A stretch of 64,000 nucleotides of DNA from an uncultured virus (IMG/VR IMGVR_UViG_3300046727_000499). Taxonomy: Duplodnaviria; Heunggongvirae; Uroviricota; Caudoviricetes. The stretch lies in IMG/VR virus record IMGVR_UViG_3300046727_000499; one strand, given 5' to 3'. Below the pieces are notes generated by a model that had not been told where the DNA came from, made no database searches, and saw only the letters and a list, made by a program, of their open reading frames with translations. The translations under genes were made by a program, and so were the position numbers. Shown in pieces: positions 1 to 64,000 of the stretch; positions within the stretch are counted from its first letter, which is position 1, and every line of letters begins with the position of its first letter.

Positions 1-592
1 GCAACAGGCGGCGGCGGCTCAGGGATTGCTCAACACGCGGGACGCACCGGAGCATGGCGCGGTGGTGCAGTTCGACACGCGATTCTACGCACCGGATGGT
101 CACACTGGATACTGGGATGAAGACGAGGGGATGCTGCTCGGCACGCTCACAGACGGCACCGGCGTCGGGTACCGCCAATGGGGACCGGGGACGTACGGCT
201 ACGCGGGGTGGTACCGGTTGCCGGGCGTGTTGGCCCCGCGCCGCGATGCGACGGGGATGCCGCCGCCGATCCCCGCACCGGACGATAACTACGTGATTCC
301 CGGCAATCCCTATAACGACCCGATCACCGATCCCAACAACCGGATTGGGGTGGGCGGCGGCATCAAGGCGAAGTGGCAGCAGACACCTGACCCGCTATCG
401 ATCTTCGGTTTCCCTGTTGCCAACGAGACCCAGGCGCTGGTGACGGAGCCGGACGGGATGACGGTGCAACAGCGGACGGTCCAGTTCTTTGAACGAACAG
501 TCCTGATCTTTCAACCCGAACATGCCGGCACGGCATGGGAAGTGGTTGTGTCCCTCCGTGGTCAGACGATTACGGAACTGGTAGTCGCATGA
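1..592 (+). CDS. Endolysin C-terminal part (5' truncated by window edge)
   Basis: Near-identical to the C-terminal part of 34667-35971; stop overlaps the holin start (ATGA). Confidence 0.8.
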   Translation, partial: QQAAAAQGLLNTRDAPEHGAVVQFDTRFYAPDGHTGYWDEDEGMLLGTLTDGTGVGYRQWGPGTYGYAGWYRLPGVLAPRRDATGMPPPIPAPDDNYVIPGNPYNDPITDPNNRIGVGGGIKAKWQQTPDPLSIFGFPVANETQALVTEPDGMTVQQRTVQFFERTVLIFQPEHAGTAWEVVVSLRGQTITELVVA

Positions 593-942
593 ACGTCCCG
601 GACCTCCTCGCCAGCATCATCCTGACGATCGTCGGCGCGGCCACCACCTGGCTGATCACGACGGCTGCGCTCTGGCTGCAGAAACACGTCTCGAGCGAGA
701 AACTCGCGCTCGGCATGACGATCGCCCAGGTCGCGGTGCAGGCGACGGAGCAGCTGGCCGCGAAGACCGGCTGGGACGGCGACACGAAGTTCAAGGTGGC
801 GCAGGAGCGACTCCTCGCCCTCGCAAAGAACAATGGCATCAATTTGACGCCGGAGCAGGTGAGCAGCCTCATTGAGCACGCAGTGCACCAGTTGAAGGAG
901 AGCCAGGAGCTGCTCCGTGCAGCAGCAGATCCCTTACCCTGA
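589..942 (+). CDS. Phage holin, LL-H-like
   Basis: N-terminal TM helix, AVQATEQ...GDTKF...IEHAV motif, directly after the lysin. Confidence 0.8.
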   Translation: MNVPDLLASIILTIVGAATTWLITTAALWLQKHVSSEKLALGMTIAQVAVQATEQLAAKTGWDGDTKFKVAQERLLALAKNNGINLTPEQVSSLIEHAVHQLKESQELLRAAADPLP

Positions 943-967
943 TCATCCCACCCTTCCCCATCTCCAG

Positions 968-1001
968 CCTCTTCCTCTGTCGCGGGGGAAGAGGCATTTT
1001 C
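968..1001 (+). terminator. Rho-independent terminator after holin
   Basis: GCCTCTTCCTC/GGGGAAGAGGC stem followed by ATTTT. Confidence 0.6.
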
Positions 1002-1020
1002 ATTTGGGATCGTGCCCGTC

Positions 1021-1126
1021 CGTGGCCGGGATGGTTTGAACCGCTCTTCTATGGTTTATCCCGTCCCAACGCGCTTTTCGAGCGCCACCCATAGGGGTCG
1101 CTCTTCTCGCCCGCTCCGTAGCCCTC
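1021..1126. repeat. Conserved ~105-bp non-coding element, copy 1
   Basis: Near-identical to 37058-37163. Confidence 0.85.
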
Positions 1127-1206
1127 ACTCCTCCAATCCAAGCACACGGAACCTTTCCTCAGCGTCACTGACCTGATGCTCGATGTCGCGGGCGTCACCT
1201 GACTCC

Positions 1207-1659
1207 TCACCGGGTGAACAGCGTGATGACGATCGTCGCGGTGCTGATGATCACCGTGCCGAGCAGGAGCGCCGACCACGCTGGATGTGCGACGGAGAAC
1301 CAGCCCAGCCACTCCTCGACGCGCACGTTGCGCGAGCGATGGGCCATGAGCTGCGGGTTCGGGTTCACCCGTTGCGTGTGACGGTACTGGCCGTACACGG
1401 CAACGGGTGAACCCGGCGCCGGCGGCAGCGATGGAGCAACGAACTGGGCGTAGAGCGCCGGTGACTGCGCGTAGAGTAGCACCCCCATCGTCTCGCGCTG
1501 TCGCTGCTTCGCGTGTTCGTCGGCGACGATAACCAGTGCGTGAATGACGGCGGGGAACCAGAGCAACCAGATGAGGAAGAAGTTCGCCAGCGCCTGGCCC
1601 GCGCGATTGACCATCAAGAGCGCGATGGGCGGGCAGAGAAAACACATCAGATAGTCCAT
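1207..1659 (-). CDS. YqaE/Pmp3-family membrane protein with C-terminal extension
   Basis: MDYLMCFLCPPIALL...LLWFPAVIHAL motif; second TM segment at C-terminus; reads through a hairpin element. Confidence 0.7.
   Translation of the reverse strand: MDYLMCFLCPPIALLMVNRAGQALANFFLIWLLWFPAVIHALVIVADEHAKQRQRETMGVLLYAQSPALYAQFVAPSLPPAPGSPVAVYGQYRHTQRVNPNPQLMAHRSRNVRVEEWLGWFSVAHPAWSALLLGTVIISTATIVITLFTR
1360..1415 (+). mobile_element. Hairpin element copy 1
   Basis: CGGGTTCACCCGT-TGCGTGTGACGG-tactgg-CCGTACACGGCA-ACGGGTGAACCCG. Confidence 0.85.
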
Positions 1660-1694
1660 GGTAGTTTCCTTTCGTGTCGTTGGTACACACGGTG

Positions 1695-1952
1695 TCAATC
1701 GGAGACGCGGGTGCAAACCGGAAAGTCGCGGTCATCTTGATCGCGCATCTCGCGCTGGATGATCGCGCTATCCACCGTCGCCTCAATCTGGGCATAGGTC
1801 ATATGCTGAAAGCAATCCGTATCTTCGATGGCGATGCCACCGAACCACCCGGCGCGGATGCCGGTCTCCGGTTCGTCGCCTTGCCAATCGAGTACGACCT
1901 CGATGATCTTGCCGCAGACGGGACAAGTGACCTGCTCAACATCCTCGTTCAT
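1695..1952 (-). CDS. Hypothetical protein with CPVCG motif
   Basis: Translationally coupled to the WYL ORF. Confidence 0.55.
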   Translation of the reverse strand: MNEDVEQVTCPVCGKIIEVVLDWQGDEPETGIRAGWFGGIAIEDTDCFQHMTYAQIEATVDSAIIQREMRDQDDRDFPVCTRVSD

Positions 1953-2206
1953 GCCGGCACGCCCTGAACCGGCAGCAGATGCACCGACGCGAAACGATCA
2001 ACCCGAAAGGAGATCGTCGTGCCGCGAATGCTATCCCATCCTCTGAGAATATCCGCGCCGGCGTCGGTTGCGTACAGGCGCTCTGGGATGATCACGCGGG
2101 CCTTCTCGGTGACATCGCCGGTGCGGTAGAGCACGACGAGCGCGCCTTTCGTGCGGATGGCATTGTGCAGATTGTCATACAGTCGTACGGTGTCGGAGGT
2201 GCTCAT
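1949..2206 (-). CDS. Stand-alone WYL-domain protein
   Basis: Y...R.I.PERL...L.GWD..RG....FRVDR pattern. Confidence 0.7.
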   Translation of the reverse strand: MSTSDTVRLYDNLHNAIRTKGALVVLYRTGDVTEKARVIIPERLYATDAGADILRGWDSIRGTTISFRVDRFASVHLLPVQGVPA

Positions 2207-2276
2207 GAGACTTACCTCTCTGAGTGCTTGCCCTGTCGGTGGTCAGACGCCGGCGGGGCTTCTTCTTGTCTGTAAC

Positions 2277-2308
2277 CATTCTAACACGTATCAGCGTTGA
2301 TTGTCAAG
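2277..2308 (-). promoter_or_regulatory. Sigma70-type promoter for WYL operon
   Basis: Minus strand TTGACA-N18-TAGAAT; near-duplicate of 2864-2894. Confidence 0.65.
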
Positions 2309-2332
2309 CGTTTTGGCGATAATGCGAACACG

Positions 2333-2366
2333 GAAAAGCCCTCCGCTATGGGGCGAGCGGAGGGCT
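2333..2366 (-). terminator. Terminator after hicAB
   Basis: AGCCCTCCGCT/AGCGGAGGGCT stem with T-tract on minus strand. Confidence 0.6.
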
Positions 2367-2380
2367 ACGGGTCGGGGGGG

Positions 2381-2608
2381 CTATGCGTGGACGGGCACGT
2401 CCACATCAACCGTAACGGCCTGCACCGAGTACGGGCGCGGCAACTCCTCATGATCGCGCACCATTGCCTCCAGGTGCATCCGCAGCGCCTCACGATAGCG
2501 TGCGATCGTCTCTTCGATGGTCGCGCCGGTGGCGATGCAGCCCGGCACATCGGGGGAATATGCGCCGTAGTTGTCGTCTGCCTTTTCGATCACCACGAGG
2601 TACTGCAT
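2381..2608 (-). CDS. hicB: HicB antitoxin (short form)
   Basis: YLVVIEK...YGAYSPDVPGCIATGAT.EE...REAL..HLE. Confidence 0.9.
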   Translation of the reverse strand: MQYLVVIEKADDNYGAYSPDVPGCIATGATIEETIARYREALRMHLEAMVRDHEELPRPYSVQAVTVDVDVPVHA

Positions 2609-2619
2609 CGGGTTCTCCT

Positions 2620-2814
2620 TTATGGCCGCCATCCGGCTTGCCGTTGAATGTTGTTCCATGTGCCGGGCGGAATGGTGTCGCTCGGCTTGCCCGCCACCGT
2701 GACCTTGCCGGGCTTCGTGGGATGCTCAAGTTGGCGATGGCTGCCCGTCTGAGAAGTGATGCGCCAGCCGTCCGCGTGGAGCCGCTTGAGTGCATCCGCC
2801 ACCTTCGTTGCCAT
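2620..2814 (-). CDS. hicA: HicA mRNA interferase toxin
   Basis: L.ADGW....QTGSHRQLEHPTKPGKVTV...IPPGT..NI.RQAG. Confidence 0.9.
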   Translation of the reverse strand: MATKVADALKRLHADGWRITSQTGSHRQLEHPTKPGKVTVAGKPSDTIPPGTWNNIQRQAGWRP

Positions 2815-2840
2815 CCCCGGCCCCCCTGAGTGTATCACCG

Positions 2841-2926
2841 TGTCAAGCACCTCTTGACAGTATCATTCTAACACGTAATCGCGTTGATTGCAAGGGGTTG
2901 CATGCATCAATCAAACACGCTAGAAT
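2841..2926. promoter_or_regulatory. Divergent promoters and operator palindrome between hicA and HTH gene
   Basis: TGTCAAG-N5-CTTGACA palindrome; TTGCAA-N17-TAGAAT (minus) and TTGCAT-N17-TAGAAT (plus). Confidence 0.6.
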
Positions 2927-2932
2927 AGAACG

Positions 2933-3130
2933 ATGAGAGGCTACATGACACTCAGGGAAATGGCAGAGCGGCTCGGGTACAAGAACGGGAATGGCCTGCG
3001 GTCGCAGATCCGGTTCGGCGCGCTCCATGCGGAGAAGGTGGGGCGAGACTGGGTCGTGTCTGAGCAGGAGTATGCGCGGTACGTATTGGAGCACGCGGGG
3101 AAGCCGGGGCGAAAGCCAAAGCCGCGCTGA
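2933..3130 (+). CDS. Small HTH (excisionase-like) DNA-binding protein
   Basis: MTLREMAERLG...LRSQI..GAL.AEKVGRDWVV. Confidence 0.75.
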   Translation: MRGYMTLREMAERLGYKNGNGLRSQIRFGALHAEKVGRDWVVSEQEYARYVLEHAGKPGRKPKPR

Positions 3131-3333
3131 TGGAGGATGAATGCCACGGATCAAATCAACTCCGGCAACCCGCGCCGTGATCCTCGCCTATCTGCTCGCG
3201 CCGCGGGCGAATGAGCCTGCCGCGCCCACGGAGACGGCAATCCCTGACGATACACACACACAGACACACACATCGCCGCACGACGATCAATCAGGCGTAT
3301 CCGGTTTATCCAGTTGTGACAAGGGAAAGTAGG

Positions 3334-3379
3334 TGGCTGGGGCGCAGGGATTCGAACCCCACCTACCTGATCCAGAGTC
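3334..3379 (-). other. att core: 3' half of tRNA-Gln(CTG), attP-like
   Basis: Minus strand GA-CT-CTG-GA-TCAGG...GGGGTTCGAATCCC...CGCCCCAG-CCA; no 5' half; next to the integrase 3' end; GTGATAGGC arm-like repeats at ~3407 and ~3480. Confidence 0.85.
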
Positions 3380-3506
3380 GTTTTAGGTGGCAAAGAGTGG
3401 GGGAGAGTGATAGGCCGTTTCCTCACCCCCGCTGGGAGAACCGGCAGTTCAATCCGCTCACTCTCTGGCATAGCCCCACGTGATAGGCACACAAAATCAC
3501 ACACAC

Positions 3507-4670
3507 CTATCGGCCACCAAACAGTTCGTCCATTGCATCCGCCACTTTGTCTCTCCCCTCATCCGTCTCATGGGTGTAGTACTCAGTCATCGATAGCGAT
3601 GCATGCCCCAGGAGCGTCTGGATGTCCTTCGGCGGCACTCCGCGTGATGCCAGCAATGTCGATGCCGTGTGCCGCAGATCATGCGGGCGGATACGTGGTA
3701 AGCCAGCACGGTCGAGTGCCACATGGAAGTCTTTACCAACGTTGCCCCGGTCCAACGGCGTCCCGATCGGTGTGCAGAACACAAGGTCATGTTCTTCCCA
3801 TTTGTCGCCGGCGCGCTTCCGCTCAAATGCCTGTTGTTCCTGGTGACGCTTGAGCGCCTCGACAACGAACCGCGGCAGCCGCAAGGTGGCGAACTTTAGC
3901 TTGCTCGTCTCCCGATCCACACGGCGCACCACACCATCGACGCGCTGCATCTGCCCGGTGATCGAGAGCGTCCGTTTGGTGAGATCGATGTCTTCCCACC
4001 TGAGCCCCATCAAGACGCCTTGTCGCAGGGCGCATGCGAGGGCAAGGGTGTAGAAGGCGATCAACCGGTCATCAGCATTCTTCTCCAGGAACGTCTCCGC
4101 CTCTTTCGCGCTCAGCGTTCGATACCGCCGTTTGGGTACATCGGGCCGGTCCGCGAAGTGGGCGGCATTGCGCGGTACCGCACCTGCCTTATAGGCGTGC
4201 TCCAATGCGGCGTGGATGATGGCACGATGGTACTCCACCGTGCGCAGGCTCAGACCCTTCTGGCGGCTCGTGGTGAGCAACTGCTTGATATGGCGCGTGT
4301 GCACCTGATCGAGCCGGAGAGTGCCGATCGCCGGGTTGATGTGGTTCCTGATCTCCGCCCGATAGGATTCCAGGGTTCGGGGCGCGTTCTTGTTCATCGA
4401 CTCTTTGTAGGCAAGCCATTCTTCCAGCCACTCAGACACCTTCATCTTGCCCGCGTCCAGGTCCGCGCCGGCGTCATACGTCGCACGCAGATCGAGCAGT
4501 TGTTTGTTGACGCCTGCTTCACTACGACCGCGCACACTCTTGACGTTCGGTGAGCCATCGGGCTTGCGACCGAGGGTGATCTGACCCCACCACTGCTGCG
4601 GGCCCAGCTGCTTGACGGTCCCCGACCCCTTCGGCCGGCGCGGTTTCGGCGAGTCCGTCATGGCGGTCAC
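3507..4670 (-). CDS. int: Tyrosine integrase
   Basis: R (ALRQG), HDLRH, LGH and Y catalytic motifs; N-terminal arm-binding and SAM-like regions. Confidence 0.95.
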   Translation of the reverse strand: MTAMTDSPKPRRPKGSGTVKQLGPQQWWGQITLGRKPDGSPNVKSVRGRSEAGVNKQLLDLRATYDAGADLDAGKMKVSEWLEEWLAYKESMNKNAPRTLESYRAEIRNHINPAIGTLRLDQVHTRHIKQLLTTSRQKGLSLRTVEYHRAIIHAALEHAYKAGAVPRNAAHFADRPDVPKRRYRTLSAKEAETFLEKNADDRLIAFYTLALACALRQGVLMGLRWEDIDLTKRTLSITGQMQRVDGVVRRVDRETSKLKFATLRLPRFVVEALKRHQEQQAFERKRAGDKWEEHDLVFCTPIGTPLDRGNVGKDFHVALDRAGLPRIRPHDLRHTASTLLASRGVPPKDIQTLLGHASLSMTEYYTHETDEGRDKVADAMDELFGGR

Positions 4671-5671
4671 GACAGACTGCTAAGCATGGCATACATTTCC
4701 GCTCGTGCCACGGTGGCTGACGTTGTCACTGATGTCTGAGCTGCCGATTGGCCGTTCGCCGGGATGAAATCCACGAAGGTGTATCCGCCGCCGATGATAT
4801 TGCCCGCGGCGTCATAAACGATCGCCGAGACACGGACATTCTTTACGTCTGTTGGATACGCGCTTTTGATGATACCACTAACCTTTGGGTAGTCTTTGTC
4901 CGGCTGGTAGGCGACGTTGCTACTCGTGAACGCAGGCGGGTAGGTTTTCGTCGCCGCCTTCCCTGCCTTGACTTGCACATCGATCCGGGTCACGGGCGTG
5001 TCGGCGTTCAGATAGATGTCCTTCGCGATACCGAGGCGTTGGGCGGAGAGGATGAGCGAGATGTATCCCGAGTCACTGCCGAGCACCGTCCCGCCGCCTC
5101 CGTAGGCGGCGATCTGATACTGGCTGTCTTCCAATGTGGGTCCGCCATTATCAACAAGGAACGCGATGCTGACCGACTTGCCTTTCTGGCCAAATCCCGA
5201 CTTGGCGACGCTCAGCCCGCCACTTACGGCCGGCGATGCTGCTGCCTGCGTCGCTCCCGTCGGCGCGGTTGCGGCGGGCGCTGCCGCGGGGCCGCCACTC
5301 GGGTATTTGGTCTTGTACTTCTGGCTTCCCAGGAGGCTGAGGAGCACATCGTTTGGTGGCTGATTCTCCGGATGCGCCTCGAAGACGGCGCGCTCGAAGT
5401 ATTGCACCGTGTAGGTTTTCCCGTCCGTATCGCTCTTTTCCTGAAACGGCGCCGAGATCGGGAACCCCTGTTGCGCGAGACCACCGTGTGATTTCCAGTA
5501 GGTGAGGAACGCACCGCAGACTGGGAAGCCGGTTTCGGCGAAGGTCTGGCAGTCATCCGCGGCCGCGAGCGGTGCGGGCGAGAGGAGGTGGCGGCTCCCG
5601 GCAAGATAGCCGCCCGCGATGAGCATCCCCGCGACGACGCAGCCGACGATCGGATACCAGCGCCGCATCAT
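4667..5671 (-). CDS. Secreted/membrane-anchored moron protein with Chloroflexi-type surface domain
   Basis: N-terminal signal/TM; F.ETG...FL.YW...GGL...G.PIS...VQYFERAVFEAHPEN; Ala/Pro linker; beta-rich C-terminal domains. Confidence 0.75.
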   Translation of the reverse strand: MMRRWYPIVGCVVAGMLIAGGYLAGSRHLLSPAPLAAADDCQTFAETGFPVCGAFLTYWKSHGGLAQQGFPISAPFQEKSDTDGKTYTVQYFERAVFEAHPENQPPNDVLLSLLGSQKYKTKYPSGGPAAAPAATAPTGATQAAASPAVSGGLSVAKSGFGQKGKSVSIAFLVDNGGPTLEDSQYQIAAYGGGGTVLGSDSGYISLILSAQRLGIAKDIYLNADTPVTRIDVQVKAGKAATKTYPPAFTSSNVAYQPDKDYPKVSGIIKSAYPTDVKNVRVSAIVYDAAGNIIGGGYTFVDFIPANGQSAAQTSVTTSATVARAEMYAMLSSLS

Positions 5672-5699
5672 TGCACCCTCCTTCGCGTACCAGTCCTGC

Positions 5700-6380
5700 C
5701 TAAAGAAATCGGTCATCCAGCGGGCGAGTGATCTGTATGACTCTTCCCACCACGCCTTCATCTTTTTCGGCATCCTCCAACGACACGATTGATCCATCTG
5801 CGTCACCGCGGAGGACCGTCTTCCCGCCAACGCGTGCGAGCCGCTTCACATAGGTTTCGCCTTGCACCACGGCGACGACGATATTGCCGACATCCCATTT
5901 GGCGTGCGTGTCGAAGACCACGAAATCCCCTTCCAGGATTTGCGGCTCCATACATGTACCCTTGGCTTTCACTGCTTGAATTGATTGTCGGTTCTGCCGA
6001 AACCGGGGCGGAAGATAGACATACTCTTCAACCGGGACACCGATTCCCATTGAGGCCGTCACATTCTGCACCACGGGTATTGGCACGGGTTGGTTGATAA
6101 GGGCTTCGCGCAGGAGTTCATCGATCGATCGTGAAGACGTTCTTTCCCCATCTCGTGGGTCTTCTTCGCGAACTGCGCGTACCACGACTTCAAGCGAAAG
6201 TCCGAACGCCTGCGATACCAACTCGATTGACGGGAGTTCGGGAGGTAGCCCCTTGCCTGCAAGCCACTTGCTCACGGTCTGCGCGCGCAGCCGACCGCCG
6301 GTCGCGCGGACCAGATCGGCTTGCTTCCAATCCCGTTCGTCAAGTTGATCCTGGAGCCAAACCGGAAACGGTTTCGCCAT
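5700..6380 (-). CDS. cI: CI-like repressor (XRE HTH + S24 peptidase-like domain)
   Basis: N-terminal HTH (QADL...TVSKW); G.CMEP.I.EGD.VV.D and VKRL motifs; divergent from cro. Confidence 0.9.
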   Translation of the reverse strand: MAKPFPVWLQDQLDERDWKQADLVRATGGRLRAQTVSKWLAGKGLPPELPSIELVSQAFGLSLEVVVRAVREEDPRDGERTSSRSIDELLREALINQPVPIPVVQNVTASMGIGVPVEEYVYLPPRFRQNRQSIQAVKAKGTCMEPQILEGDFVVFDTHAKWDVGNIVVAVVQGETYVKRLARVGGKTVLRGDADGSIVSLEDAEKDEGVVGRVIQITRPLDDRFL

Positions 6381-6426
6381 TTTCGCCTCCAACAGAGGCG
6401 ATTCTAACTTGAAGTTGTAGAAATCC

Positions 6427-6455
6427 TTGACAGATTCAATCACAGGTGCTAAACT
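6427..6455 (+). promoter_or_regulatory. Early rightward promoter, unit B
   Basis: TTGACA-N17-TAAACT upstream of cro. Confidence 0.65.
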
Positions 6456-6473
6456 CGCATTTGGAGGTGAGAA

Positions 6474-6725
6474 GTGAGGTATCGGGTGACACATCTCTGG
6501 GCTGTTCTACACGCGCAAGAGCGATCGCTCTCGTGGCTGGCGCGGCGCATGGGATACACGCAGCAGTATCTCTCTCTCCTGAAAACAGGGCGTCGAGCGC
6601 AGGTTTCCGAACGATTCGCAAAGGCCGCGAGTGCTGTTCTGAACCTGCCAATCGAAGCCCTTTTTTTGCCAGCGGAATCACCTGTGAATGATGAAAAATC
6701 GCTTGCGGATGTTGCCGCCGACTAA
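6474..6725 (+). CDS. cro: Cro-like HTH regulator
   Basis: SLSWLARRMGYTQQYLS HTH; position opposite cI. Confidence 0.8.
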   Translation: MRYRVTHLWAVLHAQERSLSWLARRMGYTQQYLSLLKTGRRAQVSERFAKAASAVLNLPIEALFLPAESPVNDEKSLADVAAD

Positions 6726-6794
6726 CGCCACACGCCCACGATAGGGCAGGTCAAGCACAGCGTGGCGATTTTGGCTGGAAGGAGGAAATGGGAC

Positions 6795-6971
6795 ATGCGA
6801 GAAGACGGACCGAGCCGTGGCCGGCCCCGGCAATGCGACCTGGTGAACGATCTGATGGATTTGCACGCGCGCCTGATACGCGAGCAACAGAACGTGAAAC
6901 GGATGACAGAGCGCGCACTGTGGATGGAGCAATCGCTACGGAAGAACGGACAGCACGCCGAGAACCGCTGA
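6795..6971 (+). CDS. Hypothetical early protein
   Basis: Homologous to 42200-42458 (DLV..LMD..ARL); start uncertain. Confidence 0.55.
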   Translation: MREDGPSRGRPRQCDLVNDLMDLHARLIREQQNVKRMTERALWMEQSLRKNGQHAENR

Positions 6972-7011
6972 GCAAGAGCGGTCTGCGGCACATGCAAGAA
7001 AGCGTACAGAG

Positions 7012-7236
7012 ATGCTAGCAAACGTGAAGACAAAAAACCAGCCTCCCACTCCCTCACCCTCGCCCCTGATGGTGCGGGTGGCGGGCGCGGCAAAGCTGCT
7101 TGATGTCAGCGGCACCACGATCCGCCGCTGGTGCGCGAGCGGCGATTTGCCGTACGGCTGGTACCAGGGTCAGCGGCGGATCAAGGTCGAAGACATTGAG
7201 AAGTTCGTGGAGCGAGTGAGGAGGGGAAAACTATGA
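7012..7236 (+). CDS. Excisionase-like HTH protein
   Basis: V..AAKLLDVS.TTIRRW..SG.LP...QRRI..EDIEKF. Confidence 0.8.
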   Translation: MLANVKTKNQPPTPSPSPLMVRVAGAAKLLDVSGTTIRRWCASGDLPYGWYQGQRRIKVEDIEKFVERVRRGKL

Positions 7237-7412
7237 CGAGGTGGATTGACAGTGAGGACGTGCCGGAGTGGCTTGTGGCGTTCCGGCAGACGCTGGCGGC
7301 GATTGAGCGGGAGACACTGCTGCGGAAGTATCAGCGGGACAGCTGGATTGTCGCCGAGGGGCGGCGGATCGAGCAGGAGCGTGCACGGATGGCAGAAGGC
7401 GGGGGCCAATGA
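7233..7412 (+). CDS. Hypothetical protein (59 aa)
   Basis: Read by hand; ATGA overlaps with both neighbours. Confidence 0.55.
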   Translation: MTRWIDSEDVPEWLVAFRQTLAAIERETLLRKYQRDSWIVAEGRRIEQERARMAEGGGQ

Positions 7413-8299
7413 GCGCGGATAACGCGATCGCCTTGCGGCCAGTGATGGAGGTCACCTCGGAGGAGCGGTTCAGCCGCGAGGACATCGCGCTCATCCGGGA
7501 CACGGTCTGCCGGGGTGCGAGCGACGCGGAGTTCCGCTTGTTCATCAATCAGGCCGTGCGCACGGGGCTCGACCCGCTGGCGCGGCAAATCTACTCCGTG
7601 CCCCGCGGCGACGGCAGGACGATCCAGACGGGGATTGACGGCTATCGCCTGATCGCGCAGCGCACGGGCGAGTACGCGGGCAGTGATGACGCCGTGTACG
7701 ACACGGAGACGGAGACCAACCCGGGGCGCGCCACGGTCACGATCTGGCGGTTTGTTGCCGGCGAACGGTGCGCCTTCACGGCGACGGCGCGGTGGACGGA
7801 ATACAAGCCGGCCGCGGGTCAGGATCACATGTGGAAGAAGATGCCCTACCTGATGCTGGCGAAGTGCGCGGAAGCCCTGGCGCTGCGCAAGGCGTTCCCA
7901 CAGGAACTATCCGGCATCTATACCGACGCGGAGATGGAGCAGGCAGGCACGGTGGACAGCACGGCGCGCGAGGTGCGGACGGGCGGGCGACCGGTTGCGA
8001 TTGCACGCGGGCCGGTCGGCGGATCGACGCGGCAGCAACTCCGTGAAACAGTAGCGAACACTACAGCGCGCCCCGTGAAGGCCTCCATCGCCCCGATGCC
8101 AGCGGGGCCGAATGAGGACGACGCAGTGCTGCGGGACGAACTGCGGGAGTTGGGTACGCGCGGGTTCGATCTGAACAAGTTCCTGACGGGACGGAACAAG
8201 GAACTGGACGACCTGACGCGCGGGGAGCTGGAGGGCATTCTGCCGGCCGCGCGTGACGTGGTGCAGAAGAGGGTGGAGCGTCTGACGCAGCACGCATAA
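7409..8299 (+). CDS. bet: Bet/RecT-family single-strand annealing protein
   Basis: GLDPL.RQIY, GIDGYR.IAQRTG.Y.G, W.KMP.LMLAKCAEA.ALRKAFP. Confidence 0.9.
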   Translation: MSADNAIALRPVMEVTSEERFSREDIALIRDTVCRGASDAEFRLFINQAVRTGLDPLARQIYSVPRGDGRTIQTGIDGYRLIAQRTGEYAGSDDAVYDTETETNPGRATVTIWRFVAGERCAFTATARWTEYKPAAGQDHMWKKMPYLMLAKCAEALALRKAFPQELSGIYTDAEMEQAGTVDSTAREVRTGGRPVAIARGPVGGSTRQQLRETVANTTARPVKASIAPMPAGPNEDDAVLRDELRELGTRGFDLNKFLTGRNKELDDLTRGELEGILPAARDVVQKRVERLTQHA

Positions 8300-8355
8300 A
8301 CGGCGAGACGGGGCGGGCGCGGCAATCGTGCCCGCTTTTCTGTCGGGAGGATGGT

Positions 8356-8841
8356 ATGGACACGCGAGCGTACGGCACGATCCCGAGTGAAGAGTACTTC
8401 GAGGATGGCGACTGGCTGCCCGCGGCGGACCTCGAAAAGATCGCGGATCGCCTGATCGAGACGAAGCCTGATCTTGTGCACCTGTACCAGTTCAAGACGA
8501 TGTATTTCTGGAAGCGGACGGGTGGCGTGACGGGCGGGCAACCGACGATGGGCAAATGTCGCCGTGTCTCGGGCGATCTCAAAGCACTGGCGCCAGGCGC
8601 GGACTTCATGGTCTGGCTCGCGGCCGATCATGCTCGGGAACAGGAAATCACCGTCTATCAGGCAGAAGCCTTCCTCTTCCACGAACTGATGCACACCGCA
8701 CAGGACGACAAGGGCAGTCCGCGCATCCGGCCGCATGACTTCGTGGGCTTCACCGCGGAGGTCCGGGAATACGGGCTGTACGACCAGATGCTCCAGGAGG
8801 CGGGAACGGCCTTCCAGCAGTTGGCTTTGGTTCCTGCGTAG
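8356..8841 (+). CDS. Putative phage metallopeptidase
   Basis: HELMH zincin motif plus HDF..F..EV..YG. Confidence 0.8.
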   Translation: MDTRAYGTIPSEEYFEDGDWLPAADLEKIADRLIETKPDLVHLYQFKTMYFWKRTGGVTGGQPTMGKCRRVSGDLKALAPGADFMVWLAADHAREQEITVYQAEAFLFHELMHTAQDDKGSPRIRPHDFVGFTAEVREYGLYDQMLQEAGTAFQQLALVPA

Positions 8842-8900
8842 ACGACGTCATGGGGGCGGGCGCGGCGACGTGCCCGCTTTTGTATCACCTTGGGGGCGGG

Positions 8901-9881
8901 ATGAGTGTTTGGGCGCAGGCATGGGCATACGAGCAGCGCGCGGGCTCCGCAGGCGCGAAGGCTGTCCTTGTCGCGCTCGCGGTCTTCGCGGACGAAGAAG
9001 GGTTGTGTTACCCGTCGCAAGAGCGGATCGCGGGCATGACGGAGCAAGGGGTCCGCACGGTCCGGTTGCATCTCGCCTCGCTTGAAGAGACGCGGTTGAT
9101 TGAGCGGCGGCGGAGACGACGACCAGACGGCAAATTCCTGAGTGATGGATTCGTCTTGCTCGCACCCGCAAAGCGCCTGAAGCCGCACATTCCTTCCCCC
9201 GACGAAACCCTGCGGCAGATTCTGCCAACGGCAGATATTGCCGCTGGTTATCCAGTGGCAGAATCTGCCGCAGGTGAAAAGCCGGATTCCCTTACAGGGC
9301 AAGGAAACAGTCCAGTGGCAGATTCTGCCGTCGGCAGATCCTGCCAACGGCAGAAAACTGCAGAACCAGCGGCAGATTCTGCCAAACCCCCCAGACCCCC
9401 CTATAAGGAAGAAGTTAATTTAACTGAACCGTCAAAGGGAGCTCGCTTCGCTCGCCGCGCACGCGCGCGCGAGGCCGAGCACAAAATGTCTCTCGAAGAT
9501 TTTCATCCAAACGAGAAACAGATTGACCAGGCCATCGGCTACGGCGTGCCCGCAGAGCAGGTGGCCTTCGAGACGGAGCAGTGGCGCGACCACCACACGG
9601 CGAAGGGCGACGTGGTGAAAGACGCCGCGGCCTCGTGGCGAACGTGGATGCGGAACGTGCCGAAGTTCAGTCGGGGCAGCCCCACTGGTCAGTACAAGAA
9701 CTCACAGGAAAAGACGCAGGACGCAATCACACGATACGCCGAAAGGATCAAGCAGAGTGGAACGACTGAAGACCATGAACCCGTCGCAGTTGAGCGCGCT
9801 CGCATTGCTGATCGGAGCGTTCCGCTGGACGATGGACGACCTCGCGATGGCGTCATGGGGCCACTACCTCGCAGGGATTGA
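8901..9881 (+). CDS. Replication initiator (N-terminal HTH)
   Basis: AK.VLVALA.FAD..G.CYPSQERIA.M; internal iterons. Confidence 0.85.
   Translation: MSVWAQAWAYEQRAGSAGAKAVLVALAVFADEEGLCYPSQERIAGMTEQGVRTVRLHLASLEETRLIERRRRRRPDGKFLSDGFVLLAPAKRLKPHIPSPDETLRQILPTADIAAGYPVAESAAGEKPDSLTGQGNSPVADSAVGRSCQRQKTAEPAADSAKPPRPPYKEEVNLTEPSKGARFARRARAREAEHKMSLEDFHPNEKQIDQAIGYGVPAEQVAFETEQWRDHHTAKGDVVKDAAASWRTWMRNVPKFSRGSPTGQYKNSQEKTQDAITRYAERIKQSGTTEDHEPVAVERARIADRSVPLDDGRPRDGVMGPLPRRD
9214..9383. repeat. Iteron array / likely lytic origin of unit B
   Basis: About 7 copies of quasi-palindromic GGCAGATTCTGCC followed by an AT-rich tract near 9402-9428. Confidence 0.75.
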
Positions 9882-10269
9882 CGCCGACACGCTCCGCGAT
9901 GTGATCGACCATTGGGTGCTGCATGAATCGCGGCCGCCGTCGATTGCGGATCTCGTTGACCGTCTCGCGGCGCGGCGCGGCGCGGACGCAGAGAGCGCAT
10001 GGAAGCACGTCCGGTCCATCCTCATGAGCGGCGGCTTTCGCGATCGCGTCCACGGTGGCTTTCAGCCACGGTGCTTCACGGGTGATCTTGCGCTGGAGGA
10101 TGCCGTCGCGTCTGCCGGTGGCTGGGCTGACCTCGCAAAATCAGACGAGAAGGATCTGGTCTGGAGAAAGATGGATTTCGTCGCTGCCTATGCAAAGCAA
10201 TCGGGCATCCATCAGTCGCTTGTGGCACTCACCGCTGGGGCGAAGGAACTGACCGATGGCCGGAGCTAG
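9775..10269 (+). CDS. Replication-associated protein (helicase loader/inhibitor-like)
   Basis: Position after initiator; W...L....D.L...I..W......PPSIADL and GGW.DL patterns. Confidence 0.6.
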   Translation: MNPSQLSALALLIGAFRWTMDDLAMASWGHYLAGIDADTLRDVIDHWVLHESRPPSIADLVDRLAARRGADAESAWKHVRSILMSGGFRDRVHGGFQPRCFTGDLALEDAVASAGGWADLAKSDEKDLVWRKMDFVAAYAKQSGIHQSLVALTAGAKELTDGRS

Positions 10270-10780
10270 CGCCACGCCAGTCGGAAGCCGCCTGTGGGAA
10301 TCCTGGCTGAAGGGGTTCAAAGCCTTCGTTGCCCTCACGGAAACCCGGTACGTGAAGCGCGTTGAGGAGAGCCAGGAGCGCCCAGAAGACACCGGTCTCG
10401 CACGCCGCGCCGATCTATTGGGCCGCGAACTCGTCTTCTCGATGGCGCGGACGGATCACTTCGAGAAGACGGGCGAAGTCCTGCCGCATCCGAGCGAGGC
10501 GAAGCGTGATGAAGGGTCTGCATGTGACCGTGCAGTGCGGTACACGGCAAACCCTTCATCATCTGATGAACGACGGTTCGCGGCCATCTATCTCTGCCCC
10601 GTCTGTAAAGCGACCGAGGCGTCGGCGGGGCGGTTCGCGCGGGCGGACGTGATGCCGGGGAGCAAGCACTTTGGCGTGCGGATTCCCTGTCCGAAGTGCT
10701 GCCCGCAGGAGCACGGCGCATACGTCATGGCACATGGGGCAGCGCCGAACATGACGCCGGAACTGGCAGGTATCCGATGA
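10256..10780 (+). CDS. Hypothetical Zn-finger protein
   Basis: CPVC and CPKC; reads through hairpin element copy 2. Confidence 0.6.
   Translation: MAGASATPVGSRLWESWLKGFKAFVALTETRYVKRVEESQERPEDTGLARRADLLGRELVFSMARTDHFEKTGEVLPHPSEAKRDEGSACDRAVRYTANPSSSDERRFAAIYLCPVCKATEASAGRFARADVMPGSKHFGVRIPCPKCCPQEHGAYVMAHGAAPNMTPELAGIR
10507..10561 (+). mobile_element. Hairpin element copy 2
   Basis: TGATGAAGGGTC-TGCATGTGACCG-tgcagtg-CGGTACACGGCA-AACCCTTCATCA. Confidence 0.85.
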
Positions 10781-11073
10781 CCGCGCTTCCCGATGGCTGG
10801 GAAATCCCGCGCTGGAATGCCCCTGCCCCCGTGCCGCTCACGAAGGCCATGCTCATCGCCTGGATGAATCGGCATCACGGCTACCACGTCGCGGATGACA
10901 TCAGAATGGGCGAGCTCTCGGAGATGATCGAAAACAGCTATGGCGAGCGCGTACCGAATACGGGCGGCGGTGCATGGCCCGCGACATGGGATTGCTGGGC
11001 GGCAGTGGTGAAGCACGAGCGGGAAATCCGCGGTGGGCAGTTACGCCTGATTCCGAAGGATGGTGCCGCATGA
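10777..11073 (+). CDS. Hypothetical protein
   Basis: ATGA-coupled in the early operon. Confidence 0.5.
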   Translation: MTALPDGWEIPRWNAPAPVPLTKAMLIAWMNRHHGYHVADDIRMGELSEMIENSYGERVPNTGGGAWPATWDCWAAVVKHEREIRGGQLRLIPKDGAA

Positions 11074-11615
11074 AACCGCTCACGGCATCACCTTCTCGCC
11101 AGCCCGGACGCGTGACGATGACGAAGCAGCACGCCCTGACGCTGCGCGGCGTGCTCCTCTGGCTGGAACAGCAGCCCACGCCCGACCCACTCGAACTGGA
11201 CGTGCTCACCGCGATCGTCGAACGGGTGGAGCGGTTCGCCCACGTCGGCGCTTTGGTCAGAATCCGCGCCAAGAACCTGGGGACGCCACCGAGCGAGAAG
11301 AAGCGGCAGGCGGCACGGGCCGCGCTCGTCAGGGCGCGGGCCAAGAAGTTCGGCTACGCGGCGCCGGAGTGGACGCCGGAGGAGAACGGACTCTTCCGCC
11401 ACCTGTGGGCGGAGACGGACACCCCGGCGGAGGAGATCGCGGAGCGCTTCGGGCGCACGCTGACCGCCGCGCGGACACATGCGATGGAGCTGGGCGTGCG
11501 GCGCTGTCCGGGCTTTGCGGCCCGCACCACGACGCTCGGTCGGGCGCGGGCGGTCATTGCGAAGCGGCGGGCGGCCGAGGCGCGAGCGCGACGGGAGGTG
11601 GAGTTTGGCGACTGA
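11070..11615 (+). CDS. DNA-binding protein (Myb/HTH-like C-terminus)
   Basis: WT.EEN..FR.LW......EEIAERFGRT..A; homolog at 42747-43388. Confidence 0.65.
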   Translation: MKPLTASPSRQPGRVTMTKQHALTLRGVLLWLEQQPTPDPLELDVLTAIVERVERFAHVGALVRIRAKNLGTPPSEKKRQAARAALVRARAKKFGYAAPEWTPEENGLFRHLWAETDTPAEEIAERFGRTLTAARTHAMELGVRRCPGFAARTTTLGRARAVIAKRRAAEARARREVEFGD

Positions 11616-11943
11616 AGCGCGGGCCGTGCTGGATCTGGCGATCAGTGAAGAGGAGTTCATGCAGCAGGTGCTCGACTGCGCCCGTCTCTGCGGTTTCCTG
11701 TGCTATCACACCCGGGATTCGCGGCGTTCCGTTCCCGGCTTTCCTGACACCGTGCTCGTGCATCCGGGGCGGCCGGGCCGACCGGGTACGGTGCTGTTCG
11801 TCGAACTGAAGCGTCAGGGAGGCCGGCTGACGGTCGATCAGAAGCAGTGGCGCGATGTGCTGCTCGCCGCCGGCGCACGCTGGTTTTGCTGGCGTCCGGA
11901 CCAATGGGATGAGATCGAGGTAACGCTGAAAGGGGCGGCATGA
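11605..11943 (+). CDS. VRR-NUC domain nuclease
   Basis: SEEEF...GFPD.VL...FVELK...GRLT.DQ..W. Confidence 0.85.
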   Translation: MATEARAVLDLAISEEEFMQQVLDCARLCGFLCYHTRDSRRSVPGFPDTVLVHPGRPGRPGTVLFVELKRQGGRLTVDQKQWRDVLLAAGARWFCWRPDQWDEIEVTLKGAA

Positions 11944-12167
11944 TGCAGGAACCCCTGATTGTCACATCGACGGCTTTTCAACGTGGCATCGGCGATATCT
12001 TCTGGCGCGACGTCTTCATCGATCAGCGCACGGTCGTCGTCACCCGCCACGGCCGGACGGTGGGGGCACTGCTTCCCCCCCAGGCGTACGAGCGGTATCG
12101 CCGCTGGCGTCAGGAGCACGATGCGGTCGATCTGGCGGCCGCGCGGCTCTGGGAGGTGACCCTGTGA
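11940..12167 (+). CDS. Phd/YefM-like antitoxin, orphan
   Basis: VVVTRHGRTVGALLP...YE motif. Confidence 0.65.
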   Translation: MMQEPLIVTSTAFQRGIGDIFWRDVFIDQRTVVVTRHGRTVGALLPPQAYERYRRWRQEHDAVDLAAARLWEVTL

Positions 12168-12832
12168 AATCCACGATGGGGTCAGTTGGAAAGGGTTTGC
12201 ATGAGGACCGTTCTGGCGGTTCATCGCAAACCCTTTCCAAACGCGTTGTACGCCTCGCTGACGTGCGTTTGGCGCGAAAAGGCAATCCACACCGTTCTGC
12301 CCGATTGCGCGTCGTGTGGGGCATCTCAGCCGCTTTGCTGTATCTGCTGTGCATCATCGGCGCCAACTGGCTGCTCGCCACGTTCGGCGTCGTCACCATT
12401 CTCGGTCTTGCCATGCCCGCGGGCGTCTTTGCCGCGGGCGTCAGTTTTGGCGCGCGTGATTGGCTTCAGGAAACGGCGGGGCGGCCGGCGGTGATCCTCG
12501 GTATCGCCGTCGGGGCGATCCTCTCAACCGTGGTCTCACCCCTCCGGTACGCGCTCGCCAGCGGACTGGCGTTCCTGTTCAGTGAGACGTGCGACATGCT
12601 GGTCTACAGCCCACTGCGCACGAACCATCGTGCCTGGGCCGTGACCGCGTCGAATACGGTGGGCGCCGTCGTCGACAGTGCCGTGTTTCTCCTGATCGCT
12701 TTTGGCACGCTCACGTTCTTCTGGGGGCAGGTGCTTGGCAAGGAACTCATGATCGCGCCGGCGCTGGTGGTGCTGTGGCTGGTGCGCGGCCGTCGCGGTG
12801 GTGCGCCTGCTGCCGTGGCGGTGGCCTCATGA
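12164..12832 (+). CDS. VUT/YhhQ-family transporter (putative queuosine-precursor transporter)
   Basis: Multi-TM; ANW, PAGV..AG..F..RD.LQE..G, AS.LAF..SE..D..VY..LR, SN.VG.VVDS..F..IAF; start uncertain. Confidence 0.85.
   Translation: MKSTMGSVGKGLHEDRSGGSSQTLSKRVVRLADVRLARKGNPHRSARLRVVWGISAALLYLLCIIGANWLLATFGVVTILGLAMPAGVFAAGVSFGARDWLQETAGRPAVILGIAVGAILSTVVSPLRYALASGLAFLFSETCDMLVYSPLRTNHRAWAVTASNTVGAVVDSAVFLLIAFGTLTFFWGQVLGKELMIAPALVVLWLVRGRRGGAPAAVAVAS
12186..12240 (+). mobile_element. Hairpin element copy 3 (variant core)
   Basis: TTGGAAAGGGTT-TGCATGAGGACCG-ttctgg-CGGTTCATCGCA-AACCCTTTCCAA. Confidence 0.75.
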
Positions 12833-13152
12833 CTCGCGGTACGGCCTCTCCCTACCCGGTGTACGTGGACACCACGACCGGCGCCCGCATGAAGCACTGC
12901 CCAGGATGCGGCCAGGAGCGCAGCGTCGACGCGGGTGAGTTCGCCACCCGGTACAACCCGCATGGAACCGGCGTGCAGTACCGCCACCAGTGCCGCGCAT
13001 GCGAGGCGGCGCGGGGCAGGGAGTATCGGGCGCGGCTGGGCGAGGAGTATCGGGAGCGCGAGGCGATCCGCAATCGCGAGCGGTGGGCGGCGGTGTGTCG
13101 CCGCAGGAGGGCAGAACGATGGCGAAGATCCTCGTCGGACGTTCGGACGTGA
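12829..13152 (+). CDS. Zn-finger hypothetical protein
   Basis: CPGC...CRAC; homolog at 48816-49139. Confidence 0.65.
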   Translation: MTRGTASPYPVYVDTTTGARMKHCPGCGQERSVDAGEFATRYNPHGTGVQYRHQCRACEAARGREYRARLGEEYREREAIRNRERWAAVCRRRRAERWRRSSSDVRT

Positions 13153-13637
13153 CGGAGATGCTGGCGATGACTGATCCGACCCATCGGCAGACGCCGCCCT
13201 TCCCGTGGGGGGCGCTCCGGTTCATCTTCACCTCCGGGGGCGACTATTCAGCCGATCGAACGCTGATGCCTGTCACGATGACCGCGCACCGGAGCAGCGA
13301 TGGCATCCGCGGCGCGGCGCTCGCACGTGCGGACTGGGGGCCCGTCACGACCGCGATTCAGCGCGCCTTCCACGAGTCACGGGAGCGTCACCGTCTCCAT
13401 CAGACGCATTGGCAGGTGCTGATCGCGTGCGAGGTCGGCATGGTCCAGCGTCCGGATGCGCGCGGCCACCTCCAGTGGTGCGTCTATTCCTCTGCGCATC
13501 CGAACTCCGTCGTGCCCGATGACGAGGCCGCACGCATGTTCGGCATCGCGGTGACGTCGGTGCGCACCTACCACAGCGACGTGCGCCGCGCCATCGAAGA
13601 CGAGTGGGATTCCATCCACGCGGGATACGAGGGTTGA
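13119..13637 (+). CDS. Putative late-transcription regulator (C-terminal HTH)
   Basis: Last early gene before the late promoter; EAARMFGIAVTSVR HTH; homolog at 49106-49633. Confidence 0.6.
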   Translation: MAKILVGRSDVTEMLAMTDPTHRQTPPFPWGALRFIFTSGGDYSADRTLMPVTMTAHRSSDGIRGAALARADWGPVTTAIQRAFHESRERHRLHQTHWQVLIACEVGMVQRPDARGHLQWCVYSSAHPNSVVPDDEAARMFGIAVTSVRTYHSDVRRAIEDEWDSIHAGYEG

Positions 13638-13710
13638 CAATGGCCCACGCGCTCAATATGATTTGACTGAACACTCGTACTGTCCCCGGCAGACGGCCGG
13701 GTTTTCTTTT
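13634..13710 (+). promoter_or_regulatory. Late promoter followed by a terminator hairpin, unit B
   Basis: TTGACA-N17-TATGAT, then CCCGGC-agacg-GCCGGG-TTTTCTTTT; similar arrangement at 49620-49696. Confidence 0.65.
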
Positions 13711-13743
13711 GCCCGCATTTGCCTGCATATGCCGGGAGCAGTG

Positions 13744-14214
13744 ATGCCACGTCGTGTCCTTTCCGCGGACGAGATCGAGATCCTCAAGAACGCCTTCGCC
13801 AATGGTGCGACCATTGACGGGGCGGCGAAAGCGGCGGGCGTCTCGTGGCATACCGCCGAGAAATACGCGGCATTCCGCGATGAATATGCAGCCTTACGCG
13901 ACGAAAAACGACAGGAACTGATCGCCCAAACGGCCGCGGACTATGTGCCGCAACTGCTCGCAGGGATCGGCGAATACCTCGCGCATATCCGCCAGCCTGC
14001 GGTGATCGCTGAGACCGACGCCCGTGCGGCGATCATCGTCATCGCCACGGCGATCGATAAGGTCCTCCTGTTGACCGGTCAAGCGACGGAGCGTAGCGAG
14101 CATGTCCACAGTGATGACGCCCGGACGCGACTGGCTGCGCGCATTGACGAGATTGCCGCCCGACGCCAGGCGCGAGGCGATGATCGCGACCGCGCTGACG
14201 GAAGCGGAGGCTGA
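13744..14214 (+). CDS. Terminase small subunit (HTH)
   Basis: N-terminal HTH; overlaps large subunit. Confidence 0.7.
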   Translation: MPRRVLSADEIEILKNAFANGATIDGAAKAAGVSWHTAEKYAAFRDEYAALRDEKRQELIAQTAADYVPQLLAGIGEYLAHIRQPAVIAETDARAAIIVIATAIDKVLLLTGQATERSEHVHSDDARTRLAARIDEIAARRQARGDDRDRADGSGG

Positions 14215-15430
14215 AGACCTCCTGTACGACTGGGCCGCCTACGCCCGTACCGAACAACTGGCGCCGCCCGGCGACTGGCAGGGCTGGCTGATCATGGCGG
14301 GCCGGGGTTTCGGGAAGACCCGCGCCGGCGCGGAGTGGACACGGCAGAGCGCACAGCACTTCCGGCTCGTCAACATCATCGGCGCCACCGCCGACGACGC
14401 GCGGGACATCATGATCGAGGGCGAGAGTGGCATTCTGGCGATCTGCCCGTCCAGCGAGCGCCCGCTCTACCGGAAATCGGCCCGGTCACTGGAATGGCCC
14501 AATGGGGCCAGAACGCTCATCTTTACCGCCGACGAACCCGACCGGCTCCGCGGGAAGCAGCACGAACGACTCTGGGGCGATGAACTCGGCGCCTGGCGGT
14601 ATCCGGAAGCGTGGACGCAGGCGATGCTCGGCCTCCGTCTCGGTCCTGACCCGCGCTGGTGCGGCACGACAACGCCGAAGCCCACCGCGCTCATTCGCGC
14701 ACTGGTGGCCGATCCGACCGTCCGGGTCACCCACGGCACGAGTTATGACAACCGCGACAACCTCGCGGCCGCCTTCTTCGCCACGATCATTCGCCGCTAT
14801 GAGGGCACGCGCCTCGGCGAACAGGAGCTGGCCGGGCGCTTGTTGACGGACGTCGTTGGCGCTCTTTGGACGTATGACTCGTTCCAGCGCCGGCGCAGAA
14901 GTGACGACTACACCCGCGTCGTCGTCGCCATCGACCCCGCCACGAGCGCGAATGAGGGTTCGGCCGAGACGGGCATCATCGTGGCGGGGAAGCGGCCCGA
15001 TGGCACGTATGACGTGATCGCGGACCGGTCGTGCAAGGCGTCTCCGGATGGCTGGGCACGACGGGCGATCGCTGCATTCGATGAGTTTGCGGCCGACCGG
15101 ATCGTTGCCGAGGTCAACAACGGCGGTGACATGGTCGAGGACACGCTGCGGACACGCCGGCGTGACATCGCCTATACGAAGGTCCACGCCTCGCGCGGGA
15201 AGGCGATCCGTGCCGCCCCGATCGCGGCACTCTATGAGCAACGGCGCGTCTGGCACATCGATACCCGCGATGATTTGCGTGCGAACGTCTTCGCGGCACT
15301 CGAGGACCAGCTTGTGACCTGGACCCCGGAGAGCGGCACGAGCCCCGACCGCCTGGACGCGGCGGTGTGGGCGCTGACGGAACTCAGTGGCAGCGACATG
15401 CATGAGATTACCTTCGCCCTCCCGCCGTAA
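14102..15430 (+). CDS. terL: Terminase large subunit
   Basis: AGRGFGKT Walker A, WGDE Walker B, VAIDPA, SPDRLDA. Confidence 0.95.
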   Translation: MSTVMTPGRDWLRALTRLPPDARREAMIATALTEAEAEDLLYDWAAYARTEQLAPPGDWQGWLIMAGRGFGKTRAGAEWTRQSAQHFRLVNIIGATADDARDIMIEGESGILAICPSSERPLYRKSARSLEWPNGARTLIFTADEPDRLRGKQHERLWGDELGAWRYPEAWTQAMLGLRLGPDPRWCGTTTPKPTALIRALVADPTVRVTHGTSYDNRDNLAAAFFATIIRRYEGTRLGEQELAGRLLTDVVGALWTYDSFQRRRRSDDYTRVVVAIDPATSANEGSAETGIIVAGKRPDGTYDVIADRSCKASPDGWARRAIAAFDEFAADRIVAEVNNGGDMVEDTLRTRRRDIAYTKVHASRGKAIRAAPIAALYEQRRVWHIDTRDDLRANVFAALEDQLVTWTPESGTSPDRLDAAVWALTELSGSDMHEITFALPP

Positions 15431-15433
15431 AGG

Positions 15434-16888
15434 ATGCTGAGGATGCCAGAAAAGCGTAAGGGCATTCTCCAGCGCTTCCTTTTCGGCGACTTTCCGGAGC
15501 CGGAAGCAAAGGCTGCGCCTCTTGCGCCGGCGGTGCCCTTCGCGAACACGGGATGGTACGGGTCGTTCACCACCGGCGGGCAGATGACGGGCGGTTCGCT
15601 GCCTGTCACGTTCCCCGGTTCACGGGTCAACTATCAGCAGTCCGTCGGCGACCTGGAGATGTCGTCGGCAATCATGGCCTGCGTCCAGTACGTCCAGCGC
15701 GTGTTCCCCGAAGCGCCGCCGCGGGTGATCGTGCGCACCGATGCTGGCGATGAGGTGCTCGATGACCACCCGGTGACGGCACTGATCGACGAGCCGAACC
15801 CGTACATGTCGTGGGAGACGGTCTCGCAGGCGCTGCTCGCGGACTACAACGTCCACGGGAACGCCTACCTGCTGAAGTTCCGCAACGGCGCCGGCATCCC
15901 GGCGGAACTGTGGTGGGAACCACAGCTCTCGATCCGCCCGACGTGGGACAGCGCCGGCCAGGACTTCCTCACCGGCTATCAACTCTGGCGCACGGGCAAA
16001 TGGTATCCGCTGCCAACCGCCGACGTCATCCACTTTCGCTGGTCACAAGACCCACGCAATCCCCGGATGGGTCTGTCGCCACTGCGCTCCGCGCTCCGAC
16101 TCATCTTCAACGATCAGGAGGCGGAAGCCTACTGCGCGGCCTTGCTGCACAACATGGGATCACCCGGCGCGATCATCTCGCCGTCGGGCGACAAGGTGAT
16201 CAGCAACGACGAAGCCCAGGCGCTCATGACCTACTTCAACTCGCGCTTCACGGGTGATGGCCGGGGCTCGACGATGGTAGCGACGGGCGGCCTGCAGGTG
16301 GCGATGCCGTCGTGGAACCCGAAGGACCTCGATCTGACGAACATCCACCACTTCAGTGAGGCGCGGATCTCCGGGCTGATGGGCGTCGCGGCGATCGTCG
16401 CCGGGCTGTCCGTGGGACTCGAGCACGCAACGTACGCGAACTACCAGGCCGCCCGCGAAGCAACCTACGACGGAAACATTATGCCGACGTATGCATCGTT
16501 CGCGGACACCTTGACCCGTGCGTTGCTCCGTGATGACTTCAACGGTCCGCAGGATCAGTACGTTGCGTTCGACACCAGCAATGTGCGAGCCCTCCAGGAG
16601 GATGCCACGGCCGTCGCCGACCGGGCGACCAAGCTCTTCTTCGGCGGCATCATCGACCGTGCAGCGGCGCTCCGGATGGTTGACCTGGAATCGCGTCCCG
16701 AAGATGAGGGCATCTATCTGCTGGCGCGGGGAGCGAGCTTCAGTGACGGCTCGATTGCCCAGCCGGTGCGGGCAAGCACGGTGCCAGTGAACACGGAACC
16801 AGGTGCGCCTGCGGCGCCACCGGCGCCCACGACGAATGGGTCCAGTACGACGCCCGTACCGGCGCTTGGAAAGGGGTTTGCCGAGTAA
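15434..16888 (+). CDS. Portal protein (HK97-like)
   Basis: HP...L...PNPYM, GNAY, VIHFR, GLSPL; stop codon lies inside hairpin element copy 4. Confidence 0.95.
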   Translation: MLRMPEKRKGILQRFLFGDFPEPEAKAAPLAPAVPFANTGWYGSFTTGGQMTGGSLPVTFPGSRVNYQQSVGDLEMSSAIMACVQYVQRVFPEAPPRVIVRTDAGDEVLDDHPVTALIDEPNPYMSWETVSQALLADYNVHGNAYLLKFRNGAGIPAELWWEPQLSIRPTWDSAGQDFLTGYQLWRTGKWYPLPTADVIHFRWSQDPRNPRMGLSPLRSALRLIFNDQEAEAYCAALLHNMGSPGAIISPSGDKVISNDEAQALMTYFNSRFTGDGRGSTMVATGGLQVAMPSWNPKDLDLTNIHHFSEARISGLMGVAAIVAGLSVGLEHATYANYQAAREATYDGNIMPTYASFADTLTRALLRDDFNGPQDQYVAFDTSNVRALQEDATAVADRATKLFFGGIIDRAAALRMVDLESRPEDEGIYLLARGASFSDGSIAQPVRASTVPVNTEPGAPAAPPAPTTNGSSTTPVPALGKGFAE

Positions 16889-16923
16889 CGTGTAGTGCGT
16901 TCACATGCAAACCCCTTTCCAAG
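16865..16923 (-). mobile_element. Hairpin element copy 4
   Basis: Minus strand CTTGGAAAGGGGTT-TGCATGTGAACG-cactaca-CGTTACTCGGCA-AACCCCTTTCCAAG; absent from the unit C portal end. Confidence 0.85.
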
Positions 16924-16940
16924 GCGTCAAGGAGTCAGCC

Positions 16941-17105
16941 ATGACACTCACCGTCGTACTGGTCCTCCTGCTGATCGCCGCCATCATCTTCGGCTTGGAT
17001 TTCCTCCTCGGCTTCACGGGCGTTGAGTACGGGCGTTGGCGCGTGCAATCGCTGGCCTGGTTCCTCGTGGTGCTCGCGCTCCTTCTCTGGCACGGAGGCA
17101 AATGA
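16941..17105 (+). CDS. Small two-TM membrane protein
   Basis: Two hydrophobic segments; homolog at 55371-55535; GGAG SD. Confidence 0.7.
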   Translation: MTLTVVLVLLLIAAIIFGLDFLLGFTGVEYGRWRVQSLAWFLVVLALLLWHGGK

Positions 17106-18523
17106 TGAGCAAGTGGGGCAGCGCGACGCCGAAGGAACGCGAGGCCGCGCCGCCGTCCATCTTCTGCGGCGAAAACCGTTCTTTCCCGATAGCGGATAAA
17201 GCCGACTTCGATAACGCGGTCCACGCGCTGGGTCGGGCCGGCGGGGATACCGGGAAGATCCGGGCGTGCATGATCCGCAAAGCAAAGGCGAATGGCTGGG
17301 CGCTCCCCGACGCGTGGAAGCCCGTCAAGAAGGACTCCGGCATGAATGACACGCTCGTGATGTTCGGTGGCGCCGTGAAAGCCCTGGGCGATGACCGCGT
17401 CGGTGGGTATCTCGTCACCTACTCCGATGCCGCCAGCCCAGACCTGACGGGCGAGTTCTTCACGAAAGACACCGACTACGATCTCGCGGACGGCGACTCG
17501 CGCTCGGTCTATTACGCGCACGGCCTGGACGACCGGATGGGCGTCAAGAAGATCGGCCGCTTCACTGCCAAGACGGACGCGATCGGCATCTGGGTTGAGG
17601 CACAGCTGAACCTGCGTGACGAATACGAGAAAGCGATCCTTGACCTGGCCGCGAAAGGAAAGCTCGGCTGGTCGTCGGGTGCGCCGGCGCATCTCGTCAC
17701 CCGCAAGGCGGTGGAGACGAAGGACGGCGCGACGGTCCGCGAGATCACCCACTGGCCGATTGCCGAGGGATCGCTCACACCGTGCCCGGCGGAGCCCCGC
17801 AACGGCGCCGTGGCGATGAAATCCTTACCCGCGCTGCTCGGTCTTGAACCGCGCAGACATGTGAAAGCCCTCCCATCCGGCATGTCCTATGACGATCTCC
17901 GCACGCTCCTCCAGGACGAACTCAACGAGGACTTTCCCGACGATGACGATGATCCCGCCAGCTGGAATCGTGGCCTGTGGATTCGTGATGTCTACGATGA
18001 TGCCGTGGTCTATGCCGACGAGGAGGATCTTTTCCGTCGCACCTATCAGGTGACCGCGGGCAATGACATCGTCTGGGGGCCGGAAGAGAGCGTCGTGCGC
18101 GTGACTACCTACGTCACTGCCACGGACGTTGACGACGCCGGCGAGGGCGACGGCGGCGATCTGACCATGACCATGCCGAAGGGTCTCAACCACGGCGTCG
18201 CGCCTGCTGCGATGCCGTTTGAGAAGCACCTCGCATCCGCGCTTGCTGCGGTGGACGGTGTGATCCAACGCGGGTTCGCGATCAACGAACTCCGCATCAA
18301 GTCCGGGCGTGTGTTCTCCGCAGTGAATCGGAAGAAGCTCCAGGAGATGCACACCCAGATGCAAACGGCACACGCCGCGATGGGGACGCACATCGCCACG
18401 ATGCAGGCGCTCCTCAACGACACCGAACCACCGGCGAAGAAGCACGCCGCGGTCGAGCAAATCTACCTGCGCATGCTCGCACGCGAGGCAGAAGCCCTCG
18501 GCGTTGCCATCTCCGCCTCATGA
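17102..18523 (+). CDS. Prohead protease / scaffold with extra N-terminal domain
   Basis: Y.HG, GIWVEAQL, LGWSSG, E.SLT..PAEPR; between portal and capsid. Confidence 0.85.
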   Translation: MMSKWGSATPKEREAAPPSIFCGENRSFPIADKADFDNAVHALGRAGGDTGKIRACMIRKAKANGWALPDAWKPVKKDSGMNDTLVMFGGAVKALGDDRVGGYLVTYSDAASPDLTGEFFTKDTDYDLADGDSRSVYYAHGLDDRMGVKKIGRFTAKTDAIGIWVEAQLNLRDEYEKAILDLAAKGKLGWSSGAPAHLVTRKAVETKDGATVREITHWPIAEGSLTPCPAEPRNGAVAMKSLPALLGLEPRRHVKALPSGMSYDDLRTLLQDELNEDFPDDDDDPASWNRGLWIRDVYDDAVVYADEEDLFRRTYQVTAGNDIVWGPEESVVRVTTYVTATDVDDAGEGDGGDLTMTMPKGLNHGVAPAAMPFEKHLASALAAVDGVIQRGFAINELRIKSGRVFSAVNRKKLQEMHTQMQTAHAAMGTHIATMQALLNDTEPPAKKHAAVEQIYLRMLAREAEALGVAISAS

Positions 18524-18538
18524 CGAAAGGGAACCGCG

Positions 18539-19795
18539 ATGCCGACCTTGCTTGAACTGGGCCGCGAACTGGAGCAGAAGCGCGGCGAGATGAAGAAGTT
18601 CTTTGACGATCACCGCAAAGTCATCAATGGCTCCGTCGAGTACGACATGACCGCCGAAGAGACCGCGGAAGTCCGCCGGCGTGAGGCGGAACTCGCCCCG
18701 CTGCATGACGCCTTCAAGGAAGCCGAGCACCTGGCCGCCATCGACCGCGACAATCAGAAGGCCGTCGACGATCTCGGGCGCATCGTCCGTCCCGTGCCAT
18801 TCGGCGCCGGCGGCGAAGGCGCGGAACCGGGGAACACGCCAGCCACAAAGTCGCTCGGTGAGCGGTTCGTGAACAGCGAGGCATACAAGACGTGGAAGCA
18901 CCGCGGCGGCCAGCAAGTCGCGTTTTTCGAGGCGCCGGAGCAACTCGGCTTCGCGGGCAAGACGACGTTCACGACGGCCGTCTCCACGCTGACTGAGTAT
19001 GACCGGCAGCCCGGCATGATCATGCTCGGGCAGCAGGCGCTCACCATTGCCGATCTGATCGCGCAGGGTGAGACCACGATGAACACGATTCGCTATGTCC
19101 GTGAAGACACCTACACCAATGCGGCCACCACCGTCGCTGAGGGGAATACGAAGCCGGAAGCAGCCTTCGACACCTCCGAGGTGGACGCGCCCGTGCGCAA
19201 GATCGCCGTGACCGCGAAGGTTACCGACGAGATGTTCGCGGACTTCCCCGTCATCCGCGACTACGTCGATAACCGCATCCGCTTCATGGTCGGGCAGCAG
19301 GAGGAGGCGCAGATCCTCCTCGGGAACGGCACCCCGCCGAACATCCAGGGCATCGAGACGACCTCGGGCATTCAAACGCAAGCCCTCGGCACCGATCCGA
19401 TTCCCGACGCCGTCTTCAAGGCGATCACCAAGATCGCGGCCGTCGGGTTCTTCCAGGCCGATGGGGTTGTCTTCAATCCGCTCGACTGGCAGAACGTCAA
19501 GTTGCTCAAGACCGCGGACGGGATCTACATCTGGGGTCATCCCGCCGACGCCGGTCCGAATCGTCTCTGGGGCTTGCCGGTGGTCGCCACCGTCGCGCAG
19601 ACCCAGCACACGGCCTTCGTTGGCGCCTTCAAACTGGGCGCGCAGGTCTTCCGTCGCCAGGGCATCACCGTCGAGACGACGAACTCGAACGTGGACGATT
19701 TCGTGAAAAATCTGATAACAATCAGGGCAGAAGAGAGACTTGCTCTGGCAGTATATAGGCCGCTCGCGTTCTGTACGGTGACAGGTCTTCCCTAG
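18539..19795 (+). CDS. Major capsid protein, HK97 fold
   Basis: VAEG..KPE, L.GNG, NP.DW..., IRAEERLALAVYRP.AF. Confidence 0.95.
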   Translation: MPTLLELGRELEQKRGEMKKFFDDHRKVINGSVEYDMTAEETAEVRRREAELAPLHDAFKEAEHLAAIDRDNQKAVDDLGRIVRPVPFGAGGEGAEPGNTPATKSLGERFVNSEAYKTWKHRGGQQVAFFEAPEQLGFAGKTTFTTAVSTLTEYDRQPGMIMLGQQALTIADLIAQGETTMNTIRYVREDTYTNAATTVAEGNTKPEAAFDTSEVDAPVRKIAVTAKVTDEMFADFPVIRDYVDNRIRFMVGQQEEAQILLGNGTPPNIQGIETTSGIQTQALGTDPIPDAVFKAITKIAAVGFFQADGVVFNPLDWQNVKLLKTADGIYIWGHPADAGPNRLWGLPVVATVAQTQHTAFVGAFKLGAQVFRRQGITVETTNSNVDDFVKNLITIRAEERLALAVYRPLAFCTVTGLP

Positions 19796-19841
19796 TTAGT
19801 TGTGCGATACTAAGCAGCTCATCTCCTGAAAGGAGCGTTGC

Positions 19842-20087
19842 ATGTCCTATATGCCTGCCAATGCGCCGAACACGCAGCCCGGATCGCGCCAGCGCATGAG
19901 CGCGAAGACGACCGGCGCCGGCGTTGCGGACTTCACCGCGGCGGGTGCGCCGGCCGCCAATGCGCTCGCGGGTACGTGTGCCGTTGGTGACCGGTATACC
20001 GACACGACCGGGGGGAAGCTCTATATTTGCACAGCCACAAACGGCACGACGACGTCCACGTGGGTAAGCGTAGGATCGCAGACGTGA
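19842..20087 (+). CDS. Small virion (possible decoration) protein
   Basis: Follows capsid; G..YTDTT.G.LYICTA; homolog at 58014-58253. Confidence 0.65.
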   Translation: MSYMPANAPNTQPGSRQRMSAKTTGAGVADFTAAGAPAANALAGTCAVGDRYTDTTGGKLYICTATNGTTTSTWVSVGSQT

Positions 20088-20434
20088 GTCCCCGCCTTTG
20101 GCACGGGCCCGCGTCTAGCGTCCGCGACCCACTCGGGAAACATGAGCAATCGCGAACTGGCGGGTCGGTGACGATCCGCCAGACTACCCAGGAGACACCG
20201 ATGTACACGTCTGAAACCGCGGTGTATGCGAATAGCGACGGAGAAGTCGTCCCTGAGGATAGCCCCGACGCCGCGTACCTCGTCGTTGCCGCTGGCGGCA
20301 CAATCACGGACGAGGAGGCTGCCAAGTACGGCCTGACCGATGACGGCGCGGCAAAGCGGAAAAGCGATGACGCTCCGGCCGATGCGCCCGCTGACGCCCC
20401 CGGATCCGCGGGCCCAAAGACCACGAAGAAATAG
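20084..20434 (+). CDS. Hypothetical head-module protein
   Basis: GTGA overlap; VRDPLGKHE conserved with synonymous changes in 58250-58633. Confidence 0.65.
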   Translation: MSPRLWHGPASSVRDPLGKHEQSRTGGSVTIRQTTQETPMYTSETAVYANSDGEVVPEDSPDAAYLVVAAGGTITDEEAAKYGLTDDGAAKRKSDDAPADAPADAPGSAGPKTTKK

Positions 20435-20443
20435 GACAGCCGC

Positions 20444-20977
20444 ATGAGCGTGCCCACCGACATCCACGACGCCGTCGCCGCCCTGGTCGAGCCGACCATC
20501 GATCCGGTCCTCACCGATGCGGAGATCGACGCGGCGATCCTGCGGACGATGGGCTTTCGCACGTGGGAGCCGGCGACGACGTATCCCGCGGGCATCCTCG
20601 TCACGCCCACGATGCCGAATGGCTGGGCCTACGCGCCCATCAGCCATTCCGGCTGGAGCGATTGGGACTCGGGATACACGGCGGGTGTGCTGCCCGGTGT
20701 CTCGGGTGATACGGAGCCGGTCTGGGTGGTGCCCGCGACGATCAGCAATCCCGCCGCGTTTGTCGCGGACGGGACGATCACCTGGACGGCAGCGGTCCCC
20801 ACCAGTGGCACCTACGATGTGAAGGCGGCCGCCGCGGAATGTTGGCGTGCCAAAGCGCGGAAGGCCGCGAATCGCGTTGACAGCGCCATTAGCGGGGCGG
20901 TCAGCGCACGCGAGAGCCAACTCGCCGCACAGTGTCTCGAGCAAGCCCAGCGACTGGAGCCCGTGCGCATGTACTGA
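20444..20977 (+). CDS. Head-tail connector/adaptor
   Basis: P.LTDAEID...YDV..AAAE.WR.KA; synteny. Confidence 0.7.
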   Translation: MSVPTDIHDAVAALVEPTIDPVLTDAEIDAAILRTMGFRTWEPATTYPAGILVTPTMPNGWAYAPISHSGWSDWDSGYTAGVLPGVSGDTEPVWVVPATISNPAAFVADGTITWTAAVPTSGTYDVKAAAAECWRAKARKAANRVDSAISGAVSARESQLAAQCLEQAQRLEPVRMY

Positions 20978-20991
20978 CGGAGGGCTGCCTG

Positions 20992-21360
20992 ATGGTTGTG
21001 CCGTACATCCCCGTCGATCGGTGGGAGCGGTTTCGCGCACTCGATGAGCGGGCGATGCCCGACACGGCGCAACTCCAGAGCCCCACGCCCATTGACGATG
21101 GCGCGGGTGGCTCAGAGATCGGCTGGTCCACGACCGCCACGGTGCCCTGCCGCATCGCGGGGCTGACGCAAGGCGACGCGGAGGCGGTGATCGCCGATGT
21201 GGAAAAGACGGAAACGCTGTACAAGATCACCATCCCCGTCCGTACCACCGTGACGCCCGAGCAGCGCATCCTCGTCGGTGCGCGCCGGTTCCAGATCCTG
21301 ACCATTCCGAACGGCACATACGACACCAGCGGCGCGATCATTTGCAAGGAGGTCATCTAG
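20992..21360 (+). CDS. Head closure / head-tail adaptor
   Basis: DDG.GG....W.T.ATVPCRI; RI......FQI. Confidence 0.75.
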   Translation: MVVPYIPVDRWERFRALDERAMPDTAQLQSPTPIDDGAGGSEIGWSTTATVPCRIAGLTQGDAEAVIADVEKTETLYKITIPVRTTVTPEQRILVGARRFQILTIPNGTYDTSGAIICKEVI

Positions 21361-21539
21361 TGGCACAGGAGCAGATGGTCATCATCGAGCACGACGAGTC
21401 ACACGAGCAGTACGCGGTCACCGTCGAAGATTACGAGCGGGAGAAAGCCGGCGCGTACGCCGGCTACTCGGTCGTCTCAAACGAGGACGGAACGCCGGTC
21501 GACGAGCCCGCCGAGGACGCAGCGAAGGCGGAGGCATAG
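21360..21539 (+). CDS. Small acidic hypothetical protein
   Basis: GGAGG SD, GTG start, fills the operon gap. Confidence 0.5.
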   Translation: MAQEQMVIIEHDESHEQYAVTVEDYEREKAGAYAGYSVVSNEDGTPVDEPAEDAAKAEA

Positions 21540-21541
21540 CC

Positions 21542-21883
21542 ATGCCGAGCGGCGTGCGCATCGAGGTCATCCGCAACGACTTCGCGAAGATCGCCGCGCG
21601 CCTGCCCGCGGCCGTTGACCCGATTGTCGCGGAGTCCGCGGCGGCGGTCGAGAATGCCTGGAAGGCGGGCGTCCATGTCCGCACCGGGCGGTACCGCGAC
21701 AGCATCCACACGACGCGCACGGGCGCTGGCGCCTACACCGTGACGACGGATGTCGAGTACGCGGTCTATCAGGAGTTCGGCACGCGGCGCATGGCGGCAC
21801 ACCCGGCGATGGTGCCGGCGGTGGAACGGGAGCAGCAGCGCTTCATCGGCCGCCTCTCGCACCTTGAGAGCGGGTTGCAATAG
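21542..21883 (+). CDS. HK97 gp10-like tail completion protein
   Basis: VRTG..RDSI, YA.YQEFGTRRM.AHP.M.PA. Confidence 0.85.
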   Translation: MPSGVRIEVIRNDFAKIAARLPAAVDPIVAESAAAVENAWKAGVHVRTGRYRDSIHTTRTGAGAYTVTTDVEYAVYQEFGTRRMAAHPAMVPAVEREQQRFIGRLSHLESGLQ

Positions 21884-22299
21884 TGGCGACTATCGTCACG
21901 GCCGAGAAGTGGATTGCCAGCACGCTCAAGGGCGATTCCGTCTATATGGGCGCGAGTCCGGGTGGCGTCTATCGCGTCCAAGCGCCGCAGAGCTCCGTCT
22001 TGCCGGCAACCGTCTTCCAGAACCAGGGCGGCGGGTCCGTCAGCGTCTCCGAGGTCGCCGGCGTGCGCATCATGGCGAACGCACTCTATCTCATCAAGCT
22101 CATCGACGCGAAAAACTCCATCGTCGCGCTTGAGGCGGGCGCGAACCGGATGTATACGCTCCTGCACCGCAAGAGCGCCACGGTCGCGGGCGGGTTGGTC
22201 CTTTCGTCCGTGCAGGAAAACGAATACGTGCAGTTCTACGAGGACGGGGACCAGGACTTCGTGGAACTCGGACACATGTTTCGCCTCCTCCTCCAATAG
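21883..22299 (+). CDS. Tail terminator-like protein
   Basis: Synteny between gp10-like and tail tube genes. Confidence 0.65.
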   Translation: MATIVTAEKWIASTLKGDSVYMGASPGGVYRVQAPQSSVLPATVFQNQGGGSVSVSEVAGVRIMANALYLIKLIDAKNSIVALEAGANRMYTLLHRKSATVAGGLVLSSVQENEYVQFYEDGDQDFVELGHMFRLLLQ

Positions 22300-22362
22300 T
22301 CCGATGGCTCACATTCGTCTTGCCCGCGTCTGCGGGGTAGTTGCTTTGCAAGGAGAACGCAG

Positions 22363-23649
22363 ATGCCGGAGCGAACTGTTGTCACAGAGTTAGTACAGTG
22401 TGGTGTGGAAAGTGTTATTGGGACGCTCGTCCCAGCGACGAAGCGCCTCAGCTCGCTCTCGATCGCGCCCGACATCCAGGGCACCGTCACGAAGTTCGCG
22501 CCGATGGGCACGAAGTTCGACACGCTCAACGTGCTCGGCAAAGAATGGACGGAGTCGGCGATTGATGGCCCGCTGACGTACGACGAGAGCATCTATGTCC
22601 TCTCGACCTTCTTCGCGATGACCCCCGGCGTCCAGATCGGCACGACGGGCGCCTACACCTGGGGCTTCGACATCGCCTCGTCGGCGCCGGATACCGTCAA
22701 GTCGCTCTCCATCGAGCGCGGCTCATCGGTCGGCGCCGAGACGGTTGCGGGGAATGTGGCGCGGGCGCTGAACATCCTCGTCACGCGCGATGAGGCGACC
22801 TTCAAGGGAACGCTGATGGGCAAGCTGACGACGACGGGGGCGACGCTGACGCCGTCCGTGAACGACGTCAAGAGCCTGCACGCCGTGGCCGCGGTCACCG
22901 GCGGCACCTTCACGATTGCGGCAGGCGGGAACACCACGACAGCGATCACGGGCGCGACGGCGACGGCGACGACCGTGCAGGCGGCGCTCAACACCGCGAC
23001 ACCAAACGCCATCCCCTATACCGCCGTCGGTGGCAACCTCGCGACGCCGACCGATATTGTCTGCACCGCCTTCGGCACCGGCGTCCAACCCGCCTGGACG
23101 ATCACGCCGACCGGCATCACCGGCGGTCCCGTCAGCGTTGTCCAGGGCGCCGCCGGCGCGGGCCCGAATCCGCTGCCACTGATTCCCGTCCTGCCGCAGC
23201 AGTTCGATGTCTACCTTGACAACAGTGCGGCGGCGCTCGGCACGACGAAACTGCTCCGCGCACTTTCCGTTGAGTTGGACATGGCCGACCGGTTCAATCC
23301 GCTCTGGGCGATCAACAGCGCGAACACGTCGTATGCCACCACCTATGAGACGAAAATCAAGCCGCAGGTGAAGATGCAGATGGAGCGCGACGCGGCGGGC
23401 ATGGCGCTGGTCGCGGCGATGCGCGCCGGCCAGACGCGGTACATGCGCCTGAAGGCGACGGGGAGCGCGATCGGCACGGCCGCCTACGGCTTCTCGCTCG
23501 ACATGGCGCTCCAGGTCTCGGACGCGCCGGCATTCGATGACAAAGACGGACTGTCCACGCTCTCATGGACGCTCGATCTCGTCCACGATCCGACCTGGGC
23601 GAAGGCGATCCATCTTGACATCGTGAACACTCAGGCGAGTCTGGGCTAG
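22363..23649 (+). CDS. Major tail tube protein with inserted beta-rich domain
   Basis: Size and position before tail chaperones; Thr/Gly-rich central insert. Confidence 0.75.
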   Translation: MPERTVVTELVQCGVESVIGTLVPATKRLSSLSIAPDIQGTVTKFAPMGTKFDTLNVLGKEWTESAIDGPLTYDESIYVLSTFFAMTPGVQIGTTGAYTWGFDIASSAPDTVKSLSIERGSSVGAETVAGNVARALNILVTRDEATFKGTLMGKLTTTGATLTPSVNDVKSLHAVAAVTGGTFTIAAGGNTTTAITGATATATTVQAALNTATPNAIPYTAVGGNLATPTDIVCTAFGTGVQPAWTITPTGITGGPVSVVQGAAGAGPNPLPLIPVLPQQFDVYLDNSAAALGTTKLLRALSVELDMADRFNPLWAINSANTSYATTYETKIKPQVKMQMERDAAGMALVAAMRAGQTRYMRLKATGSAIGTAAYGFSLDMALQVSDAPAFDDKDGLSTLSWTLDLVHDPTWAKAIHLDIVNTQASLG

Positions 23650-23658
23650 GAGTCAACT

Positions 23659-24209
23659 TTGAAACTCAGCCAGTTAGTCGAGGATCGCCGCACGGTGACG
23701 ATCCCCATCGGATCGGGCGAGCTCACGCTCGGCTATACACCCGCTGGCGTGACACCGCGCATGTACGCGATGGCCGAAGCAGTGCAGCAGCACCCGGAAA
23801 ACCGCGGCGCCGAAGTCACATTCCTCGTGAAGTTGCTGCTCGACATGGTGACCGACTGGGACGTGACTGACGACGACGATGCACCGCTGCCGATCACGGA
23901 AGGAACGCTCCTGGACATGCCGGTGCCGATCCTCATGAAGATACTGGACGCGATCGGGGCGGACATTGCCGTCCCAAACGCGTCCAGCGCGCCCTCCGGG
24001 TCTGGCTCGTCACCGGCGGGCTCGCAGGACGCGCTCCCCTCTGGTATCTCGTCATTCGCGCGGGTCGGTACTTAGGCGTCGATCCGCGCTCACTCGCGGA
24101 CGAGTCGATGGTCTGGGTGCATCGCGCGCTCACCGCCGAATCGGTCGAGGCGCAGGCACGCGCCGAGTTGGAGCGCCGTACCGCAAGCGGTTCGCGCTTT
24201 CGAAGCTAA
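23659..24209 (+). CDS. Tail assembly chaperone G (stop 24075) and GT via -1 frameshift
   Basis: Slippery C-CCA-AAC at 23973-23979; -1 frame open to TAA at 24207-24209. Confidence 0.8.
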
Positions 24210-24218
24210 GAGGGAACT

Positions 24219-26834
24219 GTGCCAATCCAAGCCGCCGAACTCAAAGCGGTCATCACCGCAGATACCTCGCAGGCTGAGAGCGGCATCTCCGGGTTCGGCA
24301 GCAAGCTGGCCGGCCTCGGCACGGCCATCTCCGGTGGCACCGCGCTGATCGGCACGGCCCTCGCCGGCGTCGGTATCGCTGGCGTCAAGATGGCGTCGGA
24401 TCTCCAGACCAGCGTCGCCAATATCAGCAGCATCAAGCCCGACATTGATACGTCCGCTGTCTTCAATAGCCTCGGCGAGATCAGTACGCGCGTACCGCAG
24501 TCGGCGCAATCGCTCGCGGACGGGCTCTACAACATCTTCTCCTCGATTGACATCACGCAGGGAGACGCCCTCAAACTCGTCGAGACGTTCGGCAAGGGCG
24601 CGACCGCGGCGCAGACGGATGTCAACACGTTCGGCACGGCGGTGATGGGCATCATGAACGCCTACGGGCAATCCGTCGGCGACGCCGCGCATGATTCCGA
24701 TGTCTTTTTCAATACGGTGAAAGCCGGTGTCGTGACGGGTCCGGAACTCGCGGCGAACCTCGGCATGGTGACGCAATCCGCGAAGGGCGCGGGCATCGGC
24801 TTCGATGAGTTGGGCGCGCTGATCGTCGGCGTGACGAAAGAGGGCGGGCCGGCCGCGCAGAATATCAATAACCTTTCAAACCTGCTCCAGAAGATCCACA
24901 CGCCCGATGCGACGAAGGGCTTTCAAGCTCTCGGCATCGCCACCACGGACACAGCGGGCAAGTTTCGCAGCGTGACCGACGTGATGGGCGATCTGCAAAC
25001 GCGGCTCGGGACGATGACCGAGGCGCAGCGCAACGCCTATATCCAGAAGATTTTCCCCGATCTGCAGGCCCAGACCGCCGCGCGTGTCCTGATGGGAGAA
25101 CTCGACAGCGTGCGCACCGCGCTCCAGGAGAACGCGGACGGGGCGGGCAGCACCGAGGCCGCCTATCAGAAGATGAGCCAGACCGCGTCGGCGCAGTTCC
25201 AGTTGCTGAAGAACACCGGCGTACGCGTGCTGACGCAGTTGGGCGCGGCGATCCTGCCGGTGATTACGCCGCTCCTCGTCGCCTTCAATCAGCAGTTGCC
25301 CGGCGCAATCAAAGCGTTCCAGGCCGCGACCGAAGGCGCGGGCGGTGGCGCCGGCCTGACCAAGTTGCAGACGATTGCCTTCGCGCTCGGCAAGGCCTTC
25401 CAGTTCGTGCGCGATAGCGTGCTGACGTTCGTGCAGGCGCTCCAGGGCAACTGGACGGATGCGCCGGGCATCGTCGGCTTCCAGGCGGCGCTCGGCAATC
25501 TCGGACTGTTCATTCGCAACGTCGTCATCCCGGCCGTGCAGGCGTTCGCGGCGTGGGTGACAGGGTCGCTGATCCCCGCGATCCAGCAGGCGGCCGCCTT
25601 CATCAGCGCCAACGTCATTCCGGCGCTGCAGCAGTTCAGCGCCTGGTTCATGGCCGTGGGCCTGCCGGCCATCCAGCAGTTCGCGGCACAGGTACAGACC
25701 TTCTTCCGGGATCAGATCGTGCCGGCGATCGAGGCGGTCGCGAAGACCGTCCTGCCGATGCTGGCGCAGGCGTGGCAGACGATCTCGACCGAGATCATTC
25801 CGACCGTCGTGGCGATCGCGACGACGGTGAAGAACAACTTCCAGGCGATCGCCGACTTCATTACGGCACACGGAGAAGCGATCAAGAACATCATCTCCGG
25901 CGTCTGGACCATCATCAGCGCGACGATCGGCAACGAACTGAACATCATTTCCAATGCGATTGCCCTCGTGATGAATCTGATCCAGGGCGACTGGGGCGGT
26001 GCCTGGCAGAACGTGCAGAACATCGTCACCGGCATCTGGAACACGATGCAGACGCTCGCCGGCGTCTGGATGGACGCGCTGCATGCGATTGTCGGCACGG
26101 GGATGGATGCGATCAAGGCGCTGATCCAGACCGCGTGGGACGGCATCAAGAGCGCGGCGCAATCCGCGTGGGACGGCATCCAATCGCTGATCGAGACGGC
26201 ACTGAACGCGATCCAGACGACGGCGCAGTCGGTCTGGGACGGAATCAAATCGGCGGCACAATCCGCGTGGGATGGCATCAAAACGGCGGCGAGCAATGGG
26301 CTGGATGGCATCCGTGGTGTGCTTTCGGACGCGATCGGTTGGGCGGCCAGCCTCGCGACGAGCATCGGCAGCGCCATCGTTGACGGCATGGTCAACGGCG
26401 TGCGCGGTGCCGCGGGCCGGCTCGCGGGGGCGGCGCGCGATGCGGTTGGTGGCGCATTAGGTGCGGCGAAAGCCTTCATCCAGCCCGGTTCACCATCGCG
26501 TCTCTTCGCCAATGAGATCGGCATCCCCATCGCACAGGGCATTGCCAGGGGGATCGCAACCGGCGCTGGCGACATCAGCAATGCCCTTACCCGCGCGACC
26601 GCGCCGCAGTCCTTCGCCTTTTCCACCGGCGCGCTCGGCGGGCTGACGCCGGCGGGGGCAGGAGCGTCCAGCCGAGGTGGCGGGGCAAGTCCGGTCACGG
26701 TGACGCTCGCACCGGGCGCGGTGCAGGTCTATGGCGCCGCCGGGCAGAGCGAGGAATCGATCGCAAACCGTGTGATTGACAAGCTCAGCAACGTCTTCAC
26801 CATCACCGGCCGCCAATACGGCCTCAGCATGTAA
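24219..26834 (+). CDS. Tape measure protein
   Basis: 871 aa Ala-rich helical protein with W/F-spaced 11-aa repeats. Confidence 0.95.
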   Translation: MPIQAAELKAVITADTSQAESGISGFGSKLAGLGTAISGGTALIGTALAGVGIAGVKMASDLQTSVANISSIKPDIDTSAVFNSLGEISTRVPQSAQSLADGLYNIFSSIDITQGDALKLVETFGKGATAAQTDVNTFGTAVMGIMNAYGQSVGDAAHDSDVFFNTVKAGVVTGPELAANLGMVTQSAKGAGIGFDELGALIVGVTKEGGPAAQNINNLSNLLQKIHTPDATKGFQALGIATTDTAGKFRSVTDVMGDLQTRLGTMTEAQRNAYIQKIFPDLQAQTAARVLMGELDSVRTALQENADGAGSTEAAYQKMSQTASAQFQLLKNTGVRVLTQLGAAILPVITPLLVAFNQQLPGAIKAFQAATEGAGGGAGLTKLQTIAFALGKAFQFVRDSVLTFVQALQGNWTDAPGIVGFQAALGNLGLFIRNVVIPAVQAFAAWVTGSLIPAIQQAAAFISANVIPALQQFSAWFMAVGLPAIQQFAAQVQTFFRDQIVPAIEAVAKTVLPMLAQAWQTISTEIIPTVVAIATTVKNNFQAIADFITAHGEAIKNIISGVWTIISATIGNELNIISNAIALVMNLIQGDWGGAWQNVQNIVTGIWNTMQTLAGVWMDALHAIVGTGMDAIKALIQTAWDGIKSAAQSAWDGIQSLIETALNAIQTTAQSVWDGIKSAAQSAWDGIKTAASNGLDGIRGVLSDAIGWAASLATSIGSAIVDGMVNGVRGAAGRLAGAARDAVGGALGAAKAFIQPGSPSRLFANEIGIPIAQGIARGIATGAGDISNALTRATAPQSFAFSTGALGGLTPAGAGASSRGGGASPVTVTLAPGAVQVYGAAGQSEESIANRVIDKLSNVFTITGRQYGLSM

Positions 26835-26845
26835 GGGGCGGAGTC

Positions 26846-27745
26846 ATGTCCAATATCCGCACCCTCACGACGATCACGGACCTGGTGGTCGGCACCACCT
26901 ATGCGGTCTCCGCGCTCGAGCAGCACGTCAAGATGCCGTGGAGCCGGCGGCAGACGTCGCTCACGCTCGGCGACGCGCCGGGCGCGTGGGATCCCCGGCT
27001 CCACGGCTCGGCGCCCGTAGACGCGCGCACGATCGATGTCGAGCTCACGGTCAAGTACGACGCCACCATCACGGATTTTACGGCGGCATGGAGCGCCTTT
27101 CTGCGCGGGCCGGGAACCGGCGTCCTCGTGCAGCTGACCTTCGTCGAACCGAACGGGGTGTCGTGGTACGCGGACGCGAAGTGTATCAGCGCGGACATGG
27201 AAACGCTGACCGACTATTTCTCCTACTGCGTGATCCCGGCGAGCTTCTTCCTCGCCAGTCCCTATCTCTATCTGGCGGACGCGACGCCGCGCGCGGACAG
27301 CGGCCTCAATGCGGACGCGGGCAGCACGGCCGACGCTGTCAATCCAACGACAACCATCACGAGTAACTCCACGACGATGACCTTCACGAACCCAGGGACA
27401 TTGCCGGACGAGGGTGCGAAGCTCCTGTTGGCAGGACCGCTGGCGGCGCCAATCACGGTAACGAACTTCAACGCGGCGACCTACAACCGGGAGAACGGCA
27501 CCTATCGCACCCTTTCCTACGCGCTGCCGCTCGCAGCGGGCGAAACCCTGACCGTCGACAGCGGCACCGGCGATGTCCTGAGCAGCAGCATCGGATCAGC
27601 GGCATATCCATACTTCACGTCTGATAACGCCACGGTCTCCGCGCTGCCGATCGGTCCGGGCAGTAACCAACTCCTCGTCACGACCGGGAGCGCGAGCGGG
27701 CAGAACGGCCGCGTCACCGTGGTGTACCGGCCCCTGACATTATAG
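26846..27745 (+). CDS. Distal tail protein-like
   Basis: Follows TMP; L.VDSG.G, L.IGPG.NQL C-terminal pattern. Confidence 0.7.
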   Translation: MSNIRTLTTITDLVVGTTYAVSALEQHVKMPWSRRQTSLTLGDAPGAWDPRLHGSAPVDARTIDVELTVKYDATITDFTAAWSAFLRGPGTGVLVQLTFVEPNGVSWYADAKCISADMETLTDYFSYCVIPASFFLASPYLYLADATPRADSGLNADAGSTADAVNPTTTITSNSTTMTFTNPGTLPDEGAKLLLAGPLAAPITVTNFNAATYNRENGTYRTLSYALPLAAGETLTVDSGTGDVLSSSIGSAAYPYFTSDNATVSALPIGPGSNQLLVTTGSASGQNGRVTVVYRPLTL

Positions 27746-27761
27746 GAATCGAGGCACCTGG

Positions 27762-29630
27762 ATGCCGCTTGGTACGATCACGCAGTTCCCGTTCGCTGGC
27801 GCGCTGACGGCAGCGAACCTGAACGCGCCCGTGAATAGCCTGAAGACCCTCGTCGATGCGTGGTACGACGCCGTGCCGACCACCTATTTCACGGTGGCGA
27901 ACATGGTCTCGACGAGCACGCCGAACAAGGGCGTGTTGCGGGATGCCAGTGCCGGCTTTCAGGCAGGCGCGGTCATCCTGCAGCAACCGGCCGCGGGTGG
28001 CGTCACGTTGCTGCTCCGCGCCTTCGACGCCACGACGCAAGCGCTCATCACCGGCCAAACAAACACCGGGGTCTCCACGTTCAGCTTCAATAATCTCGGT
28101 GCGGCAACGCTCGCATCGCTGGTCCTGACCGGTTCGCCGCTCGGCGCGGCATCGGGCGGCACCGGCAAGGTGACGAATACCGCCGGGCGATTGCTGCTCG
28201 GCAATGGCACGGGTGCGATGACCGAGTTGGCCGGCGCCGCGGATGGCCAGGTCGCCGTCTGGACCGCGGCTGCCGGCGGTGCGTGGCTCGCGGGTGGCGT
28301 CTCGCAGTTGGTGGTGACGGACTCACTCGCCACACCGGGTGCCGCAGCGCAGATCAACGTCGCCGCACAGAAGCCGTACGTCGATAGCAACGGCCAGATC
28401 ATCGGCCCGCTGACCGCTTCCGTTGCCGGTCTCCCGACGCAGCCGACCGGCACCCATTTCCAGTATGTCGCCATCTCCCGTGCTCCCGGCACGGGGTCGC
28501 TGACCGTGACGCCGGGCACGCTTGACGCGGCGGAATCGACGCTCGTCGTCCCGCAGGGCAACGACCCGATCGCGAGTGTTCTGTGGCCGGGCGTCACGAC
28601 GTTGCCCTCGGGGATTGTCCCCGCCGCCAACATCAAGGATGTGCGCGGTCCGCGCTACGGTCTGGGCAGCGCGTCGTCCGGGGTCGCCGGCACGATCGCG
28701 GCGCTGACGGCCGGTGATGTCACGGCGACGTATCCGAACACGAAAGACGTGACGAATCCGGCCACGTCACTCGGCATCCATCCCACGCTTGTGCGCCAGA
28801 CGACGGCAACAGCCTCGGTCACCGACCTGCTGAAGCTCAATGCGGCCCCACGCTTTGGGCTGACGCTCTCGGCTTCCGGCGCAACCGTGCGCTGCCAGGG
28901 GACGACGAACGCGCCCGTCGCGCTCGAGGTCGCGGGGCAATACTGCGTCCTCACCACGACGGTCACGAGCAACGCCGCGAGCGGAGCTGCCGGGACCTAT
29001 TACCTCTTCGCGGACCGCACGCCCGCCACACTGACCGCGCAATCATTGCCCGCGAACGCGTTCACGATTGCCATCGCGACCTCGAATGTCGCGACCGCGA
29101 CGCAGCGCCTGATTGGCAGCGCCTTCTTCGATGGCACGAACATCGATGTCGGCGTGACGTCGGGCGCGATCGCCGCCGTCACGGACCTGACGCCGATGCA
29201 GGTCCTCGGCTCCGGCCAGCTCAAACCGACGTCCCTCGTCAGTGTCAAGTCCACGCCGACCGCCGTCTCGACGACGACGTTTCTCGCGACCGTGGTCGGC
29301 AACAACGTCATCACGTATTGTCCGCAGACCGCGCTGTTGTTTTTCACCGCCACGATCGGCTTTGACACACCGTCGCTCGTCGGCTTGCAAATGGAGTTCG
29401 CGCTGGGCGACGTCATCACGGGTGCGGCCGCCAGCGCCGCGGCGAATGTCGACCCTTTACAGATCGTTGCCACCTCGACCTCGCAAAACGAGCGGCGGAC
29501 CTACGCCGGTATCGCGACGCTGTCCGGTGGCAACTCGCACGTGATCAATGTCTATGCACGATGCCTGCAAGCGAGTCAGTCGTTCAACGTCAATCTCGTC
29601 CGCATCAGCGGCTTACTGTTCACCAGTTGA
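27762..29630 (+). CDS. Minor tail / fibre protein
   Basis: 622 aa Thr/Ala/Gly-rich, in tail module. Confidence 0.65.
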   Translation: MPLGTITQFPFAGALTAANLNAPVNSLKTLVDAWYDAVPTTYFTVANMVSTSTPNKGVLRDASAGFQAGAVILQQPAAGGVTLLLRAFDATTQALITGQTNTGVSTFSFNNLGAATLASLVLTGSPLGAASGGTGKVTNTAGRLLLGNGTGAMTELAGAADGQVAVWTAAAGGAWLAGGVSQLVVTDSLATPGAAAQINVAAQKPYVDSNGQIIGPLTASVAGLPTQPTGTHFQYVAISRAPGTGSLTVTPGTLDAAESTLVVPQGNDPIASVLWPGVTTLPSGIVPAANIKDVRGPRYGLGSASSGVAGTIAALTAGDVTATYPNTKDVTNPATSLGIHPTLVRQTTATASVTDLLKLNAAPRFGLTLSASGATVRCQGTTNAPVALEVAGQYCVLTTTVTSNAASGAAGTYYLFADRTPATLTAQSLPANAFTIAIATSNVATATQRLIGSAFFDGTNIDVGVTSGAIAAVTDLTPMQVLGSGQLKPTSLVSVKSTPTAVSTTTFLATVVGNNVITYCPQTALLFFTATIGFDTPSLVGLQMEFALGDVITGAAASAAANVDPLQIVATSTSQNERRTYAGIATLSGGNSHVINVYARCLQASQSFNVNLVRISGLLFTS

Positions 29631-29643
29631 GAGTGAGGTCCTG

Positions 29644-30966
29644 ATGCCGCTCCTGCTCGCCGGTCTGCGTCTCTGGTGGCTGATCCGCACCACACGTCTG
29701 CTGACCGACGCCTACGCACCCGGAACGCCCGTCGTGTTCACCCACGATTATGCCGCGCTCAACAACAATGTCGCGGACGGTTCGCCGGGGTTCCCGGTCA
29801 CGACGGCCGGTCCGACCCTGCGCATCTCACGGACCGAACAGTTCAATCCGCGCATCGATGACGGCAATAATGAGTCGAACGCGGGAATCCTCGTCAATAC
29901 GTATGCGATGCATCTCACCGCCCAGCAGACCGTGGCAATCTTCGGGATCGCGCAATCGGAAGGGATGACCGCGGCCGAGAAGACGGCCTACGATACCGCC
30001 CATCCGGGTGCGCCGGCCAATAATGATGCCGTCGGCGTGATGGGCCTTGCCAACGCGCGGACGGGCAATCGCGGCGGCGCCGCCGGCGGGTACTTCCGCG
30101 GCATGCGCAACGATACGAACGGCACGTGCTCCGTCATGGAGGGCTGTGTCGTCAATGGCTCCGACCCCGGACCGGCCGCGCCGCCGGATGGCACGATCAG
30201 CGCGAGCGCTCCGTCGACCGTGGCGGGCTTCGTCGCCACCTGCACCGGCCGCGGTGGCAAGGGTGGGGACGCATTCGTGGTGCACAGCGCCGATGGTGGC
30301 ACCACGCGGTGGCGCGTCGCCTTCCATTCAACGACGCTGGGCGCGACGGACAACAGCATCCGCGTGGATTCATCTGAGCCCGTCGTCGCACTGGTCAACG
30401 GCACACACGGCGGTTTGATCGATGCCAGCGGCGCGACGTTCGACGGCAGTCGCCCGGTGATGAAGATCACGTCGGTGAAGAATCTGCTGGACGGGAATGC
30501 CAATCTCGACCTCTCGGTGATCCCCGCCAACCTCATCACCAACCGGATCCTCAACTACGTGGCAAACACGGACACCATCGCCGGTTCGGTTGCGGCGAGT
30601 ACGCTGACCGATCTGTGCGCGAATCAGAGTTTCACCGTAGCGGATGCGAGCAGTGTGGTCATCTTCCACGTCCGCGGTCATGTCCAGGCAAACCCGGCAA
30701 CGCTCGGCTCGGTCGCGGTGACGCTCCTGATCGATTCGGCGGGGACACCGCAGACGTTCAAGCTCTCCGGGAGCACCATCGCGGCCGGCGGGTACGCGAA
30801 CGCCCTTGCCGGGGCGGGCAGCGTGGTCGTGACCGGGCTGGCGGCCGGGAGTCACACCGTGAAGGTGCAGATCCAGGCGCAGATGACGACGACGGTCAAC
30901 TGCCGCGCGAACACGCAAGCGGCCTACGAGCATCTGGCGATTCAGGCTGTGGAGGTCCGGCGATGA
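29644..30966 (+). CDS. Tail fibre / receptor-binding protein candidate
   Basis: Beta-rich composition, in tail module. Confidence 0.6.
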   Translation: MPLLLAGLRLWWLIRTTRLLTDAYAPGTPVVFTHDYAALNNNVADGSPGFPVTTAGPTLRISRTEQFNPRIDDGNNESNAGILVNTYAMHLTAQQTVAIFGIAQSEGMTAAEKTAYDTAHPGAPANNDAVGVMGLANARTGNRGGAAGGYFRGMRNDTNGTCSVMEGCVVNGSDPGPAAPPDGTISASAPSTVAGFVATCTGRGGKGGDAFVVHSADGGTTRWRVAFHSTTLGATDNSIRVDSSEPVVALVNGTHGGLIDASGATFDGSRPVMKITSVKNLLDGNANLDLSVIPANLITNRILNYVANTDTIAGSVAASTLTDLCANQSFTVADASSVVIFHVRGHVQANPATLGSVAVTLLIDSAGTPQTFKLSGSTIAAGGYANALAGAGSVVVTGLAAGSHTVKVQIQAQMTTTVNCRANTQAAYEHLAIQAVEVRR

Positions 30967-31205
30967 TGGACAAAACGTGCGCCGCAGCGCTCGCCGCGGA
31001 CGACCTGGCGTATCACGACCGCGTCGTCGCCGAAGAGGCCGCTGCCCAGCAACTCCTCCAGCAGGCGCAGATCCGGGCCGCCAAGGCAGAAGCGGTCGCG
31101 TCCTCCTGGTGGGCGCACCTCAAGGATTCCTATGCGCTCGTCGAGGAGGACACCGTCGCTCCGGATGGCACCATCAGCCGTGTGCCGCGTGCGGCGGATG
31201 CGTAG
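30963..31205 (+). CDS. Hypothetical protein
   Basis: GGAGG SD, ATGA overlap. Confidence 0.55.
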   Translation: MMDKTCAAALAADDLAYHDRVVAEEAAAQQLLQQAQIRAAKAEAVASSWWAHLKDSYALVEEDTVAPDGTISRVPRAADA

Positions 31206-31207
31206 CG

Positions 31208-32938
31208 ATGCGTGTCTGGGCGGATCTCTTCAATAACCAGGGTCAGTACCAGACGACCATCAACGGCGTGCCGATTGCCGGCCCGCTCCGTGGCATGCGC
31301 GACATTGCCTACACCCCGCGCGGCGCCCGCCTCAACGCCGCGGGCGAGTTGTCCTTTGCCATTCCCCTGGCCACCCGTCGCGCCACCGCGATCAACGAAG
31401 GGACCTTTATTCGCCTCTGGGAAGATGGCCGCGATCAGGGCTTGTTCATCGTCGGCGAGGGGAGCGAGTCCGACGATAGCACGCTCGCGACCTTCCGCTG
31501 CTCCGACCTGCTGGAGGAGTTGCGCTGGTCGCTGCTCACCGGCTATGCGAACAACGGCGCGCTGCCGGTTGACCGGACCGCGGCGGACATCGTGCGCCTC
31601 GCACAGGATTACGCCCTGCTGCCAACGGTCAGCGATTGGAGCCTGGTGCCGATCGCCGGCACCGCGGGGTTCTACCTCGGTACCAGCTACGTCGTCGAGG
31701 CATCGTCCACGCTGGCGGCGCTGGTTGATCTCTGCCAACAAACCGGCTACGGATTTCGCCTCCAGGGAACGACGGACCGGGTGATTGAGTTCGGCGACTT
31801 GCGGGGGGACAGTGGGCTGCGGCTCCAGCGCGCCGGTGGCGATGCATCGCGGCAGCCGCCCGCCTATCTGCGCCCGATCACCGCACTCGCGCCGCAGCGC
31901 GATCCCCAGAGCATCACAACGCTTGTCGTCCCGGAGACGCAGGGCGTGGATGGCGCCAGCTTGCGGGACGTCTGGAACGAGACGGGGAACACGCTCGTCG
32001 CCGGCACGGATGGCAACTGGCACCTGACCGGGCCGATCACCGATGGCTGGTACGACCCGACCTTCCCACTGATGCGCCGGCCACGGCCCGACCTGAAAGC
32101 GAGCGACGGCCAGGATGGTTGGACCTATTTCGTCGCGAATCAGGGTGCGCTGGCGACCCTGCGCAATCGGTGGCAGTCACAGTCGTTCAGCGAGATCCGG
32201 CCCGCATCGGCATTCATCAGTGATCGCCGGGCTGCTGCGGCCGCCGTCTATCGGGCCTGCGTCGCCTACCTCCAGGTGCACGCCGAAGCGCATCGCGTCC
32301 TCGATATCACGACCGTTGCCGCCGGCGACAACCGTGGCATCGCGGGCAAGGATGTGCAGGTCATCGACCATCATTTGGTCGATGGCGTCGTGACGCGCGA
32401 CATCAACGAGTTTCGCACCATCGTCGACGTGACGCGCTCGGTGGATGCGACCGGGCTCGGCACCGACCACTGGACCGTCGACAATGTCGGGCGCCCGATC
32501 CGCGGCGACCGCCACGTGATCGGCGACACCTGGCGGCAGATGGTGGCGCTGGCGAAGAATCCGCGGCCCGTGATCTACACGCACACGCGGACCTACGCGA
32601 GCCACGTGCCGCGAGGCCAGAGCATGTCATTCACGATTCCGGCCGATCCGAACCAGCGGCGCACGCAGGTGCTCGTGCATCTCATGCCCGGCAAGGATGA
32701 CGCCGGTTCTTCGCCGGACCTCGTCCTGTTCTTCGCCGGCGGCTATAGTTATCAGAGTGACAGTTACCAGACCGGCAACGGCGATCAACCCGCTGATTTT
32801 GATATCAGTTTTGTCCCCGGCAACGCGCCCGCGCCTCTCGGACTCGATTCGCTGCACGATCTCGCCTGCTCGGTCGCCGTGGGCGCGCCTGGGAACATCA
32901 CCGCCACCGTCACGATCGCGTACTCTGGACTGCGCTGA
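31208..32938 (+). CDS. Tail hub / Tal-like minor tail protein
   Basis: LN.AGELSF.IP and G.FIV...C.D.L.EL pattern typical of siphophage hub proteins. Confidence 0.6.
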   Translation: MRVWADLFNNQGQYQTTINGVPIAGPLRGMRDIAYTPRGARLNAAGELSFAIPLATRRATAINEGTFIRLWEDGRDQGLFIVGEGSESDDSTLATFRCSDLLEELRWSLLTGYANNGALPVDRTAADIVRLAQDYALLPTVSDWSLVPIAGTAGFYLGTSYVVEASSTLAALVDLCQQTGYGFRLQGTTDRVIEFGDLRGDSGLRLQRAGGDASRQPPAYLRPITALAPQRDPQSITTLVVPETQGVDGASLRDVWNETGNTLVAGTDGNWHLTGPITDGWYDPTFPLMRRPRPDLKASDGQDGWTYFVANQGALATLRNRWQSQSFSEIRPASAFISDRRAAAAAVYRACVAYLQVHAEAHRVLDITTVAAGDNRGIAGKDVQVIDHHLVDGVVTRDINEFRTIVDVTRSVDATGLGTDHWTVDNVGRPIRGDRHVIGDTWRQMVALAKNPRPVIYTHTRTYASHVPRGQSMSFTIPADPNQRRTQVLVHLMPGKDDAGSSPDLVLFFAGGYSYQSDSYQTGNGDQPADFDISFVPGNAPAPLGLDSLHDLACSVAVGAPGNITATVTIAYSGLR

Positions 32939-33219
32939 TGGACGCGAGCGTCGCCCTGATCACGACCCTCGGCGCGATCGCGGTGGCGCTGATTAGTGGT
33001 GGCTTCGCCTTCGCCACACAGCGCGGCAAGGGATCCGGTGACTATCTGCGCGAGCGGATCGCGGTCCTCGAAGCGCGTGAGGATAGCACGCTCGCGCCGC
33101 TCGTCGCCGCGGTGCAAAGCCAGCAGGACTCGATCGCGCAGATCGCCCAGCTGGTCACGACGGTGATGGAGGAGATCCAGTACCGCCGCCGGCGTCAGCA
33201 AGAAGGGAGCGATGACTGA
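32938..33219 (+). CDS. Small membrane protein with coiled coil (lysis-associated?)
   Basis: N-terminal TM helix. Confidence 0.6.
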   Translation: MDASVALITTLGAIAVALISGGFAFATQRGKGSGDYLRERIAVLEAREDSTLAPLVAAVQSQQDSIAQIAQLVTTVMEEIQYRRRRQQEGSDD

Positions 33220-33467
33220 TGACCGCCTGGCTGAGTATTGCCGAGCTCCGACTGGTCGCACTCTACCTTGCCACGATTGCCAGTGCCGCCGTCCTCGGCT
33301 TCCTCGCCGCGCGGTCGATCAATCGCCAGCAACGGCGGGCCGCGGAGGTGGAGGCGGTGCAGCACATCATCGATGCGGACAAGCGACGGGAAGAGGCGGA
33401 AGCCCTCGCCCGCACGAGCGAGGCGCAGCGGCAGACGCTGTCCGCGCAAGGAGAGCGGTCTGGATGA
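33219..33467 (+). CDS. Small membrane protein
   Basis: N-terminal TM, TGATG coupling. Confidence 0.55.
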   Translation: MTAWLSIAELRLVALYLATIASAAVLGFLAARSINRQQRRAAEVEAVQHIIDADKRREEAEALARTSEAQRQTLSAQGERSG

Positions 33468-33838
33468 ACACGCGCCAATACCCGCCCATTGAGGACGAGG
33501 GCGTCTCAGCACCCTACCGGGCGCCGGGGCCGCTCACGCGACAGATGCCGCGATCGCCCGCGCCCACGACGCTGCCGCCCCGGTTCTACGAGCACACGGT
33601 TCTCGTCACCGCCGGCGTTCATGCATCGTGGCTCTGGTTCTGCGCCTGCGACAAGGTCCACGAGCAGGGCGGGAACCGCTTCCTGACGATGACGGTCGTC
33701 CGGCAGTTGATGGACTTCGAGGGGCTCGGCGTCAAGGCGAAGCGCGTCGTCCAGGACGGGATCGACGCCGGGCTCTTCGCGCAGACGAAGAGCGGCATTC
33801 TCATTCAACTCGACGCCCTCGATGATCGTCGCGGGTGA
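33464..33838 (+). CDS. Hypothetical protein (winged-helix-like C-terminus)
   Basis: ATGA-coupled, GC3-rich codons. Confidence 0.5.
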   Translation: MNTRQYPPIEDEGVSAPYRAPGPLTRQMPRSPAPTTLPPRFYEHTVLVTAGVHASWLWFCACDKVHEQGGNRFLTMTVVRQLMDFEGLGVKAKRVVQDGIDAGLFAQTKSGILIQLDALDDRRG

Positions 33839-33969
33839 TTCTGCGCATAGGTACGTGAAGAGCCCGTAGCGTGGCTCTCAGCGCGTTTACGGGGCATTGG
33901 AGAGGTGGCAACGGCGAACCGGGCGGGTGTCTCCACTCTTCCCCGACTCGACCCGGATTGCTGTCGCCT

Positions 33970-34572
33970 TTACGCTTTCGCGGCTGCTCGTTGCGCGGCT
34001 GCTCGTTGCGCTCCTGCTCGCTGCAACGCAGACCACGGCTTACCTTTCTTCGCGGCGCTGATGGCAGCGCGATGGGCGTCTGAAAAGCGTTTGCCCTTCT
34101 TGGCGAGGCTGATCTTCATGCCACGGTCTGGTTCGGGCGGCGGCAACTGAACGGTCACGCGGCTCAGGCGGATATTCTCAATGTGTTCCGCCGACAACTT
34201 GCGTCCGGTCAATGCGGCACTGATCTTCGCGTTGCGTGCGGGATTGTACTTGGCCACCGCGCGTCGTTTCTTCCAGCCCAGTTGCGTGTTCAACAGATCG
34301 TATCCGCCCGCACACAAAGCGGTTACCCAATAGTGTTCCCGTGCATCTGCGTGGTCGATGGCGACGCAATCAATGATGACCATCTCGGGCATGACGCCCA
34401 ACGCGATGAGCGAACGAACCCAATCATCCTTCACCGTGCGACCCCGTCCGTGTCGATGGCGGCGCAGGCGATCTTTGGGATCGGTCGTTTGTCCGACATA
34501 GCGCGGGCGCAGCGTCGTCGGCTCAATGAGCATGTAGATGTAGGTGAACAGGCTGGTAGACTGAGCGAGCAT
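33970..34572 (-). CDS. Free-standing GIY-YIG homing endonuclease with NUMOD3-like repeats
   Basis: YIY...YVGQT...R.R.H...E..W...N; KIS.A..G...S..H...IS repeats. Confidence 0.9.
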   Translation of the reverse strand: MLAQSTSLFTYIYMLIEPTTLRPRYVGQTTDPKDRLRRHRHGRGRTVKDDWVRSLIALGVMPEMVIIDCVAIDHADAREHYWVTALCAGGYDLLNTQLGWKKRRAVAKYNPARNAKISAALTGRKLSAEHIENIRLSRVTVQLPPPEPDRGMKISLAKKGKRFSDAHRAAISAAKKGKPWSALQRAGAQRAAAQRAAAKA

Positions 34573-34666
34573 CGAAGTTACCCCTTCGGTGTCACGCCTC
34601 CGGCTGCTGATAACAGCGCGGGGGCATTCGTATGTCTCACCACATTATCGCATTGGGAGGTCATAA

Positions 34667-35971
34667 ATGCAAACAACACTGGACAGAGAATCGTACATAT
34701 TCAACGCGCTTTCGTTTGAGCAATATGAGGCAATCGTCAACGCGGGAAGCATGGGCATGACCAGTCCGATGCTCGGTCAAGAAAACTATCAGGGCCTCAT
34801 GTTGGCGAGCAAGGGCATCAACTCTGATGCGAGAGTCCTGCTTTCAGGACTTTTATGGGAAGGGCATTTTGGCACAGATCCGGGTCTGGCGGCTGCTGAG
34901 GTTCTGAATCTTTCCGGGATCAAGTGGGCGGGGCAGCGCAGCGCCACCGATTCCGGCATCCCCGCTGATACCGGCGGCACGTACGCGGCGTTCGCCACCC
35001 TGACAGCGTTCTTCGGTGAATATGCGCGCACCTTGGTCAACGAGTACATCGGCCCGTACTTCGAAGCCGGCGACATGGCGAATGCGTGGAGCGTCTACAT
35101 CCAGGGGAGACCGAACAGCGGCCACGGCCAGGAACGTGTTGACCAGTGGGCGTACTACCGCGATCACTATCCACCGCAGGATACCGCCGGTCCTGTCAGC
35201 GGTGTGTACGGCGCGGACCTGATTGCCATGTTGCACACACAGATCGGTCACCCCTCCAGCGATGGGTATGATGCCCGAAATGGAAATCACGCCTGGAGCT
35301 ATTGGTGCCGCGCGGCGGTGGAATCCACCGGGCGCAACTGCGGGCTCGAGGTGGTTGCGCACACGAGCGCGCTGGCGGCGCAACAGGCGGCGGCGGCTCA
35401 GGGATTGCTCAACACGCGGGACGCACCGGAGCATGGCGCGGTGGTGCAGTTCGACACGCGATTCTACGCACCGGATGGCCATACCGGGCTCTATGATGCA
35501 GATGAGGGGATGCTGCTCGGCACACTGACGGACGGCACCGGGGTCGGCTACCGGCAGTGGGGACCGGGGACGTATGGTTACGCGGGGTGGTACCGGATGC
35601 CGGGAGTGCTGGCGCCGCGCCGCGATGCGACGGGGATGCCGCCGCCGATCCCCGCACCGGATGATAACTACGTCATCCCCGGCAATCCCTACAACGAATC
35701 GATCACGGATCCCAACCACCGGATCGGCGTCGGCGGCGGCATCAAAGCGAAGTGGCAGCAGACACCCGACCCGCTCTCGATCTTCGGTTTCCCTGTTGCC
35801 AACGAGACACAAGCGCTCGTGACCGAACCCGATGGAAGCACCGTGCAACAGCGGACGGTACAGTTCTTTGAACGAACAGTCCTGATCTTTCAACCCGAAC
35901 ACGCCGGCACGGCATGGGAAGTGGTTGTGTCTCTTCGTGGTCAGACGATTACGGAACTGGTGGTCGCATGA
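34667..35971 (+). CDS. Modular endolysin
   Basis: Lysozyme/glucosaminidase-like N-terminus (E..FG, N..GIK, YA.F), CHAP/NlpC-like middle (WC, GH.G), C-terminal FFER domain; precedes holin. Confidence 0.8.
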   Translation: MQTTLDRESYIFNALSFEQYEAIVNAGSMGMTSPMLGQENYQGLMLASKGINSDARVLLSGLLWEGHFGTDPGLAAAEVLNLSGIKWAGQRSATDSGIPADTGGTYAAFATLTAFFGEYARTLVNEYIGPYFEAGDMANAWSVYIQGRPNSGHGQERVDQWAYYRDHYPPQDTAGPVSGVYGADLIAMLHTQIGHPSSDGYDARNGNHAWSYWCRAAVESTGRNCGLEVVAHTSALAAQQAAAAQGLLNTRDAPEHGAVVQFDTRFYAPDGHTGLYDADEGMLLGTLTDGTGVGYRQWGPGTYGYAGWYRMPGVLAPRRDATGMPPPIPAPDDNYVIPGNPYNESITDPNHRIGVGGGIKAKWQQTPDPLSIFGFPVANETQALVTEPDGSTVQQRTVQFFERTVLIFQPEHAGTAWEVVVSLRGQTITELVVA

Positions 35972-36321
35972 ACGTCCCGGAGCTCCTCGCCAGCATCATC
36001 CTGACGATCGTCGGCGCGGCGACCACCTGGCTGCTCGCCGCGGGCGCGCTCTGGCTGCAGAAACACGTCTCGAGCGACAAACTCGCGCTCGGCATGACGA
36101 TCGCCCAGGTCGCGGTGCAGGCGACGGAGCAGATCGCCGCGAAGACCGGCTGGGACGGCGACACGAAGTTCAAGGTGGCGCAGGAGCGACTCCTCGCCCT
36201 CGCAAAGAACACTGGCATCAATTTGACGCCGGAGCAGGTGAGCAGCCTCATTGAGCACGCAGTGCACCAGTTGAAAGAAAGCCAGGAGCTCCTCCGCGCA
36301 GCAGCAGATCCCTTACCCTGA
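35968..36321 (+). CDS. Phage holin, LL-H-like
   Basis: Near-identical to 589-942. Confidence 0.8.
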   Translation: MNVPELLASIILTIVGAATTWLLAAGALWLQKHVSSDKLALGMTIAQVAVQATEQIAAKTGWDGDTKFKVAQERLLALAKNTGINLTPEQVSSLIEHAVHQLKESQELLRAAADPLP

Positions 36322-36347
36322 CATTTCTCCCCTCTTCCCCATCTCCC

Positions 36348-36390
36348 GCCCCTTCTCGCTGTCGCGGCGGGGAGGGGCCTTTTTATTTGT
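36348..36390 (+). terminator. Terminator after holin
   Basis: GC-rich stem followed by TTTTTATTT. Confidence 0.6.
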
Positions 36391-36601
36391 TGGGCGCTCC
36401 TTCCGGTGGCGGCGGGGCAGGCGAGGCATCCTCCCATGCCAGTGCGATCACGTCCCGCATGCTTCCAACCGGGCCGGGATGCGCGTCGAGCCAGTCCCGC
36501 ACCCGCTCAATCGTCCCGCGCCGCTCGTTGTCTGCGAGATAGAGCGTGAGAAACGCGAACTCGCTCATGAAGATCGGTGGGTACGTCTGCTTTGCCATCA
36601 C
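36383..36601 (-). CDS. Hypothetical protein
   Basis: GGAGGAG SD, coupled to upstream ORF. Confidence 0.55.
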   Translation of the reverse strand: MMAKQTYPPIFMSEFAFLTLYLADNERRGTIERVRDWLDAHPGPVGSMRDVIALAWEDASPAPPPPEGAPNK

Positions 36602-37044
36602 TCCTCCTCCTCGCGCCCGTCCGTGGCTGTCGCGGTCAGGGCAATGCGCACAACCTCGGCAATCGCGTGGCGCATCCCCCGCGTAAACGAGTGGGCGAGA
36701 GAGGGCTTGGTGGGCAGGGTGTGCTCGGATCGGCTCTCGGCGCGATCACTGACCTGCTTCATCGCCTCCCGCAACTGCGCTAGCCCGCGCAGGGCGGCAT
36801 CACGCTCGCGCTCTGCGGCGGCGAGGCGGGCGCGGAGGGCGGCATTGACATCTTCCTGTCGCGCAATCTCCTCTACTAGCACGCGCGCCCGATCATGCGG
36901 ACGCTTCTCGAAATAGTCGGGATCAAGCGCGTCGAGCCGCTCCATCATTTCCGTCGCAATCATGCCGCCGTCGTCGCTGGTGAAGTGCGGAAAACGGTTG
37001 AGTTTGCTCATCGCTGCCCCCGCGACATGTTGTGGGTCACTCAT
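36598..37044 (-). CDS. Hypothetical coiled-coil protein
   Basis: GGAGGAGG SD. Confidence 0.6.
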   Translation of the reverse strand: MSDPQHVAGAAMSKLNRFPHFTSDDGGMIATEMMERLDALDPDYFEKRPHDRARVLVEEIARQEDVNAALRARLAAAERERDAALRGLAQLREAMKQVSDRAESRSEHTLPTKPSLAHSFTRGMRHAIAEVVRIALTATATDGREEEE

Positions 37045-37057
37045 CGTAGTCCTCCTC

Positions 37058-37163
37058 CGTGGGCGGGATGGTTTGAACCGCTCTTCTATGGTTTATCCCG
37101 TCCCAACGCGCTTTTCAAGCGCCACCCCTATGGGTCGCTCTTCTCGCCCGCTCCGTAGCCCTC
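37058..37163. repeat. Conserved ~105-bp non-coding element, copy 2
   Basis: Near-identical to 1021-1126. Confidence 0.85.
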
Positions 37164-37168
37164 CTACC

Positions 37169-37197
37169 GTGACAATGATGTAACTCTGTGTTACACT
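37169..37197 (+). promoter_or_regulatory. Promoter with overlapping operator palindrome
   Basis: GTGACA-N17-TACACT containing TGTAAC-N5-GTTACA. Confidence 0.55.
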
Positions 37198-37246
37198 GCT
37201 TGCAGATGAGGCGATGGGCCTCACAGATGAGACGGGAGCAAACGAG

Positions 37247-37552
37247 ATGACGACCGACGCACTGAAGATCAGCCAACTGCTCACCGAGGAAACAGCGTCC
37301 ATCGCCGCGAAAGCGGTTGCACGGCGTGAGATGGATGACAACGCGATGCCCGCAGGCGTCCATCCCGGCAACATCGGCGTCATCGCTGAACCCCGCATCC
37401 GCCGCGCCCTCAATGCCACGTTCACCGATCATGCGCACATCAACGACGCGCGCCGCGCCCTTCGCCCGATGGCTGACGAACTAGTTGCGGAGATCGCGGA
37501 GCGGTTGGTGTCGGGTGAGGACTTCGAGACGGTCAAGCAGTCGTATTTCTAG
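37247..37552 (+). CDS. Hypothetical protein
   Basis: GGGAG SD, GC3-rich codons. Confidence 0.55.
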   Translation: MTTDALKISQLLTEETASIAAKAVARREMDDNAMPAGVHPGNIGVIAEPRIRRALNATFTDHAHINDARRALRPMADELVAEIAERLVSGEDFETVKQSYF

Positions 37553-37563
37553 GGAGGACAGCG

Positions 37564-38004
37564 ATGACATTTCACATCGAAACCCGCGACATGTTCGAGA
37601 TTCCTGACGGATGGTATCGACGCCCCTACGAGCAGCGGACAACGCTGGAGGCAGCAACCGCACGGGCAGACGAACTCTTCAACAATCACGTGCCCGGTGA
37701 TGATATTGTCGCGGTGCGTGTCGTGGACGATTCTGGCGCTGCCCTCTTTGCGCTCCCTAATCGCCGCAGCGGTCTTGACGATGCGCCGCCATATTTCGGA
37801 ATCGCGATGATGCCCCCCGACGACCTACGCGCCCGCAGGAAGGCACTCGACATCACGCAGGCGCAACTCGCACAGTGGCTCCAGATTGCACGGGCGACGG
37901 TCAACCGATGGGAGCGAGGGCGGGAACCAATCCCGCCCTATCTGCATCTCGCCCTCGATCGTCTGGATCAACTCGCTGCCTTCGGCAAGACCGTGAGAGA
38001 ATAG
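37564..38004 (+). CDS. Protein with C-terminal XRE HTH
   Basis: LRARRKALDITQAQLA..L.I...TVNRWERG. Confidence 0.75.
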   Translation: MTFHIETRDMFEIPDGWYRRPYEQRTTLEAATARADELFNNHVPGDDIVAVRVVDDSGAALFALPNRRSGLDDAPPYFGIAMMPPDDLRARRKALDITQAQLAQWLQIARATVNRWERGREPIPPYLHLALDRLDQLAAFGKTVRE

Positions 38005-38129
38005 TTATCGCTCTCGCCACTCCTGCTGAATGAGCCGTGCCCGCACGACGATAGCCATCTCTTTGATCGCAGACCGCCGCAGTTCCATCGCCATCATCCG
38101 CGCGCTGCTGGATGATCCCCCGCCCACCG

Positions 38130-38227
38130 CATCCGCGAACCGGCTCGCCGCTGAGAAGGTGGGACGGGATTGGATCGTGTCTGACGACGAGACGAACGGG
38201 GGCGGCGCGTGTAGCCGCCTCCACTGA
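38130..38227 (+). pseudogene. Remnant of small HTH gene
   Basis: LAAEKVGRDWIVS matches LHAEKVGRDWVVS of 2933-3130 but the N-terminal HTH is missing. Confidence 0.5.
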
Positions 38228-38245
38228 ACTATAGAGGAGTACACC

Positions 38246-38419
38246 ATGACGACGAAAATAGCGATGGGCGCGGCGGAAAAGGTGTGGTTCTGTCAGTCAT
38301 GTGAGGAAGTGATCGAAGATCCCGTGACGCTCTATCAGTGCGGCGAGTGCGGCACGGTGTTCAGTCGGGATACGAGCGCGAATGGCACTTCGCCGGCGCC
38401 CCCACGGACGTGCCGATGA
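38246..38419 (+). CDS. Small Zn-ribbon protein
   Basis: GAGGAG SD; CQSC and CGEC; read by hand. Confidence 0.5.
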   Translation: MTTKIAMGAAEKVWFCQSCEEVIEDPVTLYQCGECGTVFSRDTSANGTSPAPPRTCR

Positions 38420-38667
38420 CGATCGCCATGCAGGGCATCCACGTCCCGGATGATGCCTGGGAGTGCCGGCAGTACATGCCGGATACAACCGCTCCCTATC
38501 ACTCCGACCGGCAAACGATCCGCGACGCGATGGAAGCGGGACGGGTACCGCCCTCCTTCGAGCGGCTCCTCGACGACGCGACGCATGCGGGCATCCTGCG
38601 GGTGAAGGAGTGCGCGGAGATCATCCGCTCCGGCGCCGGAGCGGCCTGCATGGCGGCAACGCCATGA
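38416..38667 (+). CDS. Hypothetical protein
   Basis: ATGA coupling on both sides. Confidence 0.45.
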   Translation: MTIAMQGIHVPDDAWECRQYMPDTTAPYHSDRQTIRDAMEAGRVPPSFERLLDDATHAGILRVKECAEIIRSGAGAACMAATP

Positions 38668-39113
38668 CATACGACTACATGATGACCTTCCACTACACGC
38701 GCCTCGACAAACCCCGCGCGGATGGCGTGAACGTCTCGCTCTGGCCGAATCAGTACATCCACGCCACGAGCGACCGGGAGGCGCTGCGGAACGCCATCGA
38801 CTATTGCACCGAGCACCACCTGCGACTGCGCGGCCTGTACTACCTGAAACCTGTCCCATTCACGGAGATGCCCGAAGAGAACCGCGCCGAGATGCGCTAC
38901 ATCTGCCAGCCGGTCGGCACGCGGACAGGCCACGGGCCGTGGAGCGACGACTTCGCCGCATACACGCTCGCAGGCGCACGCTGCCTGTGGCCGCCGACAG
39001 ACCTCTATCCGAAGGGCACATTCCACTGGCCGAATCGCTCGTGGAATCCATGGGTGCTCTTCGGGACGCGGGATGCGGACGGCACGGTGACACGCTTCGA
39101 AGGTGCGCCGTGA
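38664..39113 (+). CDS. Hypothetical protein
   Basis: ATGA coupling, coding-like codon usage. Confidence 0.55.
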   Translation: MTYDYMMTFHYTRLDKPRADGVNVSLWPNQYIHATSDREALRNAIDYCTEHHLRLRGLYYLKPVPFTEMPEENRAEMRYICQPVGTRTGHGPWSDDFAAYTLAGARCLWPPTDLYPKGTFHWPNRSWNPWVLFGTRDADGTVTRFEGAP

Positions 39114-39343
39114 CCTACTTCGTCCGCACCTTCCGCGCCGATCCCGGCTGCACCTACGGCACGGTGATCGACCGCACGCCCTACGAGCGGCACACCGAGG
39201 CCCGCACGGTCTATGACCGGGAAGCGTGGTACGTCATCGCCGCTGCATCCGGGGACCGGTGGCCGGCCGTCAAAGCCAAAGGAATCAACACCATGACCCG
39301 CATCACCAAACGCGAACATGCCACCCTATTCGACACCCCATGA
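39110..39343 (+). CDS. Hypothetical protein
   Basis: GTGA coupling. Confidence 0.5.
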   Translation: MTYFVRTFRADPGCTYGTVIDRTPYERHTEARTVYDREAWYVIAAASGDRWPAVKAKGINTMTRITKREHATLFDTP

Positions 39344-39435
39344 TCGACGTCGCCGCCCTGGAAGCGGAAATCGCCCTCCTGCAAGGGATTCTGGTCTCGC
39401 GCGGCATCCCGTACGATAGTTAGCCCGGGGCTATG

Positions 39436-39463
39436 CTGTCCAATAAACGATCTTATGCGACAA
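39436..39463 (-). other. dif-like (Xer-type) recombination site
   Basis: TTGTCGCATAA-GATCGT-TTATTGGACAG: 11-6-11 imperfect inverted repeat with inner ATAA/TTAT. Confidence 0.6.
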
Positions 39464-39574
39464 GAACTGACCTGTTCTACGGTTTGTTCTGCGGTTTTTC
39501 TAGAACACGCACCCGAAAACGCGCCTGCTGAGCGTCTCGACCGGGAGCATCCATGCCTGTTCTAAATCCGCCCG

Positions 39575-40150
39575 TCATCGCTTGCTTCCCTTGAAGAGTC
39601 GGCGCTGCTCCTCGAGCGTCAGTGACCGACCGCGGATCTCCTCAAGATTCGCGCGCGGGGAGACAATCCCCTGCGTAGTCTCTGATGTAGTCTCTGATGT
39701 AGTCTCTGATGTAGTCTCTGAATTAGCGTGGCGGTTTCCGCCATTCTTGTCTGGCGCTTTTGGACATTCAAGGATGGCGCTTTCCGCCATTACAGGATGG
39801 CGCTTTCCGCCATCCTTGGATGCGAGGTAATCGTCAACGGCATCGTTGAGTCGCTCCAGATTGACGCGATAGTAGAGCCGGGCCGGCGTACCGCGTTTGA
39901 CCTCTTCGAGGAACTGGCGGTCCTTGAGCACCTTCCGCGCCGTCTCCTGCTCTCGCCGCGACAGTCCCGTCTCCTCGGTCAACTCATCCTGCGTCTTGTA
40001 AATCCAGCCATCGGCGTCTTGCTGCCTGCCCGTCCATTGCACGAGGTTGCAGATGAAGACGCCCGCCGTGAGCGCGCCTGTGATCTGGGTCAGTTCCGGT
40101 TGGTAATAGATCGGGCGGCCGAGGCCGGTGAGGAAATCAGAGAATCTCAT
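39575..40150 (-). CDS. Replication initiator-like winged-helix protein with internal iterons
   Basis: P.L..ITG...AG.F...L..W, GWIYKT..EL.EETGLSR.EQETARK.L, G.PA.LYYRVN. Confidence 0.8.
   Translation of the reverse strand: MRFSDFLTGLGRPIYYQPELTQITGALTAGVFICNLVQWTGRQQDADGWIYKTQDELTEETGLSRREQETARKVLKDRQFLEEVKRGTPARLYYRVNLERLNDAVDDYLASKDGGKRHPVMAESAILECPKAPDKNGGNRHANSETTSETTSETTSETTQGIVSPRANLEEIRGRSLTLEEQRRLFKGSKR
39675..39813. repeat. Iterons and ETTS tandem repeat in Rep gene
   Basis: Three TGGCG[C/G]TTTCCGCCAT copies; GTAGTCTCTGAT x4. Confidence 0.75.
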
Positions 40151-40409
40151 CAGCGACCTCCCGCTCGAGGCGCAGATGGCATGGGCTGCAGAGCGGGATG
40201 AGGTTATCGACTTCGTATCGACCGCCTCGCGCGCCGCTCAGGAGGCGAAGCAGATGGTGCCGATGCGTTGTGCGCCACTCTTCGACGCCGCACCGCGCGC
40301 ACCGTCCTTGCCAGCGATACAGGACTTCCCCGCGCGTCTGAGCGCTCGGTCTCAGGGCTTGCCGTGTGAGACTATCTGTTTCATCGAGGGAATACCGTGA
40401 TATACTCAT
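40137..40409 (-). CDS. HNH endonuclease
   Basis: CARCG...HH.......GG....DNLIPLC.PCH. Confidence 0.8.
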   Translation of the reverse strand: MSISRYSLDETDSLTRQALRPSAQTRGEVLYRWQGRCARCGVEEWRTTHRHHLLRLLSGARGGRYEVDNLIPLCSPCHLRLEREVADEIL

Positions 40410-40492
40410 GGTGCCGCGCCTCCACAGTAGGTGCTGCCATGTCCTCGAGCCGCGACAACGGCGTCGGGGACTTCTCATTTCGTCCGCGTATT

Positions 40493-40876
40493 CTACCCGA
40501 GCCGGAGCAGGCGCCGCAACCAGTTGCGCTTCTCTGGGGTGTCGCGAGGTGCTGCGGCCGGCAGCGGTGCTGCGGTGCTGCGCATCGCTGCGAGCTCGCT
40601 GCGCAGCGCCTGGATCTCATCGCGGAGATCCTTGGCCCACGCAGGGGTGTCCTCGGGGTGCAGCGGGTGTTGCACCGCAGCGGTGTTGCGAGGAGCAGCG
40701 GGCGCCGCGAGGCGGTAGAAGGCGCGACCGTCAATCAGTTGCCGCTCCGCCGTTCCCGCGCTCACCCATTGCTGGACCGTCCGCTCGCTGCGCCCGACCA
40801 TGGACATGAACGTCGCCTTATCCATCCACGGACGCTCATCCTCCGATCTTTTCGATTCGTTTCCATTCGTTTCCAT
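40493..40876 (-). CDS. Par-like protein (HTH + coiled coil + amphipathic C-terminus)
   Basis: VGRSERTVQQWV HTH, LRDEIQALRSEL coil, terminal NWLRRLLRLG; TTCGTTTCCA repeats at the 5' end. Confidence 0.6.
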   Translation of the reverse strand: METNGNESKRSEDERPWMDKATFMSMVGRSERTVQQWVSAGTAERQLIDGRAFYRLAAPAAPRNTAAVQHPLHPEDTPAWAKDLRDEIQALRSELAAMRSTAAPLPAAAPRDTPEKRNWLRRLLRLG

Positions 40877-41061
40877 TCGTTTCCCGCGCTCCGGCCTCTA
40901 TACATAATGCGTAGATGTTGTAATATCTTGCGTGTGTATGATCGCGTACACAGAGGTACCTGGCATGGGGCCGACGTTGGCCACAGCCGGCGTCACGCGC
41001 CCCCGGAGGAATGAGGCCGTGATGAATCATGGTGCGCGACCTGATGCCATTCCTTGTGACG

Positions 41062-41598
41062 TTAGCGTTGCCCAACTGCGGATCGTTCGCGAGGCCCGCC
41101 GGCGTCGCCGTTTACGGACGGTGCCGGCGATTCCGCCCCCGGCATTCCCACCCGAGTTGTTTGTCCGCCACCTCTTTCGACCGCCGGCGCACCCATACGA
41201 ATCGCCCAGTCCTTCACCGCCCAAGCCAGATCGGCAATGAGTTGCACGTCGGCCTCGGAGCCGAGCGGTGGCAACTGATCCGCCAGCATCTGCACGTAGG
41301 GGTTGATGTAGAGATCCGGGTCGAGTTGGCTGAGGTCGAGTTCCGTGAGGAATCCGGCCGCCAGCAGCAGCCGGGGCATGGGAATATGCAACGCATCTGA
41401 CCAGGCCCGTAGGTCACCGGGCGTCACGCCGACGACCTCGCCGCGTTCCCATTTACTGACATGCGACTGCGACATGCCGAGCACGTCCGCGGCCTGATCC
41501 TGGCTCGGGTAGCGCCGCTTCCGTTCTCCCTTCAAGAAGCGACCGAACTTCAGCCGCAGTTCCGCGTCGCGTGCGTCCCGCTCTGTCCGTACGTCCAT
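41062..41598 (-). CDS. XRE-family repressor, unit C (no peptidase domain)
   Basis: SQDQAADVLGMSQSHVSKWERG; divergent from early operon. Confidence 0.85.
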   Translation of the reverse strand: MDVRTERDARDAELRLKFGRFLKGERKRRYPSQDQAADVLGMSQSHVSKWERGEVVGVTPGDLRAWSDALHIPMPRLLLAAGFLTELDLSQLDPDLYINPYVQMLADQLPPLGSEADVQLIADLAWAVKDWAIRMGAPAVERGGGQTTRVGMPGAESPAPSVNGDAGGPRERSAVGQR

Positions 41599-41650
41599 GT
41601 ATCTTCCCCTTCCTTCCCCACCGTCCACAGAATAACTACAAATGCGCGTA

Positions 41651-41679
41651 TTGACAAACGCAAAAACGCCTACTACAAT
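41651..41679 (+). promoter_or_regulatory. Early rightward promoter, unit C
   Basis: TTGACA-N17-TACAAT. Confidence 0.7.
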
Positions 41680-41698
41680 CGGTGGTAGGAGGTGCCAC

Positions 41699-41941
41699 AT
41701 GGAACCGAAACGCCGCGGGCGCCCGCGGATTGGTCAGCTTGCGACATTCACGGTCAGGCCGGAGCAAAAGGCGCAGATTGAGGGGCTGGCAAAGCTCTGG
41801 GACGTGAATCAATCGTGGGTTTTTCGTTATTGCCTCGATCAAATATTACCGTCGCTTAGCACGAATCCACCTAATCCCTTTGCCACTGATCGTGGTGATA
41901 TGGCGATCGGGTTGAAGCACGAATGTCAGGAGGTCGCATAA
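41699..41941 (+). CDS. Ribbon-helix-helix (Arc/CopG-like) regulator in the Cro position
   Basis: RGRP...ATFTV.PEQ..QIE.LA......QS.VFR..L. Confidence 0.65.
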   Translation: MEPKRRGRPRIGQLATFTVRPEQKAQIEGLAKLWDVNQSWVFRYCLDQILPSLSTNPPNPFATDRGDMAIGLKHECQEVA

Positions 41942-42008
41942 CGATGCCTGAGATCGCAGCCGCGGGTATCCCCACCATTGTTGCCTACCTCACGGCGCCA
42001 CGCGCGGA

Positions 42009-42063
42009 TGAAGAAGCGTTTGCCAAGAAGCGCACTGCACGCTCTCGTGCAAACGCTTCTTCA
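42009..42063 (-). mobile_element. Hairpin element copy 5
   Basis: Minus strand TGAAGAAGCGTT-TGCACGAGAGCG-tgcagtg-CGCTTCTTGGCA-AACGCTTCTTCA. Confidence 0.8.
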
Positions 42064-42120
42064 GCTATCGGTCACGAGGGTATGCCAGACGCATGCTTGA
42101 CCGACGCATCTTTTTACATT

Positions 42121-42175
42121 TTGGATCACCCGATGCCGTGTACAGCCGAACTGTCACATGCATCGGGTGATCCAA
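42121..42175 (-). mobile_element. Hairpin element copy 6
   Basis: Minus strand TTGGATCACCCGA-TGCATGTGACAG-ttcgg-CTGTACACGGCA-TCGGGTGATCCAA. Confidence 0.9.
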
Positions 42176-42199
42176 CTCCCGCGAGAGGGGGTGAGGGGG

Positions 42200-42458
42200 A
42201 TGGACGGGAAACTGATCCGCGAGGGCGACCTGGTGGACCAGCTGATGGACTTCAACGCGCGGCTGATGCAGCGCAACCGGGAGGACCAGCGCGCGCTTTG
42301 GATCACCCGATGCCGTGTACAGCCGAACTGTCACATGCATCGGGTGATCCAAACGACGACTGACCGAGTTGGCGCTCGCACTCGAACAGCGCCGGCGCAA
42401 ACACGCGCCAATCGACATGCCGACAGCAGACGGGCAAACGTCTGAGGCGGCGGAGTGA
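42200..42458 (+). pseudogene. Early gene frameshifted by hairpin element copy 7
   Basis: Similarity to 6795-6971 continues in another frame after the 55-bp element. Confidence 0.6.
42298..42352 (-). mobile_element. Hairpin element copy 7 (identical to copy 6)
   Basis: Same 55-mer as 42121-42175 with unrelated flanks. Confidence 0.9.
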
Positions 42459-42486
42459 ACTGGATCCTGCTTAGGAGATTGTACAC

Positions 42487-42750
42487 ATGGAATCATCAAT
42501 GGTCAAGGAATCAATGGGAAGCCCTTTGCATGTGACCGCAGAGGACGGTACACGGCAAAGGGCTTCCCACCCTCCTGTCGTCATGGCGGACGAATCGGCA
42601 TGGGTGCGGCTGCTCGCCCCGCGGAGCCCACAGGAGGCAGCGATGGCGCAGCGGATTGCCGTGGCGTCGCGGCACATCTGGGCATTCCGCCTTCGTCTCA
42701 CGGTGGAGGAGCGCATGGCGTGGTATCGCGCATGGGGGTGGCAGGAATGA
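42487..42750 (+). CDS. Hypothetical protein (reads through element copy 8)
   Basis: AGGAG SD; ATGA overlap with next gene; start uncertain. Confidence 0.45.
   Translation: MESSMVKESMGSPLHVTAEDGTRQRASHPPVVMADESAWVRLLAPRSPQEAAMAQRIAVASRHIWAFRLRLTVEERMAWYRAWGWQE
42515..42569 (+). mobile_element. Hairpin element copy 8
   Basis: TGGGAAGCCCTT-TGCATGTGACCG-cagagga-CGGTACACGGCA-AAGGGCTTCCCA. Confidence 0.9.
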
Positions 42751-43388
42751 GTCGGAAAGAGCCCGCGCGTCCGACGCATGAGGACGCGAAAGCGATCCGC
42801 CGGGCCGTCGCGTATCTGGAGAAGCTTGGCCGCCTGGACGAACTCCAGCGCGCGGTGATGGCGGATGTCGCGGACATCCTCGACGAGGCGCTCACGAGCG
42901 GAGCGGTGATCCGGATCCGCATCCTGAATCAGGGGACGCCACCGAGCGAGAGGAAGCGACAGGCGGCGCGGGCCACGCTGGTCAAGGCGCGCGCCAGGAA
43001 GTTCGTCTACGCGGCGCCCGAGTGGACGTCGGAGGAGAACGTGCTCTTCCGCCACCTGTGGGCGGAGACGGACACGCCAACCGGGGTGATTGCCGACCGT
43101 TTCGGGCGCACGCCGACCGCGGTACAGAATCATGCGACGGAGCTGGGCGTGCGTCGATCTCCGGGCTATCTGGCACGCACGACGCCACTCGGTCGCGCGC
43201 GTCTGGTGATCGCGCGGCGGCGGGCGCAGGAGCAGTTGGCACAACGGAATTTGGAAAGCCCTTTGCACGAGAGCGTGGAGTGCGCTTCATCCTTCTCCGC
43301 TTGCCGCGAACCGTCTCTGTGCGGTCTCGTGCAAGCGGAGAAGGATCGGCAAAGGGCTTTCCAACAGGAACTGGTGGAAGTGATATGA
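42747..43388 (+). CDS. DNA-binding protein with 38-aa element-derived insertion
   Basis: Homolog of 11070-11615. Confidence 0.65.
   Translation: MSRKEPARPTHEDAKAIRRAVAYLEKLGRLDELQRAVMADVADILDEALTSGAVIRIRILNQGTPPSERKRQAARATLVKARARKFVYAAPEWTSEENVLFRHLWAETDTPTGVIADRFGRTPTAVQNHATELGVRRSPGYLARTTPLGRARLVIARRRAQEQLAQRNLESPLHESVECASSFSACREPSLCGLVQAEKDRQRAFQQELVEVI
43251..43364 (+). mobile_element. Hairpin element copy 9 (outer, interrupted)
   Basis: TTGGAAAGCCCTT-TGCACGAGAGCG-tggagtg-CGCTTC[insert]TCGGCA-AAGGGCTTTCCAA. Confidence 0.85.
43289..43346 (-). mobile_element. Hairpin element copy 10 (nested inside copy 9)
   Basis: Minus strand ATCCTTCTCCGCT-TGCACGAGACCG-cacagaga-CGGTTCGCGGCA-AGCGGAGAAGGAT. 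Confidence 0.85.
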
Positions 43389-44383
43389 CAACAACGTCGA
43401 CCCGGTCGGTGACCATCCGACCGGAACTGGAGATCAGCTCAGAGGAGCGGTTCTCGCACGAGGACATCGAACTGATGCGCGCCACGATCTGCAAGGGCGC
43501 GAGCGATGCGGAGTTCCGGCTGTTCCTGAACCAATGCGTGCGCACGGGGCTGGATCCGTTGGCACAGCAGATCTACAGCGTGCCGCGCGACGGTGGGCGC
43601 GTGATCCAGGTGGCGATTGACGGCTATCGGCTGGTCGCGCAGCGCACGGGCGCCTACGCGGGCAATGACGAACCGACGTTCGACACCGAGGAGGGCGAGC
43701 ATCCGAACATCGCCCGCGTGACCGTCTGGCGGCTCGTGGATGGTGAACCGCGTTCGTTCACGGGGATCGCGCGGTGGCAGGAGTTCAAGCCGCCGCCCCG
43801 CCAGGACATGATGTGGCTGAAGATGCCGTGGCACATGCTGGCAATGGCCGCGGAACGGCAGGCGCTGCGGAAGGCGTTCCCGCAGGAACTGGCCGGGCTG
43901 GAAACGAGCGACGATCCGCCGGTTGAAGGCCCTCATGCCGCGTACCGCCAAGACGGTCACGTGCATGAGGGCCTTCAAGAGGCGACACCGGCGCGCGTCA
44001 TCCGCACCGCGCCACCGCCGCAGCCGATCGCCCGGCCCCGCGCAGGTGGTTCCTCACGGTCACAACTCCGTGAAACAGTCGCGAACGCTGCACGGACCGC
44101 GATCAAGGCGACCATCGCCCCGATTGGTTCACCCGATGCACGTGACCGTGCAGTGCGGTACGCGGCATCGGGTGAACCAATACCGGCGGGACCGGATGAA
44201 GAAGACGCAGTGCTGCGGGACGAACTGCGCGAGCTGGGCACGCGCGGGTTCGACCTCGACAAGTTCCTGACGGGGCGAAACAAGGAACTGGACGACCTGA
44301 CGCGCGGGGAGCTGGAGGGGATCCTGCCGAACGCGCGAGCGGTGGTGGCGAAGCGGGTGGAGCGGCTGACGCAGCAGGCATAA
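43385..44383 (+). CDS. bet: Bet/RecT-family protein with two element-derived segments
   Basis: Homolog of 7409-8299. Confidence 0.9.
   Translation: MTTTSTRSVTIRPELEISSEERFSHEDIELMRATICKGASDAEFRLFLNQCVRTGLDPLAQQIYSVPRDGGRVIQVAIDGYRLVAQRTGAYAGNDEPTFDTEEGEHPNIARVTVWRLVDGEPRSFTGIARWQEFKPPPRQDMMWLKMPWHMLAMAAERQALRKAFPQELAGLETSDDPPVEGPHAAYRQDGHVHEGLQEATPARVIRTAPPPQPIARPRAGGSSRSQLRETVANAARTAIKATIAPIGSPDARDRAVRYAASGEPIPAGPDEEDAVLRDELRELGTRGFDLDKFLTGRNKELDDLTRGELEGILPNARAVVAKRVERLTQQA
43923..43978 (-). mobile_element. Hairpin element copy 11
   Basis: Minus strand TTGAAGGCCCTCA-TGCACGTGACCG-tcttgg-CGGTACGCGGCA-TGAGGGCCTTCAA. Confidence 0.85.
44123..44181 (+). mobile_element. Hairpin element copy 12
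   Basis: ATTGGTTCACCCGA-TGCACGTGACCG-tgcagtg-CGGTACGCGGCA-TCGGGTGAACCAAT; empty site in unit B bet. Confidence 0.9.
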
Positions 44384-44444
44384 CAGGTCAGAGTTGGGCG
44401 GGTGCGGCAGCGCGCCCGCTTTTGTATCGGAGAGGGAGGCAGCG

Positions 44445-44930
44445 ATGGACACGCGACCATACGGCACGATCCCGAGTGACGAAGACTTCGCGGACACCGA
44501 TTGGCTGTCCGCGGCGGACCTTGAAGCGATCGCGGATCGGCTGATCGAGACGAAACCCGACCTGCAGCATCTGTACGACTTCAAGACGGTTTATTTCTGG
44601 AAGCGTTCGGGGGGCGTGACGGGCGGGCAGGCGACGATGGGGAAGTGCCGCCGCGTCTCAGGCGATCTGAAAGCGATGGCGCCGGGCGCCGACTTCATGG
44701 TCTGGCTCGCGGCGGATCATTGTCGGGAACAGGAGATCACCGTCTATCAGGCGGAAGCCTATGTGTTTCACGAACTGATGCACACAGCACAGGACGACAA
44801 GGGCAGGCCGCGCATCCGGCCGCACGACTTCGTGGGTTTCGCCGCGGAAGTCAGAGAGTTTGGACTCTACGACCAGATGCTCCAGGCCGCCGGTGTTGCC
44901 TTCCAACAGTTGGCTTTGGTGCCTGCGTAA
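44445..44930 (+). CDS. Putative phage metallopeptidase
   Basis: HELMH; homolog of 8356-8841. Confidence 0.8.
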   Translation: MDTRPYGTIPSDEDFADTDWLSAADLEAIADRLIETKPDLQHLYDFKTVYFWKRSGGVTGGQATMGKCRRVSGDLKAMAPGADFMVWLAADHCREQEITVYQAEAYVFHELMHTAQDDKGRPRIRPHDFVGFAAEVREFGLYDQMLQAAGVAFQQLALVPA

Positions 44931-44933
44931 CGG

Positions 44934-44989
44934 CTGGGAAAGGGTTTGCCGTGTCGAGTACCGGCTCGCACACGCAAACCCTTTCCCAG
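44934..44989 (-). mobile_element. Hairpin element copy 13
   Basis: Minus strand CTGGGAAAGGGTT-TGCGTGTGCGAG-ccggta-CTCGACACGGCA-AACCCTTTCCCAG. Confidence 0.85.
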
Positions 44990-45015
44990 AATGTGCCCGC
45001 TTGTGTATCGGGTCA

Positions 45016-45071
45016 TCGGTTGACCCGTTGCCGTGTACGGCCGGCACCGTCACACGCAACGGGTCAACCGA
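45016..45071 (-). mobile_element. Hairpin element copy 14
   Basis: Minus strand TCGGTTGACCCGT-TGCGTGTGACGG-tgccgg-CCGTACACGGCA-ACGGGTCAACCGA. Confidence 0.9.
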
Positions 45072-45090
45072 ACCAAGGACGGGGGCGCCG

Positions 45091-46041
45091 ATGGCGCGGT
45101 TGCCATGGTTTCGGATGTGGTCGGAGGCACGAAACGATGCGAAGTTGCGTCGGCTGGATGATGCGGAGTTCCGTGTCTGGTTCAATCTGCTGTGCTTCGC
45201 AGCCGAGCAGGAAGAGCGCGGTCACATCGCCCGGAGCGACGCGTTTCTCCTGGCCGTTGAAGTGTGCAACGGCGATGTCCCACTGCTGAAACGCGCGGTG
45301 GCGTTACTGGCGTTACATCATCTCGTCCGTGCGGAATGGTGCATTGAGGCGGAGCAGGATGCGGTCACGATCACGTTCGCAAGTTGGGATCGCCGCCAAT
45401 ATGACAAACCGTCCGACCGGCCAGAAGCCGTTGCAGAGCGGGTAAAACGGCATCGCGCGAAAAATGAAACGCCTCGTAACGCGGCTGAAACGCGCGAAAA
45501 CGCGCGTAACGCTGAGATTAGATTAAGAGAAGAGAAGAAGAGAGAAGAGAAGAGACCTCCCATAGACATACCCGGTCCCCGCGCGCCCGCACCCGCGCCC
45601 GCACGCACACCTGCGCGCGAGGCGCCGCCTGCTCCGGTGGCTGCGGTTGTGAATGCGCTGACCCAGGCACTTGCGTATGACGAGGATGCCCGGCTCTCGG
45701 CGAAGGAACACGATCGGCTCGTGGCATCGGCGACGGAGATCCTCGGCGCGGGCGGCACGCCGGAGGATGTGCCGGTCCGGGCGGAACGCTACGCCCGGAA
45801 GTACCCATCGATCGCGGTGACGCACGGCGGCCTGGCGGGGCACTGGGGCGAGTTGGCGGTCGAGCCACCGGCACGTGCCCCGCCGAATGGACGTGGTGCC
45901 CCGGTCACGTTCACGCGACAAATCGAGACGAATAACGCGGCCGCATCCGAGGAATTTCTCGCCGTCATGGAAGGCGCGGCACATGGATCATCTGCAGTTC
46001 AACGGCCAAATGAACCGCCTCGCGGCCGCCTACCGGATTGA
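45091..46041 (+). CDS. Lytic replication initiator, unit C (different family from unit B)
   Basis: WFRM.SE..ND.KLRRL...WF.LLC.A; W...Q...S......ERV.RHR; GAAACGC/GTAACGC repeats at ~45465-45512. Confidence 0.8.
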   Translation: MARLPWFRMWSEARNDAKLRRLDDAEFRVWFNLLCFAAEQEERGHIARSDAFLLAVEVCNGDVPLLKRAVALLALHHLVRAEWCIEAEQDAVTITFASWDRRQYDKPSDRPEAVAERVKRHRAKNETPRNAAETRENARNAEIRLREEKKREEKRPPIDIPGPRAPAPAPARTPAREAPPAPVAAVVNALTQALAYDEDARLSAKEHDRLVASATEILGAGGTPEDVPVRAERYARKYPSIAVTHGGLAGHWGELAVEPPARAPPNGRGAPVTFTRQIETNNAAASEEFLAVMEGAAHGSSAVQRPNEPPRGRLPD

Positions 46042-46522
46042 GATCCCGGCAGCGACCAGGGCGGCATACTGGACCATCTTTGGTTCGGGCGATGATGCGC
46101 GCTTCGCGACCGCATGTGAGCAGGCCCTGCGGACGGAGCGCAGCTTTCCGACGCCGGCCGCGCTCAGCGAACTCATCAACGGCTCGGTGGAAATCCGGCG
46201 TCGGACGGGAGTCGCTGGCGGGTCAGGCGGGCCGCCGCGTCAGTGGACCGCCGCGGACTTCGACGTGCCGTTCGTGGCGAAGCCGACGCCCTGGCGGCCC
46301 GGCTCGCGTGCACACGAGCGATGGCTGCACGCATCGGCGCGGTTGATGACGCTGCTCGAGCGCCGGCTGACCGAGCGCCTGGCGGAACTGGACAACCGGC
46401 CCGATGATCCCGAGCTGCAGCGCCGCGTCCTGGTGCTGACGCGCACGCTGGCCGAGCGGAGCACCTGGCACGCGCACTTCGAGGCGACCGGGGAATCCCT
46501 GATGCCCGCAGGTGCCCCATGA
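45983..46522 (+). CDS. Replication-associated hypothetical protein
   Basis: YW......F..AC........FPTPA.L; follows initiator. Confidence 0.55.
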   Translation: MDHLQFNGQMNRLAAAYRIEIPAATRAAYWTIFGSGDDARFATACEQALRTERSFPTPAALSELINGSVEIRRRTGVAGGSGGPPRQWTAADFDVPFVAKPTPWRPGSRAHERWLHASARLMTLLERRLTERLAELDNRPDDPELQRRVLVLTRTLAERSTWHAHFEATGESLMPAGAP

Positions 46523-46845
46523 GTACCCCCCGCGCCATCATCGACGCGCACACCACGGAGGCGGAGTTTCAGTGGCAGCTCATGCAACTGGCGCGCTTGT
46601 GCGGGTTCATGTGTTATCACCCGTTTGACTCGCGCCGCTCCGCGATTGGCTATCCCGACCTCACACTCGTCCATGCCGAGCGTGGCCAACTCGTCTTTCT
46701 TGAGGCAAAACGCGAGTCAGGGAAGACGACGCCGGCGCAGGACGCATGGCTCATCGCGCTCGGTGCGGTGCCGGGCGTTGTCGCGCGGGCGGTCCGGCCT
46801 TCCGATTGGGAAACGATCGCGGCAATCCTGACGGGAGATGGTTGA
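46519..46845 (+). CDS. VRR-NUC domain nuclease
   Basis: TEAEFQ, GYPDL.L, FLEAK...GK.TPAQ..W. Confidence 0.85.
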   Translation: MSTPRAIIDAHTTEAEFQWQLMQLARLCGFMCYHPFDSRRSAIGYPDLTLVHAERGQLVFLEAKRESGKTTPAQDAWLIALGAVPGVVARAVRPSDWETIAAILTGDG

Positions 46846-47093
46846 TGGCACACGCACTGCATCCGATCCAGGCCCTGGCGCCGCCGCCGGTTACCGGCGA
46901 TCAGCGCATCTCCTCCACCGATCTCTACCGCCGACTCGGTGACGTGCTCCATCGCGTTTCGCGCGGCCATCAGCGGGCCATCATCACGACCCACGGTCGG
47001 CCCGTCGTCGCGATCATCTCCGTCGAGGAGTTGGAGTGCCTGCGGGCGATCGAACGTGAGTGGCGCGCGCAGCGTGGGGAGGAATCGCCATGA
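46845..47093 (+). CDS. Phd/YefM-like antitoxin, orphan
   Basis: IS.TDL...LG.VL.RV......IITTHGRPV.AIISVEE. Confidence 0.75.
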   Translation: MAHALHPIQALAPPPVTGDQRISSTDLYRRLGDVLHRVSRGHQRAIITTHGRPVVAIISVEELECLRAIEREWRAQRGEESP

Positions 47094-47884
47094 GTGCGCC
47101 TCTCGACCTCGCGGCCGTGCGAAACGCGCGAAAAGGCAATCCACACCGTTCTGCCCGTTTGCGCGTCGTCTGGGGCATCTCAGCCGCACTCCTGTATCTC
47201 CTGTGCATCATCGGCGCCAACTGGCTGCTCGCCACGTTCGGCGTCGTCACGGTCTTCGGACTCGCGATGCCCGCGGGCGTCTTCGCCGCCGGCGTCAGTT
47301 TCGGCGCGCGCGACTGGCTTCAGGAGACGGCGGGGCGGCCGGCGGTCATCCTCGGCATCGCCGTCGGGGCGATCCTTTCGACGGTCGTCTCACCCCTCCG
47401 GTACGCGCTCGCCAGCGGACTGGCGTTCCTGTGCAGTGAGACGTGCGACATGCTGGTCTACAGCCCACTGCGCACGAACCATCGTGCCTGGGCCGTGACC
47501 GCGTCGAATACGGTGGGCGCCGTCGTCGATAGCGCCGTGTTTCTGCTCATCGCTTTTGGCAGTCTCGCATTCTTCTGGGGGCAGGTGATCGGGAAAGAAC
47601 TCATGATTCTGCCGGCGCTCGTGGTCCTCTGGTTGGCGCGACGGCGGCGGGCCGTCGCGCGCACGACGAAGGATGAAGCAATGCCAACCCCAGCGATGAA
47701 TGGCCCGGGTGCATGCGGGAAGGAGTGCCCGCTTGCGGGAGGCAAGGTTGCGGGCAACACCTGTCCGTGGATCGACCACTGCGCGATGTGGCGCGACGAA
47801 CTGGCCTTCGAGCGGTTGGAGCAGCGGGAGAAGGCGGAGCGGCTGGCGAAAGAGCACCCAGAGATGTTTCGCGGTCCGCGGTGA
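47090..47884 (+). CDS. VUT/YhhQ-family transporter with Cys-containing C-terminal tail
   Basis: Core near-identical to 12164-12832; stop codon lies in element copy 15. Confidence 0.85.
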   Translation: MSAPLDLAAVRNARKGNPHRSARLRVVWGISAALLYLLCIIGANWLLATFGVVTVFGLAMPAGVFAAGVSFGARDWLQETAGRPAVILGIAVGAILSTVVSPLRYALASGLAFLCSETCDMLVYSPLRTNHRAWAVTASNTVGAVVDSAVFLLIAFGSLAFFWGQVIGKELMILPALVVLWLARRRRAVARTTKDEAMPTPAMNGPGACGKECPLAGGKVAGNTCPWIDHCAMWRDELAFERLEQREKAERLAKEHPEMFRGPR

Positions 47885-47933
47885 ACCCTTTGCCGTGTAC
47901 GGCTGGAACCGTCACATGCAAAGGGTTCACCGC
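47878..47933 (-). mobile_element. Hairpin element copy 15
   Basis: Minus strand GCGGTGAACCCTT-TGCATGTGACGG-ttccag-CCGTACACGGCA-AAGGGTTCACCGC. Confidence 0.9.
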
Positions 47934-47940
47934 TCACATG

Positions 47941-47980
47941 TGGGAAGGGGTTTGCGTGATGGCGGGCCATACACGGCGAA
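47941..47980 (+). mobile_element. Degenerate hairpin element
   Basis: TGGGAAGGGGTT-TGCGTG-ATGG-cggg-CCAT-ACACGGC; right outer arm lost. Confidence 0.5.
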
Positions 47981-48258
47981 TGCCGGGGGAATCGACGGTG
48001 TATCAACGCCTGGCGCGGCGGGGCTTCCCGGTCATCGGGCATTACCTCGGTGCCGTCCTGACGTGGCCTGCGTATGCCGATAGCGAGAGGGTGGAGTCCG
48101 AAGTGGCCCGCATCGAAGCGGCATTCCCGTTCACACCGGAGTTTGAGGGTCTGATTGAGAACACGGACGCAATCAGTGAACTCCCGTATCAGCCACGGCA
48201 CTTCTCCTCGGACATCGACCACATGAAGCGGGCGGGGAAGCCGGAGGAAACACCATGA
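47959..48258 (+). CDS. Hypothetical protein
   Basis: ATGA overlap with next gene; start uncertain. Confidence 0.45.
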   Translation: MAGHTRRMPGESTVYQRLARRGFPVIGHYLGAVLTWPAYADSERVESEVARIEAAFPFTPEFEGLIENTDAISELPYQPRHFSSDIDHMKRAGKPEETP

Positions 48259-48536
48259 TTCAAGTCACTGAGGAAGCATGGTCAGGACTCAAGGACGAGG
48301 TGAAGTACCTCCGCACCGCCATTGCCGAGCGGGAGGAGGAGGCTTTGCGTGTGAGCGCACTACACGCCACACAGCAAAGCCTCCTCCTTGCTCGTATCGC
48401 CGCGCTCGAAGAGGCGTTGGCGTTCTATGCGGCAGATGACGGGGGCTGTTCCTTTGCCGACTATGACGTTGACACCAAGCGATTCGGCAAGCACGCCCTC
48501 GCCGCGCTCACCCAGGCGGCGGAAGGGGCTGGATGA
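48255..48536 (+). CDS. Hypothetical coiled-coil protein
   Basis: GGAGG SD. Confidence 0.55.
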   Translation: MIQVTEEAWSGLKDEVKYLRTAIAEREEEALRVSALHATQQSLLLARIAALEEALAFYAADDGGCSFADYDVDTKRFGKHALAALTQAAEGAG

Positions 48537-48588
48537 TGACTGACACCGCCACGCCACGCACCACCGCAGCAGTGGAGAGGGGAGAGGG

Positions 48589-48819
48589 ATGATGGCAACG
48601 CGAAGGAGGGGAGATCGTCTTCCCCCGTACATGTTCTACACCTGCCCCGGCTGTAACAAGCAGGGAGCGGCGATGTTCACGCTGGACTCTCTCCCCCTCG
48701 ACTGGGATTGCTCATCGTGCGGAATGCCATCCCATCTCTGGCGTGATGGGGAGAGGGTCATCCTGTCATTCGACCATCCCGATTGGGTACAGGTAGACAC
48801 GCTGGAGGGGGCCTCATGA
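48589..48819 (+). CDS. Small Zn-finger protein
   Basis: CPGC...CSSC. Confidence 0.55.
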   Translation: MMATRRRGDRLPPYMFYTCPGCNKQGAAMFTLDSLPLDWDCSSCGMPSHLWRDGERVILSFDHPDWVQVDTLEGAS

Positions 48820-49139
48820 CCCGCGGCCACCCCTCACCGCACCCGGTCGTCCGTGACCCGACGACCGGCGCCCGCATGAAGCACTGCCCGACCTGCGGCC
48901 AGGAGCGCAGCGTCGACAACAACGAGTTCGCCACCCGGTACAACCCCCACGGCACCGGCGTGCAGTACCGCTCCCAGTGCCGTGCGTGCGATGCGGCGCG
49001 GGGCCGAGAGTATCGGGCGCGGCTGGGCGAGGAGTATCGGGAGCGTGAGGCGATCCGCAATCGAGAGCGTTGGGCGGCCGTGCGTCGCCGCAGGAGGGCA
49101 GAGCGATGGCGAGGATCCTCGTCGGACGATCGGAGGTGA
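48816..49139 (+). CDS. Zn-finger hypothetical protein
   Basis: Homolog of 12829-13152. Confidence 0.65.
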   Translation: MTRGHPSPHPVVRDPTTGARMKHCPTCGQERSVDNNEFATRYNPHGTGVQYRSQCRACDAARGREYRARLGEEYREREAIRNRERWAAVRRRRRAERWRGSSSDDRR

Positions 49140-49633
49140 CCGCGATGGTGGCGATGGTTGACGATACACACCGCACGATCCCGCCTTTCCCGTGGGGGGC
49201 GCTCCGGTTCATCTTCACCTCCGGGGGCGACTATTCATCCGACCGGACGCTGATGCCCGTCACGATGACCGCGCACCGCAGTTCCGATGGCATCCGCGGT
49301 GCGGCGCTCGCACGCGCCAACTGGGGGCCCGTGACGACCGCGATTCAGCGCGCCTTCCACGAGTCGCGGGAGCGTCACCACCTGCATGCTTCACATTGGA
49401 AAGTGCTGATCGCCTGCGAAGTTGGGATGGTCCAGCGTCCGGATAGTCGCGGGCGGCTCCAATGGTGCGTCTATTCCGCCGCGCATCCGAACTCGGTGGT
49501 GCCCGATGACGAGGCCGCGCGGCTGTTTGGGATCACCGCGGGCTCGGTGCGCATCTACCATACGCAGGTGCGCCACGCCATCGAGGACGAGTGGGAAGAC
49601 TTGCATGCAGGCTGGTCGCTTGACGGTCCTTGA
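49106..49633 (+). CDS. Putative late-transcription regulator
   Basis: Homolog of 13119-13637. Confidence 0.6.
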   Translation: MARILVGRSEVTAMVAMVDDTHRTIPPFPWGALRFIFTSGGDYSSDRTLMPVTMTAHRSSDGIRGAALARANWGPVTTAIQRAFHESRERHHLHASHWKVLIACEVGMVQRPDSRGRLQWCVYSAAHPNSVVPDDEAARLFGITAGSVRIYHTQVRHAIEDEWEDLHAGWSLDGP

Positions 49634-49696
49634 CAGTTTGTATATGCTTTACAGCAACACTCGTACTGTCCCCGGCAGCCCGCCGGGTTTTGTTTT
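49620..49696 (+). promoter_or_regulatory. Late promoter followed by a terminator hairpin, unit C
   Basis: TTGACG-N17-TATGCT; AACACTCGTACTGTCCCCGGCAG conserved with unit B; GCCGGG-TTTT. Confidence 0.6.
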
Positions 49697-49715
49697 GCCC
49701 GCCAGTGAGGGTGCC

Positions 49716-50921
49716 ATGCGCAGCGATCGTCTCGGTGCACTGACGCCGGATCGGCGGAATGCGCGACGCCACACACCCCGCAACATCGGCATGATCGAGA
49801 CGAGCCTGCAAACCGATGGCTTCGGTCGTTCCATCCTCCTCGACCGTGACGGCAACATTCTCGCCGGCAATGGCGTCACCGAGGCGGCCGGAAATGTCGG
49901 CCTCGAGGATGTGATCGTCGTACCGTCCGATGGCACGAAGGTGATCGCCATTCAGCGCACCGATGTGGAACCGGGCAGCGCGCGCGCCGTCCGCCTCGCC
50001 ATCGCGGACAACCGCACGCAGGAGTTGAGCGACTTTGATCCGGCGGTGATTGCCGCGCTCAGTGAAGAGATCGACCTGTCGGACTTCTGGCAGGCGGATG
50101 AGATGGACGCGCTCCTGGCGGGCATCACTGAGGACGTGCCTGCTGGCGATGATCCGGGTGCGGAGATGGATCGCGGCGATGAACTCGCGGCAGAGTACGG
50201 GGTTGAGCCAAATCAGCTTTGGGTGCTCGGCAGGCATCGGCTGATCGTGGGCGACTGCACCGATGACGCGACGATTGATCGCCTGATGGATGGACAGCGT
50301 GCAGCAATGGTCTTCACTGATCCGCCCTATGGCGTGGACTATGATGGCGGGCTGAACGAGACGAAGCGCGACCGGATCATCGGTGACACCTCCGCCTCGC
50401 TCTATGCCGCCTGCATCGGCACGACCGCGCCATACTGCAATCCGCACGCACCGTGGTATCTCTGGTTTGCCGGCACGGTCGGCAAACCAGTCTATGAGGC
50501 CGTCGAGTATTACGGATACACCGTGCGCGCAATGATCGTCTGGAATAAGACCGATGCCCATTACGGCAACTTCATGGCGCAGTACATGCAGAAGCACGAA
50601 CCCTGCCTGTACTGCGTGAAGGAGTCGCCGCAGTGGTACGGCCCCACGAATGAAGTGACCGTTTGGGATGTGAAGCAACCGAGCGTCAACGAGCATCATC
50701 CGACACAAAAGCCCATAGAACTCGCGGTGCGAGCGATTGAGAACAGCAGTGTGCGGGGTGCGCTCGTCTGCGATTGGTTCCTCGGCAGCGGCACGACCCT
50801 GATTGCCTGCGAGCAGATGGGGCGTACCTGCTACGCCGCAGAGATTGAACCGCGCTATGCCGCCGTCTCCATCAAGCGATGGGCAGACATGACGGGCCTC
50901 ACGCCGCGACGGGTGGACTGA
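49716..50921 (+). CDS. ParB-like N-domain + amino-methyltransferase (N6A/N4C), copy 1
   Basis: AGNG..A, IADNR; FTDPPY, HPTQKP, D.FLGSGTT. Confidence 0.9.
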   Translation: MRSDRLGALTPDRRNARRHTPRNIGMIETSLQTDGFGRSILLDRDGNILAGNGVTEAAGNVGLEDVIVVPSDGTKVIAIQRTDVEPGSARAVRLAIADNRTQELSDFDPAVIAALSEEIDLSDFWQADEMDALLAGITEDVPAGDDPGAEMDRGDELAAEYGVEPNQLWVLGRHRLIVGDCTDDATIDRLMDGQRAAMVFTDPPYGVDYDGGLNETKRDRIIGDTSASLYAACIGTTAPYCNPHAPWYLWFAGTVGKPVYEAVEYYGYTVRAMIVWNKTDAHYGNFMAQYMQKHEPCLYCVKESPQWYGPTNEVTVWDVKQPSVNEHHPTQKPIELAVRAIENSSVRGALVCDWFLGSGTTLIACEQMGRTCYAAEIEPRYAAVSIKRWADMTGLTPRRVD

Positions 50922-50923
50922 GT

Positions 50924-52141
50924 ATGCACTTACACATCAGCGATATCAAGCCCGCGGTCAAGAATGCGCGGGTCAGAACTGAGCGCGGCGCGGCCATGAT
51001 TGCCAGGAGCATCAGCGAGAACGGCTTTGGTCGCTCCGTGCTGCTCGCCAATGACGGATCGCTGATCGCGGGCAGCGGCACGATTGACGCCTCGGCTGAG
51101 GTTGGCTTGGAGGACGTGATTATCGTCCCCTCGGATGGCACCAAGATCATCGCGGTGCAGCGCACCGATGTCGCACCGGGGAGCAAGCGGGCCCATGAAC
51201 TCGCAATCGCTGACAATAGGACGACTGACCTCAGCGACTTCGATCCGGCAGTGATTGCGGCGCTCAGCGAAGAGATTGACCTGTCGGACTTCTGGCAGGC
51301 GGATGAGATGGACGCGCTGCTGGCGACGATGGCCGCCGACGATGCGCCTGCGGGAGAAGACCCTGGCGCGCAGATGGATCGCGCCGAGGAGTTGAACCAG
51401 AAGTGGCAGGTGCAGCGCGGCGATCTCTGGGAGATCGGGCGGCATCGGCTCCTGTGCGGCGATAGCACGGATGCGGGCGATGTTGCGCGGTTGATGACCG
51501 GCGAGAAGGCGGCGATGGTCTTCACCGATCCGCCATATGGTGTGGAATACATCGGTGGCACGACGCGGCGCGATGCGATTCAGGGCGATGAGACGCCCGA
51601 TCTGTATGCCCCCGCAATGCTCCTGATTGCCGCGCACACGATCCCGAAAGCGGCGGTTTATCTGTGGCACTCGGACAGTAAATCCGCTGCCGTCTCCGCT
51701 GCCGTCTCCGCTGCCGTCTCCGCTGCCGGATTCGAACGCCGCTGCACGATTATCTGGAACAAGAACCTGGCGCAGTTTGGCGCACTCGGAGCGCAGTACA
51801 AGACGAAGCATGAGCCGTGCTATTACCTCTACAAGCACGGCCAATCGCCCCACTGGTACGGGCCGACAAATGAAGTGACGGTGTGGGATGTGGCGCGGGA
51901 ATCTGTGAATGAGGATCATCCGATGCAGAAGCCGCCTGAACTCGCAGTGCGCGCGATGGAGAATAGCAGCCAATCCAGCGACGTCGTCTTTGATGGTTTC
52001 CTCGGTGGCGGCTCCACAATAGTCGCCGCCGAGCAGACCGGCCGCCGCTGCTACGGCATCGAGATTTCCGAGAAGTATTGCGCCGTGATCCTCGAGCGCA
52101 TGGCAGACATGACGGGCCTCACGCCGCGACGGGTGGACTGA
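50924..52141 (+). CDS. ParB-like N-domain + amino-methyltransferase, copy 2
   Basis: FTDPPY, HPMQKP, DGFLGGGST; in-frame 12-bp tandem repeat at 51683-51728. Confidence 0.9.
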   Translation: MHLHISDIKPAVKNARVRTERGAAMIARSISENGFGRSVLLANDGSLIAGSGTIDASAEVGLEDVIIVPSDGTKIIAVQRTDVAPGSKRAHELAIADNRTTDLSDFDPAVIAALSEEIDLSDFWQADEMDALLATMAADDAPAGEDPGAQMDRAEELNQKWQVQRGDLWEIGRHRLLCGDSTDAGDVARLMTGEKAAMVFTDPPYGVEYIGGTTRRDAIQGDETPDLYAPAMLLIAAHTIPKAAVYLWHSDSKSAAVSAAVSAAVSAAGFERRCTIIWNKNLAQFGALGAQYKTKHEPCYYLYKHGQSPHWYGPTNEVTVWDVARESVNEDHPMQKPPELAVRAMENSSQSSDVVFDGFLGGGSTIVAAEQTGRRCYGIEISEKYCAVILERMADMTGLTPRRVD

Positions 52142-52162
52142 GTTTATACGCATGAGGTTTGT

Positions 52163-52780
52163 ATGGCCGCTCCGAAGCGCACGAAGGCACAACGCGAGGC
52201 TGATCTTGCGGAAACGGCGCGGATGTATTGCAGCGGATATCGGCAGGCGGACATCGCGACGGTACTCGATGTCTCACAAGCGCAGATTTCCCTCGATCTG
52301 AAGGCGATCTTCGCGGATTGGCGCAAACAACGCGACGGCGAGATCACGCAATGGACGAACGAGGAGTTGGCGAAGATCAACGCCCTCGAACTGGAATACT
52401 GGGAGGCGTGGCGGCGCTCGTGCGCGGATCGCAAGCGCGTCGTCAAGGAGCAGCGCAAGGGGCCGCCCGCGACGAAAGGCGGCACGGCGACACAGACGAG
52501 TCGAGCGGCGGTGACGGAAGAATCGATGCTCGGCAACCCCGCTTTTCTCGGGGGCGTGCAGTGGTGTATCGAACGACGCTGCAAGATTCTTGGCATCGAT
52601 GCACCGACGAAGGTCGCGCCGACAACGCCGGACGGCATGAATCCCTACGCAGGTGTACCCGATGATGTTCTCCACGCTGAACTCGTCCGCTACGCGCTCG
52701 CGTTTGGAACTGCTGCTGGAGGAGCGGCGCTATCGCTGGACGATGAACGCTCGCCCGAATCAACTGCCGCCGCCCGGTAG
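52163..52780 (+). CDS. Terminase small subunit (HTH)
   Basis: Q.DIA..L.VSQ.QIS.DL; RR.KILG.DAP.K; precedes terL. Confidence 0.75.
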   Translation: MAAPKRTKAQREADLAETARMYCSGYRQADIATVLDVSQAQISLDLKAIFADWRKQRDGEITQWTNEELAKINALELEYWEAWRRSCADRKRVVKEQRKGPPATKGGTATQTSRAAVTEESMLGNPAFLGGVQWCIERRCKILGIDAPTKVAPTTPDGMNPYAGVPDDVLHAELVRYALAFGTAAGGAALSLDDERSPESTAAAR

Positions 52781-53912
52781 CTGGCGCACGTGGCTCATCC
52801 AGGCAGGGCGCGGGTTCGGCAAGACGCGCATCGGTGCCGAATGGACGCGGGAGAGCGTCAAGCACTTCCCGATTGTCAACATCATCGGTGCGACGGCAGA
52901 TGATGCGCGGGACATCATGATCGAGGGTGAGAGCGGGATCCTTGCCTGCTGCCCCGATCACGAGCGTCCCGACTACCTGCCATCCAAACGGCGTCTGGAG
53001 TGGCCCAATGGGGCGCGGACGCTGATTTTTACGGCGGATGAACCCGAACGACTTCGCGGCAAGCAGCATATGCGCCTGTGGGGCGACGAGATCGGCGCAT
53101 GGCGATACGTTGAGGCGTGGGATCAGGCGATGTTCGGTCTGCGTCTCGGTGCCGATCCGCGAGCCGTAGCGACGACGACGCCGCGCCCGACGATGCTGAT
53201 TCGTAACCTGATCGCGGACCCGACGACCGTCGTGACGCGCGGTAGTACCTACGATAACCGCGCCAATCTCGCGCCGCAGTTCCTCGACCAGATCATCAAG
53301 CGGTACGAGGGCACACGGCTCGGTCGGCAGGAACTCGGCGGCGAACTGCTCCTCGATGTCCCCGGCGCCCTGTGGACGCTGGCGATGTTCGATGAACGGC
53401 GCCCCGCACCCGACCTGAAGCGCGTCGTCGTCGCCATTGATCCCGCGACCTCCGCGAATGAGGGGAGCGATGAGACGGGCATCATCGTTGCCGGTCAGGG
53501 CATCGACAACGACTGGTACGTCCTCGCGGATCGCTCGGGCATCTTCGCGCCGAATGCGTGGGCGAAGCGCGCGATTGCTGCCTATGACGAGTTCAACGCG
53601 GATCGGATCGTTGCCGAAGTCAACAATGGCGGCGATATGGTGGAATCGACGCTACGCACGGTGCGCAAGAACATCGCCTATACGAAAGTGCATGCCTCGC
53701 GGGGCAAAGCGATCCGCGCCGAACCGATCGCCTCACTCTACGCGCAGGGCAATGTCTGGCACGTCGAGCCGTTCATCGCGCTGGAAGATCAATGCTGCAA
53801 CTGGACACCTGATAGCGGCGACTCGCCCGACCGCTTGGACGCGCTGGTCTGGGCCTTGACTGAACTGAGTGCGGGCGAGTCGCGCGAGATCACGTTCGCA
53901 CTACCGGCCTGA
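52653..53912 (+). CDS. terL: Terminase large subunit
   Basis: AGRGFGKT, WGDE, VAIDPA, SPDRLDA; start uncertain. Confidence 0.95.
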   Translation: MYPMMFSTLNSSATRSRLELLLEERRYRWTMNARPNQLPPPGSWRTWLIQAGRGFGKTRIGAEWTRESVKHFPIVNIIGATADDARDIMIEGESGILACCPDHERPDYLPSKRRLEWPNGARTLIFTADEPERLRGKQHMRLWGDEIGAWRYVEAWDQAMFGLRLGADPRAVATTTPRPTMLIRNLIADPTTVVTRGSTYDNRANLAPQFLDQIIKRYEGTRLGRQELGGELLLDVPGALWTLAMFDERRPAPDLKRVVVAIDPATSANEGSDETGIIVAGQGIDNDWYVLADRSGIFAPNAWAKRAIAAYDEFNADRIVAEVNNGGDMVESTLRTVRKNIAYTKVHASRGKAIRAEPIASLYAQGNVWHVEPFIALEDQCCNWTPDSGDSPDRLDALVWALTELSAGESREITFALPA

Positions 53913-53922
53913 CCAATGAGGA

Positions 53923-55374
53923 GTGTCGAGAATGCCAGAAAAGCGGAAAGGCATTCTCCACAAACTACTCTACGGGGACTTTCCTGACCCGGAGGCGAAG
54001 GCTGCGCCCGTTGCGCCAGCGGTCCCGTTCGCGAATACTGGGTGGTTCGGCAACTTCACCACGGGCGGCCAGATGACGGGCGGCACGCTGCCCGTCACCT
54101 TCCCCGGTTCGCGCGTCAACTATCAGCAGTCCGTCGGCGAGATGGAGATGTCGTCGGCGATCATGGCCTGCGTCCAGTACGTGCAGCGCGTCTTTCCCGA
54201 GGCGCCGCCGCGGGTGATCAACCGCACCGACGCCGGCGACGAGGCGATCCCCGATCATCCCGTCACGCGCCTGATTGATGAGCCGAACCCCTACATGTCC
54301 TGGGAGACGGTCTCGCAGGCGCTGCTCGCGGATTACAACGTTCACGGCAATGCGTACCTGCTCAAGTTCCGCAACGCGGCCGGTATCCCCGCGGAACTCT
54401 GGTATGAACCGCAGATCTCGATTCGGCCGACGTGGGACCCGGCCGGGCAGCAGTTTCTTACCGGCTATCAGATCTGGCGGACGGGCAAATGGTACCCAAT
54501 GGCGGTGGAGGACGTGGTCCATTTCCGCTGGTCGCAGGACCCGCGCAATCCGCGCATGGGTCTCTCGCCACTCCGTGCTGCCCTGCGACTGATCTACAAC
54601 GACGAGGAAGCGGAAGCCTACACCGCCGCGATCCTGCACAACATGGGGTCTCCGGGCGCGATCATCTCGCCATCGGGCGACAAGGTCATCAGCAAGGATG
54701 AAGCACAGGCACTGATGACCTATTTCAACTCGCGCTTCACGGGGGATGGCAGGGGCGCGACGATGGTCGCGACGGGTGGTTTACAGGTCTCGACGCCGAG
54801 TTGGAATCCGAAGGACCTTGACCTGACGAACATCCACCACTTCAGTGAGGCGCGCATCTCCGGGCTGATGGGCGTGGCGGCGATCGTCGCCGGTCTGTCC
54901 ATGGGACTCGAGCATGCAACCTACGCGAACTACCAGGCCGCCCGCGAAGCAACCTACGACGGAAACATTATGCCGACGTATGCATCATTCGCGGACACCT
55001 TGACCCGTGCGTTGCTCCGTGACGATTTCAACGGATCGCAGGATCAGTACGTTGAGTTCGACACCAGCAATGTGCGGGCCCTCCAGGAGGATGCCACCGC
55101 GGTCGCCGACCGGACGACGAAGCTTTTTACGGCCGGCATCATCGACCGGGCGACCGCGCTGAAGATGGTCGATATCGAGTCCGTCCCGGGAGACGAGGGC
55201 ATTTACCTGTTGCCGCGAGGGGCTTCCTTTAGCGATGGGTCGATTGCGGAGCCCGTCAGCCCGGTGATCGAGAAGGTGAACACGGAACCAGGTGCGCCGG
55301 CGTCGGTAGCGACGAACGGCAATCAACCGGCTGCGGCGGCGCAGGCTGCGGTACCGATCGGGAGTCAGCCATGA
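53923..55374 (+). CDS. Portal protein
   Basis: Close homolog of 15434-16888. Confidence 0.95.
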   Translation: MSRMPEKRKGILHKLLYGDFPDPEAKAAPVAPAVPFANTGWFGNFTTGGQMTGGTLPVTFPGSRVNYQQSVGEMEMSSAIMACVQYVQRVFPEAPPRVINRTDAGDEAIPDHPVTRLIDEPNPYMSWETVSQALLADYNVHGNAYLLKFRNAAGIPAELWYEPQISIRPTWDPAGQQFLTGYQIWRTGKWYPMAVEDVVHFRWSQDPRNPRMGLSPLRAALRLIYNDEEAEAYTAAILHNMGSPGAIISPSGDKVISKDEAQALMTYFNSRFTGDGRGATMVATGGLQVSTPSWNPKDLDLTNIHHFSEARISGLMGVAAIVAGLSMGLEHATYANYQAAREATYDGNIMPTYASFADTLTRALLRDDFNGSQDQYVEFDTSNVRALQEDATAVADRTTKLFTAGIIDRATALKMVDIESVPGDEGIYLLPRGASFSDGSIAEPVSPVIEKVNTEPGAPASVATNGNQPAAAAQAAVPIGSQP

Positions 55375-55535
55375 AACTCACGTTCGCGGTGCTCCTGTTT
55401 TTGATCGCGGCAATCATCTTCGGGTTGGATTTCCTGCTGGGATTCACGACAGTCGACTATGCCCGCTTGCGTGTCCACTCGCTTGGATGGTGTCTCGTCG
55501 CGCTGGGGCTCATGCTTTGGAAAGGTGGCCTCTGA
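55371..55535 (+). CDS. Small two-TM membrane protein
   Basis: Read by hand (54 aa); homolog of 16941-17105. Confidence 0.7.
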   Translation: MKLTFAVLLFLIAAIIFGLDFLLGFTTVDYARLRVHSLGWCLVALGLMLWKGGL

Positions 55536-55536
55536 G

Positions 55537-56706
55537 ATGGATACGCTCGTGATGTTCGGTGGCGCGGTCAAAGCCCTGGGCGATGGGCGCGTTGGCGGCT
55601 ACCTCATCACCTTCTCCGATGCGGCCAGTCCGGACCTCACCGGCGAGTACTTCACCAAGGACACCGACTACGACCTCGCGGACGGTGACTCGCGCTCGGT
55701 CTATTACGCGCACGGCCTCGACGAGCAGTTGGGCGTGAAGAAGATCGGCCGCTTCACCGCGAAGACGGATGCGATTGGTATCTGGGTTGAGGCGCAGCTG
55801 AACCTGCGTGACGAGTACGAGAAAGCCATCCTCGACCTGGCCGCGAAAGGGAAACTCGGCTGGTCGTCGGGCGCGCCGGCGCATCTCGTCACCCGCAAGG
55901 CGGTGGAGACGAAGGACGGCGCGACAGTCCGCGAGATCACCCACTGGCCGATTGCAGAGGGATCGCTCACACCGTGCCCGGCGGAGCCCCGTAACGGCGC
56001 CGTGGCGTTGAAATCTCTTTCGTCGATTCTCGGTCTCCATCCCACAAACCACACAAAAGCCCTGCCCTCGGGCATGTCGTACGACGATCTCCGCACGCTC
56101 CTCCAGGACGAACTCAACGAGGATTTCCCTGACGACGACGACGACCCGGATAGCTGGAACCGCGGCCTGTGGATTCGTGATGTCTACGACGATGCGGTGG
56201 TCTACGCCGACGAGGAGGACCTGTTCCGTCGCACCTATCAGGTGACCGCGGGCAATGACATCGTCTGGGGGCCGGAGGAGAGCGTCGTGCGCGTGACGAC
56301 CTACGTCACCGCCACCGACGTTGACGAGGCCAGCGACGGTGAAGGCGATTCGGCGATGGGTATGCCCAAGAGTTTCAATCACGGCGTCGCGCCTGCTGCG
56401 ATGCCGTTTGCACAACACATCGAAACCGCGCTTGCTGCGGTGGACGGTGTGATACAGCGCGGGTTCGCGATCAACGAACTGCGCATCAAGTCCGGGCGTG
56501 TCTTCTCCGCAGTCAATCGCAAGAAACTGCAGGAGATGCATACCCAAATGCAGACCGCCCACGCGGCAATGGGAACGCACATCGCCACGATGCAGGCGCT
56601 CCTCAACGAGACCGAACCGGCGGCGAAGAGCAATGCCGGGATCGAGCAGATCTACCTCCGCATGCTCGCACGCGAGGCAGAGGCCCTCGGCGTGGAGATC
56701 GCGTAA
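55537..56706 (+). CDS. Prohead protease / scaffold
   Basis: Homolog of 17342-18523. Confidence 0.85.
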   Translation: MDTLVMFGGAVKALGDGRVGGYLITFSDAASPDLTGEYFTKDTDYDLADGDSRSVYYAHGLDEQLGVKKIGRFTAKTDAIGIWVEAQLNLRDEYEKAILDLAAKGKLGWSSGAPAHLVTRKAVETKDGATVREITHWPIAEGSLTPCPAEPRNGAVALKSLSSILGLHPTNHTKALPSGMSYDDLRTLLQDELNEDFPDDDDDPDSWNRGLWIRDVYDDAVVYADEEDLFRRTYQVTAGNDIVWGPEESVVRVTTYVTATDVDEASDGEGDSAMGMPKSFNHGVAPAAMPFAQHIETALAAVDGVIQRGFAINELRIKSGRVFSAVNRKKLQEMHTQMQTAHAAMGTHIATMQALLNETEPAAKSNAGIEQIYLRMLAREAEALGVEIA

Positions 56707-56723
56707 CGAAAGCGAGTGACACA

Positions 56724-57986
56724 ATGCCCACGTTGGTTGACATGGGCCGCGAACTGGATCAGAAGCGCGGCGAACTGAAGAAACTCTTCGACGATCACCG
56801 CAAGATCATCAATGGCTCCACAGAGTACGACCTGTCCGCCGATCAGGTGGAGGAAGTACGCCGGCGTGAGGCCGAACTGGCGCCGCTGCAGGACGCCTTC
56901 AAGCAGGCAGAGCGCCTCGCCGCCATCGACCGCGACAACCAGAAGGGCGTCGAGGACCTCGGCCGCATCGTGCGTCCCGTGCCGTTCGCTGGCGGCTCGG
57001 CCGACGGTGAGGGCGCGACGCCGGGCAGCACGCCCGCCACGAAGTCCCTCGGTGAGCGGTTCGTCGCCAGCGAGGCGTACAAGAACTGGCGCCCCGGTGG
57101 TGGGCAGCAACAAGCATTCTTTGAGTCGCCGGAGGAACTTGGGTTCACTGCCAAGACGACGTTCACGACGGCTGTGTCCACGCTGACCCAGTATGACCGC
57201 CAGCCCGGCATGGTGATGCTCGGGCAACAGGCGCTCACCATCGCCGATCTCATCTCGCAGGGTGAGACGACGATGAACACCATCCGCTATGTCCGTGAGG
57301 ATACCTTCACCAATGCGGCCACAACCGTCGCGGAGGGCATCGCTAAGCCGGAAGCAGCCTTCGATACCTCTGAAGCGGACGCCCCCGTGCGCAAGATCGC
57401 CGTGACCGCGAAGGTCACCGACGAAATGTTCGCGGACTTCCCGATGATCCGCGACTACGTGGACAACCGGTTGCGGTTCATGGTCGCACAGCGGGAAGAG
57501 GCGCAGCTCTTGCTCGGCAACGGCACGCCGCCGAATATCCAGGGCATCGAGACGACCTCGGGCATTCAGACCCAGGCGCTCGGCACTGATCCACTTCCGG
57601 ATGGCGTCTTCAAGGCGATCACGAAGATCGCCACGGTCGGCTTCTTCCAGGCCGATGGCGTCGTCTTCCATCCGCTCGACTGGCAGAACGTCAAGTTGCT
57701 CAAGACGGCTGACGGTATCTACATCTGGGGCAGTCCGACCGATGGCGGCCCTGATCGCATCTGGGGATTGCCGGTGGTCGCCACCGTCGCCCAGACCCAG
57801 CACACCGCCATCGTCGGCGCCTGGAAACTCGGCGCACAGGTCTTCCGTCGGCAGGGCATCACGCTCGAGACGACAAACTCGAACGAAGATGACTTCAAAA
57901 CGAACTTAATTGCTTTGAGGGCAGAGGAGCGCCTCGCTTTGGCCTGCTACCGTCCGCTCGCGTTCTGCACACTGACGGGGCTATAA
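56724..57986 (+). CDS. Major capsid protein, HK97 fold
   Basis: Homolog of 18539-19795. Confidence 0.95.
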   Translation: MPTLVDMGRELDQKRGELKKLFDDHRKIINGSTEYDLSADQVEEVRRREAELAPLQDAFKQAERLAAIDRDNQKGVEDLGRIVRPVPFAGGSADGEGATPGSTPATKSLGERFVASEAYKNWRPGGGQQQAFFESPEELGFTAKTTFTTAVSTLTQYDRQPGMVMLGQQALTIADLISQGETTMNTIRYVREDTFTNAATTVAEGIAKPEAAFDTSEADAPVRKIAVTAKVTDEMFADFPMIRDYVDNRLRFMVAQREEAQLLLGNGTPPNIQGIETTSGIQTQALGTDPLPDGVFKAITKIATVGFFQADGVVFHPLDWQNVKLLKTADGIYIWGSPTDGGPDRIWGLPVVATVAQTQHTAIVGAWKLGAQVFRRQGITLETTNSNEDDFKTNLIALRAEERLALACYRPLAFCTLTGL

Positions 57987-58013
57987 CCTGTTTCGCTAAG
58001 TAAGGAGCCATCC

Positions 58014-58253
58014 ATGGCTGTGACTTCGACATACATGCCGACCACTGGCCCCACAATCATGCCGGGGTCCAGACAGCGTCTGGCTGCCGGGAGTACAGGA
58101 AGCGCGGGCGCTCCGACTGCCAACGTCACTGGCCTCGGGACCGCCGGTGTCGGTTCGCTCTACACGGACACGACCACTGGCATCCTGTGGATCTGTACTG
58201 CCACGGACGGCGCGACCACGATCACGTGGACGAAGGTTGGCCTGCAGACGTGA
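58014..58253 (+). CDS. Small virion (possible decoration) protein
   Basis: Homolog of 19842-20087. Confidence 0.65.
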   Translation: MAVTSTYMPTTGPTIMPGSRQRLAAGSTGSAGAPTANVTGLGTAGVGSLYTDTTTGILWICTATDGATTITWTKVGLQT

Positions 58254-58633
58254 GTCCCCGCCTCCATGTCGGTCCTGGCCGCGGAGTTCGCGACCCACTG
58301 GGTAAACACGAAGCAGTACGCACGGGCGGGTCGGTAACGATCCGCCAGATCACGGAGGAGACACCGATGTACACGTCTGAAACCGCGATATACGCCGACA
58401 GCGAGGGCAACGTCGTCCCCGAGGACAGCCCCGATGCGGCGATCATGGTGGTTGCCGCCGGCGGCACGATCACGGACGAGGAGGCGGCGAAGTACGGTCT
58501 GACGGACGAGAGCGCGGCGTCCGACGAGGGTGCCGCGTCGAAAGTCGCTGAGCGGTCAGCAGCACCCACCGAAGACAAGGGTCCTGGCCCTGACCCGCAG
58601 GCGCCCACCGGCACGAAGCCCGCCAAGAAGTAG
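58250..58633 (+). CDS. Hypothetical head-module protein
   Basis: Homolog of 20084-20434. Confidence 0.65.
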   Translation: MSPRLHVGPGRGVRDPLGKHEAVRTGGSVTIRQITEETPMYTSETAIYADSEGNVVPEDSPDAAIMVVAAGGTITDEEAAKYGLTDESAASDEGAASKVAERSAAPTEDKGPGPDPQAPTGTKPAKK

Positions 58634-58641
58634 GGTCTCCC

Positions 58642-59184
58642 ATGAGCGTTCCCATCGAGGTCCATGACGCGGTGGTGGCACTGGTTGAGCCGACGCTTGA
58701 CCCCGTGCTCACCGACGCGGAGATCGACGCGGCGATCCTGCGGACGATGGGCTTCCGCACGTGGACGGCGGCGACGACCTACTACCCGGATGTGCTCGTG
58801 ACGCCGACGGTGCCGAACGGGTGGGCGTACGCGCCACTGACGCAGTCACAGGGCCCGTATTGGGCCTATTCGGACCCGAACTTCACGGGCAGTGGCATCC
58901 CCGGTGTCTCCGGTGACACCGAACCGACGTGGCTGATCCCCGCGAGTAGTCGCAACCCGGCGGCCTACGTGCAGGACGGGACGATCACGTGGGCGGCGGC
59001 GGTGCCGACGAACGGACCGTACGATGTCAAGCGTGCTGCCGCAGAATGTCTCCGCGCCAAAGCGCGCAAGGCGATGAACCGCGTTGATTCCTCCGTCCCA
59101 GGCGCGGTCAGTGCACGGGAAAGCCAGATGTATCAACAACTGATGGCCGCGGCCGCGCAGCTGGAACCGGTAGGGCTGTACTGA
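58642..59184 (+). CDS. Head-tail connector/adaptor
   Basis: Homolog of 20444-20977. Confidence 0.7.
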   Translation: MSVPIEVHDAVVALVEPTLDPVLTDAEIDAAILRTMGFRTWTAATTYYPDVLVTPTVPNGWAYAPLTQSQGPYWAYSDPNFTGSGIPGVSGDTEPTWLIPASSRNPAAYVQDGTITWAAAVPTNGPYDVKRAAAECLRAKARKAMNRVDSSVPGAVSARESQMYQQLMAAAAQLEPVGLY

Positions 59185-59185
59185 C

Positions 59186-59557
59186 ATGGTGATACCGTAC
59201 GTCCCCACCGACCGCCTCGACCGCTTCCGCGTGCTCGATGAGCGCGCCATGCCTGACACGTGTGACATCGTCTCAGTGGACCCGGGCACCATCAATCCCG
59301 ATGGCAGTGGCGAGCCCGGCGAAATCACCACGACGACCGTGCCCTGCCGCTTCCTCGATGCGGCCGGCGCGGCAGAGATCCTGTTTGCGATGCGGCTGAC
59401 GGTGGAGGCCGGCGGCATCCTCTGGGTACCGGTCAGCACGGTTGCCACAGAAGAAGACACCGTGACGTTCAAGGGCGACACCTGGCAAATCGTTGGGACA
59501 TCGTTGGGGCAAACCTTTGCCACCAGCCTCCAGCTGGCCGTGAAGTTGGTGGAGTGA
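59186..59557 (+). CDS. Head closure / adaptor
   Basis: N-terminus homologous to 20992-21360. Confidence 0.7.
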   Translation: MVIPYVPTDRLDRFRVLDERAMPDTCDIVSVDPGTINPDGSGEPGEITTTTVPCRFLDAAGAAEILFAMRLTVEAGGILWVPVSTVATEEDTVTFKGDTWQIVGTSLGQTFATSLQLAVKLVE

Positions 59558-59892
59558 TGAGCGTCACGATCAGCATTCAGTCGAACGTCACCCCGCTCGA
59601 TGCCGCCATTGAGCACATGGAACGCATCGAGGAGATCGTGTCGCACTATGCGGGGTTGATTGAGGAACGGGCGAAGACGCTGGTTCCCGTCAAAACAGGC
59701 GCGCTTCGTGCTTCGATAACCACGCATCTCAATGGACTGGTGGCTGAGGTGACCGCCGGTGAGGGCCTGTCGTATGCCGTTGTCGTGGAGTATGGCGGTC
59801 ATAATCGCCCTTCCCAGCCCTTCATGAGGCCAGCCATCGAAGCCTACGCCGACGAGTTCGTCCGCGCGATCATTGCGGTGGTGGGAGGCTAG
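59554..59892 (+). CDS. HK97 gp10-like protein
   Basis: AK.LVPVKTG.LR.SI, YA..VEYG......QPFMRPA. Confidence 0.85.
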   Translation: MMSVTISIQSNVTPLDAAIEHMERIEEIVSHYAGLIEERAKTLVPVKTGALRASITTHLNGLVAEVTAGEGLSYAVVVEYGGHNRPSQPFMRPAIEAYADEFVRAIIAVVGG

Positions 59893-59894
59893 GG

Positions 59895-60341
59895 ATGTCG
59901 CTCACAGCCGTCCCGCGCGCCCTCGACATCCATGCGATTGGCATCGGCATCCGGGCGGCGCTGCTGGCCAACCCGACGATCGTGGCCGCTGTCGGCACGC
60001 GCATCTACCCGGACGACGATGTGTCGAGCGGCCCGTTTCCCTATCTCGTCTACGCCGTGGTCTCCGATCAGACGCAAGGGTGGTACTCACATGCAGGAGT
60101 CAATGACCTCTGGCAGGTCACCGCCGTTGACCGGCCAGCCGGGCCGGGCTACTCGACGACCGTGGTCTCAAACCTCGGCGCCGCCATCCAGACGGCGCTC
60201 CTCGATACCCCATGGACCGTCTCCGGCTGGCACCTGACCGCAGTACTGCGCGAGAACACCCGGCCCTACACCGAGAACGAGCAGGGGGTCGTTTTCCGGT
60301 ATGTGGCCGTGACCGTGAGAGTTGAGGCCTTCAAGATCTAA
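59895..60341 (+). CDS. Tail terminator-like protein
   Basis: L.A.P.I.A.VGTRIY......FPY.VY. Confidence 0.75.
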   Translation: MSLTAVPRALDIHAIGIGIRAALLANPTIVAAVGTRIYPDDDVSSGPFPYLVYAVVSDQTQGWYSHAGVNDLWQVTAVDRPAGPGYSTTVVSNLGAAIQTALLDTPWTVSGWHLTAVLRENTRPYTENEQGVVFRYVAVTVRVEAFKI

Positions 60342-60352
60342 AGGAGTCCATC

Positions 60353-60505
60353 ATGGCAGAGGACAAAGCAGCCGAGAAGCCAGCGAGCAAGAGCGCGGAG
60401 GAGAAGGCAGCAGCGGACGCGCAGGCCCACGCCGAAGAGCAGGCGGCGCTCTTCGAGAAGATGCGTGCTGAGGAGCGAGCTGCCCGACTGGGCAAGGCAC
60501 CGTAA
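60353..60505 (+). CDS. Small charged hypothetical protein (50 aa)
   Basis: AAGGAG SD; read by hand. Confidence 0.55.
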   Translation: MAEDKAAEKPASKSAEEKAAADAQAHAEEQAALFEKMRAEERAARLGKAP

Positions 60506-60566
60506 TCGCTCACCGTGACGAATCGCTCACCGTGACGTTTAGTTGCATCGCATAGGAGGCGACGTT

Positions 60567-61259
60567 ATGACGTTCCTAACAGTTACGACGGGGGTAGGAG
60601 GTGGGATAGGCTGGATCCGCGGCGCAACCACGCTGGCGACCGCCGAACCGTGCTCCGCCATTACCGTGCTCTCGGGCAGCCCGACGACGTACCCCGCCAA
60701 CCAGTGCTTCCGCGTGACTGCACGGGCGCATAGCCTGCTCGATCCTCGCAGCCCAACCATCGTCAAGAACGCCACGGTGGCGGCGAAGACGACGGACTAC
60801 TTCATCAACTGGGGCACGGGCGAGATCGTTTTCTACACGCCGCTCACCGGCACGCCGACGATCACCATCGACTGCGGCTGGATCTCCACGGCGACCGGCT
60901 CTGACCTGCGTCTCCTCTCCCACGTCAACAACTGGCAGGAGGGCACGACCGCCGCCCAGATCCCCGCCGATGAGTACGGCACGCGCATCGTCCCCTCGTT
61001 CGCGGGCAAGGTGTCCGGTACGTTCCAGTTCGACTACTACAGTTCGTCGGACATCGTCGATCTCGGCCACGCCCAAAGGCTGAATGGCAACTACTTCGTG
61101 TTCGCCCTCTACGAGGATGTCGTCACCAACCGGATGCGCATCATCTATGCGAACCTTGGCGGTTTCCCGATCACGGCTCCCGGCGCGGGTATGATAGGCG
61201 GCACTCTCACCGGGGGACTTATGGCCGATGTTACCTTCAGAAATGAAGTTCTCATCTAG
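60567..61259 (+). CDS. Probable major tail protein, unit C
   Basis: AGGAGG SD; position between terminator and chaperone genes. Confidence 0.6.
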   Translation: MTFLTVTTGVGGGIGWIRGATTLATAEPCSAITVLSGSPTTYPANQCFRVTARAHSLLDPRSPTIVKNATVAAKTTDYFINWGTGEIVFYTPLTGTPTITIDCGWISTATGSDLRLLSHVNNWQEGTTAAQIPADEYGTRIVPSFAGKVSGTFQFDYYSSSDIVDLGHAQRLNGNYFVFALYEDVVTNRMRIIYANLGGFPITAPGAGMIGGTLTGGLMADVTFRNEVLI

Positions 61260-61393
61260 CTAGCTATCTACGATGGCGAGCGGGGCGGCGGGCAGCGTGA
61301 CACCCCTCCCAATGTCCTGCTCGTCACGAAAATCAGCGGTGTTCACGAAATCGTGTCACGAAAATCAGGGGTGTTCACGAAAAGGGGTGTTGT

Positions 61394-62088
61394 ATGTCCG
61401 AGAACGGCGCGAGCCCGAACGGCCTGACGGCGATTGCGCGCCTCAAACAGAAGAGCGAGCAGCGGTACATGCCGCAGCCGCTGCAGATTGACGGCGACAC
61501 GTACTACTTCCGCCGCCTCGACGGCTTCCAGGCCGATACGCTCGTCAAGCTGCAGGCGGAAAACCCGAACCTCTCGACGGCGCGCTATGATGCGACCGTG
61601 GCGGCAATGGCATTTGTCAGCGACACGGGCACGCCGCTGACGGCGGACGAGGCGCTGGCGATCGGCGCCTGGTTTTACCAGCCGGCACGGGAGTTCGTGC
61701 AGAAGATCACCGGTGATTTTCGCGATGAGGCGGCAGTGAAAGCCGCTGAACCCGGCCCTTTTATCCAGAAACCTATGCTCTCTATGGTCTCGCCGCCGCC
61801 CTCCACAAAACCGTCTGGGAAATCCGCGACCTCGTCGACGCCGACCCGCTGACCTTCAGGCGACACTGTGACTGGTACGAGACCTTCTGCTCGCAGGAGG
61901 CCGGGATGGGGATTCCCGCCTCAGATCCCGCACGCATCTTCGGCATCGGCCTCAAGGCGATGCGTGAGCAGATGCGCACGGCGTTCCCGGAGCCCGAGAC
62001 GGACGAGCAGCGGGAAGCCCGCTTCGCGGCGCAGGCCGACGCGCAGGTGCAGGCGAAGTTCGAGGCCGCCAGGCAAAGCCAGGAGTAA
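61394..62088 (+). CDS. Tail assembly chaperone G (stop 61852) and GT via -1 frameshift
   Basis: Slippery C-CCT-TTT at 61756-61762; -1 frame open to TAA at 62086-62088. Confidence 0.8.
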
Positions 62089-62091
62089 CGC

Positions 62092-64000
62092 GTGCCTGAT
62101 TCCCTCGTCCGGGTACAACTGCAGGCGACCGGCGCGGACCAGATCCTGGCGACGCTGCGTGCGGTGCGGCAGGAAGTGGCGCTGCTCGGGCAGCAGAGCG
62201 CGCGCATCAACCTGGCCGCGAACACGACCGTCGTCAACCAGCAACTCGGGCAGGTCACGACCCAACTGACGCGCATCAATGCGATAACGGCACGGGCGCG
62301 CGTGGACGTCGATACGTCGCAGGCCGAGAGCAGACTCTCCGGGCTGGAATCCAAGGTCTCGTCGCTGATGACCGGCACCCTGGCGGCAGCCGGGGCGATT
62401 ATTGGCGTGCAGATCACGCGCGGCATCGGCGCGGCGACCGACGCCATCGTCGGCTTCAACAGCACGCTCGAACAGACGCGCATCGCCTTTACCTCGCTCT
62501 TCGGTTCCGCCTCGCGGGCGAACGACTTCATGGCGCAGTTGCAGGACTTCGCCAAGAAGACTCCGTTTGACTTCGAGGCCGTCAATCACTATGCGCAGCG
62601 CCTGCTCGCGGTCGGCTTCGCGGCAAAGGATGTGATCCCCGACCTGACCGCGATGGGCAATGCCGTCGCCGCCGCTGGCGGCAACTCCGAGACGCTCGAC
62701 CGCGTGACGCTCGCGCTCGGTCAGATGCACGGCAGTGTGAAACTGACCGCCCAGGACATGAACCAGCTGATCCAGGCGAATATCCCCGCCTGGCGCTTGC
62801 TCGCGGACCAGATCGGCGTCACCGAGGCGCAGGCGCGGAAGATGGCGGACGCCGGCAAGATCTCCGGCGCGGACGCCTCTGCGGCGATCATTGCCGCCAT
62901 GAGTCAGCAGAACGTCGGCCTGATGGACCAGATGTCGAAGACGTTTGCGGGCCGGCTGGAAAACCTCAAAGACACCTTCCGCAGTGAAATGGCGGATCTC
63001 GGCAAGCCGCTCTTCGAGGAGCTGTCGAAGGCGGTCGATCTGGCGAGCGAGGCGCTGGCGTCGCCGAAGTTCAAGCAGGCCGCGCTGGACATGGTCAACG
63101 ACCTGACGGCCATCACGCGCGCCGCCGAATCAGTTGGCACCGCCTTTGGGAAGATCCCGCCCGGCGTCTCCTCCTTCCTCGAGGGCGCGCTCGCTCCCGG
63201 CCACGCGCTGATTGGCGCCATCAAGTCACTGGGGGCCGGGCCCAACCTGCCGGGCATGACCGTCCCTGAACCGCCCGCCGCCGCAGGCGAAGCCCCCGGC
63301 GGTGGCGCCGCATTGCTCCAGCAGCGCGCGGCCACCGGCATCATGACGGACTTGACGAATCAGGTACGCACGGGCGCGATGACGGCCGACCAGGCGCGCC
63401 AGCAGTGGCGGGCGCTCTCCGAGACGTTCGGCGGGCTCTTCGGCAATGCCTCGGATCTCTCGCGCCTCTTCAGCGGCGAACTCAACCAGGCGATCGCGGA
63501 CCATATCACGCAGGTCAATGACGCGACGGCCGCGCATGAGCGGTTGCAGGACACGCTCAAGCAGGCGGGCCAGGCCCAGGCACTCGGGGCTTCCTCCGAG
63601 GATGTCGGTCGCGCGATCTTCGGCATCACGGGCACGGGTGCGCAGGCGACGCCCGAGCAGATCCAGCGGGCGAAACAGGACATTCAGGACCTGACGACCG
63701 CCTATCAGCGCGCCGCCTCCGTGATCGGCACGGTCGATCTCGCGCACGGCATCGCCGGCTTCGCGGCGGTCGCGCCCGACCTCGCCCGCGCCCGTGACAG
63801 TCTGCGCGACCTCGGCCAGAGCAACCAGGCACTCGACAACCTCGCCTCGCTCGCCACCCAGTTCAAGTCCCTCACCGACGCCACGGATGCGGCGACGACC
63901 GCGTACCGCGGCTTCATGCTCACGCTCACGGAGACCGACCAGAAGATCCAGCAACTGAGCACCTTCCGCGGACAGGTGACGGCCGCAGTCAGCGATGCCG
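62092..64000 (+). CDS. Tape measure protein (3' truncated by window edge)
   Basis: GTG start; F..L.GS...A...M..L.DFA.KTPF, ALGQM, QD.NQL tape-measure N-terminal motifs. Confidence 0.9.
   Translation, partial: MPDSLVRVQLQATGADQILATLRAVRQEVALLGQQSARINLAANTTVVNQQLGQVTTQLTRINAITARARVDVDTSQAESRLSGLESKVSSLMTGTLAAAGAIIGVQITRGIGAATDAIVGFNSTLEQTRIAFTSLFGSASRANDFMAQLQDFAKKTPFDFEAVNHYAQRLLAVGFAAKDVIPDLTAMGNAVAAAGGNSETLDRVTLALGQMHGSVKLTAQDMNQLIQANIPAWRLLADQIGVTEAQARKMADAGKISGADASAAIIAAMSQQNVGLMDQMSKTFAGRLENLKDTFRSEMADLGKPLFEELSKAVDLASEALASPKFKQAALDMVNDLTAITRAAESVGTAFGKIPPGVSSFLEGALAPGHALIGAIKSLGAGPNLPGMTVPEPPAAAGEAPGGGAALLQQRAATGIMTDLTNQVRTGAMTADQARQQWRALSETFGGLFGNASDLSRLFSGELNQAIADHITQVNDATAAHERLQDTLKQAGQAQALGASSEDVGRAIFGITGTGAQATPEQIQRAKQDIQDLTTAYQRAASVIGTVDLAHGIAGFAAVAPDLARARDSLRDLGQSNQALDNLASLATQFKSLTDATDAATTAYRGFMLTLTETDQKIQQLSTFRGQVTAAVSDA

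Follow-up and report, generated by a model that had tools for sequence, protein, structure and literature searches.

In this study, a family of short hairpins was followed through a 64,000-nt stretch of DNA from an uncultured virus (IMG/VR IMGVR_UViG_3300046727_000499; referred to here as the window) and through phage and metagenome DNA. The copies are probably a non-autonomous, miniature, hairpin-forming mobile DNA element of temperate phages of soil and rhizosphere bacteria. They are gained and lost precisely at the hairpin foot, with neither target duplication nor target motif, and copies have either orientation and are found between genes, in frame within genes and inside other copies.

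Each copy consists of a basal arm of 12–13 bp and an invariant TGC/GCA, followed by an asymmetric apical core. In this core a single unpaired purine faces CG, and a 3-bp and a 4-bp stem, separated by a bulged G, lead up to a loop of 5–8 nt. The usual length is about 55 nt (54–59 nt); some copies have a longer structured tip, and variants of 72–86 nt occur. Among the 82 copies (out of 83) parsed by script, the bulged G was kept in all 82 and the unpaired CG in 77, while the unpaired purine was A in 74 and G in 8, in agreement with the conserved bulged core described in an earlier, sequence-only reading of the window. The arms, which measure 12 nt in 32 copies and 13 nt in 34, are complementary as that reading had stated, but its description of them as differing almost completely between copies was too strong. 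They follow a loose consensus, T-G-G/A-W-N-A-A-S-S-S-K-W, with T in the first position in 55 of 73 copies and G in the second in 53 of 73, and the ends of the hairpin read T-G-G/A-W...W-C/T-C-A. Conservation is highest in the inner part of each half. Half-sites TGCATGTGACCG and TGCCGTGTACCG flank a spacer that measures 6 nt in 38 copies and 7 nt in 31. Relative to the bulges, the apical loop was found in both orientations (43 T..G versus 24 C..A).

A covariance model trained on 14 window copies scored these copies at 58–79 bits on one strand and 30–44 bits on the other, telling the two strands apart. The 15 intact window copies gave 52–79 bits, compared with 25.9 bits for the best unrelated match, and 83 matches (77 distinct) were obtained in 391 kb of window, phage and metagenome DNA, the distinct copies coming from the window, 30 IMG/VR phage contigs and 20 metagenome contigs. 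In the 14-copy alignment, 99.0% of cells were paired versus 67.9% in shuffles, with two-sided changes at 19 of 24 pairs and one-sided changes at none. For the 77 distinct copies the corresponding values were 97.7% and 70.1%, and 1771 cells held 435 two-sided and 4 one-sided pair changes, G-U being almost absent. With changes almost solely two-sided and G-U nearly missing, the stems are therefore of DNA-type pairing. The covariation claimed earlier is borne out by these counts, and the description of the family as structure-defined fits covariation of Watson-Crick pairs only. Folded as DNA, both strands are stable (z −8.2 to −9.4). The energy fold prefers an alternative register of the middle stem, against the covariation, which favours Y/R and W/W pairs in these 3 bp, the register adopted in the sequence-only reading.

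Genes in the window and in the carriers were called by our own GC3-based heuristic. Fourteen of the 15 copies previously listed as intact were found whole where they had been placed; the other, at 43251..43365 (+), is real but interrupted, within the 3′ half of the core, by a copy nested in the opposite orientation at 43289..43346 (−, 65.2 bits), just upstream of the RecT start (ATG at 43385). The list had also missed a copy at 48333..48389 (+, 51.9 bits), located in a small ORF (48255–48536). At 47941..48000 (strand not assigned), where a decayed copy had been proposed, a family-like left arm, TGC and part of the 3′ core are recognisable by sequence, with no right arm, and the covariance model gave no match at E up to 10; this is a possible remnant.

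The 56-nt copy at 1360..1415 (+, 73.2 bits) lies in the 3′ part of a minus-strand ORF (1207–1716, Pmp3-like), and the copy at 10507..10561 (+, 71.2 bits), with one C/A mismatch adjoining TGC, is read through in frame in ORF 10256–10780. A variant core (TGA/TCA, with TC for CG) is present at 12186..12240 (+, 58.1 bits), 13 nt upstream of the start of homology to the second of the two homologous phages in the window. The copy at 16865..16923 (−, 68.1 bits) spans the end of the portal gene, with the stop codon within the hairpin, and the second phage is 59 nt shorter between the homology blocks flanking this site. Neither 12186 nor 16865 was accepted as a clean empty site, the alignment with the second phage being too diverged. 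The remaining copies were located at 42009..42063 (−, 65.0 bits; intergenic, CGA/TCT variant), 42121..42175 (−, 72.7 bits), 42298..42352 (−; in a small ORF, 42158–42445), 42515..42569 (+, 68.8 bits), 43923..43978 (−, 69.8 bits), 44123..44181 (+, 78.6 bits), 44934..44989 (−, 64.8 bits; directly 3′ of the stop codon of a metallopeptidase gene), 45016..45071 (−, 73.0 bits; intergenic) and 47878..47933 (−, 73.3 bits; across the end of ORF 47060–47884, stop codon inside). Those at 43923 (about 19 residues) and 44123 (a net insertion of 57 nt) are both read in frame in RecT (43385–44380), so that this one gene carries two in-frame 19-codon hairpin insertions. As previously reported, copies lie in both orientations, in and between genes (7 plus and 9 minus in the window, 43 versus 40 overall), the two being about equally frequent.

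Mobility, which had earlier been only inferred, is supported by precise filled and empty alleles, by nesting and by identical copies at unrelated loci in both orientations. Site L007:2459 is filled (54 nt) relative to three empty relatives (97.5% identity over 199 nt, 0 gaps), L009:515 is filled (56 nt) relative to three empty relatives with flanks 100% identical over 200 nt, and L033:3214 is filled (57 nt) relative to the empty L027. Target-site duplication was absent at these three clean pairs. At a fourth site, window 44123, the comparison with empty sites at window 8036–8197 (in the first phage) and in G006 is compatible with no duplication or with a 2-bp AT duplication. The sites in G006 orthologous to window 42121, 42298, 42515 and 43923 are likewise without the element. 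No target motif was detected, the flanks carrying at most 0.3 bit of information per position. At the cleanest filled/empty pair, flank identity changes abruptly, from 99.98% over 4478 nt on one side to 96.7% over 243 nt on the other, and the copy there may have arrived by recombination and not by fresh insertion.

Identical copies at separate loci reflect recent copying: window 42121 and 42298 have the same sequence and unrelated flanks, and the copies G002:49852 and G002:53325, which lie in opposite orientation, are also identical. No orthologous copy is common to the two homologous phages in the window, and the copies with usable flanks yielded only one orthologous pair, its flanks diverged. 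About eight copies (seven and one further case) are nested in other copies, and five of the nested insertion points lie within 4 nt on the 3′ side of the host core. Nesting may partly reflect the tolerance of junk DNA to insertion, and not targeting.

Matching sequence was listed for five sequencing runs, all of them DNA metagenomes and none of them RNA. Four of these, compared as contigs, showed only variant contigs of related phages. One contig joint skips 99 nt around the 44123 copy, a stretch that was possibly replaced, and some contigs share with the 42515 copy the core alone, the arms being different. A likeness between the element-encoded peptide and homologues in G002 and G003 was set aside as coincidence, the DNA of these homologues forming no hairpin.

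The carriers belong to different phage lineages, with Phage_portal or Mu-type portal proteins and tyrosine or serine integrases. Copies are dispersed in phage early regions and at gene ends, and all contexts seen were phage. The core pattern, in its commonest variant alone (7 of the 15 intact window copies), was scanned against 185,579 species genomes and gave no family copy; the single match, in a haloarchaeon, was rejected as chance, its flanks being non-complementary. One copy, used as a BLAST query with E up to 1, had no match among 50,697 phage records of GenBank or among 72,556 plasmids.

A mobilising enzyme was looked for in several ways. Six-frame searches for the Y1 HUH domain (PF01797) found none in five carrier phage records (the control was positive in 6 of 14 genomes), and the domain was also absent from the window ORFs. 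Neither Pfam nor PHROGs showed a DDE, IS110 or other transposase in carrier phages, and searches of the window and of two complete carrier phages revealed no recognisable transposase. The window has a single integrase (3510–4670), an ordinary phage integrase with no hairpin copy within about 2 kb; a 387-aa protein adjoining it had no transposase-like structural neighbours, and the unannotated proteins of about 385 aa near copies formed no common family. These results are consistent with the earlier suggestion that the enzyme is encoded outside the window, but fall short of proof because many phage proteins there are without annotation. Since no recognisable transposase was found in the carriers, the enzyme could be encoded by the host, be a phage protein without annotation, or belong to the general machinery of structure-specific repair.

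An autonomous parent with separated ends was not found among 125 IMG/VR matches to a 14-mer of the core end: 26 had a partner motif within 70 nt (24 of them intact family copies), 3 were copies split by nesting and 96 were unrelated. None of the 125 was a solo end beside a gene or a solo end whose arms resembled those of the family, one end variant having served as the query. A looser first pattern gave, among the matches listed, 12 copies with a partner motif and 111 without. With regard to a guide mechanism by flank-arm pairing, covariation between flank and arm was not above the null apart from one borderline pair: the top mutual information was 0.234 (null 95%, 0.297) with 12-nt boundaries and 0.354 (0.315), from that single pair, with 13-nt boundaries.

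The family could not be assigned to a named one, as the sequence-only reading had also concluded. Rfam gave no match at gathering score in the whole window, and at E up to 1 only five sub-threshold matches in 41900–48500 (17–29 bits versus gathering scores of 64–110); the hallmarks of attC, REP and IS200/IS605 are absent. attC sites are at least about 57 bp long, end in conserved RYYYAAC / GTTRRRY sequences and have their crossover point within the stem. The phage hairpins resemble them in size, in structure kept over sequence, in strand-marking extrahelical bases and in a variable terminal structure, but have T-G-G...C-C-A ends and boundaries at the stem foot, and are dispersed, not arrayed beside an intI gene. 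GTT/AAC is found in them only adjoining TGC/GCA, in an order along the strand opposite to that of attC.

RAYTs are Y1 HUH transposases that mobilise REPINs and REP elements. Passages of one study describe REPINs as conserved REP sequences arranged in doublets whose conserved parts are terminal, and place them in chromosomes beside a single-copy RAYT gene (PMC3116915). Like these, the phage hairpins are miniature non-autonomous hairpin DNA, with new copies in or beside existing ones, and would likewise be moved in trans. In the phage hairpins, however, the conserved part is the apex and the ends are variable, the contexts are phage, no Y1 enzyme was found in five carrier records, and position profiles of arms and flanks showed neither GTAG nor CGTC as a tag at the ends or next to them.

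IS200/IS605 elements have distinct left and right imperfect hairpins whose unpaired bases are read by protein on single-stranded DNA, and they insert 3′ of a fixed tetra- or pentanucleotide without target duplication. The phage hairpins share the lack of target duplication and have unpaired bases that a protein could read, but they show no flank motif, a single symmetrical hairpin, no TnpA in the five carrier records searched and the near-null flank-arm covariation given above. The IS200/IS605 mechanism is among the work cited in passages of the REPIN study (PMC3116915). Rickettsia palindromic elements are described, in passages of another source, as palindromic repeats of about 150 bp in Rickettsia chromosomes that lie in frame in protein-coding genes and are translated as an extra peptide (PMC10969869). 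In-frame translated segments are common to both, here the two 19-residue segments in RecT and one in ORF 10256–10780; the present family, 54–59 nt long and phage-borne, is set apart by size and host context.

Under the mobile-element reading, the hairpin would move as a folded single strand or cruciform, a trans-acting enzyme would read the conserved asymmetric core in the folded form, and the arms would be required only to pair. Counted against this reading were the single-strand intermediate, which we infer, and the failure to find a mobilising enzyme or an autonomous parent. The loop in both orientations relative to the bulges was also counted against it, as this would not be expected of a single enzyme that recognises the entire apex on one strand. 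A fuller proposal, unlikely as it stands, is a selfish hairpin restricted to phages and transposing in the form of a folded single strand or a dumbbell. It would be cut at the foot and joined independently of sequence, through host machinery or a class of enzyme so far without a link to transposition, and each basal arm would be regenerated from its partner in every cycle by fold-back copying or hairpin mismatch correction. Such regeneration would explain arm changes that are Watson-Crick only and always two-sided, and the cycle would explain the absent target duplication and target motif as well as the flip/flop of the loop.

Several other explanations were considered. A conventional duplex MITE, whose two halves of about 25 bp would be terminal inverted repeats around a 5–8 bp spacer and whose DDE-type transposase would be encoded elsewhere, is quite unlikely. 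The termini are mostly 5′-TG...CA-3′, which is typical of DDE elements, and the best-conserved inner part of each half resembles a transposase-binding domain. However, the halves stay complementary while diverging between copies, which independent terminal repeats would not, the three clean pairs lack a target-site duplication (an AT duplication is possible at 44123), carrier phages yielded no DDE transposase, and no copy was found with its ends separated by a gene.

We also regard as quite improbable a selfish palindrome without a dedicated transposase, in which structure-specific nucleases of a general kind, for example the Holliday-junction resolvases encoded by these phages, would cleave an extruded cruciform or hairpin at the foot and the freed hairpin or dumbbell would be ligated into nicks or breaks. 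The carriers do encode junction-resolving or structure-specific nucleases (endonuclease VII/HNH-like and resolvase-like proteins in the window, VRR-NUC in G002 and G003, RusA in L069), no transposase was found, and the boundaries match the end of complementarity exactly, with neither scar nor target motif. A generic mechanism nevertheless leaves unexplained the asymmetric core conserved in 77–82 of 82 copies and why other palindromes in the window did not multiply, and it is hypothetical that a hairpin could reintegrate with no recombinase involved.

Duplex recombination or binding sites spread by homologous exchange, driving mosaicism without transposition, are very unlikely. The core does look like a tyrosine-recombinase core site, with two imperfect 12-bp inverted half-sites and a spacer of 6–8 bp; several copies lie at homology breakpoints between related phages, and all seven carrier genomes compared encode a RecT-family recombinase. 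Exchange cannot, however, give nesting, identical copies at unrelated loci of one genome or insertion into a RecT coding sequence with uninterrupted orthologues; moreover, the conserved complementary arms outside the core would be unneeded, and integrases differ among carriers, some having none recognisable. A structured RNA motif (regulator, terminator or processing site) kept for its RNA fold is extremely unlikely: conserved unpaired bases with covarying stems are the usual RNA-family signature, but orientation is mixed against mostly plus-strand genes, G-U pairs are nearly missing, copies are in frame inside coding sequence, and the sub-threshold Rfam matches were only miRNA-precursor hairpins.

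Bacterial chromosomes are well known to contain small, non-autonomous mobile DNA. In the literature, no account was found of a multi-copy, actively turning-over family of such DNA confined to phage genomes, and none of phage-borne hairpins of this kind. Here the apex is conserved and the ends vary, the opposite of the arrangement usual in hairpin elements; insertion leaves no footprint of any known transposase class, and the hairpin is tolerated as extra peptide segments in essential-looking phage genes. Because copies lie at homology breakpoints, the hairpin likely contributes to phage mosaicism. If the enzyme is found, it could represent a new structure-specific, sequence-independent DNA insertion activity; even without it, the hairpin is a marker of exchange between unrelated soil phages sharing hosts.

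A palindrome was present at every coordinate at which the sequence-only reading had placed a copy of the hairpin family. In an alignment of 14 intact window copies, all set in the same orientation (A1), 99.0% of cells paired, compared with 67.9% in column shuffles and 36–43% when the 3′ partner was slid. Changes on both sides were seen at 19 of 24 pairs and one-sided-only changes at none, in agreement with the covariation claimed. The covariance model proposed by that reading (R1) was built from A1 and run over the window with filters off, and separated the copies from the background: the 14 training copies scored 58–79 bits, an additional copy was found at 48333–48389 (51.9 bits), and the best unrelated palindrome (9210–9273) reached 25.9 bits. 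At the same places the opposite strand scored 30–44 bits; this strand difference indicates that the asymmetry described for the core is real and can be scored. Two entries required revision. The copy at 43251, listed as intact, is split: it extends to 43365, and the 3′ half of its core is interrupted by another copy (43289–43346). The copy at 47941, listed as decayed, gave no R1 match at E up to 10, although by eye a left arm, TGC and some of the 3′ core can still be recognized.

The best unrelated palindrome belongs to a cluster of interlocking palindromes at 9209–9384, built on a repeated 13-mer (GGCAGA-N-TCTGCC) and its variants and adjoining replication-type genes. With so low a score the cluster was rejected as a member of the family; by appearance it looks like an iteron-type origin.

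When folded as single-stranded DNA, both strands of the hairpins were strong (−22.7 to −27.1 kcal/mol, z −8.2 to −9.4). The energy fold favored a core register slightly different from the one first drawn; the latter is backed by covariation, with T-A replaced by C-G at the Y/R pair in 8 distinct copies and by A-T at the W/W pair in 7.

Searching 391 kb of window, phage and metagenome DNA with R1 gave 83 matches (77 distinct) at E up to 1e-11. A simple script for TGC...GCA with complementary arms returned the identical set of 83 orientable copies, plus 6 unrelated palindromes. Among the 77 distinct copies, 97.7% of cells paired, counting the outermost position, which is paired only where the arm is 13 nt long, and two-sided changes outnumbered one-sided changes by 435 to 4 in an alignment that was fitted to R1 and so favors the structure; the model-free script gave equally perfect arms. 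G-U pairs were nearly absent, as expected if the constraint acts on DNA or on the two strands simultaneously, and in contrast to the usual pattern of RNA families.

Beyond TGC/GCA the arms were 12 nt (n = 32), 13 nt (n = 34), 14 nt (n = 6) or 11 nt (n = 1) long, with a mismatch in 10 copies. They follow a profile of T (55 of 73), G (53), G/A, W, N, A (52) and A (46), followed by three positions that are nearly always G or C, then T/G and T/A. The earlier statement that the arms differ almost completely between copies was thus too strong; what holds is that the G/C positions swap freely with compensation. The unpaired core purine was A in 74 copies and G in 8, the middle stem was TGT/ACA in 69 copies, and the unpaired CG was present in 77 of 82. 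Loops were mostly of 6 nt (38 copies) or 7 nt (31 copies), and five copies had a longer, self-paired tip, giving a form of 72–86 nt. The loop occurred in both orientations relative to the bulges, starting with T and ending with G in 43 copies and running from C to A in 24, and loop words recurred as reverse complements (for example, one hexamer four times and its complement four times). Such a flip/flop pattern recalls the hairpin-primed replication of parvovirus ends.

Pfam and PHROGs matches, together with direct repeats spaced approximately 35–38 kb, showed that the window (63.9% G+C) contains a tandem of two homologous temperate, siphovirus-like phage genomes and the end of a third. Gene positions are approximate, as they come from a GC3-based ORF picker made for this analysis. 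A holin gene (535–939) lies at the end of the first phage; phage B is bounded by an integrase gene (3510–4670, minus strand) and a second holin gene (35914–36318), and phage C runs from approximately 36400 to beyond the window end. Regions 1–1126 and 35380–37163 belong to related, non-identical phage genomes with a period of approximately 35–38 kb, 91–96% identical at the lysis end and 70–90% elsewhere; the arrangement could reflect genuine prophages in tandem or an assembly path running from one related phage into the next. The nearest record, G001, was a virus contig of 35,506 bp bearing direct terminal repeats. Also observed were a HicA/HicB toxin-antitoxin pair (2384–2850, minus strand) near the integrase gene, a GIY-YIG homing-endonuclease-like gene (33973–34572, minus strand) ahead of the phage B lysis genes, and two adjoining N6/N4 DNA methylase genes (49422–52138, plus strand) ahead of the phage C terminase gene, which are 75% identical to each other across 300 nt.

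The mobility proposed from sequence alone was supported by precise presence/absence, identical copies at unrelated sites, turnover, nesting and clustering. When elements were cut out in silico and the joined flanks matched to relatives, several copies gave matches without a gap. The site of L007:2459 (54 nt, on a further contig, as are the next two) was empty in three loci, with 97.5% identity over 199 nt; that of L009:515 (56 nt) was empty in three loci, 100% over 200 nt; and that of L033:3214 (57 nt) was empty in contig L027, 91%. Copy 44123 was missing from phage B (8036–8197) and from phage record G006, direct alignment showing a net insertion of 57 nt, and element-free orthologous sites of 42121, 42298, 42515 and 43923 were found in G006 with flank identities of 70–85%. 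No direct repeat flanked the insert at the three cleanest sites; an AT dinucleotide at 44123 is a possible 2-bp duplication or chance. Oriented flanks carried no target motif (≤0.3 bit per position).

Copies 42121 and 42298 are identical in sequence and lie at unrelated sites, as do G002:49852 and G002:53325, which are identical and in opposite orientations in one phage record. Phages B and C, with homologous blocks 70–90% identical, had no orthologous copies in common. Comparison of all copies with 120-nt flanks yielded just one orthologous pair whose flanks had diverged; its members were 94.3% identical overall and differed within the element at one position, the unpaired purine. In seven cases, and an eighth in contig L241, cutting out one copy restored another; five of the eight nested insertion points fell within 4 nt on the 3′ side of the host core, past the inner stem and before the unpaired CG. 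Twelve of the 16 window copies were clustered in 42009–48389, about a tenth of the window.

Copies often stood exactly where homology between related phages begins, ends or shifts level (12186, 16865, 44934–45071 and L009:515), and they may serve as exchange points contributing to phage mosaicism. At L009:515, the site with 100% identity, one side had one mismatch in 4478 nt and the other was 96.7% identical over 243 nt, followed by no homology; this copy may have arrived by recombination.

Several copies lie within or at the ends of genes. The split pair (43251–43365) is just upstream of the phage C RecT start (ATG at 43385), and translation continues in frame through 43923 and 44123, which each add approximately 19 residues to the C-terminal part of RecT; both insertions are missing from RecT of phage B and of G006. 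Copy 10507 is read through within ORF 10256–10780, and 16865 and 47878 provide the last codons and stop of the portal gene and of ORF 47060–47884, respectively. Other copies lie after a stop codon and before the ribosome-binding site that follows. Tolerance of insertions may account in part for nesting and for the bias toward gene ends. In two carriers, the RecT-family ORFs (G002:2755–4359 and G004:28998–31190) have 534 and 730 aa, compared with approximately 300, owing to a large internal insertion starting with Cys, a putative intein; two kinds of selfish insert thus seem to accumulate in RecT of these phages.

Database scans used a pattern that represents the most frequent core variant and covers 7 of the 15 intact window copies; the window's own genome possibly lies outside all three scans. 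It occurred at 48 loci on 30 viral contigs in IMG/VR and at 24 loci on 20 contigs in a metagenome collection. The single match among 185,579 species genomes, in a haloarchaeon, had non-complementary flanks and was therefore attributed to chance. BLAST of one copy gave no match in 50,697 GenBank phage records or 72,556 plasmids. All metagenome contigs with a recognizable gene were phage-like, carrying RecT, Mu-type portal, RusA, C5 methylase, HNH-AP2, CI-like repressor and large serine recombinase genes, and none carried housekeeping genes. The carriers belong to more than one lineage: a Phage_portal-type portal and a tyrosine integrase are found in the window phages and a Mu-type portal in G002 (99% complete), and some metagenome contigs with copies have serine integrases. 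Sequencing runs containing the window region were soil and rhizosphere metagenomes. In two runs (X2 and X4), contigs matched only the 31-nt core of copy 42515 (42527–42557) and on both sides ran into different, mutually complementary arms; these samples thus contain further members that combine this core with other arms.

Pfam and PHROGs revealed no HUH, DDE, IS110-type or other transposase in the 86 window ORFs, and no transposase in 77 metagenome ORFs or in 97 of the 125 called ORFs of phage records G002 and G003, a set leaving out most structural genes. A six-frame search of five phage records for Y1_Tnp found nothing, the control being positive in 6 of 14 known genomes. Among the genes called in seven phage genomes or fragments, the families common to all or nearly all were a lysin-like protein, RecT, prohead protease, tape measure and a small replication-region protein; RecT, the only one with an obvious role in DNA recombination, is also a common phage gene. 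Among 125 IMG/VR matches to a 14-mer of one variant of the core end, none revealed a full-length parent element sharing the ends of the family, and mutual information between flanks and arms gave no sign of guide-type target choice.

The earlier view that the family is not assignable to a named one agrees with the following comparisons. DDE MITEs differ in their target duplication and IS200/IS605 elements in their target word, both absent here. With RPEs, the in-frame habit was the sole common feature (PMC10969869). Closest in way of working are REP/REPIN and attC-type structured DNA; the hairpins lack the GTAG/CGTC tag, and no RAYT was found in the phages, nor do they have the end boxes and cassette array of attC. 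Their layout, a conserved apex with variable ends, is the opposite of that of REPINs and attC. Searches of open-access full texts turned up no account of a phage element of this sort.

The family is most likely a non-autonomous mobile hairpin. It is gained and lost precisely, leaves no duplication, needs no target motif, is orientation-free, tolerates translation and is phage-borne across lineages. Movement would proceed through a folded strand, with a trans-acting protein probably reading the asymmetric core. Small structured mobile DNA is already known as a kind, and the present family is a variant of miniature hairpin mobile DNA that is undescribed and is, or recently was, active. It is well worth following for its lack of footprints of known transposase classes, its restriction to phages and its inverted pattern of conservation.

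Follow-up and report, generated by a model that had tools for sequence, protein, structure and literature searches.

A 57-base in-frame palindromic segment in a soil-phage RecT/Bet gene is probably a derived insertion of a miniature hairpin element

Phage genomes rarely contain transposable elements, since insertions are quickly purged. Among small inverted-repeat DNAs, MITEs are defined by terminal inverted repeats and target-site duplications and are IS-derived. The hairpins of the REP/REPIN-RAYT system and those at the ends of IS200/IS605 elements are bulged and imperfect, are recognised as folded single-stranded DNA and give no target duplication. The attC sites, from 57 bp upward in length, conserve structure over sequence and carry extrahelical bases on the folded strand, with the core sites R''(RYYYAAC)...R'(GTTRRRY) at the base of the hairpin. 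Rickettsia palindromic elements (RPEs) are described as small palindromic selfish repeats of about 100-150 bp, in ten sequence families on Rickettsia chromosomes, which often lie in frame inside protein-coding genes, where they add a peptide without destroying the protein (PMC10969869). vMITEs have been described in IMG/VR phage contigs, with 99 in phages assigned to Acidobacteriae UBA7540 (PMC11602168), REP palindromes as ending on one side in a conserved tetranucleotide, GTAG or CGTC (PMC3733652), and the PeSLs of T4-type phages as repeated stem-loops at gene boundaries, each an early promoter plus a stem-loop, that flank gene cassettes subject to modular shuffling (PMC2839356).

We analyzed a 64,000-nucleotide stretch of DNA from an uncultured virus of the Caudoviricetes, here called the window, in which two units, B and C, each have a RecT/Bet gene. 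The unit C gene contains 57 extra bases, likely a miniature palindromic mobile element that was inserted there as a derived change; the closest analogues of the element are RPEs, MITEs, and REPs. Both Bet proteins exceed the PF03837 cut-off of 24 bits, with 67.1 bits for unit C, which is identical to a database protein (P0003), and 94 bits for unit B. At 8087-8110 unit B reads ATC GCC CCG ATG CCA GCG GGG CCG, translated as IAPMPAGP, and the unit C counterpart is IAP-IGSPDARDRAVRYAASGEP-IPAGP. A pairwise DNA alignment of the two genes has one 57-column gap in B, opposite 44125-44181 of C, and this net gain of 57 bp encodes IGSPDARDRAVRYAASGEP, a stretch of 19 aa. The earlier note had proposed a 57-bp in-frame extra segment in unit C bet relative to unit B, and both the alignment and the translation confirm it.

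Together with the flanking AT, the extra DNA forms a 17-bp/17-bp perfect inverted repeat with a 25-nt spacer (44123-44181), for which the covariance-model score is better on the minus strand. Folded as single-stranded DNA, the segment reaches -25 to -27 kcal/mol (z = -8.2 to -8.6) and none of 200 shuffles reached an equal fold; the vacant site of unit B folds weakly better than its shuffles (z=-2.0). The junction reads CCCCGAT|GCC in B and CCCCGAT[55 bp]AT|ACC in C, and the element proper at this site is probably 55 bp (15-bp arms and a 25-nt centre) plus 2 bases giving a length of 3n. The flanks of B and C are just 82-89% identical here, too little to place the junction exactly or to trace where the 2 extra bases came from. 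The AT on both sides had been read as either a 2-bp duplication or part of the palindrome, and the junction sequences bear out that ambiguity for the Bet site; a 2-bp duplication does not hold as a family-wide rule, given two clean filled/empty pairs that have none.

The direction of the change was read from Bet homologues. Alignment A4 sets unit C Bet beside six homologues, namely unit B, three relatives on viral contigs that are 77-78% identical to B, and two distant proteins, and both C-specific segments are missing from all six. In alignment A5 the 44123 site is empty in 19 of 19 other full-length Bet proteins, including P0004, the nearest relative of unit C Bet (79% aligned identity), and the 43923 segment is missing from every other homologue in either alignment. 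Outgroups all carrying the segment, the finding that would have pointed to a deletion in unit B, were looked for and did not occur. On these sequence comparisons the polarity of the unit C segment is settled as insertion, as the earlier note had supposed.

The family unit is a single hairpin of 53-57 bp, the copies listed spanning 52-59 bp, and it has three parts. The outer stem, of 15-16 bp, is perfectly paired and varies freely in sequence among copies, its ends being TG, CG, TT, GG, and others in alignment A3 and among 64 listed copies; the collar, TGC...GCA, is invariant; and the conserved apical module, C-GYGT-ACNG-(5-8 nt)-CNGT-C-ACRY, is built of two 4-bp helices, demarcated by a single-base bulge on each of the two strands. 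Standard pairs occupy 99.4% of 358 pair-cells, with both sides changed at 19 of 25 pairs, a level of pairing that none of 500 shuffles reached and that compares with 24-45% in slid controls. Perfect stems of 14 bp or longer are present in 64 of 72 unique copies, and stem indels are paired, as in the GGG/CCC versus GGGG/CCCC variants. Either DNA strand gives the same folded shape, the opposite strand doing so through a one-base register shift, and G.T pairs (9/15 at one position) were for this reason dropped as a mark of the functional strand. A bulge-helix-bulge intron was dropped as well, on account of the 1-nt bulges, the bacterial hosts, and the frame selection seen in copies inside ORFs, which implies translation. 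Rfam 15 at the gathering threshold gave 0 matches over the whole window, and no U-tract follows the hairpin stems.

The covariance model finds 15 copies in the window at 58.8-75.3 bits, with the next unrelated match at 26.6 bits (Table 1). Most lie between genes or at gene ends, about 10 of them in the orientation of the surrounding genes and 5 against it, and 11 unit C copies are packed in a 6.4-kb early/replication region. Copies 12186, 16865, 44934, and 47878 sit exactly where blocks of B/C homology start or stop, the homology restarting at 12253 just past the first of these. Unit B has a copy at the 16865 site, the counterpart of which in unit C, at about 55354/55355, is empty. The four-copy cluster lies downstream of a cI/cro-like region; its copies 42121 and 42297 match at every one of 56 bp, and the 42297 site is vacant in contigs L116 and L070. 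Copy 45016 is 91% identical to copy 1360 in reverse orientation. No tRNA genes were found in the window.

Table 1. Bet genes, hairpin copies, and the vacant Bet site in the 64-kb window
Feature	Positions	Strand	Evidence
Copy in C-terminal extension of Pmp3-like membrane-protein ORF (1207-1716, minus)	1360..1415	-	74.7 bits
Unit B RecT/Bet gene, 296 aa, both positions empty	7409..8299	+	PF03837 E=1.1e-26
Unit B vacant target, GCCCCGAT^GCCAGCGGGGC, small 6-bp inverted repeat	8090..8108	+	
Copy with one stem mismatch, read through by ORF 10256-10780	10507..10561	-	
Copy between gene 11940-12167 and Vut_1-like gene	12186..12240	-	
Copy at 3' end of unit B portal gene, supplying stop codon	16865..16923	+	
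Four-copy cluster: 42009-42063 +, 42121-42175 +, 42297-42353 +, 42515-42569 -	42009..42569		
Copy between end of B/C homology in ORF 42600-43388 and Bet start codon	43289..43346	+	
Unit C RecT/Bet gene, 332 aa, two hairpin inserts in linker	43385..44383	+	PF03837 RecT E=2e-18; translation
Second family copy in same Bet linker, encoding ..EGPHAAYRQDGHVHEGLQ..	43923..43978	+	covariance model 70 bits
Bet hairpin, perfect 59-nt palindrome	44123..44181	-	covariance model 75.3 bits, E=1.6e-18
Intergenic copy, 4 nt past metallopeptidase stop codon	44934..44989	+	
Copy upstream of replication-initiator gene	45016..45071	+	
Copy overlapping ORF 47060-47884, supplying stop codon	47878..47933	+	
Copy within small ORF 48255-48536	48334..48388	-	

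Beyond the window, a motif scan for the core gave 48 loci on 30 viral contigs and 24 loci on 20 metagenome contigs, the longest of the latter being 59 kb. All collected DNA yielded 72 unique element-plus-flank sequences, a set that is biased in coming mostly from a pattern requiring the conserved core. Five whole viral records contain 12, 8, 3, 3, and 3 sites. The hairpins were found only on phage-sized contigs, of 64% G+C, and temperate soil phages of one clade carry the family in multiple copies. An 8-kb query of the GenBank phage collection in distant mode gave no match, and the covariance model returned one weak match (23.5 bits) in 66 prokaryote genome loci of RecT relatives.

Other proteins also contain the element in frame, with gene calls in these related loci made from ORF length and GC3 only. 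A second RecT (L209) has a DNA-verified element after its core, one contig (L080) has an element inside a C5 methylase domain immediately before the PC motif, another (L084) has one at the portal C-terminus, and L071 corresponds to window copy 1360 in the Pmp3-like ORF. At the DNA level, RecT hosts in-frame elements in three lineages or sites. Three further Bet proteins, P0005, P0021, and P0019, have inserts of 18-19 aa at three other sites; these are identified from peptides, not DNA, and agree with translated verified elements at 15/19, 14/18, and 13/18 positions, respectively, against a shuffled maximum of 7-8. Segments of P0015/P0019 at column 254 and the C-terminal tails of P0005/P0006 scored 9 against 7-9 for shuffled sequences and were not counted. 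The RecT post-core linker has six or more insertion sites.

Recent movement of the family is seen in one filled/empty pair with 100% identical flanks, in which L074:515-570 is a clean 56-bp gain relative to L068. A second pair, L072:2459-2512 against L094, is a clean 54-bp gain between flanks that are 96-98% identical, and neither of these two near-identical-flank pairs has a target-site duplication (1-nt ambiguity at most). The contigs were compared over flanks of 3 kb. More filled/empty pairs occur at gene junctions (window 15426-15430, 21873-21884, 26833-26845, and 16865 versus about 55354), copies are nested in other copies (L108 and L109), and co-occurring relatives on contigs from the same metagenome runs skip or replace the 42297 and 44123 regions. 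The earlier note had suggested alignment of bet homologues as a way to define target-site rules; 72 copies show no flank base preference from position -8 to +8. Guided targeting through similarity of flank and arm was rejected (longest shared word, mean 5.90 versus 5.69 +/- 0.14 permuted; shared words of 7 nt or more in 15 cases versus 13 permuted). Small palindromes as a target rule, an idea prompted by the vacant unit B site, GCCCCG..CGGGGC, and by a repeat search in which the inverted repeat ran on into the flanks, were also rejected (flank complementarity 2.83 versus 2.86 permuted; 72 copies). The family inserts cleanly, with neither target-site duplication nor recognisable target sequence, and because target consensus, flank-element similarity, and flank complementarity are all lacking, the insertion chemistry is unconstrained by the data.

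Compared with the systems described above, the phage hairpins resemble RPEs in lying in frame in unrelated genes (RecT, C5 methylase, portal C-terminus, and Pmp3-like ORF) but differ in being single hairpins of 52-59 bp on phage-sized contigs, with a freely varying stem and a conserved bulged apex, and they have no sequence relationship to RPEs. Like MITEs, they are short, non-coding, multi-copy, and mostly intergenic and have inverted-repeat ends and no transposase of their own, the 15-16 bp arms being perfectly complementary in 64 of the 72 unique copies. Unlike MITEs, they have no target-site duplication in two of two clean pairs (AT/AT at the Bet site being ambiguous), and no parent IS was seen in the scanned window ORFs or, for PF01797, in five viral records. 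They may be among the vMITEs of PMC11602168. Relative to REP/REPIN-RAYT, the foot of the hairpin has no conserved GTAG/CGTC head or other tetranucleotide in A3 or among the 64 listed copies, some copies are intragenic, and a Y1 transposase was not found in the window or the five viral records. Insertion without target-site duplication is shared with IS200/IS605, whereas the conserved target of 4-5 nt is absent (72 copies) and there is one symmetric hairpin instead of distinct left and right ends. PeSLs are likewise phage-borne repeated stem-loops at gene boundaries, but our hairpins are bare and also occur inside ORFs and inside each other. The likeness to attC sites is in size, conservation of structure, and extrahelical bases; the arms end in TTGGAAA.../...TTTCCAA or variants, the R''/R' consensus is absent, and the hairpins insert in genes, not at cassette boundaries beside an integron integrase.

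If the hairpins are mobile elements, a putative trans-acting, structure-recognising enzyme could bind the bulged apex of the extruded form, either as single-stranded DNA at the fork or as a cruciform, and cut some 15 bp further down the stem, always equally far from the apex. Unannotated ORFs that units B and C share, for example 10974-11615 / 42600-43388, and the HNH, GIY-YIG, and VRR-NUC nucleases are the first candidates for such an enzyme. A cut at a fixed stem distance would make the stem sequence irrelevant provided that pairing holds, and if transposition persists only in lineages with intact stems, near-perfect pairing, compensatory changes, and paired indels would be explained. Insertion may be nearly random, with the sorting done by selection; surviving copies lie between genes, at gene ends (some donating a stop codon), or inside ORFs. 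To survive inside an ORF, a copy appears to need a net length of 3n, a reading frame that contains neither stops nor cysteines, and a position in a surface loop or disordered linker; the Bet insert has all three properties and would simply lengthen the linker by 19 translated residues. The submitted window ORFs gave no transposase in Pfam and PHROGs scans. PF01797 (Y1 transposase), the search for which was positive in 6 of 14 control genomes, and PF00078 (reverse transcriptase) were both missing from five of five viral records, of which two have a completeness of 99% or more. Copies on host chromosomes together with a host-encoded enzyme are possible, and Acidobacteriae may be among the candidate hosts if the putative link to the vMITEs of PMC11602168 holds.

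Palindromes are unstable during replication, which would account for a precise loss if the segment had been ancestral to this Bet lineage and had later dropped out of both unit B and the remaining relatives; the AT..AT of the Bet site could then act as a 2-bp slippage repeat. This is extremely improbable and already close to refuted, given 19 of 19 other homologues that are empty, from the nearest relative to distant outgroups, related inserts at different positions in different Bet proteins, the same sequence family at unrelated loci, and two clean filled/empty pairs with no flanking direct repeat to drive precise loss. It is less improbable, though still unlikely, that the hairpins are mainly functional cis-elements of the phage, serving in RNase III-type processing or stability, in transcription, or as recombination or replication signals at module boundaries, that they spread via homologous recombination among co-infecting relatives, and that the Bet copy is a tolerated accidental spill-over. 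Such a role would suit the placement of window copies mostly between genes or at their ends, several at edges of B/C homology blocks, the crowding of 11 unit C copies in the early/replication region, and a structural conservation and covariation typical of functional RNA or DNA structure. Filled and empty relatives share metagenome runs, so exchange is possible, and boundary elements of the PeSL type are described in T4-type phages (PMC2839356). It is at odds with the occurrence of copies in both orientations relative to genes, with copies inside coding domains (C5 methylase and RecT linkers) and inside other copies, for which there is no regulatory reason, and with the absence of Rfam matches and of a U-tract after the stems. 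Gains between 100% identical flanks at non-orthologous places also require a de novo insertion step, and recombination alone is thus insufficient.

A de novo step without any dedicated transposase would be provided by capture of an abundant small hairpin nucleic acid. This could be, for example, an msDNA-like molecule or a self-complementary ssDNA formed as a by-product, and while the phage replicates or RecT mediates repair it would enter gaps or breaks by ligation or by copying. The lack of target duplication, target consensus, and an element-encoded or nearby transposase would fit, every Bet-bearing genome examined has a single-strand annealing protein, and arm-on-arm templating would yield near-perfect arms and paired indels. 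We nevertheless consider capture very unlikely, as five viral records have no reverse transcriptase and the free hairpin species is itself hypothetical. Simple self-primed fill-in would moreover copy the bulged base that follows the TGC collar, so that the conserved bulge would be lost (reasoning from A3), and it was rejected as the source of the perfect arms. A more far-reaching form of the mobile-element reading, which we think rather unlikely, is a phage-restricted, hairpin-only mobile DNA of an undescribed kind, with its identity in the ~25-nt bulged apex and an enzyme that is not of the HUH, DDE, or reverse transcriptase type. The 15-bp stem would be regenerated or symmetrised at each move, one arm templating the other, and such templating would explain why pairing is near-perfect, why stems diverge fast, and why indels are paired; insertion would proceed without target duplication or sequence preference. 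If this were true, phages would have a steady supply of new linker and loop peptides (RecT, methylase, and portal).

On the preferred reading of a derived insertion of a miniature mobile element, a very small element would be thriving in phages, where a genome can have as many as 12 sites and there are signs of recent movement, and its repeated in-frame insertion into working phage genes would parallel that of RPEs in a bacterial chromosome. The combination of no target duplication or motif, no known transposase, apparent structure recognition, and a free stem is a puzzle of transposition chemistry, and the mobilising activity, if found, may be a new structure-guided DNA insertion system. The hairpins may also be useful as a marker of how uncultivated soil phages recombine and co-infect, and the in-frame copies amount to a natural experiment on protein positions that tolerate about 18-19 extra residues.

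In unit C bet the ORF is uninterrupted to 44383 despite two hairpins. The earlier note had placed a second copy in the same linker with the frame open, and this stands, the 43923-43978 hairpin having a 16-bp perfect stem; it does not represent a clean 56-base gain relative to unit B, since the pairwise DNA alignment gives a net +45 bases, with inexact junctions as the linker is too diverged between B and C. AlphaFold2, run for unit C Bet with an input alignment of only 20 rows, predicts pLDDT <50 at residues 175-270, between the RecT core and the C-terminal helical domain. Both inserts, at about aa 180-198 and 247-265, fall within this low-pLDDT region, in keeping with the suggestion that a flexible linker tolerates them.

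Pairwise DNA alignment of the RecT-family ("Bet") recombinase genes of units B and C, two phage units of the window, gave one 57-column gap, facing unit C positions 44125-44181. Unit B positions 8087-8110 translate as IAPMPAGP, and the unit C counterpart reads IAP, IGSPDARDRAVRYAASGEP and then IPAGP. With the flanking AT included, 44123-44181 forms a perfect inverted repeat of 17+17 bp with 25 nt between the arms, and its single-stranded DNA fold has a z of about -8.5, with 0 of 200 shuffles equally good. An earlier note had claimed that unit C Bet carries 57 bp absent from unit B, and the single gap and perfect palindrome confirm this. It had also placed a second copy in the same linker; a hairpin with a 16-bp perfect stem does lie there, at 43923-43978, and the reading frame is open through both hairpins, but against unit B this copy adds a net +45 bases, and the linker there is too diverged to fix the junctions.

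Fifteen copies, found via a scan for long perfect hairpins, were aligned as one family. The outer stem of 15-17 bp is highly variable from copy to copy and the collar TGC...GCA is invariant. The conserved centre comprises a single bulged base and a 4-bp helix GYGT/ACRY, frequently with a G.T pair, and then a 4-bp helix, ACNG/CNGT, capped by a loop of 5-8 nt, with a second bulged base on the opposite side. Standard pairs fill 99.4% of the 358 pair-cells in this alignment and 19 of its 25 pairs have changed on both sides; none of 500 shuffles paired as well, and slid controls were 24-45% paired. The covariance model built from the alignment hit exactly 15 window sites (58.8-75.3 bits), the next match being an unrelated hairpin at 9210-9273 (26.6 bits), and Rfam held no family matching the element. 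Stems are perfect in 64 of 72 unique copies, alongside wide divergence and paired indels. Structure is conserved while stem sequence drifts. We dropped the idea of one structured strand only, since both strands fold to the same shape, the opposite one via a one-base register shift.

Whether unit C gained the segment or unit B lost it was read from homologues. Both C-specific segments were missing from all six other members of a first alignment (unit B, two distant homologues and three from viral contigs that share 77-78% identity with B). Another 19 full-length Bet relatives were then retrieved by database search, and in the resulting 20-row alignment no other protein had a segment at the 44123 or 43923 site; both are empty in P0004, the nearest relative of unit C Bet (79% aligned identity). 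Because every other aligned homologue is without it, the unit C segment is a derived insertion, and the polarity put forward in the earlier note stands, as no outgroup carrying the segment was seen.

The 120-nt flanks of each copy were searched for places where both flanks abut, and the resulting pairs are listed in the table, those at gene boundaries being more diverged than the two clean pairs. Neither clean pair has a target duplication, one of them having a 1-nt ambiguity. The clean events give an element of about 53-57 bp (arms of 15-16 bp and a centre of 23-26 nt). The Bet copy at 44123 comes to 55 bp on this basis (15-bp arms, 25-nt centre), and two more bases (AT), which may stem from a 2-bp duplication or from some later change, bring it to 57; inside an ORF only a 3n outcome could survive. 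Nested copies at two related loci on other contigs, L108 and L109, occupy the bulge or the loop of the element they interrupt, and copies 42121 and 42297 have identical sequences. Public-run contigs, which represent other strains rather than polymorphism within one genome, include relatives without the 42297 copy, or with the 44123 region replaced, beside the filled form. The element is a derived, clean insertion that leaves no target duplication; it is multi-copy and has been active recently. The nested arrangements lie at L108:2917-3042, L109:3112-3168 and L109:4511-4568, and two independent nested insertions come directly after GTAC, beside the collar.

Bet genes, filled and empty sites and in-frame copies (L-numbers are related loci on other contigs, with local positions after the colon; other positions are those of the window)
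Feature	Position	Counterpart	Details
Unit B Bet gene	7409-8299		PF03837
Unit C Bet gene	43385-44383		PF03837
Clean pair, filled	L074:515-570	Empty in four other contigs, e.g. L068	Flanks 100% identical; gain exactly 56 bp
Clean pair, filled	L072:2459-2512	Empty in L094	Flanks 96-98% identical; gain exactly 54 bp
Terminase/portal gene junction	15426-15430		Empty state
Exactly between stop codon and following start codon	21873-21884
3' of tape-measure gene	26833-26845
Unit B portal 3' end	16865-16923 (filled)	Empty at about 55354
Divergent second RecT	L209		Copy directly after core domain; Pfam, DNA-verified
C5 cytosine DNA methylase	L080:4764-5918 (minus strand)		PF00145; 18-19 aa insert within catalytic domain, directly upstream of PC (GSPPC) motif; DNA-verified
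Portal protein	L084		Copy past its domain; Pfam, DNA-verified
Pmp3-like membrane protein	L071 = window 1360		Copy in C-terminal extension; Pfam, DNA-verified

No flank base preference was found across the 72 unique copies, and neither flank-to-element similarity nor flank complementarity exceeded permutation controls. Flank complementarity being at permutation level, the small palindrome at the unit B empty site does not generalise to a target rule.

Pfam searches of ORFs reading through DNA-verified copies gave four cases (table). Three database relatives of Bet (P0005, P0021 and P0019) have inserts of 18-19 residues at three further positions, seen at the protein level only, which match verified-element translations at 15/19, 14/18 and 13/18 residues, respectively, against at most 8 for shuffles. 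Three more candidate Bet inserts did no better than shuffles and were left out of the count. In-ORF copies are read in frames free of stops and cysteines: one orientation gives '..AVYR..H..', the other '..HVTA..' or '..ARDR..'. In-frame insertion is recurrent. AlphaFold2, run on Bet with the 20-row alignment, gave moderate confidence to the RecT core and to a helical domain at the C-terminus (pLDDT 70-88), with low confidence for the intervening residues 175-270, where both inserts lie, a result limited by the shallow alignment. Survivor copies are enriched where harm is small, and the family would repeatedly provide phage proteins with added linker and loop peptides.

The helical domain of the Bet clade (residues about 272-331, window 44200-44380; pLDDT 74-81) lies outside the Pfam RecT model and has a conserved DxVLRDELRELGTRGFDL...KRVERL. 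At L212:322-444, adjacent elements (322-378 and 388-444) are followed by a partial peptide repeat, all in a single open frame, so that peptides derived from hairpins follow one another in a short tandem array.

The window holds holin, integrase, S24 repressor, RecT, replication initiator, terminase, portal and capsid genes and consists of related temperate phage genomes in tandem order, since successive unit ends are 92-96% identical (1-1006 versus 35380-36389 and 1019-1126 versus 37056-37163, in the holin region). The 35.5-kb viral record G001 begins exactly at window 5990 and has 56% of the window's words in common with it. Scans with a strict core pattern found 48 loci on 30 viral contigs and only 24 loci on 20 contigs, the longest 59 kb, in a much larger metagenome collection. 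The site counts of five whole viral records are 12, 8, 3, 3 and 3. Among 66 RecT-relative loci from prokaryote genomes there was one weak covariance-model match, and 8 kb of unit C had no match in the GenBank phage collection. Within reach of these searches, with their strict pattern, the family provisionally looks phage-borne.

Movement may depend on a trans-acting enzyme that recognises the extruded hairpin by its bulged apex and cleaves the stem at a fixed distance from that apex. The stem would then be unconstrained in sequence and further movement limited to well-paired lineages, which could be why most stems have stayed perfect. Neither a Y1/HUH transposase nor a reverse transcriptase was found in five viral records, and the window ORFs submitted had no transposase domain; HNH, GIY-YIG and VRR-NUC nucleases are present, with no link to the elements seen. 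The reading of the Bet segment as a hairpin insertion is upheld, and the larger result is a phage-borne, structure-defined miniature mobile hairpin family that inserts without target duplication.

The closest functional analogue is the Rickettsia palindromic element, described as a selfish palindrome that has entered genes in frame many times (PMC10969869), although size, sequence and host all differ. The phage hairpin lacks the target duplication of MITEs, the conserved head tetranucleotide of REPs, the fixed target and two distinct ends of IS200/IS605 and the core site of attC. PeSL cassettes of T4-type phages, repeated stem-loops at boundaries, are a phage precedent for boundary stem-loops, not for intragenic insertion (PMC2839356). 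A 2024 survey describes MITEs in IMG/VR phages, 99 of them in phages of Acidobacteriae UBA7540 (PMC11602168), and our sequences may or may not figure among them; full-text literature searches covering palindromic or MITE-like elements of phages, selfish palindromes within coding genes and MITEs of Acidobacteria prophages turned up no account of these properties.

Other features of the window include a different 66-nt perfect hairpin with a 19-bp stem (9209-9274) inside a replication-initiator gene (8850-9881; O-like, HTH_36). It has repeated GGCAGAT/TGCCGC-type words, scores only 26.6 bits with the element model and resembles an iteron or origin structure, not a mobile-family member. Direct and inverted repeats of GGATGGCGCTTTCCGCCAT at 39765-39822, inside a minus-strand O-like replication gene (39575-40150), are possibly the unit C origin iterons. 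Unit B antitoxin ORFs at 2381-2659 and 11940-12167 are HicB-like and weakly Phd/YefM-like, and a WYL-domain ORF lies at 1949-2206. Two adjacent unit C N6/N4 DNA methylase genes (PF01555; 49422-50921 and 50879-52141) have a mutual identity of about 72% over two blocks, which suggests a tandem duplication.
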